A stretch of 63,690 bases of DNA, filler included, from Guillardia theta CCMP2712 (taxonomy: Eukaryota; Protista; Cryptophyta), in the NCBI RefSeq assembly GCF_000315625.1. It is 4 parts of 4 records of this genome, joined end to end, with 100 filler letters (N's around TTAATTAATTAA, not from the genome) between each part and the next. Parts side by side here need not be neighbours in the genome. Positions count along the whole stretch, not along the records: positions 25,485 to 56,180 come from NW_005434507.1; 3 more parts are not named here. One strand, written 5' to 3'. The notes under the pieces are model-generated. The model did not search any database and was not told the origin of the DNA. It saw nothing but the letters and a program-made list of their open reading frames with translations. Made by a program: the position numbers and the translations under genes. Shown here in pieces: positions 1 to 63,690 of this stretch. Position 1 is the first letter of the stretch, and each line of letters begins with the position of its first letter.

Positions 1-37
1 GTTGTCCCCTAGCAAGAGTACTTCTTCGCTGCGCTCC

Positions 38-499
38 TCAGTTCCTTGCCGAATCCGTCATCATGCTGACCATCTCGTACTCCTCGTCTGAGCTCGCAAG
101 CCTCTCGTCCACCAGCTCGAAGTCTGTGGACGAGGCTCCCGACACGCTGGCTCCTCCTAGCAGCGGCGGCCAGCAGTGAGACGAAGCGTCGAACTCAGTT
201 GCCCGACCGAGAAACTCTTGCTTCTTTGAAGAGGCCTCATAGTGAGAAGCAACGATGAGGAGCTTGGTGTCTGTCTTGGGTCGGTAGCGCTCGAAGTCTG
301 GGAGATGCCACACGTTCTCGATCTCCTCTGCTAGCAACGAGTGCCCACACAAGAGACCGCGTCTCAACGACCTGCGAGAAGTGAAAGGAAAAGAGCAGGA
401 GCAGGAGGAGCAGGAGGAGGAGCAGGAGGAGCAGGAGGAGGAGGCGGCGGAGGTGGTGGAGGCAGAGGCAGAGGCGGTACGTGGGCGCGTCAGGTGCAT
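38..499 (-). CDS. Small hypothetical protein (probably spliced)
   Basis: The protein-like 3' exon ...EEIENVWHLPDFERYRPKTDTKLL...DSARN* ends at 38. A possible first exon MHLTRP (ATG at 499) is followed by GT and a CTC-rich intron. Confidence 0.3.
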   Translation of the reverse strand: MHLTRPRTASASASTTSAASSSCSSCSSSCSSCSCSFPFTSRRSLRRGLLCGHSLLAEEIENVWHLPDFERYRPKTDTKLLIVASHYEASSKKQEFLGRATEFDASSHCWPPLLGGASVSGASSTDFELVDERLASSDEEYEMVSMMTDSARN

Positions 500-977
500 G
501 GGGAGGTTTGGTGCTACTCCAGTCGGGGCAACATCTTTTATGCCCTGGATTTGGGGGGCGAGGGAAGGTGAGGGGTAGAGGGTCCTACCCAAGGGGTGGG
601 GGGTTACACCCTGTCTGGTATTACCTAATATAATTCGTAGGGTACTGGGAAATAGGGGGGTATTTTTAGAATCAGGGTACTGAATGAGGTGCTTTGTGGG
701 GTATTTTTGAAGTATACCTGCCGGGTCAAATAGATTCGTGCCGATATTTACATGGGTAGGGGTAGTGACGGAGGGGTCTGGAGTTGATGGGACAAGGTGT
801 GGTGTCAGACTGAGGGGGTGGGTAAGCCTGCAGGGTTCATCAACTGGTGGTGGACATGAAGGGGGTGGGGCGCGAGGTGTAGGTAAGAATGAGGGTTAAA
901 GGGTGGGTAATACGATCATAAATAGGGGGTGGGGTATTCAGATGTTGCTGAGTGGGGGAGGGTGGTGGTTGTTCAGT

Positions 978-2476
<1,499 letters not shown>

Positions 2477-2723
2477 TCATCCCAGCGATAGCACACCTTG
2501 TGTACATTTTATCTCGGAAATTTGTTTCTTGTTTGTATTCCTAGCAATCTTCTGAATGAGTGTTGAAGTTTCAATGCTAGATGTTCCTTCCTACTGTACA
2601 CCATCCCTCTCGCATTTTTCATCTCACCATACTCCTTGCACGTCAACGTTGAGGTGAAAACCTCTGAAGACATGCTCCTCTCGACAGTCACCGTTATTTT
2701 CGTCTTATAGTCGCCGCCACCAT

Positions 2724-3427
2724 CTACATGGGCTTGAAAGGAACAGCTGAGAACGTGTCTGACCACCTGCGAAGGTGCGAGTCAGCAATAGCGCTGTGAA
2801 CGCGAGCTCTACGTCACCTCTTGAACTCAGGATGGTAGTCAAAGTGTTCCATCAAAAGCTTCAGACCATCTGCATGCTTGACTTTGGCGTTCTTGTAGAG
2901 AACATCCATCTGCTTCATAAACTCGTCGTACTTTGCAACAAAAGGGCCGAACTCTTTGTCGTAGTGCGCCGCCCATTCCTGGTTCTGAACGATCCTCTTC
3001 TTTAGGAATTCTTTCCTCTGCTTTAGTCTCAGAATTTCCCCTTCGTAATCCTCTATTCCCTTCTCGTCTGCTTTGATTTCTGTCCCAAGGAAAGGAGGGC
3101 GTTACTGACTCTCACTCAGACTGGCAAATCAAACACACAAAGACATTAACAACAGGGTACGCAGAACAATTTTATGGTCTTCAACCATCACTCATCGAGG
3201 CTTATAGCGTCTCATCCACAGATCGATGCAACAAATCACGCGATGCACGCCTTCTTACCTCCTAGTAGATGGTCTGACCTGATCTTGAAGTTCTCCATGA
3301 TCTTCACAGAGAACGCGCAGTTCGTCTTCAGCTCATGGCTCTTCGCCAAGAAGTCTATCCGCTCGTGTGCTCCCGCTCCCCCTCCTCTTCCTCTTCCTGC
3401 TGCCCCCGTGTTCCCCCTCGACGCCAT
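2724..3427 (-). CDS. Hypothetical coiled-coil protein, spliced
   Basis: Exons read MASRGNTG...MENFKI / EIKADEKGIEDYEGEILRLKQRKEFLKKRIVQNQEWAAHYDKEFGPFVAKYDEFMKQMDVLYKNAKVKHADGLKLLMEHFDYHPEFKR / WSDTFSAVPFKPM*, with GT-AG borders. One internal exon is unresolved. Confidence 0.65.
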
Positions 3428-3456
3428 GCCGTGGAGTAAAAAGAACAACGGAAAGA

Positions 3457-3495
3457 CCCGGATACTCCCGGATACTCCCGGATACTCCCGGATAC
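3457..3495. repeat. 10-bp tandem repeat (CCCGGATACT)x4, just upstream of the 3427 start codon
   Basis: Seen directly. Confidence 0.85.
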
Positions 3496-4033
3496 CGTAG
3501 TACTAGTCCGATCACCGTCGCCGCCGCCCGGCCGCCGGCCGGGTGCGGCGGCCGACTCCGCCGGAGTCCGGGAGTCCGACTGGCACTGAGTCCCCGGGAG
3601 TCCCGGATGCGGCCGGGCCGGGCCCGGGGGAGGGCGGACTGACTCAGTCCCGGTATGCCCACACGGACTCGAGTCTTCGGGGCACTGCCTGCCGCAGCCC
3701 GGATCGGACGGTCCATCGGAGTAGACGGGCGAGCCGCGCTGAGCCTCGGACCTGGTCCGGGCTGAGTGCGACACCGGGCCCTCGCTGAGTCATCATGGCA
3801 TGGCTGAGAGATGACGCGGCCCCGGACGGTCAGACCGTGACGGCCGCGCGGCAGGCTGACGGCGACCGTGGGGAGCCGGCCTCGGGCGGCGTTGCCGAGT
3901 CGCCCGCCGCCGGTATCCCGGGCAGCCAGGGCCTGAGCGCCGGCGCTCCGATGAATGCCACAGTGAACTTATCAGTATTGACGGTCTTCATTTGCAGTGT
4001 TTGAACGAGGGCTAAGTGAGAGGAACAAGTGTA

Positions 4034-5779
<1,746 letters not shown>

Positions 5780-6397
5780 GTTGGCACAGTCGCTACTCTA
5801 GATGTTCCTGCGTGAAATACGTCAGCGCCACATTTCGGTACGTCATTGTTGTTTGTCTACATCAACTGAGATCTGGCAGAGAAATCTTTAATCTCACAAC
5901 CGCTATGCAAGTTGGACATTTCTTGTGGATCAAACGCTCGAAACCCAACAACGGGTACGAGAATATCGACATTCGACTAAAAAGCTTCGTCGATCCTTCA
6001 TGAAACAAGTCTTCCTACTCCAGCTACCATCAACTTCCTATCCTCTTCTCCTCCCTTCGAACTCCTCTCCTCCTCCTCCCCCTCCCCCTCCCCCCTATCT
6101 CCTCCTCCCCTCTTGCCCCCCCTCCCTCGTCACCATTGAGCTCATACCGCACACCTCACCCACCCCAAGAAGGAGGCAGAAAGCAGGGGTGGGTGGTAGG
6201 TCGTTTGGGGTCAAGGTTTGATGAGCAACATGGACCCCTCATCTGATTACCCTACCCCCAATTACAAGATGAAAATGGTCTATACACCCCATTTTTGACC
6301 TGAATTTCGTAGACTTTTGGGAGGTACATTAAGTACCCCACCATATTTTTATGACACCTAGTGAGAGGTACCCCCTTGACTTGACCCGCCGGGCGAC

Positions 6398-9300
6398 ATG
6401 GCGTCAGGTACAGGCTCAGGAGGGACTGACGCTACTAGGCTAGTGAGCTGATAGCTTGAGAAGGGAGGAGAGGAGAGGAGAGGAGAGGAGAGGAGAGGAG
6501 AGGAGAGGAAGACTAAGAGATAGAGGAATTGATGATCGCAGAGAGGAGGAGAGCCGGCCTGGGAACTTGGGGAGGGGGCGCCGGGTCCGGGCGGCAAGAG
6601 GTTGCAGTGGGTCGTCGAGCGTCATCTCGCAGTCAGTGAAATGATCAGCCACTACGAGCCGGTCTGTGCGGGTAGCGCTCCTGGTACTGGCTGACTGAGA
6701 CCAGGGTGGGTTGAAATCCATGGAGAAAGGAAGCACAGAGGGCAGGGCTCTGATGTTGCTGATACAAGAGAAGTGAGATCGACGGAGGTAGCAAGTTTTA
6801 TGGTTTCAAATGTTCAAGGAACCGGTGAGATGAGCAGTGTGAGGGAAGAAGCAGCTAGAAGAGCCGTAGCTGCTGAGATAGCGCTATACTGTCAGGAGAC
6901 AAGCAACTGTCTGACAGAAGACTGTGTCTGCCGTAGTCGATACAGACTGACTGTGCTTGGCAGGATACTCGGAGGGTGAGGGGGGCGATCGGAACGGGTA
7001 CCGTTACTCGGACCAATACTCTGACGGGTGATCCATACATTTTGACCTGCCGCCTTCGATGTGAAACACCATGGCAGGAACTCATACGACAGTGAAGCCG
7101 AATCCCTGATATCCGAGGTGACTTGGCTACTTGTGCATGGCGTGAACAGTGTCTGACGTCGCGGCCGCAAGGAACATGTTGGTGTCGCCAACAGGAAGGT
7201 GTTTGAGAACCCTGGACTCCAGCAGCAGAACTTGCCTCCCAGACCGAGAGTTGACATAGACTGGAGCGGAGTTGGAAATCAGGTGCACAACCTGATGTCC
7301 CAATCCAACCATCTCAATGTGTAGCTGAAAATTGCTATAGATGCGGCAGCTGCCACAGCACCAACATCAAACGACCCAGCAGCAGCAGCAGCAGCAGCAG
7401 CAGCGTCAAATGCAGCAGCAGCAGCAGCATCAGCATCAGCAGCATCAGCAGCAGCAGCAGCAGCAGCAGCATACCCATGGACACAACATGCTGGACGAAC
7501 TTGTCCGGATGACCAACCAGACGAAGCTCGGAGGGGCGAGCACGAACGGGAACTTTGGTCTGGTCCTTGCCCAGATAGACAGCAGGATCATAGTGATCGG
7601 GATGGCCCCGAGCATGCCGGCGAAGATGTCTGGGCTGATTCAAATCAACGACGAGATAACCGACATAGACGGTTACAACTTGCAGAGGATCCTCGAAGGG
7701 GCAGAGAACGAAGTGCTCGCTGCAGACAACGAGGCTGCATGGCTACGTGGGGTCTCCTACCAGGACATTCTCCGCAAGCTGGATGATTCAGACGCCGACT
7801 CACGCCTCCTCTCTCTCTGCCGCAATCTGCTGCGGTCGGCTGGACGCTCGGTAAGGCTGACGATCCGCCGGCAAGTGTTCGACGCGAGGAAGCAGGTCGG
7901 GGTTGGGCTCCTGCTCAACATCACCAACAACGGCGTCTTCGTCGTCGGGCTCGCGCCCAAGGGGTCAGCGGAGCGGGAGGGATCGATCGCGGTCGGGGAC
8001 CAGGTCCTTGCCATCGGCGACAGAGTGCTGGAGGGGCTGACGACGGAGAACCTCGTACAGCTCATAGTAGGACCCCAGGGCTCAGGATTATCGCTGACTT
8101 GCAGGAAGGCTGCCATGAACTCGACCGCCATGGCTGACGGCGGCTCCCTCCCCCAGGGGAAGATCTTCCGAGTAAGGCTCCTCCGGGGGACCGAGGACTA
8201 CTTCGCTCGACTCGAGAGGATGGTCAAGGACGCGACAGCGAAGCGGCATGAGCTTGCTGGGAGTCAGCTGGGGGTGCTGGTGAAGACGAGCTACAAGGAG
8301 CTCGTGGAGGCGGCAGAGAAGCATTCCAACCATGCAGATTGGCTGCAGGTGGACTTGAACCTGTTCATGCGCGGCATGTCCAGCACCGGACCGGGCAAGA
8401 GCCCAGTGGAGGAGGAGCGAGCTCTGCATCGAGAGCTGGCGGAGCAGGCGAACTTTCTTAAGGGGAAGCTCGCAGAGTCCAACAGGCTGCTGGAGATCAG
8501 GAGGGCGGAGCTGCAGGAGCTGCAGGCTCAAGGGCCCCCGGTCGAGGTGGACAGCAGCCCGATCGAGCCGCTCCTGGTGGAAGTGAAGTCAGTGATCGAC
8601 CAGCTGATTGCGCTGGACCAGGAGGTGACGAGCTGCGAGGAGAGGATCGCAGACGTGGAGAAGGACAGGATGAGGATCGCTGCTGAGAGCGACGCGGAGA
8701 GGCTGGAGAAGGAGAAGCTGGCGGGGCAGTTGAGGGAGAGGCAGTCGCATCTGAGCTCGCAGGAGGGGAACGCCGCGAGGACGCGGCAGCAGTGGGAACA
8801 GGAGCGACAGGACCTCATTGGGGAGGCCTTGCGCATCCGGCAGTCTCGCATCCACACGGAGAGGGTGCTGCAGGAGACGAAGACAGTGCTGAAGGAGCTC
8901 ACAAGCGAGCTAGAGGAGATCATCTACAGAGTCACCATGAACGAGAGGAAGCTCAGCAAGGTCCATGCTGGGGTCTCCCGGGCCCACTTGCTCTCCCAGG
9001 AGGTGTCCAGGGACATGGAGGAGCAGCTCCGGTCGGACGGCGGGCTCTCTGACTACGTTCACGACGGCATGCTGCAGCAGAGTGCGTACAGGAGGTATGG
9101 AGCAGGAGGATACGACGACCTCTCTGCGCTCCCCCGGCCTCCTCGCCATGCCAACGAGATGTTCAGGAGCACTTCTGCTCTAGAGATGAAGGTTGGTGGC
9201 GTTGCGTCCTGCATTGTTGTAGTATCCTCCTTGTCATCCCTCTTGTCATCCCCACTCCTCCTCCTCCTCTCCTCCTCTCCTCCTCCTCTCCTCCTCCTCC

Positions 9301-10022
9301 TCCTCATACACTCATGCCTTCTTCCCCTCCCCCTCATTGTCATGTGATCCTCGGTGACCTTGACGTTGCAGATGGCTCCTCATGCCAGGAGGATGAACAA
9401 TTCTACTTCGGTCATGCCAGGTTGCTCCCTCGCTATCCTTAGCTACTTCCTCTCTCCTCTCTGGTGCTCCTCATCTCTGTCATCTCCTCCTCCTCCTCCT
9501 CCTTTCTCTGCTCTCCTGCACCGCTCTCCCCTCCTCCTCCTCCTCCTCCTCCTCCTCCCCATGCCTTTCTTCCTGCTGCTTCTCACTTCTCACTTCTCAC
9601 TTCTCACGCCCAGAGCTACCGCACATGGACTCCGGGCTCTTCCATCTTTCCGGTCACAGCTTTCCCATCCCAAGCCAGCCAGTCCAACAGGGAGCTGGGA
9701 ACCTCGACAGGCTTGCGAGGACTCAGGCGAGGGAGGAGGAGGGAGGGGGCCTGATGAAGCACGTGGGACCGGAGGACTACAACCATGCACACCTGATGGA
9801 CTCGATTCTGAGGGAAACGATGCCAAGGGGGGAGGACAGGGAGGACAAGAACAACAGGGGTGGCACCCGCGACACAGCAAGGTGACAAGTCCCTGCGCTG
9901 TGCTGGGGTGGGTGCTGACCGTGCTGGTGCCCAGCAGCAGCCATGGGAATCAGGAGGAGAGGATGCGGAGGATCACTGCGCTAGAGGAGGAGGTGAAGAG
10001 GATACAAGCATCGCTGAGTTAA
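6398..10022 (+). CDS. Protein with two PDZ domains and a long coiled coil (multi-exon; 5' exons approximate)
   Basis: The main exon (7341-9191) has polyQ, PDZ1 (GNFGLVLAQIDSRIIVIGMAPSMPAKMSGLIQINDEITDIDG), PDZ2 (VGVGLLLNITNNGVFVVGLAPKGSAEREGSIAVGDQVLAIGD...IVGPQGSGLSLT) and a heptad-rich E/R/L region. The last exon ends EEEVKRIQASLS* at 10022. Confidence 0.8.
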
Positions 10023-11389
10023 ACTCGTGGGGCTCGAGTCGAGCGGGGCCTGTAGTCACTTGGCCCGGGCCCCCGGGTTGTTCAAGTCCGACGGTCCGAG
10101 TCGCTCGGGCCCAGACTCCCACCGTGACCTATCCTCTCAGGCTAACTTTCCTACTAGGCTCAGTCTCACTTACTCATACAACTCCGGAAAGCTTGTTCGA
10201 GTCGACCGTACTGGAGTCACTTCACTTTGAGTCACTAAAGGCTTCCGGCCTCACTCCGGCCGGGCCCCGTGTTGAAGTTCCCAGTACCCTTCTCTCCCCA
10301 GACGGTGACACAATGACAGTGACACCCGAAGTAGACAGTGATAGCACCGACTGCAAGTTTCTGTAGCAGTCACCGGGTAATAGTTATCACTGACCAATGG
10401 CCGCGCAGGAATGATATCAGGATACAGAGAACAAACGGAGGTGATAAGAGATTGGTATAGATGGTCAAGCTTGTTTACTTCAAGCAATCCAGTCTCACAG
10501 AGACCATACACCTCGTTCTCCTTTCCCTGTCCTGCAAATGCGAGCGGCCCTTCCTTCCTCTTCGTCGGTCCCTAAAATAGGGACTGCCTGGTCCTAGGAA
10601 CTACCACTACCGGTACTCTATGCTTTATCTGCGATATGATTCTTCGACCGGTCCGAGGCCTGGTTCCGTAACTTGAGGGTTCCCTGAGAAAGAGTCATAG
10701 GCTTGACATGACGAGGTCTTCGATTCCCATCCAACGCTCTCTGTGAAGTTGATATAGCTGCTCCCTTGACCTTGACAGGTCCTGTGTCTCCGCTAGAGTC
10801 ATGCTTGGAGGTGGTCTCGTGCATTCCTTGTAAGTCCTCCGCTAAGATGATCATGATAGTACTGTCTTCTTTGATCAGACCCCTTGTTCTCCCATGTCCA
10901 TGACTTCAGGGGTGATACTTCCAATCTCCCCTTGAGCGTAGTCATATCCTGCCACCGTGTCATCTGCTGTCCTGTCGTGGACTGATATAAGCTGACTCGC
11001 TTATCTCCTGCTGCCATCCGCGAGTCCTAGGTTCTTGCTGTCTTCTTCATGATTCTCCTACGTCGTCCTTATTGTAGCTGTTGCTGTCCTCTCCAGGGGT
11101 GCATTCCGAGGCTAAGCATCTGTGTACTTGAGCCACGTCGATTGCTTGGCATTGTCTGAGGTGAAGCTTGCTCCTATCAGGTGCTTCAACACCCCGGTCC
11201 TCCGGGACTCGGGACAGGCTGACTCATCCGAGTGCCTTTTCTTTACTCAAAGCCAGTTAAGTTAAAGATCAGTACGAGAGTGCTGAGGGCTTGTCCCAGC
11301 CCCCGTAAAACAAAAAAAATCTTGAGAGGGTAGGGTACCTGCATTGGGATTCCTAGGGGTAGGGGTAGTATGCAGTGCTTTGGGGGCGC

Positions 11390-16607
<5,218 letters not shown>

Positions 16608-17381
16608 GGATCAGATCAGGCCCTAGGACTCCTGCCCCGGGGGCCCGCCGGACTCGCCGAGTCTCTCAGTGACCAGCCTCATTCAGGGCCGCAGGCTTCC
16701 CGGAAACTATTGCGACTCAGTCGGACGGTCACAGTGGCAGTCTAGCTCAGTGACGGTCATCGTCAAGGCTTTTTACGGTCGACGGTCGGCAGAGGCGGCC
16801 CGGTGACTCGCGGACTCAGTGTCGGCCCGCCGGCCCCGGGCGACCCGGGCACACTGTTGTGAACTGGTATAATTATCTATAAATTTATAACATTTTCTCA
16901 TAATGCCCTACGGGTCGCGCTTAGGTGGATGAGGGGTGTAAAGTCTGGGGCTGGAGGGGTGGGGGTTCTCCAGTACCCCCTGTAACGATACATTCCCTCT
17001 AGCTTCATTCTGAGACAAGAGGGGGTAGGGGTACATGATGGAAGGTTCCAGGCTCTTGAGCAAGGGTGGGTCATTGTGGGCACTGGAAACGGGGGGGGTG
17101 CAGTGTGTAGAAGGGGGTAAAGATGGCGGACAAGGGGGGGTGGTAACGGTGAGGATCCTTTGAATGAAGGGGTAGTGGTGGGGCAAAACCTCTACAGCCA
17201 TAAGTAGGGTGGGTACATTAATAATAAAGGGGTCATTTTATATCAACGAAGGGGGTCCAAATGAGTATTCATAGGGGTAGGGGTCAATGACACCGGTGTT
17301 GATCCCTGTGAATTGAAGGGGTAGGGTAGGGGGTAGGGGTGGTTTAGCTGCTCCGGTCGCGAAATTGTTTCAAGTTTCGCC

Positions 17382-19375
17382 ATGCGCGTTCCCCTCCTGC
17401 TTGCCGCCGGCGCCGCCGCATGCTCAGCGTTCGCTCCTGCTGTGCCATCCGGGTATGTGAGGGATCAATTAAGAGATCCTTCCCTTTGTTCCTCCCTGCT
17501 TGATATCCATGGCCTGTGCCCATGTTCATACATGCACCATCGTCCTCCTTTCAATGCTACGTTTAACAACTGTGTCACATGCTTCTCCCTCTTCTTCTCC
17601 TTCCTCATATATCCTTGTATTTAAACTACTTTGCTCTCCCATGAATTTCGTCGGCCCTGTCATGTGTGCCATGCTGTTTGCATTCATGTTCTTGTGCTTT
17701 CGTAGCTCCAACAATAATGTCGGGTAGAGTGGAAATTGAAGCAAGGGATGATGGAGCTGCGCTTGCCGGTGGATCACATCGCTTGTTGAGGGAGCATTGT
17801 TTTCGTTTCAACAGCCTTCAACCCTGAAGCGAAAGGGGGGATGGGGCTAGGGGGAGAGAGGAGGGTAGCGCAGGCAAGAGTATAGGATACGAGTTTCTGA
17901 GGTCATGTGTTTGAAAGCTTTCCCCAATCCCTCCAAGTACTGTGACAGGGGAAATTCCTCATAGATGAAGTCAGGCTTCATTAGATAGAAGCAGCACTGT
18001 GCACATGATAGGAATGATCTCTCGACTGATGCTGCTGATCGTATGTTGGGAACTTTGATATGATGGCCTTTTCTCCATGCCTTCCTCCTTGCTCGTCCCT
18101 AGAAGGATTCCTATCGTCGTGCTCACGAATTTCTTCACAGCACTGGGCTCACCTCCCTCAAGATGGCCCAGGCTGCTCCTCCTGCCAAGCTTCCCGTAAG
18201 TTGCCTCTGACTCAGCGGATGAGCTGTTGACAGTTAATCGCAGCTCCCTAAGGCTAAGGTCAACGCCTTGGAGGTCAACAAGAAGCAGTGGGGAATCGAG
18301 GGAGCTCCTGCTGTACGACTCCATCCTCCCTCCTACTCTTCCCAGCTGACCCTCTCCTGTAGGCTTCGGCTGCTGCCCCTGCGCCCAAGGCTGCTCCTAA
18401 GAAGGTCATTGTGAAGTTGTGAGGGGTTGGCCCGATGCTGACTCTCTCCTTCCAGGCTGCTGCCAAGGCTGCGGCTGCTGGCAGCGACAGCTCCATGGGC
18501 TTCACCGGAGTCCCCAACGACTTCTTCCGCCCTGGACAGTCTGCCTTTGCTGCCGAGCCAGCTACCCAGACCGTGAGCTTGCACGCCGCACCTCCTGTCT
18601 TTTTCTAACATTGAACTCCAGTTCCTTGGCATGCGTGGACCCCGCGCTGAAGGCCACAGGGAGAAGTTCGGCGGAAAGCACGTAAGAGGATCGCATGCCT
18701 CCTGACAGGCTTGTTCTCATGCTGCCGCAGGCCGCTGTTAGCTTGGCCATGGCTGCCCTCCTCTTCCAGCCCATCTCCCAGGCTGGCATGTACTCCATGG
18801 AGGGAGGCTCCCTCTCCAAGCAGTCCTTCTCTAACCTCGAGGTCACCACTCCTCCCAGCTCCCGTCCTCCCTTGCTAACGGCTGCGGTCAGGTGCCCGGA
18901 TTTGGCAACGTGAAGAAGGTTCCCACCATCGAGTCCTTCTTCCCCTTCTCCAAGGCCGGCTTCGAGGCCTCCCCCGTGCTCTTCTCCAAGAACTCCATGG
19001 TCGTCGTGGAGGACCCCCGCGCTGGATGTGGCGCCATGTACTCCGATGGTCTGCTCCTGTCATCCCCCCGGGCGACATACTGACGTCACTGCACAGGTGC
19101 TTGCCACACCTTCCTTGACGAGATGTCCGATCTCCTCAAGAAGAAGCCCGAGACCCTTCCTCGCTCCGAGGTAAGAGCTTGCCTCGCCTCCTCCTCTCCT
19201 TCCTGTGTTTCTACCCCCGAACGCTCTTGTCTTGTCTCCGTCATCCCTGCTCCCTTCTCCTCCTGTTGTTCACCTTCATCGAATACCCTTGTGCTCATAC
19301 TGCAACCTTCAGGGCAAGCCCCTCTACTTCACCCAGTGGTCCTACGATCACGCTGCCTGGAACGCCAAGAAGTAA
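17382..19375 (+). CDS. Plastid-targeted single-TM protein, tentatively a cryptophyte photosystem-antenna linker (ACPI-S / CCPII-S, also called Psb-gamma)
   Basis: Ten phase-consistent GT-AG exons (17382-17452, 18141-18195, 18244-18312, 18363-18404, 18456-18572, 18622-18681, 18731-18841, 18892-19048, 19097-19170, 19313-19375) give 272 aa. It has the presequence [19 protein letters not shown], an Ala/Pro/Lys linker, one hydrophobic helix ([21 protein letters not shown]) and the C-terminus [18 protein letters not shown]...[13 protein letters not shown]. Codon use is strongly C-ending. The family call is from memory of size and topology. Confidence 0.6.
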
Positions 19376-19458
19376 AGGAGTGCAAACATTTATTTAGTTA
19401 TTGTTGTCGGTAAATCGTGTTGGTCTGCACTTCTGCACAGCAGATGTCTCTCGCTGCT

Positions 19459-20319
19459 CTACTGCTCCTGCTTGAACACATGAGTCTCCAACAACTTTCC
19501 TCCCACCGGAGTGACAGCGTTGGCCGCTGCTTGCGTGTGCTTCCTGAAGTTGTCGAACCAGTTGCTCTCTCCCTTGCGGTCCAGAGCGTCTGAGGTGGCC
19601 ATCCACGCCCCCATGAGGGCGGCATGGCCGCATAGGACGAGGTGGCCGGGCGATGCCTTGGATGTGGGGCCTTTGGGGGCAACCTGAGCGAGGGTGAGAG
19701 GGCGAGTGCGAGGAGCTCGACTGACCTCGTTGCTCATCATGGCAGGTACAGCAAGAGCTTCAGTCGTACCGCCGACCTGGTGCCATGCAGCGGAAGGCAT
19801 CAGCCCGCGCACGTCGGGCGTTACTTGAGTGTTGCAGTCAGGAGGATTCCAGGTAACGTTCCATCCTGGCATGGGGTCGCAGATGCCGGGGTATGCAGTG
19901 TCGTAGCTCTCCGTAACCAGCGACTGAGTACCTCCTGCTTGGTGCCATGCAGCGGAAGGCATCAGCCCGCGCACGTCGGGCGTTACTTGAGTGTTGCAGT
20001 CAGGAGGATTCCAGGTGACGTTCCATCCTGGCATGGGGTCGCAGATGCCGGGGTATGCAGTGTCGTAGCTCTCCGCCAGTTGGACGGGGCCTGAAGTCAG
20101 TCTGTCATCGACACAGATCGTCACATGCGCTCTCACCATTGTGAAACATAGCTCCAAGATGTGTAAGTTCAAACATCTGCCAACAATCAGCACATGGCAT
20201 CTCAAGCTCGAAGGAACGTCGACATTCCAGGTCGACCCTTTGTCACTTACTCCCCCCTCACTCTCACGCAGTCCCAGTCCCCCACCCTCATGTCCCAACT
20301 CTGCGAAAAAAACCTTCAC
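19459..20319 (-). CDS. Hypothetical protein with an internal 54-aa duplication (5' exons unresolved)
   Basis: The ORF carries two copies of ESYDTAYPGICDPMPGWNVTWNPPDCNTQVTPDVRGLMPSAAWHQ, 162 bp apart. Confidence 0.6.
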   Translation of the reverse strand: MKVFFAELGHEGGGLGLRESEGGVSDKGSTWNVDVPSSLRCHVLIVGRCLNLHILELCFTMVRAHVTICVDDRLTSGPVQLAESYDTAYPGICDPMPGWNVTWNPPDCNTQVTPDVRGLMPSAAWHQAGGTQSLVTESYDTAYPGICDPMPGWNVTWNPPDCNTQVTPDVRGLMPSAAWHQVGGTTEALAVPAMMSNEVSRAPRTRPLTLAQVAPKGPTSKASPGHLVLCGHAALMGAWMATSDALDRKGESNWFDNFRKHTQAAANAVTPVGGKLLETHVFKQEQ

Positions 20320-21442
20320 AAAGTCTACTCACAATCATTCACGAGCTTCTTGATCTTTCTAATTCACTTCTGACCCCTCCTTCCCCCACCGACCTGCCTC
20401 GTCCTGCTGATTGTTCTGGTCGATTCTTCCCTCACCCCATGCTTCCCTTCGCGCCCTCAACCCTTTCTGTCTCTCGTCCTCAATCCTCTGCTGTCATATC
20501 GTTCCTGTCCTGCCCTCACCTTCCCTCCCTCCTCTCTCCCCCTCCTCTCTCCCTCCTCCTCCCCCCCCCTCCTCTCTCCCCCTTCCTCTCTCCCCCCTCT
20601 TTCCCTCCCCATGTCTGTTCGACAAACTTTGTATCCCCCACCCCCCCTCTCACATGGGGGTATACCACCTACCAATGACAAATCCATCAAATAGTCTCAA
20701 AATGACCCCTACTATCAGTACCCACCCCTACCCTCTCCCATACCTCACAGAACCAGAGCAAAAACGTTGCAGCTACGTAACGTTAAGTCAGTTGAGTGTT
20801 ACAGATATGTAACGAGATGTGACTGGTTCTCTGGTCAACCATCTGCGCGGATTGTATCGACTTTGTTCAGTAGGGGTACATTTTCCTTGATATATGGGGG
20901 TAGGGGTGATATTTGTACCACAAAGGTGCGAAAATGCAACTGGGTGTAGGAGGTGGAGGAGGGAGGGAGAGGGAGAGGGAGAGGGAGTGGGAGGGGGAAG
21001 GGGAGAGGGAGCGACAAGATGGAACCATCGAGAGAGATAAGATGATCAGGGGAGGGGAGAGGAAGAGGAAGAGGGTGAGGAGCAAGAGCAGGAGCAGAAG
21101 CAACAAAGAGGTCGCACAGATGCCTTCATGCCTATCATCTCATTATTGATCCTGTCTGTGATGCTTCCTATAAGTCCTTGATGGAGGGAGAAGGGAAAGA
21201 AGAAGATCATTTCTCCGAAGCTGTGTCCATGCTTGACATCAGTGATTGCTTTTCTATTCTGTAACATACTCACTCGATACTATTGTTGTTGGGATTTACT
21301 CCTACCGATTCCATTGCAGGCAACGTTGCTCTCATCATATCTTACTATCGATTCAGGCCCGTCGCAATCTCTTGTTCAGCGGGAAGGCTCATGTTCTTGA
21401 CCTTCGTCTCTCTCCTATAATGCTCACTTGAACCACATTCTG

Positions 21443-24023
21443 ATGTCGCTGCTCAACGCAAGGCCGCTGGACTTCGATACAACCTGGAAGCTCCTGCAGA
21501 GTGAAGTGAGCAGGCTGGTCACAGACCCCACAGTCGGGATCTCCAACCAGAAGTTCGTCCAGTGTCACACGTACATCTACAAGATCTGCACCATACCGCA
21601 AGGCAGGGAGGGGAAGCCTCTCGCGGACCGCCTCTACTACGAGCTGAAGGGATGCCTGGAGAGAGTGTGCAAGCAGATTGCCAGGGAGCTGCTGGTGTCG
21701 AGCAACCTGCTGCCGCTCTACCTCGCCAAGTGGAAGAACTTCGCCATCGGCTTGCGGTGTGTCAACGCCATCTTCGACTACCTCAACAGGTTTTGGATCA
21801 GGTCCCACTGCCAGGAGGGGCTGATACCGGAGGACGGAGTGTACCCGAGCGTCCTTGAGATGGGGACGGCGGTGTGGCGGGACAACGTGCAGGTCATCCC
21901 GGTAGCGCAACAGATGCTCGAGGCGATGTGGAGCCATATCTGTGAAGGCAGGAAGGGAGCCCTGTTGGAGTTCAGCTTGATCCGGGAGATCCTCGGGGTA
22001 TACAGGGAGCTGGGCTGCCGGCCCGACAGCGGGAGGGTGTATGACTCGGACTTTGCGGGCCCCTTTGTCCAGCTGACCTTCCAGTTCTACTCGCAGGAGG
22101 CGCTGGAGTTGATGGCGGCCCAAGACTTTGACGCATACGCGCTCAGGGCGCACGAGAGCATATCGTCGGAGCTGGCTGCGGCCTCGCGCTTCCTCCTCCC
22201 TGAGACGCTGCCAGAGCTCTGCATGGCCTGCGAGAGGGCCTTCATCGAGGAGCAGAAGCCTTGGCTACAGTCCATCTTCGAGGCTCTCCTGCTGCAGGAC
22301 GACATGCGCGAGCAGCTCTGGCGGCTGTACGCGCTGCTAAGGAGGGTAGACGGGGCACTGGACGGGGGGAGAACGAGCCTCTTTGAGCTCATCTCAAGGG
22401 AAGGGACGGCGGCGATGGCGGCGCTGGAGGAGGGAGAGGATGGGGAGGGCAGGCAGGGTATCGATCCAAGCATGTTCCTGTCGACCTTCACGGAGCGACT
22501 GGAGTACTACTACACCCTCGTGCACGACAGCCTCGAGGATGACGCCGAGTTCCTCAACGCCGTGGCAAAGGCGCTGGTCGTCGTCGTCAACTCCATCAAG
22601 AGCTGCGCGCTGCTGCTCGCCCAGCATGCGCACTCCGTGCTGGACAAGCACGGGGCCCGCGAGCGCGGGATAGGATGCGACACCGTCTCCGCGATGACGG
22701 ACGTTGTGACCTGCCTCAAGTACGTGCTTGACAAGGACATCTTTCAGGAGAACTACGTCAGACTGTACGCACAGCGGCTGATCCTGGATTCGTCGATCTC
22801 GCAGGAGGCGGAGGAGTTCATGAACGATTCCCTGCGGTCAGTCTGCTCCCCTGACTTCATCTCCCGTCTGCAGAGGATGCTGGCGGACAAGGTGAGGAGC
22901 AAGGAGCTGGAGGACGACTTCTACGACGACTACGATGCCGACACGAGCGTCTGCGGCATGCATGTGCTCCTCCTCACTGCCGGGACCTGGCCCATCGCCA
23001 TCCCCTCCCCCATCCCCATTCCCGACTGCCTGCGGCAGGGGATCGAGACGTTCGAGGTGTTTTACGGGAGCAAGTACAAGGGAAGGAGGCTGTCTTGGAT
23101 GCTGCAGCTGGGCAAGGCCGAAGTTCGCGGGTTCTTCTCGAGGACGTACGAGTTCTCCGTGAGCATGGCGCAGCTCTGCGTGCTGATGGCCTTCAACACT
23201 GCCCCCTCCCTCTCCTTCCCGGAGCTCCTGACGATGACCGGCTTCGAGGAGGAGGAGCTCGATCAGGTGCTGCGGTCGCTTGCCAAGTCCAAGCTCCTCC
23301 TGCAGGTCAAGACGTCGGACGCTGCAGGCACAGAGGAGGGAGGTGAGACTGCGGGCAAGGGATGGGGAAGGAGGGAGGGAGCGAGGGAGGAAGGGAGGAG
23401 GGGAGGAGAAGCGGGGGAAAGGGGCGAGGAGAAGAGCTGAGGAGGTGAAGTGGGCTTGACTCTTGTGTGCTAGATCGGAGCGGGGAGGAGTCGGAAGGGT
23501 CGGAGAGGAGGAGGGAGGAGATGAAGATGCTGGTGAACGACAAATACAGCAACAAGAAGACGAGAGTGAGGATCGTTCCTCACATGGCCATGGGGAAGAA
23601 GGTCAGCACGGCATCACCTGCTGGTCTCCTGCTGACGAGGAGGCAGGAGGAAGCCAGCAACGCGGCTGCAGAGGAGCTCCCTCAGGACAGGAACCCGCAG
23701 ATTCAGGTGAGGATTCGAGGGAGAGGTGGGAAGGGGGAGCGGGGGAGGAGAAGGTATAGGTGAGAGGGGAGGAGAGAGGAGAGGAAAGGGAGGGGAGAGT
23801 GGAGAGGGAAGGGTGCGGAGAGGCGGTAGAGGAGAGGAAGGGTTCGCGAGAGGAGGAGGAAGGAGGGGGATGCGGAGGAAGGGAAGAAGAATGTAAGCCG
23901 GGTGGAGGGCGAGGGGGGGGGGAGGCGGGAAGGTCTGAAGATGCAGCAGGCTGTGATCGTCAGGATCATGAAGCATCGAAAGATACTCTCGCACAATGAT
24001 CTCACAAAGGAGGTGAAAAGTAT

Positions 24024-24080
<57 letters not shown>

Positions 24081-24348
24081 GTTCTCTGCCGCTCCTGCTC
24101 TCGTCCTCCTCCCCCCTTTTCTCTCCTTCTGCTCTCCTACCCTGGCGTAACCTTGACTCGCCGTCCGGTCCCGTCTTTGTCCCTCCTCCCATCTTCTCCC
24201 TTCCTCCCCTCCCATTTCTCATGTGCAGTTTGGCCTATTTCTCGTTGCCTTCTCTCTCTCTTCTCCTCCTAACTCGTTTCTTAAGGTTCTCGAGCACCTT
24301 GCGGGCAGGTTTGTTCCCTCCTGCCCAGACATTAAGAGGAACATCGAT
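21443..24348 (+). CDS. Cullin (CUL2/CUL1-like); final exon not found
   Basis: MSLLNARPLDFDTTWKLL resembles the CUL2 N-terminus. Cullin motifs: FDYLNRFWI, KYVLDKDIFQENYVRLYAQRLI, LQRMLAD, LLTAGTWP, FYGSKYKGRRLSW. Neddylation winged helix QAVIVRIMKHRKILSHNDLTKE/VLEHLAGRFVPSCPDIKRNID. Confidence 0.9.
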
Positions 24349-24361
24349 GTGAGTGGAGCTT

Positions 24362-24424
<63 letters not shown>

Positions 24425-24507
24425 CGCTCCCGCTTTAACCTCCTCCTCCTTCGGCTGTCTTTACCTCATCTTTCTCCTCTTCTCTCCAGCCCCCCCTCCT
24501 CCTCCTC

Positions 24508-25384
24508 ATGACCACCTTGCTGCTGCTGCTGCTGGAGGAGGAGGTGGTGGTGGTGGTATTAGCTCGCATACCATCTCCTCGTCCTCCTCTCCTCCTCGAC
24601 TCCAGCAGCCTCGCTTTTGATCACAACGCTTCTGCAGCAGAGGTCAGCACTTTGTTGTTGAGATTCCGAGCCAGTATGTCAATCTTCATCGGGGAGGTTG
24701 TGACTCTCCATCTTCCTGGCTTCCAGCAGGAGCGCCAAGTCCCCGTTGTTTTTTCCAGTGTTGAGTTTTCGGCAGCGAGCTGGCAAGCATCTTCGCAGTC
24801 ACTCATTTTCACGGCTGGGGAAAACATCACAGCGGGGACACTGTGCAATGTTACTGTTCTGCGTGACGCAATGATACGGTTGCCTTTGGACGGAGTACGG
24901 GTCAATCAAAGCAGTCTGAAACTGAGCACCAATGCACGGCAGGGGCCCATCTTGCCAACGAGCATCTCATTGGTCCAGCCTGTAGGACACTTTGTACAAT
25001 CTGAGCTGTTGTATGATCCTGCAATAGCCGGCAGATTCACGAACATCATATTGCGCATGAAACCTGCTATGGCTTTGAAACGTGATGACGTTTTGTTGGT
25101 CGATTTTCCTTTTTTGCTGTACTCACCTTCGTTTGACGGCAATTTTTCATCAAGCTTTGTCTACCAAACATCTCGGAATATTTCATTTTCTTGGCAAGAT
25201 GCCACGTTGAGGATGCAGTTTGATGAAGGTGTTCAACCATTGAACCAGGTTGACATATTTATCATGAGCAATACTACATTTCAGATTCCTCCTGCAGGAA
25301 TCAGTCGTTCATCTCAGCCTAGGTATCTTCTGAGTGCAACGGAGGGGCCGATCCCGTGGACCATATTTGCACCACCGCCATTGG
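24508..25384 (+). CDS. Fragment of a large beta-rich repeat protein (~130-aa repeats), cut by the contig end
   Basis: Two related units: ...VVTLHLPGF...ASWQASSQSLIF...IRLPLDGV...GPILPTSI and ...VLLVDFPF...SWQDATLRMQF...FQIPPAGI...GPIPWTIF. GC content is lower than in the cullin. Confidence 0.55.
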
Positions 25385-25484
25385 NNNNNNNNNNNNNNNN
25401 NNNNNNNNNNNNNNNNNNNNNNNNNNNNTTAATTAATTAANNNNNNNNNNNNNNNNNNNNNNNNNNNNNNNNNNNNNNNNNNNN
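25385..25484. other. Artificial contig-joining linker (N44-TTAATTAATTAA-N44)
   Basis: The identical 100-nt structure occurs three times, and the 12-mer has stops in all six frames. Confidence 0.9.
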
Positions 25485-26069
25485 CTTGACGACCTCTCCT
25501 TCCACCCCTCCTTCCTCCTCCCCATCGACCCCGTCGACATCCCAGACCCCTCCGCTACTACCTGTGATGACCGCTGCCTGTCGCCTTGCAGTGTGCTGCC
25601 CCTGCCCCTCCTCTTCCCTGACCCTCCCTGCCCCGTCGCCTCTGCCCTTGACCTCTCCTCGTCCGACGACCCCTCCCTCGACGCCCTGCCGGATCCCGGA
25701 CCTCCCGGCAGCTGGGGCCCGGAGACCAGCCGCTGGGACGCGGCGGCGCGGAGCAAGCACAGCTCGGCGTGCAGGGGCATGAGCCGGCTGACCGCGCAGG
25801 AGAAGCTCGACATCGTCTGCCTCTACTACTCCGCCCCGGCCGCGACCAAGCACCGACGGACAATCCAGCAGCAGGACCTGTCGAGGAAGTACTGCAAGAG
25901 CCGGGCGGCGATCTGCAAGGTGCTGAGGCCGGAGTACGCGAGGGGGGTCATGGCGACGGCTCAAGGGCTCATGGTCAAGAACCACAACGAGATCCTCGAC
26001 AACATCGCACAGGAAGAGCGTCGCAAGCACAAGGCCTTGCGCCGAGGGCCAAGCGAGGCGACTGGCTGA
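25485..26069 (+). CDS. CENP-B/psq-type HTH family copy 1 (5' end lost at the contig edge)
   Basis: GMSRLTAQEKLDIVCLYYSAPAATKHRRTIQQQDLSRKYCKSRAAICKVLRPEYA. Compare the CENP-B N-terminus RRQLTFREKSRII...KGEIARRFNIPPSTLSTILKNK. Confidence 0.75.
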   Translation, partial: LDDLSFHPSFLLPIDPVDIPDPSATTCDDRCLSPCSVLPLPLLFPDPPCPVASALDLSSSDDPSLDALPDPGPPGSWGPETSRWDAAARSKHSSACRGMSRLTAQEKLDIVCLYYSAPAATKHRRTIQQQDLSRKYCKSRAAICKVLRPEYARGVMATAQGLMVKNHNEILDNIAQEERRKHKALRRGPSEATG

Positions 26070-27610
26070 GAGGTGCGAGGAGGTATTGTGATGCTGCTCA
26101 GAATCCGGACGTAGCGGATTCTGCACTGGCTGGGCAGGCGCCCGACCTCCGAGACAGCAGCGTGTCGGACGGGCTAGACCTGATGCACCTTGCTGGCAAC
26201 TTCTTGTCATCATGCCGACAAGTGACTTGGAGGACGACTTGCCCGCCGATTGGTGGTGGGCCCGAGTGAAGAACTTGGAAGCACTGGCAAAATAGTATGC
26301 GTGAGGCGGCCGATTGACGCTAGCCTCCAAATGTCTAGATCCTAGTTCATTTGACATCAATCCGAGATTTACATACGTTTAGATCCAAAATATCACAAAC
26401 AAACATGGCTCCATGACTCTTTCATGGGCGAAGTGGGTGGATGAGGCTCTTGCTGGTGTTCAACTTGGAATCAGTCAAGATCCCTGAATAGTCTTCATCA
26501 AGAGATGTGAACGACATTGATTTACAATCATGACATGAAAGGTATTTGCGGCAGGCAGCATATGTAGATCTTACTGTTATTGGTAAGATGATGTTGAAGA
26601 GCCAGCACAACTATCCATGTCGACCCCCCTACATAACATCCGATCTCGAACCACACGCCGCATGTTGTTCAAAACCTGTGTTTTGACCTTCAGGCTCCCT
26701 TGAATGAGAAGTCTTGATGAGACCATGATGCCTATGCAACGGTTTCTGAGTATCATGTTGAGTACATTGAAAGAGTTTTGAAAGACTACTCTCCTGATTG
26801 TCCTTGTACTGATTTTTAACTTAATTTTGAGTGAAAAGTTGTATACATCGGCAGTCACTTTCGGTCACAGCGGGCCTGCTCTAGAGTCAGCCCGATTCCT
26901 TGGCACTGAGACTCCCGGGAGGCACCATCGGAGTCGATCCCCGGCCCGCCGCCCCGACCCGCCGGCCCCACGAAAGTGAAATAAATAATAATAAACCATG
27001 AAAGGATAATTTTACTACTCTCCAGCAAGTATGTGACCAGCGACTCAAACAAGCAAGCGATCACCGGTCCTGATAACAGTGATCAGGGCTCGAGGGGGGT
27101 GGGGTGTCGCGGACTGGGGAAGCCCGTGACTCTCCGGAGCAGTACCAGGGGTACACGTCGAGTCGAGTCGGACTGGTGACTCAAAAAAGAAAAGTTTAAT
27201 ACCGTCCACTACCCCTCCTGTTTTCCACTAGTGAACTATCACTGCCCACCGGTCCAGTCTCCCTCAGTGGGGGAATGTCGCTACCATGTTGTCTCTTCGG
27301 TCCGCGACTCTCCGCCTGACAAGATGGAATGAAGACACCCCTGAAGGGGGGGTAGTGCGCGAGGTAGGCTGGTGGCGGGGGTACACAGCGAGTCGGACTC
27401 GTAATGAAAGTAAGCAGACGCTTGTAAAAAGAAAGTAGTCACCGGTCCTCCTTTTAATAAATCATAAGTTTACTACCGTCCCCCACCCCCCCCTGGAGTG
27501 GGGGAATGTCGCTACCTCCTGCTGTCCCCTTGGCTTACAAGCTGCCAGCCCCTGCTCCCTCCCTCACCCGCTGAGCCCCTCCTCCTATCCCTCCCTCCTC
27601 AGCTCCTGCT

Positions 27611-28244
27611 ATGTCCCCGTCTCTACCCCACGGGAACCATCCCTAGAGTTCTGAGGACATACTGACATACTCCCACCACTCACTGAAAGCTGAACGACTT
27701 CACCATATTTATCCCATCTCAACTACTCTACAATACACAACGTTGATACCCTGCAGTCTGATATTTTCTGCTCCCCCCGCCATCGAGCATACCAGACTAG
27801 ATGGCTGATGCTTGAACTCCATGGTCCGACGACCNNNNNNNNNNNNNNNNNNNNNNNNNNNNNNNNNNNNNNNNNNNNNNNNNNNNNNNNNNNNNNNNNN
27901 NNNNNNNNNNNNNNNNNNNNNNNNNNNNNNNNNNNNNNNNNNNNNNNNNNNNNNNNNNNNNNNNNNNNNNNNNNNNNNNNNNNNNNNNNNNNNNNNNNNN
28001 NNNNNNNNNNNNNNNNNNNNNNNNNNNNNNNNNNNNNNNNNNNNNNNNNNNNNNNNNNNNNNNNNNNNNNNNNNNNNNNNNNNNNNNNNNNNNNNNNNNN
28101 NNNNNNNNNNNNNNNNNGACGGCTCGAGGGCTCATGGTCAAGAACCGCAACGAGATCCTTCACAACATCGCGGAGGAGCGTCTCAAGGAGGAGACCCAGC
28201 AGACCATCACAACACTCAAGGTCATGCGCCGAGGCACCCGCTGA
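27611..28244 (+). pseudogene. HTH family copy 2, disrupted
   Basis: The family start ATGTCCCCGTCTCTACCCC at 27611 breaks after ~19 nt into retroelement-derived sequence. The family 3' end (GLMVKNRNEILHNIAEERLKEE...) follows the gap at 28118-28244. Confidence 0.6.
27655..27822 (-). repeat. Diverged direct copy of 29698-29862 (retroelement 5' region fragment)
   Basis: CATACTGACATACTC(C/A)CACCACTCA(C/T)TGAAAGCTGAACGACTTCACCATATTTATC... is present at both sites. Confidence 0.75.
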
Positions 28245-28309
28245 GCCCCTCTTCCTCTCTCCCACCGCAGTCTCTACGCTTTCTCCTCCCTCCCTTCCTC
28301 CCTGAAGAC

Positions 28310-30180
28310 CACTCCTTTGCTACGAAGCATTTATGACCAGTGTGCTGTTGTCGTTGTAAGAGCATTCAAACTCTCAAGGTGGAGAGTTTTTTTCCCGCGT
28401 CTATCAAAGGCCTTCTAAGACGAGGACGGTCTGTGGGTACAGAACCTGCCGCAAATGTGCCACCCTGACTTGTCTGCTTGCGTGTTAACGAGAGCCTTCA
28501 GGCATGTATGTGCCAAGGAACATGTCCAGCAACATAGCAGCTGCACTCGTTTCCATCAGATCTACCTTGTGCAGGTTGAGCTTTTCTTTCACGAGTACAG
28601 TTTGCATGTCTACGTCATCAGGACTGGTCTTGACCCACTCCAGCAAAGTGTCAAAACTTGTTTACTTATGACGATGCTTAAGCTCAGGTCGTGTGACAAA
28701 ATAAGTAACACGATCCACATCGAATGAGCTTGATTTCAATGCGACCGAGGCGTCATTACATCCTCCAACAAACAATTAGATTGACCCTTTCGGGCTCTAC
28801 CTCATACCCCGTAAGAGAGTCATCAGCTGAATCGGAAAATCTGGAGACAGCCACCTCTTCTTCATGAGTTAGGAAAGGTTATCCCATGACATCCGTCTTG
28901 TATTCAGTGCCTCCCACTTCATCTTGTCCTGTCTATTCATGTTCGCGTTCAAGCAGAAGGTAATCCAGTCAGTCACATTCTCACCCATGAGGCCTTTGAC
29001 AGAGTTGACCAACTGCTCCTGTGGAATCGCATCAGACAAAGGCTGCAACTCCAACGTCGTCAACAACAATGACCATCTTGACTTCCTTCGGATCCGCACG
29101 TCCCGCCGGGAAGGGATGACGATTCTCCTGTCCTTCCCTTCTTGGTATCTAGCGCTGACCCCTCAAAGCAGCCTCCATCTCCTGCAGCTGTGCGATCATA
29201 GCCTGACTTTCAGGGAGGTCGTTCTGAAGCTGTTGAACAAGGTCGTCAGCCGATATGGAGCTCGTTGCTTCCTTGCTGATCTCTGGATCCTGAGGATCAT
29301 GTGTCGGCCTTGGAACGGAATCGACGTCTCGACTCCTTCCAATCGCCCCTTCCCCCGAACTCGTCTGCTGTCGCAGAACGAGCTCTGTCCAAAGATGCCG
29401 GATGCTCTTTCTTCTTCCTCATCGTGATCGCATTGCTTACGACACTCAACCTCGATATCAACGATCTCTCAAAAGCATCCCTCGTGTGGGAAAGGCGACC
29501 GGGCGTCCCACCCGTGCTTCAAGCGGCGCCTGGTTGTTGTCCTAGGTGTCAAGTCCAGGATTCTACTCATCGTGTGTCTCTTCGTGTGTTGAGTTCCAAC
29601 ACAACCAACCTTAGGCTACCAATGATAGGATATGAATCTGCTATTGCTGTCTGATCTCTCGACTCACAAGAAGGGAAGTAGAGAAAGAGTTCGAGTAGCA
29701 TACTGACATACTCACACCACTCATTGAAAGCTGAACGACTTCACCATATTTATCTTATCTTAGAGACTCTACAATCAACAACGTTGATACCCTAAAGTCT
29801 GAGATTTTCTGCTCCAACCGCAATCCTGCATACGAAACTAGATGGTTGATGCTTGACCTCGAAGACAGGATTCAGCCTTTCTATCATGTCATCAGTATGG
29901 AAAGGATTTGAAATCGGACCTAGTCTCTCAAATCCACATGGTGGCTGATTTCTACAACACAACAACTTGCTTCTCAAAACAGCTCGATCTGTTAGAACAA
30001 TCCATTTTTCAAGCATGTGGCAATAAGTAAAACAATCACACATGATCCTGACTTGAAGGCGAAGGACAAGAGCCGCAGTAGCCTTCGCAGTCAGATGCGC
30101 CTGCAGCGATAAACAGGGGCCCTGACAGTGTGGAGGGAGCGAGAATACTTGGAGACCTACAAGTGCTCGTTATCAGCCTT
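28310..30180 (-). mobile_element. Degenerate Ty3/Gypsy LTR-retrotransposon remnant (gag-protease)
   Basis: The minus strand reads KWEALNTRRMSWDNLS*LMKKRWLSPDFPIQLMTLLRGMR*SPKGSI*LF, matching the Retrotrans_gag pattern (W...F...LRQ.P.ESV). A knuckle-like CSCYVAGHVPWH follows, then PLIDAG (degenerate retropepsin D-S/T-G) near 28393-28410. Boundaries are approximate. Confidence 0.55.
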
Positions 30181-30912
30181 GCACGGCTCAAGACTGGCAG
30201 CCTTTCCTCACTGAGTCACTTACTAACTGAGCCTCGGAGTGGTAACTGAGCTAGGGCTTCCCCGATTGATATGGTCAAATAGTGACTATAATAGTATTTG
30301 TATTGACAGTGAACCGCCGGAGCCCGGGCCCGGACTCGGGGCCCGGAGTAGCCACCGTGACTCCCGATGACTGATGTCCTCGTTCTGATTTTTAACTCAA
30401 CTTTGATTAAAAAAAAAAGTCATAACCACGAGCCAAGCAACCACCGGTCCTGGCAAGTGAGAGGCAGGGCATTAAGAGGGTGGGGGGGTCGCGGACTTGC
30501 CACTCGGGGGTTCAACTTGCATCGGAGCACTCGGAAACCACCGAAGCAAGCGGTACAAATGAGCCACCGGCCCGCACCCCCCTTTATATGGGCGAGCACC
30601 AAGGGGGGAAGGGGTAGGGGGTACTGGAACGTCGATTCGGACTTGAGGAATCCAAGGCGCATGCCGAAGTACTCACCGGTCCTTCTGGACGGCGTCTCAG
30701 GGGGGGTGGGGGTCGACTTTCCGGGGTGGGAAAACATGAAAGAAGTTTACTACCGTCCCCCACCCCTACTACTCTCCATTGTAGTGCCACCACCGGTCGG
30801 GTCCGATATGCCGACGTGGGGGAATGTCGCTACAGCTTACAAGCTGCCAGCCCCTGCTCCCTCCCTCACCCGCTGAGCCCCTCCTCCTCTCCCTCCCTCC
30901 GCAGCTCCTGCT

Positions 30913-31269
30913 ATGTCCCCGTCTCTACCCCTCCTCCTCCCTCCCTTCCTCCCTGACGACCCCTCCTTCCACCCCTCCTTCCTCCTCCCCATCGACTCCG
31001 TCCCCACAACCTGTGATGACCGCTGCCTGTCGCCGTGCAGTGTGCTGCCCCTCCCCCTTCTTCTCCCTGACCCTCCCTGCCCCGTCGCCTCTGCCCTTGA
31101 CCTCTCCTCGTCCGACGACCCCTCCCTCGACGCCCTGCCCAGCCGCTGGGACGCGGCGGCGCGGAGCAAGCACAGCTCGGCGTGCAGGGGCAGGAGCCGG
31201 CTGACCGCGCAGGAGAAGCTCGACATCATCTACCTCTACTACTCCGCCCCAGCCACGACCAAGCACTGA
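30913..31269 (+). pseudogene. HTH family copy 3, truncated after helix 1
   Basis: Ends ...EKLDIIYLYYSAPATTKH*. The recognition helix is absent and there are internal deletions relative to copy 4. Confidence 0.75.
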
Positions 31270-32400
31270 AAACGTGTGAGATGGGCATATGAGTTGGATG
31301 GAGTGGGAGTGGAATAAATTGGAGTAATCATAGAGACGAGTGCATTGTTTGGATTGCCTTTGATCAGCCTTGCTTGAGTAAAGTGCACGGGGGATACGTA
31401 CTACGGTCTTTTGGATGTGTCGGAGGAAGGAGGCAGCCCTGCCAGTTTGTGGTAGTAGTGCAGGCAAGCTCGAATGTGCGTTGACATGACAAGAAGGTGG
31501 GGGCGGAGCAAACCTGAACCACCGTCTCCTCCTCCTCCTCCTCCCGCTTCCTGTCTCCCTTCCCGCCTCCTCCTCCTGATCCTGTTCCAGTCTCCTCCAT
31601 TCTTCCTAATCCTGCCTCCTCCTCCTGCTCCCCCCTACCAGCGTCAGCGTTGCTGGTCATCGGGCCTCGTGCAACCATGCCAGTGCCTGGGTTGAGATAT
31701 ACTCTCGGCAGTCTGATCCAAGTAACCACAACAATGGCTGCTTTCTCTTATTGCCGTTTGGCTTTTGCGACAGTATCAGGATCCGACGATCCATCTCCTA
31801 CACGTCTCTCCTGATTGTCCTGGTTCTTGTTAGAAGTTGTTTAGCGTAACTTCGCCGAGCCAAGTGAACTCATTGTGACGAAAGCCTGAATTAGCGGCCC
31901 GAGCTCTGAACCCGTCAGTAAGGGGTCTTGTCAGTGGGGTGGGGTGTCGCGGAAAGCAACTTTCGCCCGGTGCGTCAAGCCCGTGACCGTGGCCGTACTC
32001 TCCGAAAACTATAGAACCGTTGCAGAAAGAGCTGTACAAACGTCCCGTACCCCCTTCTTTGGCATGGGTTCCCAACATACATGTATACGTAGCTTCAGAT
32101 GACCTTTTTTTTCGGAACCCAAGGCGCAGGCCGAAGTACTCACCGGTCCTTCTGGACGGCCTCTCAGGGGGTGGGGGGCCCGCGGACCGGGGAACAATGC
32201 CGGGTAAGAAAAAACATAAGTTTACTACCGTCCCCCACCCCTCCTGTCCTCAAATGCTATGACCGCAGGCAGCCCACCGGTCAAAAGACCAGGTGGGGGA
32301 ATGTCGCTACCTCCTGTCCTTAGCTTACAAGCTGCCAGCCCCTGCTCCCTCCCTCACCCGCTGAGCCCCTCCTCCTCTCCCTCCCTCCGCAGCTCCTGCC

Positions 32401-33087
32401 ATGTCCCCGTCTCTGCCCCTCCTCCTCCCTCCCTTCGTCCCTGACGACCCCTCCTTCCACCCATCCTTCCACCTCCACGTCGACTTCTCCTTCCACCCCT
32501 CCTTCCTCCTCCCCATCGACCCCGTCGACATCCCAGACCCCTCCGCTACTACCTGTGATGACCGCTGCCTGTCGCCTTGCCGTGTGCTGCCCCTCCCCCT
32601 CCTTCTCCCTGACCCTCCCTGCCCCGTCGTCGCTGCCCTCGACCTCTCCTGGCCCGACGACCCCTCCCTCGACGTCCTGCCGGATCCCGGACCTCCCGGC
32701 AGCTGGGGCCCGGAGGCCAGCCGCTGGGACGCGGCGGCGCGGAGCAAGCACAGCTCGGCGTGCAGGGGCAGGAGCCGGCTGACCGCGCAGGAGAAGCTCG
32801 ACATCGTCTGCCTCTACTACTCCGCGCCGGCCACGACCAAGCACCGACGGACAATCCGGCAGCGGGACCTGTCGAGGATGTACGGCAAGAGCCGCCCAGC
32901 AATCAGCAAGGTGCTGAGGCCGGAGTACGCGAGGGGGGTCATGGCGACGGCTCGAGGGCTCATGGTCAAGAACCGCAACGAGGTCCTCCACAACATTGCG
33001 GAAGAGGAGCGTCTCAAGGGTGAGCTCGCACAGACCATCACAACACTCAAGGTCATGCGCCGAGGGCCAGGCAGAGCGACTGGCTGA
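32401..33087 (+). CDS. CENP-B/psq-type HTH family copy 4 (intact, 228 aa)
   Basis: Pro/Asp-rich N-terminus, RSRLTAQEKLDIVCLYY...RQRDLSRMYGKSRPAISKVLRPEYA, and a helical C-terminal tail. Confidence 0.8.
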   Translation: MSPSLPLLLPPFVPDDPSFHPSFHLHVDFSFHPSFLLPIDPVDIPDPSATTCDDRCLSPCRVLPLPLLLPDPPCPVVAALDLSWPDDPSLDVLPDPGPPGSWGPEASRWDAAARSKHSSACRGRSRLTAQEKLDIVCLYYSAPATTKHRRTIRQRDLSRMYGKSRPAISKVLRPEYARGVMATARGLMVKNRNEVLHNIAEEERLKGELAQTITTLKVMRRGPGRATG

Positions 33088-34102
33088 TACTTGGATGCTA
33101 CTCGCCAGAATTGGGCGTGTTGGATAGTGCAGGGGATACTGGACACTCCGCCTGGAAACGTGTCAGATGGGCCTGGAAGGGAGTAGTGGTGAGTACAGTC
33201 CGAGTAAACATAGAAGCGAGCCTTGTCTTGATGCTGACACGTGCGAGTGATAACCATCACACTGTCAGTACCTCCTTGCACCTCAGTCTCAGCCAGTAGG
33301 CGAGGGCTTGTCCTTGAAACCGCTACTCCTCCGCGATGTTCCGATTCTTGAGGACACCTTCTTTGCGGTTCTCGTGGTATACAGGCTTGAACGTGGGGCC
33401 GGTCTTGGCAGTCGCTAGATGTCCTGGTACAGTAGATGCAGGTGCGGCACCCTGAGAGTCGCACCGTGGGCCGGGCCGTCACGGTGACTCTGGCCGACTC
33501 GGAGTCTGATGATCACTGCGGCTCAGCGCCGCCGGGCCCCGGGCCCCGGCGACGGTGCGAGGCGGCACACGGGCGTACTCCGCCCGTGTGCCAGTAGTAC
33601 AGCCTGACAGGCTACTTTACTAAACTTGAAGTTGCCAACTTCAATTGGCAAGGTGAACGGTGGCATGAGCTTTACTCAAACGGTTACTGAGCCTACTTAA
33701 AAATCAGTACGAGGACAATTGTTGATCAGGAGAGTAGAGGAGGCCGGGCTTGACCCTGACCGTGGCACTGTCGCAAGTCGCACAGGCCATACGGCGTGAA
33801 GCTGGTCAGAGTCTGGCCGGGCGGCGGGGGGGCGGCCGGCCGCCCCGTAATCCGAGGCAGCCTCCGCGGGCCCTTTTACACCGTTGATTGTTGGTCTACC
33901 AAAATTAGTTTAGTCATTATGATGACTAAACGTGGCAGCGGCCTCGCACAACCCGGCGCGCCACCGGTCCTGACTCTTATGTGACTTCTCATTCCCCACC
34001 CCTACCCTTCCTTTCTGGTATAATAAATTGGTTTTGGAGGGGTGGTAATCATACACCGTTGCTAGCGACGGGCAACAGACTATCGTATCCCCTTTAGGAG
34101 GA

Positions 34103-34260
34103 GCGAGGGCCAGGCAGAGCGACTGGCTGAGAGGCGGGAGAAGGTACTGGATGGGCATGGAAGGAAGTGGGGGCTGGGTTGGATGAGACCGAGTGAACAT
34201 AGAGGCGAGCATTGTCTTGATCGTGCACCTGCGAGTGAGGAGTTGGTCCTTATCCTTCAG
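34103..34260 (+). pseudogene. 3' remnant of an HTH family gene
   Basis: GCGAGGGCCAGGCAGAGCGACTGGCTGA (RGPGRATG*) is followed by sequence like the 3' flanks of copies 1 and 4. Confidence 0.55.
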
Positions 34261-35677
34261 CTTTGTTAGTTTGCGTTGAGGCGGATAAGGCAAGGAGATA
34301 GGCGTGTATTATCCACGCTCCATGTATACGACCTCAACTCGAGACCTGTTCATCGTCAGCTCAATACAAGGTTGCCGACGTGCGGTCATGTTTGATTCAG
34401 CCATGTCATGTTCCTCTAACACCTTTGACAAAAAACTCTCTCTTAGAAACCTGTGAGCTCAGTGAGCTAGAGACGATTGTCAGCAGCGACCATCGCCTAC
34501 ATGTCAGTAATCGCTTCTTTCGGGGGCCCAAAAATTCCCACTGGAATCAATATAGCGAGGTGTATCGGAGAGAAATTAAGATTTTTTGCTCGTGGACAAG
34601 GAAACAGTGACGAGGGGGAAGACTACTCCAAGGGATCGCAAATCTTATGAGTGACCACCAAGGGTAGGGGCACGGGAAAGCTTGCCTGATATGCCTGAGC
34701 TTCCTTCCTCTTGGTTCTCTGCCAGTGCTAACAGCAGAGGAGAGACTACCGTACTTCATAGAAATTGTCGCCCACAAGGGGTTATCGTCCATAGTTCAAC
34801 GGTAGCCGTGAGTGCCGCACTTGCTAGAGGACGCAGCCATCATGTCACTCCACTACACCTCTCATCAATCATCATATCTCTTCAGTAGATTTCTTGTTGG
34901 CCATTTCAGATTCCTTGACCATTTCTGTGTCACGTGCTGCCCGTTGAGAGTTCTACCATACATTTGAGTTTATGCTCACGACGTCGATGCGATCTAGATA
35001 TATGTGCTTGATGTAGATGAAATCTTTGAATTTGAGCTTTGATATTGAGGTTGCACCGACATGACACAGATGCAGCAGCAACTGACATGGCAATATCGCA
35101 ACAGCACGCAAGTCTGGCAGTTAAAAAGACTATGGTGCAGTACGAAGCTTGTGAAGCGAGGATGTGGGAGATCAATCCACCCGTTCAATCAGTACGTGTA
35201 AGACTTTACTTATCGCCCAGGACATGGCACGTACTACTGGTCTCAAAGTACTTGTGTACTTCTATAAAAGGGAGGCCTCAAACTCTCTCTCCTATTCCTG
35301 GAGTACGCATAGCAATCCGTGTCTGTATTGTCTGCTGTAGATAAAGGAAACTAGCTTCAGGCTGGCATACATGTATCAAAGTTGATTGCTTCAGTTACTC
35401 CTAGGTCATTTACCAGACATTTCCTATTACAGCCCACGCTCTATGAATTGTAGCCACAGACCTGGACTTTTAATGGAATCTAGCAGTAATCTTTGACTGT
35501 GACTTGTGAATTGTATCCCCTGTTGCTGCTGATTTATCATGCAACTGAGCAGTCGTAGATATTTAAAGCTATTCTTGAATTGAATGTCACTTTCATGTCC
35601 GTCTTGGATCACTTTCTCGGGTGCAATGGTCCAGTGACCACGATCATTCCTATCTTGCACGACGACATCTTCTCCAG

Positions 35678-36190
35678 CTAGTGAGGGAGGGCAATTCTTC
35701 TCCTCTTCACGCTCGCCATGTCTTCGTCAATGCACTTCCTGTGCGCATTGATGCAGCGATGACACGGCCTACCTTCTTCGCACTTCTGCTTCTTCTGTCT
35801 GCATGACACGCACGCTTGCTTGGTATGTGTGTTGTTCCTTACAGACCTGCACCCTTGTATCCAAGTAATAGCGGGATTGATAGTTGCAGCGACGAGGAGC
35901 GGCAAAGCTGCTGCTGTTCCTTCCTCCTCTTCAAACTTAGAAGAAGCTTGAGACGTGCCCTCGCATTCAACAGGATCGTGGTTGCTGCTTGGTTCCAGGT
36001 CTGTGAAGTCTATGAATGAGGCGAGGTCGTCAGGCCGAACGACGATATGAGAGATGGCTTCGTCGAGAGAGGAGGTGGAGAGGTTGGACTTGGGGGCGGT
36101 AGCAAGCATGGAGTCTTCAGCAGCAAGAGAGGTAGAGGAGGAGCGGATCAAGGGGGAAAGTAGGTCGGAGGTAGAGGAGGGGGCGTGCAT
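35678..36190 (-). CDS. Zn(II)2Cys6 binuclear-cluster transcription factor, intronless
   Basis: KQACVSCRQKKQKCEEGRPCHRCINAHRKC fits C-x2-C-x6-C-x5-C-x2-C-x6-C. The N-terminus is Ser/Asp-rich and there is a KRRR NLS-like tail. Confidence 0.9.
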   Translation of the reverse strand: MHAPSSTSDLLSPLIRSSSTSLAAEDSMLATAPKSNLSTSSLDEAISHIVVRPDDLASFIDFTDLEPSSNHDPVECEGTSQASSKFEEEEGTAAALPLLVAATINPAITWIQGCRSVRNNTHTKQACVSCRQKKQKCEEGRPCHRCINAHRKCIDEDMASVKRRRIALPH

Positions 36191-38169
36191 GGGAGGCTGC
36201 GAACGAGGGGAGTACAAGGGAGGAGGAATAAAATAACCTGAATTTTACCACAGTGTACCCCTACTTTCCCCTCTGTGGACCCCATTTCCGAAGCCCCCTG
36301 TCCCCACTTTTGGTCTCAAGTTCCAACATCGCAACTTTATTTGCCCAATAAAAAAACACCGGGTGACCTCCCCAGTTTTTGACTGTTCAACCCCACCCCC
36401 CATCCCCCTCATTCATGGGGGTACTGGTTGAACCAGAGCAGTCACGTTACACTCGGCAAACGCACATAAAACAATTATAGTTTGCATACAAATAGTTTTA
36501 CGGAAGCGAAAAAAAGAGAGGTGGGGGGTGGAGGGGCAGACTGTCGACGGGGAGTGGGAGGGGTACTGAAAGTCTGAGTCGGACCTGAAACTTATTTAAA
36601 TGGCACTGGCCGGGCTCGGAGGGGCCAGCCTCGGATCCGCCAAACTTGAAGGCTTGGAAAGGGCTATAAGGTGGGGTCCTTTATATGGGCCTTGTGGGGT
36701 ACTCAAGAAGGTTTTAAGACACCGGAAATAGACCCGGCCGGGGCGTGGCACCGGCGGTCCGGAGAGTCGCTCGGTCAGCAGCCTCCTGTAACCATGACTC
36801 CTGCCCGGATTAGTGTAAGCCAGTTAGTCACTAAGACTGCTGACGTGCGGAACTCCCGAACGGCCCTGCGGCCCCCGGCCCGAGCCCCGGATTCATGAAT
36901 CACTGAGGGCCAGGCGGCCGGGCCCGGACCCGGGCCCGGCCGGGGCCCCGCGGCCGCCCCGGGGGAGACTCGTTAGCCGCGGGCCGCGGGCCCCGGTCCG
37001 GCGGCCGCCTGGACTCCGGGAGTGACTCATGACTCCGAGGCTCGGGTCCCGGCCGGGTCGCATGACTCAGTCCCGGGAGCCAGGGCCAAGTTCGAGGCTC
37101 GGGCCACCCGGCATCGCCGGGCCTCAGGCTGGCTGCGTGCCCGTGCCCAGGGGCCCGTAAGGCGGTGGCACTGATGGTTGGGATCACCGATACTCGATTG
37201 AATCCTTCTTTTTCAGTCAATAAAGTGAAGAATCGGAAATACCTTCGTGGCTTGTCCCCACGGAATGTCTCCGAGGCTCGCTCTCAAGGTTGCGAGGCTC
37301 ACCCAGTCGGCTGTCCGGCGGTTGAGCAAGCTCCACCTTGGAAGAAGCAATCATGAAAAGAGCTCTGTTGAGTAAGTTTGCATGATTTATAGAAATGACC
37401 TAACTTGATCTAAGTGATGAACAGCTCTGCTGCTGATATCAGTCGTCGAGTGGGTCCTCCTCCAGGATTGTTGATCAGCGTGCAGTCGTCCGACGGTCGT
37501 TACAGCAGCCAGGTCTCTACCCTTCGATGCTCCCGATAGAAAGGGGGATAGCCGCTTCATCACGATGGGTTGTAACTCCAAATATTTAATGGAATTCAGC
37601 ATCAAATTACAGGTGCTCAGAAGAGAATTGAAATCTTGTCAGAGGATTCTTATTTCTCGAGTTCAACATTCTTTCTCAACTCACACATTTCATCAGTGCA
37701 GACTCACGAGCAAGTTTTTCTAATCCATCCAACAATGTCCTCCCTCACCTTTCGAACGTGTGATCATTGCAGTCTATAATGCTATGATGATACATTCCCG
37801 AATACAGCATTGCTTTGGTATCAGCGGCAAGGAAATCCAACACGGTGGAATCTGGTAAACATTTCGTATTTCGCAGCGCCGGGCACATGTTCAGAATTGA
37901 ACAAGTCCTTTCTGATTCCTCAGTTTTTCCAGCATCGTATCTTGATTCTCTTCAGGTTTGATTTATCAGCTCACCTCAGAAGGCCGAGAAAGCCTCTGAG
38001 TACGGGTGGTTTCCTCACTCCTGGTAAGAAGAGGAGAAGAAGCTGCTCGAGCAGCAAGCAGCACTACCCCTTGTAAACTCGACGTCACTGCACTACACCC
38101 GTGTCTGTGTCGTCCTGCGAAGGTGCCTTGCGCATTCCCTGTAGACGTCAGCAACCCGTAAAAGTGTGA

Positions 38170-39060
38170 TATGGTCACTGCTAGCAAGATGAAGGGAAGA
38201 AGGAACGACTAGCGAGATGATTGGGAGGCGTGACACCTAGCAGGATGATAGGAAGGCTTAGCCACAAGCAAACGGATTTGGAGGAGATTCGACTAGCACG
38301 ATGATTTGATGGAGATACGAAAAAATGCTTCAAGATGAAAGGGAGGTGTTACTACTAGCAAGATGATAGGGAGGTGTTACTACTAGCAAGATGATAGGGA
38401 GGTGTTACTACTAGCAAGATGATAGGGAGGTGTTACTACTAGCAAGATGATAGGGAGGCGTGACACCTAGCAGGATGATAGGGAGGTGTTACTACTAGGA
38501 AGATGATAGGGAGGGGTTACTACTAGCAAGATGATAGGGAGGCGTGACACCTAGCAGGATGATAGGGAGGTGTTACTACTAGCAAGATGATAGGGAGGTG
38601 TTACTACTAGGAAGATGATAGGGAGGTGTTACTACTAGGAAGATGATAGGGAGGTGTTACTACTAGCAAGATGATAGGGAGGGGTTACTACTAGCAAGAT
38701 GATAGGGAGGCGTTACTTGTTGTAAGGTTATTGGTAGGAGTGACTTCTTGCAGGATGATAGGGAACAGTGACGATTGTCTGCTTGAAGGTAATTGAGATA
38801 CGACCAGACAGATATGACTGGCAAGATGATACAACTAGCAAGATGATAGGGAGGCTTGGCCACTAGCAAGATAATTGGGAGTCTTGACTAGTAGTTAGAT
38901 GTTTGGGAAAAGATACGACTTGCAAGATGATTGGGAGTCGTTGCAGGTAGCAAGATGATAGGGAGGCGTGGCTACTAGAAGGATCGGGCGGAGTGGCTAC
39001 TAGCAAGACGACAAGCAAGATGATAGGGAGGAGATACTACCAGCAAGATGATTGAGAGGA
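38170..39060. repeat. 28-bp minisatellite (GGGAGGTGTTACTACTAGCAAGATGATA), core 38341-38710, with degenerate flanks
   Basis: The 28-nt period was checked (units at 38341, 38369, 38397...). A variant unit GGGAGGCGTGACACCTAGCAGGATGATA is interspersed. Confidence 0.9.
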
Positions 39061-39912
39061 TTTACGATTATCCGCTTGATGAGGATTGGGAGATGTTTGT
39101 GATGGGGGAAGTAATCTAACCAAGTAGAGAAGATGCGCTTTGGTGGAGGGTGCAAGCTTTCAGCCAGATTCCTTTACGCCACTAGTCAAGGAGACAGTAC
39201 AGACGCTGCTTTCCGTTGTCCGTACTCCGCCATGAATTGGAGAGAATGGATCTGGCCTCCCTTTTATGGAGTTGGAGATAGATCTCATCTCTCTGGTAGA
39301 CAGAGTACTGGAGTTGCGACCAATCTCCTGCCTGGCGTACAAGCACATCCGATCTCCTTTGAGACCACTGAGTAGTACATGCCGTGTCCAGGCGATGAGC
39401 CCGCACTGTAACGGGCCGAGGTAACGTCCAACCTGGAGACCCTGACAGGTCAACGGACTGAGCGACTAGTTCGGAGATACTCATAGCAGGGGTCACGACC
39501 CAGGCTTCCTAGTTATGACTTATAAGTTAGTCCTCCACAAAGATGACAGCACTCGACACTCAACGGCCACAAGAATAAAGCCTTCCTTGCCCTTCCAATG
39601 GTACTTTGGAACTTCGAATGACCCGTTTTCTTTGGGGCAAGGAGGGGTCTGATTCCCATTCCAAGGAGAGGGTGGGGGTCACGCGGATCGGGGAACAAGA
39701 GGTCTTGGGTCCTAGTAAAGCCAAGAAGGACAATGTTGGCGTCTCAATACAAGAGGACCGGTGATGGAATCTTGCCGGCGATGGAGGGGTGGGGGGCTTC
39801 TTGAAGGACCCCTCCTCCCCGGAAACATCCCATCTCCGCGCGCCTCAGTCACCAGCATTCCTCCTCTTCCGATCCTCGTGTAGCCCAGCACCTCCCATCC
39901 GTCCCCTCAGCG

Positions 39913-40451
39913 ATGTATCCTCCTCTGTGTGATATCCCCCCTTCTATTCTGCTTGACGACGCCTCCCTCAACCCCTTCCTCCTCCTCCCCATCGACCCCG
40001 TCGACATCCACGACGACCCCTCAGGCTCCGCTAGCCCTGACGCCCTCCTTCCCTCCATCACTCTTTCAAGCCCCGACGACCCCTCCCTCGACGTCATCCC
40101 GCCTCTCCCCGACGACACTGCCCCCGGACACGCATGCCGGGGCCTGGAGACCAGCCGCTGGGACGCGGCGGCGCGGAGCAAGCACAGCTCGGCGTGCAGG
40201 GGCAGGAGCCGGCTGACCGCGCAGGAGAAGCTCGACATCGTCTGCCTCTACTACTCGGCGCCAGTGTCTCCAACGGGGAAACGGTCTATGCAGCAGCAGG
40301 ACTTATCGCGAAGGTACGGCAAGAGCCGTGCGGCGATCAGCAAGGTGCTGAGGCCGGAGTACGCGAGGGGGGTCATGACGGCGGGTCAAGGGCTCAAGCG
40401 AGCAGCGGCGATGGTGCTGAGAGCATCGCGAGAGGAGCGGGGGAGGCTGCT
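39913..40451 (+). CDS. HTH family copy 5 (A-type; 3' end in gap)
   Basis: MYPPLCDIPPSILLDDASLNPF...RSRLTAQEKLDIVCLYYSAPVSPTGKRSMQQQDLSRRYGKSRAAISKVLRPEYA. Confidence 0.8.
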
Positions 40452-41770
40452 NNNNNNNNNNNNNNNNNNNNNNNNNNNNNNNNNNNNNNNNNNNNNNNNN
40501 NNNNNNNNNNNNNNNNNNNNNNNNNNNNNNNNNNNNNNNNNNNNNNNNNNNNNNNNNNNNNNNNNNNNNNNNNNNNNNNNNNNNNNNNNNNNNNNNNNNN
40601 NNNNNNNNNNNNNNNNNNNNNNNNNNNNNNNNNNNNNNNNNNNNNNNNNNNNNNNNNNNNNNNNNNNNNNNNNNNNNNNNNNNNNNNNNNNNNNNNNNNN
40701 NNNNNNNNNNNNNNNNNNNNNNNNNNNNNNNNNNNNNNNNNNNNNNNNNNNNNNNNNNNNNNNNNNNNNNNNNNNNNNNNNNNNNNNNNNNNNNNNNNNN
40801 NNNNNNNNNNNNNNNNNNNNNNNNNNNNNNNNNNNNNNNNNNNNNNNNNNNNNNNNNNNNNNNNNNNNNNNAACTGAGGGCTAGGATCACAGGCTTGCCA
40901 GTCTGGGTAGTCGTGGGGAGTAGTGCCAGGGTTCGGAGCCGGCCGGGACCACTGGCGCAGCAGCAGCACCGGAAACCATCGAACTCGCCCGCGGCTGAAA
41001 GCTGCATGCTCGACCGTACTNNNNNNNNNNNNNNNNNNNNNNNNNNNNNNNNNNNNNNNNNNNNNNNNNNNNNNNNNNNNNNNNNNNNNNNNNNNNNNNN
41101 NNNNNNNNNNNNNNNNNNNNNNNNNNNNNNNNNNNNNNNNNNNNNNNNNNNNNNNNNNNNNNNNNNNNNNNNNNNNNNNNNNNNNNNNNNNNNNNNNNNN
41201 NNNNNNNNNNNNNNNNNNNNNNNNNNNNNNNNNNNNNNNNNNNNNNNNNNNNNNNNNNNNNNNNNNNNNNNNNNNNNNNNNNNNNNNNNNNNNNNNNNNN
41301 NNNNNNNNNNNNNNCTCAAAGTTAAGTTTAAAATAAGTTTTTGTCTTTACTACTGTCCTTGAGATTTCGCTTAACTTTCAACGGTCTCCCCTTGCATGCA
41401 ATCGATTGGTTTACATTTTTTGTTTCGTGGACAGTCGAGAGGACCGGTCCATTCGCTTAACTTTGTCGCCCCCTGCATGCAATCGATTGGTTGACATTTT
41501 TTGTTTCGTGGACAGTCGACTCCGAGGACCGGTCCTTCCGAGTGAGTTGCGCTGGGTGGAGTGTGGGTAGGGGGTGTCGCGGACCGGGGAACAAACTGGC
41601 AAGGGAACGGAAGGGGGTTGGGTAGGATCGGTAGGAGGGGTGGGTGGGTTCGCTCCATCCCTACCTGACCGACTGTCTGCATGCCTCCCTCGTGCTGACC
41701 CCCTTCATCTGACTCCTCGTCTACCTCCTCGTCCTCGTCTCGTCTTGCCCATGTCGGTTCATTATCACTG

Positions 41771-42217
41771 ATGACTATGGCTGACGGCACAAGGACTCCA
41801 AGTCTAGTGCTGCAAGGCCCCCACGGGGTCCTGGACAGCGTGGTGGAGGACTCGACAGCCTCGAGCAGGAGCCCATCAAGCTCGCGCGTCTCAAGTACAT
41901 CCGGCGGCGGACTCATCCAACTGCAAGGATCAGACACGAAGGCTCGCGGTCGGACTGTTAGAAGCAGCACAGTGATGTCGAATGGCATGTTTGGAGTGAA
42001 GCTAAGCTTCTATGAACCAGCTCATACATCGAGTGCATTCAAAGAAATCAACCGATGCGTCAATGAAGCAATCGAGGGCACAAAGCCCCAACGGATCGCT
42101 CCATCGCAAGCTGTCAGCTTCCAAGCCGTCATCGGATCCGATGCCTCCTCTGTGCAAACCGATTGCATCAAGCAGCGCAGCCGTCTTGACTCATCCTTGA
42201 CACAGGCAACAACATGA
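41771..42217 (+). CDS. Ser-rich 148-aa ORF of the repeat unit (also 46383-46829 and 50802-51248); coding status uncertain
   Basis: The ORF is open in all three units and lies downstream of a promoter-like G-rich region. No domain is recognisable, and recent duplication alone could explain the conservation. Confidence 0.25.
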   Translation: MTMADGTRTPSLVLQGPHGVLDSVVEDSTASSRSPSSSRVSSTSGGGLIQLQGSDTKARGRTVRSSTVMSNGMFGVKLSFYEPAHTSSAFKEINRCVNEAIEGTKPQRIAPSQAVSFQAVIGSDASSVQTDCIKQRSRLDSSLTQATT

Positions 42218-43000
42218 GGGTCATTGACAGATCTGCTTTAGCTTCCTCCAACACCAGCCCGATCGTCAGCGATGGCTTGAAGGAAACAAGCCTGGAGACT
42301 GGATCACCGTGATGAAACAGACAGCCTACCCGGAGCCATCAAACGCCTGTCAATCGGATGACTCGCAGCGTTGCCACCTGGCCTAGACAAGTAGCGAGAG
42401 GATGGCTTGAGGTAGGTCCGGGCTGGAGGTGCAAGGTATGGCTTGACAGTGCTTCAGCGGAGCTTCACCCACGCCTTCAACAACAAGCAATGGTTGTAAG
42501 ACGCTCATAGCAGTCGACTTGTGCGATCCATCCGGTTACTGCAAGAGCAGACCTGGTCAAGGCTTGGGGACCTTTTGACAACCTGATCCTCGCCGACTCT
42601 CGCACATGCCATACTCGCTCCATACCCCACTTGTCATCTCCTTTTCCCGTCCCAGTCTTCACACACCTCACCTTCTTCTGGTTCCACCAGACAAGTTGAT
42701 CTGCTTCTCACAAGTTCTCCTTGCACTGTCTCTACGTGTCGCGTCGTGATGTCTGGGATGCTCGTCCACCAAGTCCTGCGTCAGATGCACCCCTGACCCT
42801 GATCATGCAGCGGCATAGTCCCTGCGTCCCTGTCTCCCTCTTCTCCCTCCCTCCCCCCTCCACTCGCACCAGCAGCATACTGTAATGCCTCCTTTGCTAG
42901 TCGTGTGTCTTTAACTTTTATCCCACGAACCATCTTCTCTCCTCCCTGCCCTACGATTACCTCTCCCTCCCCTTTCGCCCCTCCTCTGCCCTCTCAGCCA

Positions 43001-43659
43001 CTACCGCCCTCCCTCCCCTGGCCCTCGCCGCATCATCTCCGTCCAGGTAGACTGCATGGGCTCCTCCTTCAGACGCTCCTCCTCCGCGATGCTCTCGAGG
43101 ACCTCGTTGCGGTTCCTGACCATGAGCCCTTGACCCGTCGTCATGACCCCCCTCGCGTACTCCGGCCTCAGCACCTTGCTGATCGCCGCACGGCTCTTGC
43201 CGTACCTTCGCGATAAGTCCTGCTGCTGCATAGACCGTTTCCCCGTTGGAGACACTGGTGCGGAGTAGTAGAGGCAGACGATGTCGAGCTTCTCCTGCGC
43301 GGTCAGCCGGCTCCTGCCCCTACACGCCGAGCTGTGCTTGCTCCGCGCCGCCGCGTCCCAGCGGCTGGTCTCCGGGTCACGGCAGCGTCTGCGGGAGCGG
43401 TGTCGTCGGGGAGAGGCAGGAGGACGTCGAGGGAAGGGTCTTCGGCCAGGGAGAGTTCAGGGACAGGTATTGTTCAGGGAGTGCCAGGGATCAGAAAGGA
43501 GTTGAAGATGTCTAAAGTAGACGAGGAGAAGCAGCGGTCTAGAGAGGTAAAAGAGGGGTCTGAGACATCGACGGGGTCGATGGGGAGGAGGAAGTTGGGG
43601 TTGAGGGAGGGGTCGTCGAGGAGGAAGGAGGAGAGCGTGAGGAGGAGAGGGGGAGACAT
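43001..43659 (-). pseudogene. HTH family copy 6 (B-type, 1-bp frameshift near 43385)
   Basis: 659 nt versus 660 nt in copies 8 and 10. It reads GGCAGCGTCT where the paralogs read GGCAGGCGTCT. Confidence 0.7.
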
Positions 43660-44292
43660 CAGGGAGGGCAGGAAGGACAGAGGCCTTCCGAGTCGAGGAA
43701 GAAAGGAACTTGTCGGAGCAATGCGTCAGATGGTGGGGAGGAGCAGGTCGTGGGAGAGGGTGGGGAGAGTGACCTTATGCGATATTCCCCGTGCTGACAG
43801 GAAGGTGCAGGGAGTGTCTTTAAAGATTTCTCGTACCGGTGATATTGAGGGGGAATAGCGGGGTGGTGAAGGGTGGAGGAGGGTCTACTCCACATGAAAG
43901 ACTGTGAGCGCCGAAGCGTCGCTTTACTACGACTGATGGGATCACGTCCTGTGACTTTTAAAGCCTGTGAGTTGTAAGAAGTAAACTCTTTGACTTCCAA
44001 TGACCCGTTTTCTTTGGGGCAAGGAGGGGTCTGATTCCGTGTCCAAGGAGAGGGTGGGGGTCACGCGGATCGGGGAACAAGAGGTCTTGGGTCCTAGTAA
44101 AGCCAAGAAGCAACAAGGACAATGTTGGCGTCTCAATACAAGAGGACCGGTGATGGAATCTTGCCTCCGATGGAGGGGTGGGGGGCTTCTTGAAGGACCC
44201 CTCCTCTCCGGAAACATCCCATTTCCATTTCCGCGCTGAATCATCCTCTTCCGATCCTCGTGTAGCCCAGCACCTCCCATCCGTCCCCTCAG

Positions 44293-44504
44293 GGAACGAT
44301 TGGCTGACATGTACTTTGCAAATCTCATCGCTTTTTTGCTCGGATGGATGAAACTTGGGTCTGGATAGCTGGTAAGTGACGAATATGAAAGCTGCAGTCA
44401 GGGGATGATTGTACTGACATGTTCTTTAAAAATTCCTGGTTTTTCCTTGCTTGCATGGATTAAACTCATCTTCATAGAAAGTAAGTACCATATCATATGA
44501 TGCT
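44293..44504. mobile_element. 212-bp AT-rich insertion flanked by a 5-bp CTCAG target-site duplication
   Basis: The empty site CCCCTCAGCGATG is present in the three sister copies. Here CTCAG occurs at 44288-44292 and 44505-44509. Confidence 0.65.
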
Positions 44505-44511
44505 CTCAGCG

Positions 44512-45090
44512 ATGTATCCTCCTCTATGTGATATCCCCCCTTCTATCCTTGTTGACGACGCCTCCCTCAACCCCTTCCTCCTCCTCCCCATCGACCCCGT
44601 CGACATCCACGACGACCCCTCAGGCTCCGCTAGCCCTGACGCCCTCCTTCCCTCCATCACTCTTTCAAGCCCCGACGACCCCTCCCTCGACGTCATCCCG
44701 CCTCTCCCCGACGACACTGCCCCCGCAGACGCCTGCCGGGGCCAGGAGACCAGCCGCTGGGACGCGGCGGCGCGGAGCAAGCACAGCTCGGCGTGCAGGG
44801 GCAGGAGCCGGCTGACCGTGCAGGAGAAGCTCGACATCGTCTGCCTCTACTACTTGGCGCCAGTGTCTCCAACGGGGAAACGGTCTATGCAGCAGCAGGA
44901 CTTATCGCGAAGGTACGGCAAGAGCCGTGCGGCGATCAGCAAGGTGCTGAGGCCGGAGTACGCGAGGGGGGTCATGACGGCGGGTCAAGGGCTCAAGGCG
45001 AGCAGGCGGGCGACGGTGCTGAGGAGCATCGCGGAGGAGGAGCGGGGGAGGCTGCTTGCGCTAGGGAGGAGTGGAGAAGGTGTTGCGTGA
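44512..45090 (+). CDS. HTH family copy 7 (A-type)
   Basis: Intact ORF with the HTH and the A-type tail KASRRATVLRSIAEEERGRLLALGRSGEGVA*. Confidence 0.8.
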   Translation: MYPPLCDIPPSILVDDASLNPFLLLPIDPVDIHDDPSGSASPDALLPSITLSSPDDPSLDVIPPLPDDTAPADACRGQETSRWDAAARSKHSSACRGRSRLTVQEKLDIVCLYYLAPVSPTGKRSMQQQDLSRRYGKSRAAISKVLRPEYARGVMTAGQGLKASRRATVLRSIAEEERGRLLALGRSGEGVA

Positions 45091-47670
45091 GGATGAAGGA
45101 AGGATGGGATAAAGAGGAGAGGGATTGTTTCTTGAAGAGGTCTTGAGAATAATGCTCGTTGGATCTGGGTGGTATGTTGCTTCCTTCCATGCAGACCCAT
45201 CACAGCACTCCTTCAATCGCACTGACGTAAGAGATCATCGCCTCCAGTCCTGATCAACTCCCTCTGGTGATGTTGTACACACAGCCGTCGAGACCATGTA
45301 GAAAGTCAATCAGGAGCTAGCGGCTCAATAGCACAGCGGCAAGCAGGTCAGGCTACTGTTGCTTGCTAGGACAGACGGTGGATCGAGCAAAGGGTCAGTC
45401 AGTTGCAGCTAGGAAAGTTGAGGAGCCATCGACCGGCGCTGTCTCTCGTCATCTGTCAAGTGAGGTGGCTCAAGAACTGAGGGCTAGGATCACAGGCTTG
45501 CCAGTCTGGGTAGTCGTGGGGAGTAGTGCCAGGGTTCGGAGCCGGCCGGGACCACTGGCGCAGCAGCAGCACCGGAAACCATCGAACTCGCCCGCGGCTG
45601 AAAGCTGCATGCTCGACCGTACCCTGAGTCAATCCAGCCGGCGGGAACTGAGGGAGGCAAGCGGACCAAATGGAACTCCGAAAGCGGTGGGTGCCGGGTA
45701 GACAGTGAGCTTTTGCCGCGCGACAGCCGGGCCCGAAGTCCCGAAGGCCCCCGGCCCGGCCACCGATTCCGGGGATGCCCGTCAGAATCGTCGCCGAACT
45801 TAATGATCACTGAGCCAATCCAGCCGACGCTATCACATGCAACTTCAATTCAAGCGGCAGACATGCACTGATGATAAAACCCCTCATGTCCGGGGCCCTA
45901 CGAAACTAGCCACAAGGACTCTCTTTACTCAAAGTTAAGTTTAAAATAAGTTTTTGTCTTTACTACTGTCCTTGAGATTTCGCTTAACTTTCAACGGTCT
46001 CCCCTTGCATGCAATCGATTGGTTGACATTTTTTGTTTCGTGGACAGTCGAGAGGACCGGTCCTTCCGAGTGAGTTGCGCTGGGTGGAGTGTGGGTAGGG
46101 GGTGTCGCGGACCGGGGAACAAACTGGCAAGGGAACGGGACTCCGGGAAGGGGTTGGGTAGCATTGGTAGGAGGGGTGGGTGGGTAGAGGATGCGACCCA
46201 TGCATGCAACCCATGCCCCAGTATAAAAACATGTCAAGAAACCTTCTCCTCCCTCCCTCCCTCCCTCCCTCCCTACCTGAAGGACTGTCTGCATGCCTTC
46301 CTCGTGCTGACCCCCTTCATCTGACTCCTCGTCTACCTCCTCGTCCTCGTCTCGTCTTGCCCATGTCGGTTCATTATCACTGATGACTATGGCTGACGGC
46401 ACAAGGACTCCAAGTCTAGTGCTGCAAGGCCCCCACGGGGTCCTGGACAGCGTGGTGGAGTACTCGACAGCCTCGAGCAGGAGCCCATCAAGCTCGCGCG
46501 TCTCAAGTACATCCGGCGGCGGACTCAGCCAACTGCAAGGATCAGACACGAAGGCTCGCGGTCGGACTGTTAGAAGCAGCACAGTGATGTCGAATGGCAT
46601 GTTTGGAGTGAAGCTAAGCTTCTATGAACCAGCTCATACATCGAGTGCATTCAAAGAAATCAACCGATGCGTCAATGAAGCAATCGAGGGCACAAAGCCC
46701 CAACGGATCGCTCCATCGCAAGCTGTCAGCTTCCAAGCCGTCATCGGATCCGATGCCTCCTCTGTGCAAACCGATTGCATCAAGCAGCGCAGCCGTCTTG
46801 ACTCATCCTTGACACAGGCAACAACATGAGGGTCATTGACAGATCTGCTTTAGCTTCCTCCAACACCAGCCCGATCGTCAGCGATGGCTTGAAGGAAACA
46901 AGCCTGGAGACTGGATCACCGTGATGAAACAGACAGCCTACCCGGAGCCATCAAACGCCTGTCAATCGGATGACTCGCAGCGTTGCCACCTGGCCTAGAC
47001 AAGTAGCGAGAGGATGGCTTGAGGTAGGTCCGGGCTGGAGGTGCAAGGTATGGCTTGACAGTGCTTCAGTGGAGCTTCACCCACGCCTTCAACAACAAGC
47101 AATGTTGGTAGTAAGACGCTCATAGCAGTCGACTTGTGCGATCCATCCGGTTACTGCAAGAGCAGACCTGGTCGAGGCCTGGGGACCTTTTGACAACCTG
47201 ATCCTCGCTCAATTTCGCACATGCCATACTCGCTCCATACGTCGTGGGCGTGCTCGACTTGTTGAAGCTGCAGAAGTAGTAGTTGTAGGTGCCCAGCATC
47301 ACGCTGTAGACGATGAAGGCCAGCAGAACCACAAAAGACGAGTCGATCTGCTTCTCACAAGCTCTCCTTGTACTGTCTCTACGTGTCGAGTCGTGATCGT
47401 GATGCCTGGCATGCTCGTCCACCAGACCTTCCGTCAGATGCCCCCCTTGCCACTCATCATGCAGCGGCCTTGTCCCTCACACCCACCCTCCCTCCGTCCC
47501 TTTCTCCCTCGGTCCCTGCCTGCCTGCCATTTTGAAACAGCAGCATGCATGCCTTGTTCGCCTGTCATACGCTTTTATTTTTGTCCCCTTCCTCCCCGTC
47601 CCACAATTACCTTGCCCTCCTCCCTCCCCTCGATTTCCGCCCTCTCTCCTCTCCTCTGCGCTCTCAGCCA

Positions 47671-48330
47671 CTACCGCCCTCCCTCCCCTGGCCCTCGCCG
47701 CATCATCTCCGTCCAGGTAGACTGCATGGGCTCCTCCTTCAGACGCTCCTCCTCCGCGATGCTCTCGAGGACCTCGTTGCGGTTCCTGACCATCAGCCCT
47801 TGACCCGCCGTCATGACCCCCCTCGCGTACTCCGGCCTCAGCACCTTGCTGATCGCCGCACGGCTCTTCCCGTACATCCTCGACAGGTCTCGCTGCCGCA
47901 TAGACCGTTTCCCCGTTGGAGACACTGGCGCCGAGTAGTAGAGGCAGACGATGTCGGCCTTGTCCTGCGCGGTCAGCCGGCTCCTGCCCCTGCACGCCGA
48001 GCTGTGCTTGCTCCGCGCCGCCGCGTCCCAGCGGCTGGTCTCCGGGCCCCGGCAGGCGTCTGCGGGAGCGGTGTCGTCGGGGAGAGGCAGGAGGACGTCG
48101 AGGGAGGGGTCGTCGGTCAGGGAGAGGTCAGGGACAGGTATTGTGCAGGGAGTGCCAGGGATCAGAAAGGAGTTGAAGATGTCTAAAGTAGACGAGGAGA
48201 AGCAGCGGTCTAGAGAGGTAAAAGAGGGGTCTGAGACATCGACGGGGTCGATGGGGAGGAGGAAGGAGGGGTTGAAGGATGGGTCGTCTAGGAGGAGGGA
48301 GGAGATCGCGAGGATGTAAGGGGGAGACAT
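47671..48330 (-). CDS. HTH family copy 8 (B-type, 219 aa)
   Basis: RSRLTAQDKADIVCLYY...RQRDLSRMYGKSRAAISKVLRPEYA with the B-type tail MVRNRNEVLESIAEEERLKEEPMQSTW. Confidence 0.8.
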   Translation of the reverse strand: MSPPYILAISSLLLDDPSFNPSFLLPIDPVDVSDPSFTSLDRCFSSSTLDIFNSFLIPGTPCTIPVPDLSLTDDPSLDVLLPLPDDTAPADACRGPETSRWDAAARSKHSSACRGRSRLTAQDKADIVCLYYSAPVSPTGKRSMRQRDLSRMYGKSRAAISKVLRPEYARGVMTAGQGLMVRNRNEVLESIAEEERLKEEPMQSTWTEMMRRGPGEGGR

Positions 48331-48973
48331 CAGGGAGGGCAGGAAGGACAGAGGCCTTCCGAGTCGAGGAAGAAAGGAACTTGTCGGAGCAATGCGTCAG
48401 ATGATGGGGAGGAGCAGGTCGTGGGAGAGGGTGGGGAGAGTAACCTTGTATGCGATATTCCCCGTGCTGACAGGAAGGCATGCAGGGAGTGTCTTGAAAG
48501 ATTTCTCGTACCGGTGATATTGAGGGGGAATAGAGGGGTGGTAAAGGGTGGAGGAGGGTCTACTCCACATGAAAGACTGTGAGCGCCGAAGCGTCGCTTT
48601 ACTACGACTGATGGGATCACGTCCTGTGACTTTTAAAGCCTGGTGAATTGTAACAAGTAAACTTTTTTTTGACTTCCAATGACCCGTTTTCTTTGGGGCA
48701 AGGAGGGGTCTGATTCCGTGTCCAAGGAGAGGGTGGGGGTCACGCGGATCGGGGAACAAGAGGTCTTGGGTCCTAGTAAAGCCAAAAAGCAACAAGGACA
48801 ATGTTGGCGTCTCAATACAAGAGGACCGGTGATGGAATCTTGCCGTTGATGGAGGGGTGGGGGGCTTCTTGAAGGACCCCTCCTCCCCAGAAACATCCCA
48901 TTTCCATTTCCGCGCTGAATCATCCTCTTCCGATCCTCGTGTAGCCCAGCACCTCCCATCCGTCCCCTCAGCG

Positions 48974-49552
48974 ATGTATCCTCCTCTGTTTGATATCCCC
49001 CCTTCCTTCCTGCTTGACGACGCCTCCCTCAACCCCTTCCTCCTCCTCCCCATCGACCCCGTCGACATCCAAGATGACCCCTCAGGCTCCGCTACCCCTG
49101 ACGCCCTCCTTCCCTCCATCACTCTTTCAAGCCCCGACGACCCCTCCCTCGACGTCCTCCCGCCTCTCCCCGACGACACTGCCCCCGCAGACGCCTGCCG
49201 GGGCCTGGAGACCAGCCGCTGGGACGCGGCGGCGCGGAGCAAGCACAGCTCGGCGTGCAGGGGCAGGAGCCGGCTGACCGCGCAGGAGAAGCTCGACATC
49301 GTCTGCCTCTACTACTCGGCGCCAGTGTCTCCAACGGGGAAACGGTCTATGCAGCAGCAGGACTTATCGCGAAGGTACGGCAAGAGCCGTGCGGCGATCA
49401 GCAAGGTGCTGAGGCCGGAGTACGCGAGGGGGGTCATGACGGCGGGTCAAGGGCTCAAGGCGAGCAGGCGGGCGATGGTGCTGAGGAACATCGCGGAGGA
49501 GGAGCGGGGGAGGCTGCTTGCGCTAGGGAGGAGTGGAGAAGGTGTTGCGTGA
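48974..49552 (+). CDS. HTH family copy 9 (A-type)
   Basis: Intact ORF, divergent from copy 8 across ~640 bp. Confidence 0.8.
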   Translation: MYPPLFDIPPSFLLDDASLNPFLLLPIDPVDIQDDPSGSATPDALLPSITLSSPDDPSLDVLPPLPDDTAPADACRGLETSRWDAAARSKHSSACRGRSRLTAQEKLDIVCLYYSAPVSPTGKRSMQQQDLSRRYGKSRAAISKVLRPEYARGVMTAGQGLKASRRAMVLRNIAEEERGRLLALGRSGEGVA

Positions 49553-52071
49553 GGATGAAGGAAGGATGGGATAAAGAGGAGAGGGATTGTTTCTTGAAGA
49601 GGTCTTGAGAATAATGCTCGTTTGATCTGGGTGGTATGATGCTCCCTTCCATGCAGAGCCATCACTGCATTCCTTCAATCGCACTGACGTAAGAGATCAT
49701 CGCCTCCAGTCCTGATCAACTCCCTCTGGTGATGTTGTACACATAGCCGTCGAGACCATGTAGAAAGTCAATCAGGAGCTAGCCTCAATAGCAAGCAACT
49801 AGCACGTCAGGCTACTGTTGCTTGCTAGGACAGACGGTGGATCGAGCAAAGGGTCAGTCAGTTGCAGCTAGGAACCGAAAGTTGAGGAGCCATCGACCGG
49901 CGCTGTCTCTCGTCATCTGTCAAGTGAGGTGGCTCGAGAAAGGGCTAGGCTCACAGGCTTGTCTGGGTAGTCGTGGGGAGTACCGCGGAAGTTCGGAGCC
50001 GGCGGCGGGACCGTATCGGACCGTGCCGGCAGCAGCAGCACCGGAACGGGGGCCCATCGGGCTCGCCCGCGGCTGAAGGCTGCATGCTCTATGGATCTCA
50101 CTCGTGCTAGGGCAGTCACTGAGTATCGGAACCGTACTCTGAGTCAATCCAGTCGGGGAGGGAGGCAAGCGGACGGCAAATGGAAAGCGGTGGGTGCCGG
50201 GTGGACTGAGCTTTTGCGACAGCCGGGCCCGGTCACCGGGTGTCCAAAGGCCCGAAGGCCCCCGGGCCCGCCGGTCCCGGGGGCATGCCCGTCAGAATCC
50301 GAGGGCCGCCGACTCTCACTTAACGATCACTGAGCCAATCCAGCCGACGCTATGCAATTCAAGCGGACATGCATAAAACCCCTGATGTCCGGGGCCCTCC
50401 GAAGGTATACTAGCCACAAGTACTCTCTTTACTCAAAGTTAAGTTTAAAATAAGTTTTTGTCTTTACTACTGTCCTTGAGATTTCGCTTAACTTTGTCGC
50501 CCCCTGCATGCAATCGATTGGTTGACATTTTTTGTTTCGTGGACAGTCGACTCCGAGGACCGGTCCTTCCGAGTGAGTTGCGCTGGGTGGAGTGTGGGTA
50601 GGGGGTGTCGCGGACCGGGGAACAAACTGGCAAGGGAACGGAAGGGGGTTGGGTAGGATCGGTAGGAGGGGTGGGTGGGTTCGCTCCATCCCTACCTGAC
50701 CGACTGTCTGCATGCCTCCCTCGTGCTGACCCCCTTCATCTGACTCCTCGTCTACCTCCTCGTCCTCGTCTCGTCTTGCCCATGTCGGTTCATTATCACT
50801 GATGACTATGGCTGACGGCACAAGGACTCCAAGTCTAGTGCTGCAAGGCCCCCACGGGGTCCTGGACAGCGTGGTGGAGGACTCGACAGCCTCGAGCAGG
50901 AGCCCATCAAGCTCGCGCGTCTCAAGTACATCCGGCGGCGGACTCAGCCAACTGCAAGGATCAGACACGAAGGCTCGCGATCGGACTGTTAGAAGCAGCA
51001 CAGTGATGTCGAATGGCATGTTTGGAGTGAAGCTAAGCTTCTATGAACCAGCTCATACATCGAGTGCATTCAAAGAAATCAACCGATGCGTCAATGAAGC
51101 AATCGAGGGCACAAAGCCCCAACGGATCGCTCCATCGCAAGCTGTCAGCTTCCAAGCCGTCATCGGATCCGATGCCTCCTCTGTGCAAACCGATTGCATC
51201 AAGCAGCGCAGCCGTCTTGACTCATCCTTGACACAGGCAACAACATGAGGGTCATTGACTCCAACACCAGCCCGATCGTCAGCGATGGCTTGAAGGAAAC
51301 AAGCCTGGAGACTGGATCACCGTGATGAAACAGACAGCCTACCCGGAGCCATCAAACGCCTGTCAATCGGATGACTCGCAGCGTTGCCACCTGGCCTAGA
51401 CAAGTAGCGAGAGGATGGCTTGAGGTAGGTCCGGGCTGGAGGTGCAAGGTATGGCTTGACAATGCTTCAGTGGAGCTTCACCCACGCCTTCAACAACAAG
51501 CAATGGTGGTGGTAAGACGCTCATAGCAGTCGACTTGTGCGATCCATCCGGTTACTGCAAGAGCAGACCTGGTCGAGGCCTGGAGACCTTTTGACAACCT
51601 GATCCTCGCTCAATTTCGCACATGCCATACTCGCTCCATACGTCGTGGGCGTGCTCGACTTGTTGAAGCTGCAGAAGTAGTAGTTGTAGGTGCCCAGCAT
51701 CACGCTGTAGACGATGAAGGCCAGCAGAACCACAAAAGACGAGTCGATCTGCTTCTCACAAGCTCTCCTTGTACTGTCTCTACGTGTCGAGTCGTGATCG
51801 TGATGCCTGGCATGCTCGTCCACCAGGTCTTCCGTCAGATGCCCCCCTTGCCACTCATCATGCAGCGGCCTTGTCCCTCACACCCACCCTCCCTCCGTCC
51901 CTTTCTCCCTCGGTCCCTGCCTGCCTGCCATTTTGAAACAGCAGCATGCATGCCTTGTTCGCCTGTCATACGCTTTTATTTTTGTCCCCTTCCTCCCCGT
52001 CCCACAATTACCTTGCCCTCCTCCCTCCCCTCGATTTCCGCCCTCTCTCCTCTCCTCTGCGCTCTCAGCCA

Positions 52072-52731
52072 CTACCGCCCTCCCTCCCCTGGCCCTCGCC
52101 GCATCATTTCCATCCAGGTAGACTGCATGGGCTCCTCCTTCAGACGCTCCTCCTCCGCGATGCTCTCGAGGACCTCGTTGCGGTTCCTGACCATCAGCCC
52201 TTGACCCGCCGTCATGACCCCCCTCGCGTACTCCGGCCTCAGCACCTTGCTGATCGCCGCACGGCTCTTGCCGTACATCCTCGACAGGTCTCGCTGCCGC
52301 ATAGACCGTTTCCCCGTTGGAGACACTGGCGCCGAGTAGTAGAGGCAGACGATGTCGGCCTTGTCCTGCGCGGTCAGCCGGCTCCTGCCCCTGCACGCCG
52401 AGCTGTGCTTGCTCCGCGCCGCCGCGTCCCAGCGGCTGGTCTGCGGGCCCCGGCAGGCGTCTGCGGGAGCGGTGTCGTCGGGGAGAGGCAGGAGGACGTC
52501 GAGGGAGGGGTCGTCGGTCAGGGAGAGGTCAGGGAGAGGTATTGTGCAGGGAGTGCCAGGGATCAGAAAGGAGTTGAAGATGTCTAAAGTAGACGAGGAG
52601 AAGCAGCGGTCTAGAGAGGTAAAAGAGGGGTCTGAGACATCGACGGGGTCGATGGGGAGGAGGAAGGAGGGGTTGAGGGAGGGGTCGTCGAGGAGGAGGG
52701 AGGAGAGCGTGAGGAGGAGAGGGGGAGACAT
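52072..52731 (-). CDS. HTH family copy 10 (B-type, 219 aa)
   Basis: Intact ORF, near-identical to copy 8. Confidence 0.8.
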   Translation of the reverse strand: MSPPLLLTLSSLLLDDPSLNPSFLLPIDPVDVSDPSFTSLDRCFSSSTLDIFNSFLIPGTPCTIPLPDLSLTDDPSLDVLLPLPDDTAPADACRGPQTSRWDAAARSKHSSACRGRSRLTAQDKADIVCLYYSAPVSPTGKRSMRQRDLSRMYGKSRAAISKVLRPEYARGVMTAGQGLMVRNRNEVLESIAEEERLKEEPMQSTWMEMMRRGPGEGGR

Positions 52732-53381
52732 CAGGGAGGGCAGGAAGGACAGAGGCCTTCCGAGTCGAGGAAGAAAGGAACTTGTCGGAGCAATGCGTCA
52801 GATGATGGGGAGGAGCAGGTCGTGGGAGAGGGTGGGGAGAGTGACCTTCAACCGTATGCGATATTCCCCGTGCTGACAGGAAGGCATGCAGGAGTGTCTT
52901 GAAAGATTTCTCGTACCGGTGATATTGAGGGGGAATAGCGGGGTGGTAAAGGGTGGAGGAGGGTCTACTCCACATGAAAGACTGTGAGCGCCGAAGCGTC
53001 GCTTTACTACGACTGATGGGATCACGTCCTGTGACTTTTAAAGCCTGTGAGTTGTAAGAAGTAAACTCTTTGACTTCCAATGACCCGTTTTCTTTGGGGC
53101 AAGGAGGGGTCTGATTCCCATTCCAAGGAGAGGGTGGGGGTCACGCGGATCGGGGAACAAGAGGTCTTGGGTCCTAGTAAAGCCAAGAAGCAACAAGGAC
53201 AATGTTGGCGTCTCAATACAAGAGGACCGGTGATGGAATCTTGCCGTTGATGGAGGGGTGGGGGGCTTCTTGAAGGACCCCTCCTCCCCAGAAACATCCC
53301 ATCTCCGCGCGCCTCAGTCACCAGCATTTCTCCTCTTCCGATCCTCGTGTAGCCCAGCACCTCCCATCCGTCCCCTCAGCG

Positions 53382-53714
53382 ATGTATCCTCCTCTGTTTG
53401 ATATCCCCCCTTCTATCCTTGTTGACGACGCCTCCCTCAACCCCTTCCTCCTCCTCCCCATCGACCCCGTTGACATCCACGACCCCTCAGGCTCCGCTAG
53501 CCCTGACGCCCTTCTTCCCTCCATCACTCTTTCAAGCCCCGACGACCCCTCCCTCGACGTCCTCCCGCCTCTCCCCGACGACACCGCTCCCGCAGACGCC
53601 TGCCGGGGCCCGGAGACCAGCCGCTGGGACGCGGCGGCGCGGAGCAAGCACAGCTCGGCGTGCAGGGGCAGGAGCCGGCTGACCGCGAGGAAGGATGGGA
53701 TAAGGAGGAGATGA
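53382..53714 (+). pseudogene. HTH family copy 11 (A-type, HTH deleted)
   Basis: ...GRSRLTA is fused directly to the A-type 3' flank AGGAAGGATGGGATAA. The result is a 110-aa product with no HTH. Confidence 0.75.
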
Positions 53715-54557
53715 TCAACTATGAGTTTTCATTTTTGTTGGTTTTATCTGCTTTCGTTTTCGGATGATCAGCGCATTTAGCACTGTGGGATCGGCATACT
53801 TGATGGAAATTTCATGTTCTGCATTAATGTTCACATTCAGCGCTTTTTAGATTTCACAACAGTGATTTCGATATATTATTGTTTGATGGTGCATCGCCAA
53901 TGAATCGTTAGCAGGTCTGAGACGCAGGAGGAGGAATCAAGATTTTGGGGATTGAAAAGACGACTGGGAGAGGAGACGTTTACAAGCCTAAGGGAGAAAT
54001 GACTTGTAGAAACTGGTAAAGTAAACTAGTACTTTTCATGTCCTACGGAAACACCCGAGTGTTCGTTGCTTTTAATCGCATCTTGTCAGAAAGATTCAGC
54101 TGGGGCCACTTTTAAACCCCTGCATTGTAAGATGTAAATGTACAAATGACTGGATTGTTAAGAATCTAGTAAACCAATGCTGCTACGCTGTCCGGCGGCC
54201 GAATAAAATCTGTGCCGATCGAATGCTCTTGAGTGGGTAGCCCCATTCTTGTTTACTACCTGGTAGCGATAAGCCACGGTATTGCGACGCTACAGTACAT
54301 TGTCAGAAAGATGTGTTAAGGCAACGGGTCGGACAAGGCCGACATAGTTGAAAAGATTTCATTTCAACTCCTTTGATGAATGCGCTGTAAAGTTAAAAAA
54401 AAAAGGATGCCGGGGAGTCTGTCGGGGGAATGTCGCCTGCTATATAATCAGCTACCTCCCTTCCCACCCCCACCCCCCTTCTTCCACATCTGCTAGCCGC
54501 TCCCTCGTGCTTGCCTGCCTACGAATCTCTTCCCCCCCTTCTCTCCAACCACCTTCA

Positions 54558-55211
54558 ATGTCCCTCCCTCTATCCCTCTATCCTTCTTATCTACTAGGCA
54601 GCGAAGACCCCTCCTTCAACCCCTCTTTCCTTCTCCCCATAGACACCGCCGATGTCTCAACCTCCGACCGCCTCAACAACCATTTCTTCATCTCTTCCTC
54701 TTGCCACGATGTCTTAATCCTCCTTCCTCCTCCCTGCACAATACCTGTCCCTGACCTCTCCCTGGCCGACGACCCCTCCCTCGACGTCCTCCCGCCTCTC
54801 CCCGACGACACCGCTCCCGCAGACGCCTGCCGGGGCCCGGAGACCAGCCGCTGGGACGCGGCGGCGCGGAGCAAGCACAGCTCGGCGTGCAGGGGCAGGA
54901 GCCGGCTGACCGCGCAGGAGAAGCTCGACATCGTCTGCCTCTACTACTCGGCGCCAGTGTCTCCAACGGGGAAACGGTCTATGCGGCAGCGAGACCTGTC
55001 GAGGATGTACGGCAAGAGCCGTGCGGCGATCAGCAAGGTGCTGAGGCCGGAGTACGCGAAGGGGGTCATGACGACGGCTCAAGGGCTCATGGTCAGGAAC
55101 CGCAACGAGGTCCTCGAGAGCATCGCGGAGGAGGAGCGTCTGAAGGAGGAGCCCATGCAGTCTACCTGGATGGAAATGATGCGGCGAGGGCCAGTGGGAA
55201 AGAGGGGGTAG
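54558..55211 (+). CDS. HTH family copy 12 (B-like, inverted, divergent N-terminus)
   Basis: MSLPLSLYPSYLLGSEDPSFNPSFLLPID..., followed by the HTH and a B-type tail. Confidence 0.8.
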   Translation: MSLPLSLYPSYLLGSEDPSFNPSFLLPIDTADVSTSDRLNNHFFISSSCHDVLILLPPPCTIPVPDLSLADDPSLDVLPPLPDDTAPADACRGPETSRWDAAARSKHSSACRGRSRLTAQEKLDIVCLYYSAPVSPTGKRSMRQRDLSRMYGKSRAAISKVLRPEYAKGVMTTAQGLMVRNRNEVLESIAEEERLKEEPMQSTWMEMMRRGPVGKRG

Positions 55212-56127
55212 TGGCTGAGAGGGCAGAGGAGGCAGAGGAGGGGCGAAAGGGGAGGGAGAGGTAGTCATAGGGCAGGGAGGAGAGGGGACGGTTCGTGGGA
55301 CAAAAATAAAGACAAACGACTAGCAAAGGAGGTATTGCAGTATGCTGCTGGTGCGAGTTGGGGGGGGGAGTGAGGGAGAAGAGGGAGAAAGGGACGGAGG
55401 GATGATGCCGCTGCATGATAAGGGTCAGGGGTGCATCTGACGGAGGACCTGGTGGACGAGCATGCGAGGCATCACGATCACGACGCGACACGTAGAGACA
55501 GTACAAGGAGGGCTTGTCAGAAGTAGATCATCTTGTCCAGTGCAACAAGGAGAAGGTGAGGTGTGTGAAGACTGGGACGGGAAAAGGAGATGACAAGTGG
55601 GGTATGGAGCGAGCATGGCATGTGCGAGAGTCAGCGAGGATCAGGTTGTCAAAAGGTCTTCAGGCCTTGGCCATGTCTTCTCTTGCAGTAACCGGATGGA
55701 TCGCACAAGTCGACTGCTATGAGTGTCTTACAAACATTGCTTGTTGTTGAAGGCGTGGGTGAAGCTCCACTGAAGCATTGTCAAGCCATACCTTGCACCT
55801 CCAGCCCGGACCCTACCTCAAGCCATCCTCCCGCTACTTGTCTAGGCCAGGTGTGGCTCCGGGTAGGCTCTCTGTTTCATCACGGTGATCCAGTCTCCAG
55901 GCTTGTTTCCTTCAAGCCATCGCTGACGATCGGGCTGATGTTGGAGGAAGCTAAAGCAGATCTGTTAATGCCCCTCATGTTGTTGCCTGTGTCAAGGATG
56001 ATTCAAGACGGCTGCGCTGCTTGATGCAATCGGTTTGCACAGAGGAAGCGTCGGATCCGATGACGGCTTGGAAGCATGTACTGCAGATGGGAAAGCTTGC
56101 GGACAAGGAGCGATCCGTTGGGGCTTT
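54732..56127. repeat. Inverted duplication of the B gene and its 3' flank (approx. 42083-43480 and equivalents)
   Basis: Reverse-complement identity, e.g. GGAGCGATCCGTTGGGGCTTT (56107-56127) versus AAAGCCCCAACGGATCGCTCC (~42082). Confidence 0.85.
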
Positions 56128-56180
56128 ATGATGTTGGACCTGATGCATAGACGCACGGATATCTCGAAAACGTGATCGTC

Positions 56181-56280
56181 NNNNNNNNNNNNNNNNNNNN
56201 NNNNNNNNNNNNNNNNNNNNNNNNTTAATTAATTAANNNNNNNNNNNNNNNNNNNNNNNNNNNNNNNNNNNNNNNNNNNN
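56181..56280. other. Artificial contig-joining linker
   Basis: N44-TTAATTAATTAA-N44. Confidence 0.9.
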
Positions 56281-56335
56281 CCTCCTCCTCCTTCGGCATA
56301 CTCAAGTCTTCTCCTTCTCTTCTCTTCCTCGTCCC

Positions 56336-59077
56336 TCAAGTTCTCAGTCGATGTACCGCTACTCTCACCATGTTCATCGCCAGCATCGCCCCCCCGAGCG
56401 GGGCTGCGAGCCAGAGGAGGATAGGAAAACGCCTCACAGTCAATTCGAGGACGAGCACAACAAAGGCAGCGCCTCCCACCATCCTCCACATCTTCTCCTG
56501 CATCTCTGCCACTTTCCCCTCCTCCTCTCCCTTGGCTAGCGCGAGCATCGCTTCTCCTGCCATGCTCAGCGTCAGAGCTCCGCCCAGCCAGGCCATCGCC
56601 TCCTCCTCCGCTGCTCTCTTCTTCCTCCGCCAGCTCACTGCGATGATCCCCATCCCCGTCACGACCAGCATCGCCTCACTCGTCCGCAATCGCGTCGCCT
56701 CCTTCACCATCGCCTCCACTAGCTCTCCCCCAGCTCGACAGATCCCGTTCTCCTCCCCGAGCAGCTCAAGCGAGCATCGCAGCATCGCGAGCAGCAGCGC
56801 CATGCTCGGCGTCAGCGCAGCAACCGAGGAGGCGACAGGACGGAGGAGGAAGAGGAGGAAGAGGAGCAGCTGCAGAGGGATGATGGGTCGTAGAGCAGCC
56901 GGCAGGTCGAGGATCCCGAGGAAGCAGGAGGAGGCGGCGAGCATAAGGAGCAGCACAGTCGATGCTGAGCAAGCCACCCACTCGCTGCTCCTGCGGCTGA
57001 GGAAGAGGAGCACGGCAAGGTTGACCCCTGTCTGGAGCCCGACGCCGGACCCCTCCTTCATCCCCGACAGAACCTCGTTGGCCTCACGGAGAGCGACGGC
57101 CATGCTGCTTGCGGCCTGTCGACCGCGAACGAGAGACACGCGGAGGGAGGAGAGGCAGATCAAGTCCTCCTCCCCCCCAAGTAGATCCGCCGAGCACAGG
57201 AGCATCCAATTGACGGTCAGGTAGCTGACGACAACGACGGGGAGAACCGAAGCATGGCGGCTGCCCTGTAGGAGGAGGACAAGGGCGAGAGATCCCGCGG
57301 TAGGAAGCAACAGCAACGCCTGTGCCCTGCTCAGAGGCAGAGGTCCGCACGAGTCTCCTCCCTCGCACACGCAGAGCATGAAGCTCTGTGCGAGCGATGC
57401 CTGCTCCCCGTCCACGCGCTCGAGAAATCCACCTGCTCCTCCTCGTCCACAGAGCAGTGGGAGAGCCTGGAGGAGCGGAGCAACGCTGTGCTGCCCCGAC
57501 AAGAGGACGAGGGCAAGGGCGACCATGACGATGAAGGAGGAGGAGGCGAGCACAGGTGCGATGTTCCTCCGGACGATAGCGAGGGACGAGGAGAGCAAGG
57601 CGAGCATCACGAGCATCAGGCTGGTGCCGAGGAAGAGGAGGAGAGGAGGAGAGCTATCCCCCTCGCTCCTCAGCCGCATGCTCGCCTCCTCCGCCATCCT
57701 CAGCCCCAGCAGCCCGCCGCTCGCCGACATCCAGCTCTCGCTGCCGTGAGGATGAAACCTGGCGAGAAGGGAGGAGGCGGCGAGGAAGCAGATGGTCAGC
57801 TTCCACTGGGGAGTGAGGGCCTTGAAGGATCGTGCAACGTCTTCTCCTCCTCTCCCCACCATCCCTGCCATCCTCCCCACCCACTTCCTTGCTGCTCCTG
57901 CCACCATCCCTCCAGCCAGCTGCCTGTCTGTCAGCAGGGCCTCGACACTTGACCTTGCCCCCTCCACCGCCTCGGGGTCGAGCAACTTGAGCGCAGCGAT
58001 CAGCATCAGGACAAGAGAGGTCGAAGCCAAGGCCGGGGAGAGCCACCCGGACAGAAGGAACGATCGCAGGAGAAGGAGGAGAGGAGGAGAGAGGAGGAGG
58101 AAGGAGAGAGTACGGTCCTGCAGCAAAGGAGGGGGTACCCCTCCTGCCAACAGGCCCATTGCTTTCATCACCATCATCGCCAGCAGCATGAGGGAGAAGG
58201 AGGAGACAAGCGGGTAACTCCTCGTGCTCCTCCCCAGCAGCAGCAGGCAGTAGACGGTCAGGATCATCACCTGAACATGCGACTCCTGCACCTCCTCCAA
58301 TCCCCTTCTCATACCCAGCTGCGTCATCTGAAACACTGCCGTCCTTTCCTCCTCCTTGTTCAGCAGCTCCATGGCTACCCACACCATCACAGATGAGGAT
58401 GATGCAGCAGCCACCAGCCACATGAGCACGTGCAAGTTCGCGATGACAACCACGAGGACGATGGGGAGGAGAGTCAGCGCGCACAAGGCAGAAGGAGGAA
58501 GAGCGACTTGGAGCAGCTCGAAGGCGCGGAGGAGCATGTGAAAGGCGACCGAAGCACCGACGGAGGAAGCGACGACGGAGCCGAAGGAGGAGAGGTCCCT
58601 GCAGAAGCCGAAGAGGAGCAGAGGAAAGTTGAGCGCGAAGTCAGCGAGGAAGATACTCGTCGGTCTGATGGCCTCCTGACCGTAGTGGACGCACGTGGAG
58701 CTCGGGGAGGAGGCGTCGAGGAAGGAGAAGAGAAGGTTGAAGGAGACTAGCCCTCCTAGCATCATCCTCCAGGGATACAACTTGTCCTCCTCCTCTTCCG
58801 CTCCGGAAGCAGCAGCAGTCACATCCTTTCTCGTCTCTTGCTTCTTTACCATTGCCGCCCTCATCGGTTCTTGAGCTGATCCATTACCCACGAGAGTGGA
58901 AGCAGTTTCAACTTCTCCTGGTTCTTTTCCTAGCTCCTCGTGTTCCTCCTCCTCCTCCTCCTCCTCCACCACCACCACTTCCTGCTCGACGAGGTGCGTC
59001 CGCTGGATCCCCACGACAACAATGAGAGGGAGGAGAAGAAGGAGGATGAGGCGGAGGATGAACTTCTTCAACCGCAC
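56336..59077 (-). CDS. Large polytopic membrane protein of unknown function (start uncertain, near contig edge)
   Basis: A 913-codon ORF with roughly 20 or more hydrophobic Leu/Ala/Val segments separated by short charged loops. Confidence 0.7.
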   Translation of the reverse strand: MRLKKFILRLILLLLLPLIVVVGIQRTHLVEQEVVVVEEEEEEEEHEELGKEPGEVETASTLVGNGSAQEPMRAAMVKKQETRKDVTAAASGAEEEEDKLYPWRMMLGGLVSFNLLFSFLDASSPSSTCVHYGQEAIRPTSIFLADFALNFPLLLFGFCRDLSSFGSVVASSVGASVAFHMLLRAFELLQVALPPSALCALTLLPIVLVVVIANLHVLMWLVAAASSSSVMVWVAMELLNKEEERTAVFQMTQLGMRRGLEEVQESHVQVMILTVYCLLLLGRSTRSYPLVSSFSLMLLAMMVMKAMGLLAGGVPPPLLQDRTLSFLLLSPPLLLLLRSFLLSGWLSPALASTSLVLMLIAALKLLDPEAVEGARSSVEALLTDRQLAGGMVAGAARKWVGRMAGMVGRGGEDVARSFKALTPQWKLTICFLAASSLLARFHPHGSESWMSASGGLLGLRMAEEASMRLRSEGDSSPPLLLFLGTSLMLVMLALLSSSLAIVRRNIAPVLASSSFIVMVALALVLLSGQHSVAPLLQALPLLCGRGGAGGFLERVDGEQASLAQSFMLCVCEGGDSCGPLPLSRAQALLLLPTAGSLALVLLLQGSRHASVLPVVVVSYLTVNWMLLCSADLLGGEEDLICLSSLRVSLVRGRQAASSMAVALREANEVLSGMKEGSGVGLQTGVNLAVLLFLSRRSSEWVACSASTVLLLMLAASSCFLGILDLPAALRPIIPLQLLLFLLFLLRPVASSVAALTPSMALLLAMLRCSLELLGEENGICRAGGELVEAMVKEATRLRTSEAMLVVTGMGIIAVSWRRKKRAAEEEAMAWLGGALTLSMAGEAMLALAKGEEEGKVAEMQEKMWRMVGGAAFVVLVLELTVRRFPILLWLAAPLGGAMLAMNMVRVAVHRLRT

Positions 59078-59100
59078 CGGTATGCGTAGCGGGCGGGGCT

Positions 59101-59200
59101 NNNNNNNNNNNNNNNNNNNNNNNNNNNNNNNNNNNNNNNNNNNNTTAATTAATTAANNNNNNNNNNNNNNNNNNNNNNNNNNNNNNNNNNNNNNNNNNNN
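59101..59200. other. Artificial contig-joining linker
   Basis: N44-TTAATTAATTAA-N44. Confidence 0.9.
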
Positions 59201-60793
59201 GAGATTGATGACCCGCATGGGGAGGTGCGAGATCGTCGGAATCATTTTTCAGTCGTTCGTCCTCAGGAGGTGTCTATGACCGTGGGCGCTTGCCGCCTCG
59301 CATGCCTGCATGTCCCAGCATCATTTGCTCGTCCGGCGTCCGCCAGCTCCTTTTTTGCTCGGTGCTGAGGTCTAGCTCAGTTTGGATGAGTCTACTCGTG
59401 CTAGCAGCATACTCCTCGGTGTCGTCCTCCGCGTCGTAATCTTAAGCATCGTCCTTCGATTTGTAAGCGTTTTCATCCTCCTCCAGCTTCTCCATCCTGC
59501 CCTCCAATTTCCTCCTCCTCAACCTCCTCCTCCCCCCTCTTCTCCTGCTCCTCCTGCTCCTCCTCTCCCCTCTTCTCCTTCTCCTTCTGCTTCTCCTGCT
59601 TCTCAACCCCCCCTCCTGCTCCTCCACCTCCTCCCCCTCCACCACCTCTGCCGCCTGTTCCATATCCTCCTCCTACCCTCTTCCTCCTACTCTCTTCCTC
59701 CTTCCTCTCCCTCACATTTATCTTCAGTGAATCCACCACACCAAGAGAAGTCTACGAGCAAGAGATACATTTGTTACGTCAGATCGCAGGTGTGATTGCT
59801 ACAAGTCCTCATTCGCAGCAATCACCGTCCTCACTTGACATCAGACAACCGTCTGCAAAGATTGCGAGAGAGAGATCAACTGTACTCGAACTTCTCCAGC
59901 CCTTCCTCAGCCTACAGGTTCTCAGTCATGACTGAGATCATGCCATGTCTTGCTGTCACAACTCAAACTTCTCACCAGGGGATCGCAGACGCCCCTGCAG
60001 AACTTTGCAGACAGAATGACAGAGCAAAGGAGGGGAAGCATGAAGAACAGCTATCCTGACAGGAGAACATCTCTTGTAGGAAGGCATGAAGGGCTGTTGG
60101 ACTCGGCCTCCTCTAGGAAAGAAGTTTTCACTGGTTGCATAGCAAGAGGGATGACTATTGCGATGACAGTGTCTACTCCGTGCGAGACTCTCACTACTTC
60201 GATGATGAAACTCGAAGCGAATTCTCGTCTGTTATGGCGGTCAGTTTTGTGATGGATTTTGATCGAACCTCCCACTGTATTTGTTTCGTTTCTACTGACG
60301 CTCTCCCGTTCTCCTCTCTGTCTTCTCTTCTCATCCTGCATTCTTCTTTCCATGTTCTTCCATCAATTGCAAGACAACCCTCTCCTCATTCTTACATCTG
60401 TTCTTTCCTCTCTCTCTCTCTCCTCCCTTCTTTTCTGCCTACTTGTATGCTTTCTTTCAATCCTTCCTCGTTCACCTCACCTTTTCAAACAAGAAATTTG
60501 CTAATTTCTCAAATAAGAAAAGTGCTAACTGCTCTTCTTCCCAGCCTTCGAGGACTGCGAGTGTGTACTCTCATGGTCAAAACGAACTTGCCGCCGACAG
60601 AGTTGCTGAATAGTTGTCAACAGATAATGATGAGATCAATCAAGTGCCAACTCGTCGGAGGCGCTTTGAGAAGACAGAGTTTTTCACCTTCGAACAATAC
60701 ATGGTTAGTCGCTTTGATCTCCGTGTGTTCTCCTTGGTTACTACCATACGATGATGATGAATTTCCAATGATGAATGACTGATGATGAATGTC

Positions 60794-60872
<79 letters not shown>

Positions 60873-61760
60873 TCGAAGGGAGAGGAGGAGGAGGCAGAGG
60901 GAAAAACGATTTTCCATCCCTTCACACTCCTCACCTTTTCAGTTCGTATTGAGGGCCAAGAGTTGGATCCCACTGCTCATGTCCAAGGCAGAAGCAAGAC
61001 AAACATTTGACAACATCCTGGTAATAATTGTTGTTGTGCCGTCAACACAATCTCATACCTTTTACAAAGAGAGAAGGCGGCGGCAACAGTACAATCACCT
61101 TCCGAGAATTCAAGAGACATATGAAGAACATCATCGCAGGTCAGGACAGGAGCAGCGATGCTTTCAGACTGCTGACGTTATCACGACAGAAAAGCATCTC
61201 CAGATTGAAGATGACGAGCTTGACGCGTTGAGTAGCATGACGTGAGTTGTGCCACGTGCAAACACGCCTGAGATCAGTTGCTCAATCTCCTCTTGGGCCT
61301 CAATGTCTTGCGAATTTCCTTCCTTGCGATGTTTTTCCACACTCTCCTAACACCTTCTCTTGATTCTCTCCGACTACCTTGACAAGTTTGCTCGAGAATC
61401 AAGTAACGAGCCTCCCCTCCCCTCCCCTTTCCTGTCGTTGACGGCCGTGACAGGAGGAGGACACACACACAGACATCACGGAGTTGAAGGAAGACGATCA
61501 CCATATCAGCGATCACATGTCGTTTCTTCTCTTCCGCACTTTTGTTGCCTCTTGTCACACCACACAGGGAGCATGACCGGCGCTCGGAGAACACAAGGTA
61601 CACACAGGACTCAACAGACCATCACGGTAACAGTTTGCACTCGCATCCTTGTTGTGCCTGACTGATGTGCTGGTACATCTTGACAGATGTCACAATACAC
61701 GATGACATGTCGTCGAGCCCATCTTTCTCCGACGACGATGGGCAGTCTGGACAATCGTGA
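59201..61760 (+). CDS. Multi-exon hypothetical protein with an EF-hand-like region (5' truncated)
   Basis: Exons include ESTTPREVYEQEIHLLRQIA / ...TEFFTFEQYM / FVLRAKSWIPLLMSKAEARQTFDNIL / REGGGNSTITFREFKRHMKNIIA / ...DDDGQSGQS*, with GT-AG borders. Confidence 0.55.
60795..60870. repeat. (GAT)n microsatellite, intronic
   Basis: Seen directly. Confidence 0.9.
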
Positions 61761-62454
61761 GGTATTTTACTCACTTTGAATATTACCAGCCCGCCCCAGG
61801 ACTGAGATATTTATCAAATGAAAGGCAGAAGGAACTTGCTAGGCTGTCAATAGGATCAGACGCAGAGTAAAGGAGAGGCAGGGGAAGAGGCCAAAATATT
61901 CGAGAAATAATGAACGTGACCCTGCTATTGCACCAGTAAAGTTGGCCACTACCCCATGAATTGACTAGGAATGCTGGGGTAGTGGGTCATCCTGGTCATC
62001 AAAGAGAAAAATAAACTTCTAGGATATAATCACGTTACCAAACCGTGACTTTTCAACAGTCACACGGTACTCCATCAGACTCCATGTTGCCCCCATGGTC
62101 TTCTGACTCGATTGTTCGTCCGGTCAAGCCCGCCTCATGGGATTGTACGGTGCAATTGGAGCGTTGCTGACATATATGTCCTCGTAAAAGAGGTCTTTTC
62201 GTCCACTGTTCCGATATGACGACGTGTAGGCTTGTAAATTGTATCTTTTAGAGTTTTAAACGCGCATATCCTAAAACCCAGGAAGGCGCAAGCAGGGAGG
62301 GTGGGTTGCGGGAAGGCAGATAAGACGAGGACAAGAGGGATGGAGGAGGGAGGATCGAACAAGAAGATACTCAAAGTATCAGGAAGAGACTGGGTGTAAG
62401 AAGTGAAGGACACAGGTAGAGATCGGCATCATGCGGCGGGTGGGAGGACGGTGA

Positions 62455-63270
62455 ATGACTAGGAGGGAGCATTTTATCTGGGATGACAGGAGAAGGGGGC
62501 CAATGAGTGAAGGACAGCCTGACAAGCTTCACGAGAAGGAGAGCTCCCGGTCTTTGAGCCTTGGAAGAGATTCCTCCAGGAGCAAGGCAGCGAGCAACGT
62601 CAGCATCTCAAGGGCGATCGATCAGGCAGCAGCAGGACACGTACATAGCGCTAATTCGCTCCCTCCGTTCCAGCCAAGTCCATGGCAGAGCGAGGACCCG
62701 ACGCCTTTGGAGGACGCGATCGAGGCTATATTTCACTTCCCTGAGCGAACCAAGAGGAGACGGAGGAGGGAGGGAGGAGCTGATCAAGACCTCGTAGCTG
62801 CCAAGAGAGAAAGAGTTTCGCCTGCCCCAGCATGGAGCATGAAGCAAGCGGCCTCGCCAAGCGCCATGCAGGTGCATGCAGGAACCTCGTCCGCCTCTGT
62901 CACTGCTCGCTCGGCACCCTCGTTGAGTACTGGAAACTGGACTGAGGAGGAGCATCAGAAGTTCTTGGCTGCGTTGAGGGAGTACTGTCCGGATGCGGAG
63001 AGAGCGGGATCAGGAGCAGGAGCAGGAGCAGGAGCAGGAGATAGGACAGGAGCAGGAGCAGGAGCAGGAGATAGGACAGGAGCAGGAGCAGGAGCAGGAG
63101 ATAGGACAGGAGCAGGAGCCGGGGCAGGAGCAAGAGCAGTGGAGGGGAGGAAGAACGTTGGGCTGGGGAAGGGGGTTGCTTACTTGATCTCAAGGGCTGT
63201 GGGGACGAGAACAGAATCTCAGGTCCGGTCGCACGCACAGAAATATTTTCAGAATCAGCAGAAGAGATGA
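62455..63270 (+). CDS. SHAQKYF-class single-repeat Myb transcription factor
   Basis: [17 protein letters not shown]...[26 protein letters not shown]. Confidence 0.9.
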
Positions 63271-63690
63271 TTGAAGGAAAGGGGAAGATGTTTTGGACAG
63301 ATATCAGAATCAGATGAAGGAAAGAGAAGGTATTTGGGGACAGAGACTAAAGTGAGATTTGAGGGGGGGAGTTTGTAAGATCAGACCAAGAGTTTTCGGA
63401 TAGTGATGATAATCGCTATACCGAGTGAAGACTGCAAGAACATTGTATTTTTGTGTATCGTCACATTGTTGCATGGGAAATAAAAGGGATATGCTGTTAT
63501 TGATTGTAATGCAATGAAATGAAAAACTCCCGGAGCAAAATGACGTTTTCAACCAGTCTTGTCTCCTCCTTCCTCCCTTGCTGTTCCGTCCATTCGACAC
63601 GACCACGTCAGCAGTCAATTGTTCAACGAGCAGAGGCGGGAAATCTTGGCGATCTGAAGGAGATGCGTGAGAGGAGAGGGAGAGGGAGAG

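What the first reader, a model, noticed from the sequence alone, without database searches (positions are those of the whole stretch)
25485..55211. Locally amplified family of stand-alone CENP-B/pogo-type HTH genes (12 copies plus a remnant in 30 kb)
Seen: intronless ~190-230-aa ORFs share an acidic Pro/Asp/Leu N-terminus, an invariant linker SRWDAAARSKHSSACRG, the domain RSRLTAQEKLDIV...QxDLSRxYGKSRAAISKVLRPE and a short helical tail. Known: that domain pattern is the N-terminal psq-type HTH of CENP-B and pogo/Tigger transposases, which has been domesticated repeatedly (CENP-B, S. pombe Abp1/Cbh, Pipsqueak). No second HTH, DDE domain or terminal inverted repeat is visible. Inference: this is a lineage-specific family of transposase-derived transcription or chromatin regulators in active birth-and-death expansion. 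It may act in transposon surveillance, as Abp1 does for LTR elements, and it is my best candidate for an undescribed system here.
Basis: partly seen in the sequence, partly recalled or inferred. Interest (0 to 1): 0.85.

Follow-up and report, generated by a model that had tools for sequence, protein, structure and literature searches.

The report
Tandem array of CENP-B-like HTH genes
A Guillardia theta scaffold carries about 30 tandemly amplified, gene-converting copies of a short gene with one CENP-B/pogo-type DNA-binding helix-turn-helix and no transposase domain; the family is real and new to the literature, but almost silent in the RNA data sampled and of unknown function.

Summary
The piece is Guillardia theta CCMP2712 scaffold JH993131.1, window coordinate + 29064. 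It holds 12 loci of one family:
- 6 intact ORFs of 192-228 aa
- 2 intact ORFs cut by the piece edge or a gap
- 1 pseudogene
- 3 fragments

The CENP-B/pogo-type HTH call is supported only by transitive homology. Pfam finds nothing in the window copies. The core profile matches G. theta's own two-HTH protein GUITHDRAFT_165955 (hhalign E 7e-14). The wider family profile matches the human CENP-B DNA-binding domain (1hlv_A, E 7.5e-9). CENP-B is also the top, though weak, structural neighbour (Z 5.9).

No DDE domain, second HTH or terminal inverted repeat was found, either here or in 91 family representatives.

The HTH frame is under moderate purifying selection (pN/pS 0.36). The N-terminus is relaxed. 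The "invariant linker" is also invariant as DNA, and a clear gene-conversion tract covers the core. RNA evidence is almost nil.

Verdict: this is a lineage-specific, concertedly evolving array of DNA-binding-domain-only, pogo-like proteins. A regulatory or transposon-surveillance role is untested. It is a new variant of a known kind, of moderate interest.

The parts
25485..26069 (+). Family copy cut by the left edge of the piece. The ORF is intact from the edge to its stop.
28119..28244 (+). C-terminal tail fragment (TARGLMVKNRNEILHNIAEERLKEE...*). It begins at the first base after gap 1, so the rest of the copy is either unread or absent.
30913..31269 (+). Truncated copy of 118 aa: N-terminal region, linker and first HTH helix, ending in the middle of the core.
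32401..33087 (+). Intact copy of 228 aa (identical to P0006). It contains a 36-bp duplication in the N-terminal region.
39913..40451 (+). Copy intact up to gap 2. Its 96.6%-identical paralogue at 44512 ends about 35-40 nt further on. This is GUITHDRAFT_120071.
43001..43662 (-). Pseudogene. It has a stop and a frameshift in the N-terminal half, with the core and tail intact. The core carries a gene-conversion tract from the '+'-type paralogues (CDS nt ~369-455).
44497..45090 (+). Intact copy of 197 aa (192 aa if counted from the MYPPL start at 44512).
47671..48330 (-). Intact copy of 219 aa. This is the first exon of gene model GUITHDRAFT_120074, which is probably over-extended to 306 aa.
48974..49552 (+). 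Intact copy of 192 aa (identical to P0007).
52072..52731 (-). Intact copy of 219 aa, used as the reference here. AlphaFold2 predicts residues 1-99 as disordered and residues 100-200 at pLDDT 88-97.
53382..53714 (+). Truncated copy of 110 aa that ends just after RSRLTA, at the junction of the higher-order unit. Positions 53539-53691 are 99.4% identical to 54766-54919.
54558..55211 (+). Intact copy of 217 aa (identical to P0002). Its nearest relative outside the assembly is metagenome contig L001, 84% identical over 1134 bp.
39604..53691 (.). Three tandem higher-order units of about 4.4 kb (39604-44295, 43988-48974, 48672-53691; 87-97% identity). Each holds one '+' and one '-' copy in convergent orientation around a 2.6-kb spacer. 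About 640 bp separate the divergent starts of neighbouring units.
54602..56130 (.). Inverted partial copy of the higher-order unit, 83-87% identical to 42079-43618.

Best explanation
**What it is.** This is a young, Guillardia-lineage-specific tandem array of intronless genes. Each gene encodes a short protein made only of a DNA-binding domain of the CENP-B/pogo type.

**Protein layout.**
- Residues 1 to about 99 form an acidic, Pro/Leu/Asp/Ser-rich disordered N-terminus. It carries two conserved short motifs, DDPSxNPxFLLPIDPVD and DDPSLDVLPPLPDD.
- The rest is a basic module. It starts with a family-specific helix carrying invariant W-x7-H-x3-C.
- Next comes a three-helix HTH homologous to the first HTH of CENP-B (CENP-B_N). 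Its recognition helix is GKSRAAISKVL.
- Then follow the inter-domain linker helices. The protein stops just before the point where the second HTH (HTH_Tnp_Tc5) begins in its long paralogues.

**Origin.** The long paralogues are DDE-less two-HTH proteins, some with a C-terminal PB1 domain. They occur in Guillardia (GUITHDRAFT_165955), Hanusia and other marine protists. The short form predates the Guillardia/Hanusia split.

**How the array evolved.** The window's subfamily was amplified by segmental tandem duplication. The units are ~4.4 kb here and ~2.5/5 kb upstream. Ectopic gene conversion centred on the ~370-bp core keeps the copies homogeneous.

**Shown here:**
- the anatomy of the array
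- the homology to the CENP-B-type domain
- the absence of DDE domains and terminal inverted repeats
- moderate purifying selection on the HTH frame
- gene conversion
- decay of about a quarter of the loci
- near-absence of RNA in the runs sampled

**Inferred:**
- The proteins bind DNA sequence-specifically through the conserved recognition helix and the basic arm (CRGRSR).
- The acidic tail recruits partners, either as an activator or as a competitor of the long two-HTH paralogues.
- The array is silenced or expressed only under particular conditions.
For: **Array and census.** See: 12 loci in the piece, about 30 on scaffold JH993131 and at least 5 on JH993281.

**Homology.**
- The core profile A1 recovers 91 cluster representatives (24 at E<=1e-10) in 1.84 billion proteins.
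- Among these representatives, HTH_Tnp_Tc5 hits 24, CENP-B_N hits 17 and PB1 hits 8; none has a DDE domain.
- CENP-B_N lies exactly over the region homologous to the core.
- A1 against G. theta GUITHDRAFT_165955, which UniRef labels 'HTH CENPB-type domain': hhalign probability 98.1%, E 7.4e-14, 40% identity over 95 columns.
- The family profile A2 against PDB sequences: CENP-B 1hlv_A at E 7.5e-9 across both HTHs.

**Structure.**
- AlphaFold2 gives pLDDT 88-97 for residues 100-200.
- CENP-B(1-129) is the top of 48,161 chains in both models: Z 5.5 and Z 5.9, the latter with rmsd 2.1 A over 55 residues (chain 6-60). These are the same residues the HMM aligned.
- The next neighbours are Tc3, IstA and Brinker.

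**Coding constraint.** Core pN/pS is 0.36 in the HTH frame (Fisher p 2e-8). The other five frames give 0.54-1.6.

**Gene conversion.** Copy 43001-43662 carries 12 contiguous '+'-type diagnostic sites inside more than 160 '-'-type sites. Core dS is several-fold below flank dS.

**Lineage.** The window copies form one shallow clade (support 95/96) within the short forms. Hanusia short forms come from a transcriptome.

**No transposon features.**
Against: - Pfam CENP-B_N and HTH_psq do not hit any window copy, even at E<=10.
- Structural Z scores of 5-6 lie in the range the tool itself calls common for small helical domains.
- Foldseek finds nothing at E<=1e-3.
- RNA is close to absent. Only 4 reads of 60 nt among about 13 M reads fell on 6 kb holding three copies. 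Three runs guessed to be RNA and kept as assembled contigs, one of them labelled with the same organism as the genome reads, showed nothing.
- No array member has a transcriptome-derived twin.
- A core pN/pS of 0.36 is weaker constraint than the 0.05-0.2 reported for domesticated vertebrate pogo genes (PMC7386202).
- N-terminal dN/dS is about 0.4-1.3.
- The window copies have lost the CxxC...CxxC motif that divergent short members keep.
- Gene conversion can keep cores looking intact even in dead copies, as in 43001-43662.
- DNA binding itself has not been tested.
Confidence: 0.6

Rival explanations
1. The array is a mostly dead or neutral macrosatellite-like repeat. On this view the array copies make no functional product. 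Their ORFs survive because the duplications are young and because gene conversion from a few functional paralogues elsewhere keeps re-copying a selected core into them. Only the dispersed short paralogues (for example GUITHDRAFT_119890, 114295, 107687/9 and 121301) and the long paralogue GUITHDRAFT_165955 would be functional.
For: - RNA is almost absent over three copies, and no copy has a transcriptome twin.
- 4 of 12 loci in the piece are broken or truncated.
- A pseudogene carries a perfect, converted core.
- The linker is identical as DNA in 10 of 11 copies.
- The N-terminus evolves at dN/dS of about 1 between close copies.
- The zinc-ribbon-like motif has been lost.
Against: - Copies that differ by 20-25% in DNA still keep full-length ORFs. 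All 6 copies in the upstream array and 8 of 12 here are open.
- pN/pS of 0.36 holds in pairs within the array clade, and is 0.18 against the metagenome relative L001.
- Two short N-terminal motifs are conserved across subfamilies.
- The RNA test covered few conditions and only three copies.
Confidence: 0.27
2. The ORF belongs to a mobile element. The copies would be internal or non-autonomous derivatives of a pogo-like element, for example the 'Mover' family. PMC7386202 reports that family from red algae and Chromista, with a DNA-binding domain that hmmscan cannot detect. The autonomous DDE-bearing copy would lie elsewhere in the genome.
For: - The domain class (CENP-B_N) is typical of pogoR/Tigger transposases (PMC7386202).
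- The genes are intronless and multicopy, in a genome whose genes are usually rich in introns (my own knowledge).
- Paralogues occur on at least 7 scaffolds.
- DDE-less internal-deletion derivatives of pogo are common (PMC4231638).
Against: - No DDE, RT or integrase domain appears in 47 spacer ORFs of the piece.
- None of the 91 family representatives found without any length limit has one either.
- There are no terminal inverted repeats. The only inverted repeats are the oppositely oriented gene bodies.
- Between subfamilies, homology is confined to the ORF and does not extend to element-like termini.
- The copies are arranged as tandem higher-order units, not dispersed insertions.
- The HTH frame is under purifying selection.
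Confidence: 0.08
3. The family would act in transposon surveillance, as S. pombe Abp1/Cbh do at LTR elements: the proteins bind transposon sequences and recruit silencing factors.
For: Support comes only by analogy with another DDE-less pogo-derived DNA-binding protein family. The amplification and the fast-evolving N-terminus would fit an arms race.
Against: - No target element has been identified.
- No transposon-like sequence was detected in the piece.
- Expression is close to nil.
- Abp1/Cbh proteins keep both HTH domains and the DDE-derived domain (PMC4231638). These proteins keep only the first HTH.
Confidence: 0.05

Closest known systems
Human CENP-B DNA-binding domain (PDB 1HLV, 1BW6; Pfam CENP-B_N + HTH_Tnp_Tc5)
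   Same: - It has the same three-helix HTH class.
- The family profile hits 1hlv_A at E 7.5e-9.
- It is the top structural neighbour in both models, aligned to chain residues 6-60.
- Both have a basic arm before helix 1 and an R-L-T-x-x-E-K start to helix 1.
   Different: - The window proteins lack the second HTH, the DDE-derived domain and the dimerisation domain.
- They fall below the Pfam CENP-B_N threshold.
- They add an invariant W-x7-H-x3-C helix upstream and an acidic disordered N-terminus.
- They are multicopy and tandem rather than a single stationary gene.
Guillardia theta GUITHDRAFT_165955 and Hanusia phi P0050, with related protist proteins (CENP-B_N + HTH_Tnp_Tc5, some with PB1)
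   Same: - These are true paralogues: hhalign E 7e-14 with 40% identity over 95 columns.
- The alignment includes the W...H...C helix, the first HTH and the linker.
- They also lack a DDE domain.
   Different: - The long forms keep the second HTH (HTH_Tnp_Tc5 above threshold) and often a C-terminal PB1 domain.
- They form a separate clade (support 100/99).
- They are not known to be tandemly amplified.
Drosophila CAG (CG12346), a 225-aa DDE-less domesticated pogo DNA-binding protein (PMC4231638)
   Same: It is a short protein of about 200 aa derived from a pogo-type DNA-binding domain, with no DDE domain.
   Different: - CAG keeps both HTH domains.
- It is a single-copy gene conserved across Drosophila species.
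- The Guillardia proteins keep only the first HTH and form arrays of about 30 copies.
S. pombe Abp1/Cbh1/Cbh2
   Same: They are host proteins with pogo-like DNA-binding domains.
   Different: - Per PMC4231638 Fig. 1, they retain two HTH domains plus DDE_1.
- Their role at LTRs and centromeres has been shown experimentally.
- None of these points has been shown here.
Single-HTH relatives: Brinker (BrkDBD) and Pipsqueak (HTH_psq)
   Same: They are stand-alone proteins that use one HTH of the same clan. Brinker (2glo) appears among the structural neighbours at Z 4.5.
   Different: - There is no Pfam hit to BrkDBD or HTH_psq.
- Pipsqueak carries four tandem psq repeats (my own knowledge).
- The lineage is unrelated.
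D4Z4/DUX4-type macrosatellite: an intronless HTH transcription-factor ORF in every unit of a silenced tandem array (functional analogy from my own knowledge)
   Same: - The tandem units are a few kb long.
- Each unit carries an intronless HTH-protein ORF.
- The array is nearly silent in ordinary cells.
- The copies evolve in concert.
   Different: - The DNA-binding fold is unrelated (homeodomain pair).
- No evidence here for stage-specific activation or for heterochromatin.

Membership tests
Pfam CENP-B_N (PF04218) / HTH CENPB-type domain | Match to the Pfam CENP-B_N model at or above the gathering score (21.2 bits) | tested here: not met
   No CENP-B_N hit in any window copy or in 11 core sequences, even at E<=10. 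Long relatives reach 21.5-22.0 bits (P0039, P0049).
Pfam CENP-B_N (PF04218) / HTH CENPB-type domain | Statistically significant homology to genuine CENP-B-type DNA-binding domains | tested here: met
   The link is transitive. A1 to GUITHDRAFT_165955: E 7.4e-14, probability 98.1%. A1 to the long protist members: E 1e-11 to 1e-8. Family profile A2 to CENP-B 1hlv_A: E 7.5e-9.
Pfam CENP-B_N (PF04218) / HTH CENPB-type domain | Three-helix HTH fold that superimposes on CENP-B repeat 1 | tested here: met
   1hlv_A is the top of 48,161 chains in two models: Z 5.5 (3.1 A over 61 residues) and Z 5.9 (2.1 A over 55 residues). The Z scores are low in absolute terms, and Foldseek is not significant.
CENP-B-type bipartite DNA-binding domain (CENP-B, CAG, Tigger-derived genes) | A second HTH (HTH_Tnp_Tc5) after the first | tested here: not met
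   No HTH_Tnp_Tc5 hit. In the alignment to GUITHDRAFT_165955 the proteins end at residue 225, just before its Tc5 domain at 229-268.
pogo/Tigger DNA transposon | DDE_1 catalytic domain | tested here: not met
   Absent from the copies, from 47 spacer ORFs of the piece and from all 91 family representatives.
pogo/Tigger DNA transposon | Terminal inverted repeats bounding the unit | tested here: not met
   The only inverted repeats are the oppositely oriented gene bodies: 373 nt at 90% and 58 nt at 86%.
pogo/Tigger DNA transposon | TA target-site duplications and dispersed insertions | not tested
   No element termini could be defined. The copies form tandem higher-order units. Whole-genome dispersion could not be surveyed with these tools.
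Domesticated pogo-derived host gene (CENP-B, TIGD, JRK, CAG) | Stationary orthologues under strong purifying selection (Ka/Ks about 0.05-0.2 in PMC7386202) | tested here: inconclusive
   Core pN/pS is 0.36 (p 2e-8), and 0.18 against the metagenome relative L001. The N-terminus gives 0.4-1.3. The copies are multicopy and undergo gene conversion.
Domesticated pogo-derived host gene (CENP-B, TIGD, JRK, CAG) | Expression as a host gene | tested here: not met
   4 reads in about 13 M over three copies, and nothing in three runs kept as contigs. Short relatives do occur in the Hanusia phi transcriptome. Few conditions were sampled.
HTH_psq (PF05225, Pipsqueak) | Match to the Pfam HTH_psq model | tested here: not met
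   No hit at E<=10. The only trace is a low-scoring (0.80) language-model neighbour cluster in which 19% of members carry HTH_psq.

The most novel reading that the evidence does not exclude
The array is a silenced, macrosatellite-embedded battery of DNA-binding-domain-only proteins. It would be switched on only in a particular life-cycle stage or under stress. The proteins would then act in one of two ways. They could be acidic-tailed activators, analogous to DUX4. Or they could be dominant-negative competitors that occupy the DNA sites of the long CENP-B-type/PB1 paralogues or of a pogo-like transposase, as truncated transposase repressors do. The invariant W-x7-H-x3-C helix would be a new metal- or DNA-contacting extension of the CENP-B_N fold.
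Probability: 0.15. Interest if true: 0.7.

Novelty: new variant of a known kind. Interest (0 to 1): 0.42.

Why it matters
- **Domestication range.** Host proteins derived from pogo-type DNA-binding domains (CENP-B, Abp1/Cbh, CAG, TIGD/JRK) are a classic case of transposase domestication, described mainly in animals and fungi. This finding places a DDE-less CENP-B-type family in cryptophytes and other marine protists.
- **Extreme derivative.** Guillardia carries a form reduced to a single HTH, amplified to about 30 tandem copies and homogenised by gene conversion. Pfam cannot see it.
- **Annotation.** More than 20 "hypothetical protein GUITHDRAFT_1200xx" models now have a concrete fold and a family assignment.
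- **Study system.** The array is a tractable case of concerted evolution of a DNA-binding-protein gene array in an alga.
- **New motif.** The conserved W-x7-H-x3-C extension of the fold has no described counterpart.
- **Limits.** Function and expression remain unproven. A quarter of the loci are decaying, so the biological weight of the array itself may be small.

Tried and rejected
- **Direct Pfam and NCBIfam scans of the copies.** These gave only faint generic HTH_3, HTH_ParB and HTH_35 hits, and nothing for CENP-B_N or psq.
- **Guillardia-only core profile against PDB sequences.** Nothing.
- **Foldseek against PDB for both models.** Nothing at E<=1e-3.
- **ESM Atlas searches.** The shape search gave only generic resolvase and IS30 HTH neighbours at TM 0.33-0.40. 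The feature search gave a top score of 0.83, a CENP-B_N cluster. That is below the level the tool treats as more than a lead.
- **Literature.** No paper mentions these gene identifiers, the project PRJEB17505 or a CENP-B_N + Tc5 + PB1 architecture.
- **RNA.** Only one stretch (44300-50299) could be laid. It was nearly empty at 98% likeness. This is weak negative evidence, not proof of silence. The only raw-read RNA run, X5, carries a different coded organism name from the genome-read runs. It was listed as sharing their species label, so it may come from another strain.
- **Fungal origin.** A Zn2Cys6 hit suggested this at first. The Guillardia identity of the scaffold rules it out.
- **Antisense ORFs as the real genes.** Rejected, because their pN/pS is about 0.9-1.5.

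Full report
**1. What the sequence is**

The best protein hits of a window copy are all [quoted passage not shown] on a 112,452-bp contig. An exact match of window 50954-56180 to fetched locus L006 places the piece on scaffold JH993131.1 at window coordinate + 29064.

**2. The observation**

The ORF list and a tblastn census with the 219-aa copy give 12 family loci in 25485-56180.
- Six are intact ORFs of 192-228 aa: 32401-33087+, 44497-45090+, 47671-48330-, 48974-49552+, 52072-52731- and 54558-55211+.
- Two are intact as far as they can be read: 25485-26069+ (cut by the piece edge) and 39913-40451+ (runs into gap 2).
- One is a pseudogene, 43001-43662-, with a stop and a frameshift in the N-terminal half.
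- Three are fragments: 30913-31269+, 53382-53714+ and the tail 28119-28244+.

- The peptide RWDAAARSKHSSACRG occurs in all 11 copies that reach it.
- The N-terminus has pI about 4 and is rich in Pro, Leu, Asp and Ser. The remainder has pI 10-11.

*Gaps.* Gaps 2 and 3 are collinear with the paralogous unit: 426 against 423 nt, and 441 against 394 nt. At gap 1 the family sequence starts at the first base on the right, and there is none in the 235 nt on the left. That copy is therefore either partly unread, with the gap underestimated, or truncated. ORFs that read through N runs are artefacts.

**3.

Self-alignment shows three tandem higher-order units of about 4.4 kb, 87-97% identical. Each holds a '+' and a '-' copy in convergent orientation. 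An inverted partial unit lies at 54602-56130.

The array continues outside the piece.
- Six same-strand copies sit at 2.5-kb spacing at record 37.5-50.1 kb.
- About eight loci lie at 4-17 kb.
- Four more lie at 87.5-95.5 kb.
- This makes about 30 loci in the roughly 92 kb fetched.
- At least five copies of a divergent branch lie on scaffold JH993281 (L003).

Every annotated gene model inside the higher-order units is a family member. Forty-seven spacer ORFs of at least 90 aa have no transposase, RT or integrase domain; the only Pfam hit is a Zn2Cys6 domain at 35678-36217(-). The only inverted repeats within a unit are the oppositely oriented gene bodies.

**4. What the protein is**

*Direct scans fail.* Pfam and NCBIfam scans give only faint generic HTH hits over QxDLSRxYGKSRAAISKVL.

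*A profile of the conserved core finds a wider family.*
- Profile A1 was searched exhaustively against 1.84 billion cluster representatives. It finds 91 proteins at E<=1e-3 and 24 at E<=1e-10.
- The closer hits are further short Guillardia paralogues on other scaffolds (GUITHDRAFT_119890, 114295, 154379, 107687/9, 121301). They also include short proteins from the Hanusia phi transcriptome.
- The more distant hits are 270-580-aa proteins from Hanusia, an MMETSP transcriptome and marine metagenomes.
- In these, Pfam places CENP-B_N exactly on the homologous stretch, followed by HTH_Tnp_Tc5 above its gathering score. Eight also have a C-terminal PB1 domain.
- None of the 91 has a DDE domain.

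*Direct links to CENP-B-type domains.*
- Guillardia has one such long paralogue, GUITHDRAFT_165955, which UniRef labels 'HTH CENPB-type domain'.
- A1 aligns to it with hhalign probability 98.1%, E 7.4e-14 and 40% identity over 95 columns. The alignment ends just before its second HTH.
- The whole-family profile hits the sequence of the human CENP-B(1-129) crystal structure at E 7.5e-9 across both HTH domains.

*Structure.*
- AlphaFold2 with the deeper alignment predicts residues 1-99 as disordered and residues 100-200 at pLDDT 88-97.
- The ordered part has helix 103-113 (carrying W101, H109 and C113, invariant in 62 sequences). It then has a three-helix HTH (121-133, 146-153, 157-163) and three further helices.
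- CENP-B(1-129) is the best of 48,161 chains for both models. The better match has Z 5.9 and rmsd 2.1 A over 55 residues, at chain residues 6-60.
- Tc3, IstA and Brinker follow.
- These Z values are low in absolute terms and Foldseek is not significant. Structure therefore agrees with the assignment but does not carry it; the sequence profiles do.

*Tree.* A maximum-likelihood tree puts all long forms in one clade (support 100/99). The window copies form one shallow clade (95/96) within the short forms.

**5. Is the ORF a constrained gene?**

- Over seven semi-independent pairs, core pN/pS is 0.36 in the HTH frame (Fisher p 2e-8). The other five frames give 0.54-1.6, so the long antisense ORFs are by-products of high GC content.
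- The N-terminal region runs at 0.4-1.3.
- Core dS (0.09-0.3) is several-fold below flank dS.
- The 48 nt that encode the "invariant linker" are identical in 10 of 11 window copies. The only variants among 19 copies are four synonymous third-position changes.
- Pseudogene 43001-43662 is '-'-type at more than 160 diagnostic sites. It carries 12 contiguous '+'-type sites at CDS nt ~369-455, a clear gene-conversion tract over the HTH.
- The family therefore evolves in concert, and part of its striking invariance is homogenisation at the DNA level.

**6. Expression**

Only one stretch could be laid: 44300-50299, which holds three copies.
- A raw RNA-seq run gave 4 reads of 60 nt among about 13 million reads.
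- Three runs guessed to be RNA and kept as contigs gave nothing beyond a 28-nt low-complexity word. One of them is labelled with the same organism as the genome reads.
- No array member has a transcriptome-derived twin.
- This is negative evidence from few conditions.
- Short relatives are present in the Hanusia transcriptome.
- A metagenome contig 84% identical to the 54.5-kb copy keeps an intact ORF, with core dN/dS of 0.18.

**7. Interpretation**

*Best reading (confidence 0.6).*
- This is a Guillardia-lineage array of DNA-binding-domain-only proteins of the CENP-B/pogo type.
- It was made by tandem segmental duplication and is kept homogeneous by gene conversion.
- It is under moderate protein-level constraint, and is silenced or expressed only under particular conditions.
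- DNA binding through the conserved recognition helix and basic arm is inferred. So is partner recruitment or competition through the acidic tail.

*Rivals.*
- A largely dead macrosatellite-like array whose cores are refreshed by conversion (0.27).
- Fragments of a mobile element (0.08), disfavoured by the absence of a DDE domain, terminal inverted repeats or element termini.

**8. Comparison with known families and novelty**

According to PMC7386202, pogoR/Tigger transposases and their vertebrate domesticates carry CENP-B_N + HTH_Tnp_Tc5 + DDE_1. According to PMC4231638, Drosophila CAG is a 225-aa DDE-less two-HTH domesticate.

The Guillardia proteins differ in several ways.
- They keep only the first HTH.
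- They add the W-x7-H-x3-C helix.
- They fall below the Pfam threshold.
- They are tandemly amplified.

No paper in the searchable library mentions the genes or the architecture.

I rate this a new variant of a known kind with interest 0.42. The family assignment is solid and the array biology is attractive, but function and expression are unproven and part of the array is decaying.

Noticed in passing
window 35678-36217 (-): A 179-aa ORF carries a Zn(2)-Cys(6) binuclear cluster domain, nominally 'fungal' (PF00172, 27.7 bits against a cut-off of 21). It sits inside a cryptophyte array region between family copies.
   Followed up: partly
window 38331-38764 and 38834-39008: A 28-bp minisatellite (consensus CAAGATGATAGGGAGGTGTTACTACTAG) is present in 15.5 and 6.4 copies, just upstream of the first higher-order unit. 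It is a conceivable target for a repeat-binding HTH protein, but this is untested.
   Followed up: no
P0030, P0036, P0037, P0039, P0041, P0046, P0049, P0050, P0059, P0079: [quoted passage not shown] Eight of 91 representatives also have a C-terminal PB1 domain, and none has a DDE domain. No paper with this architecture was found.
   Followed up: partly
L002:114-734, L003 (3464-4081, 6671-7306, 10677-11360), L004:4761-5459, P0013, P0017, P0024, P0025: Divergent short members keep a CxxC-x(8-15)-CxxC motif resembling a zinc ribbon in the N-terminal region. P0017 gives a weak Pfam DZR hit (E 0.008). The motif is degenerate in all window copies.
   Followed up: partly
window 46850-48330 (-) and 51091-52731 (-): Gene models GUITHDRAFT_120074 (306 aa) and GUITHDRAFT_120076 (343 aa) extend the 219-aa ORFs by splicing past the stop codon into the spacer. 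The added residues look arbitrary, so the models are probably over-extended.
   Followed up: partly
window 41371-42217, 45941-46829, 50429-51248: The 2.6-kb spacer of each higher-order unit holds a conserved pair of overlapping opposite-strand ORFs (196-219 aa on the minus strand and 148 aa on the plus strand). They are 97-98% identical between units, have no Pfam hit and no annotated gene model.
   Followed up: partly
L001 (1537 bp) and L002 (750 bp), ENA metagenome project PRJEB17505: Environmental contigs carry intact relatives. L001 is 84% identical to window 54251-55364, flanks included. L002 is 88-96% identical to the JH993281 branch. They come either from a close Guillardia relative or from unassembled paralogues. 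The project could not be identified in the literature.
   Followed up: partly
window 44430-44458: A 28-nt Pro/Ser-codon-rich word is held at very high depth (up to 1100) by 31-nt contigs of run X6. It is probably a low-complexity word shared with many loci.
   Followed up: no
window 32451-32520 and 52645-52714: 36-bp tandem duplications (1.9 copies) lie inside the N-terminal coding region of two copies. They show that the disordered N-terminus changes length through small in-frame repeats.
   Followed up: no
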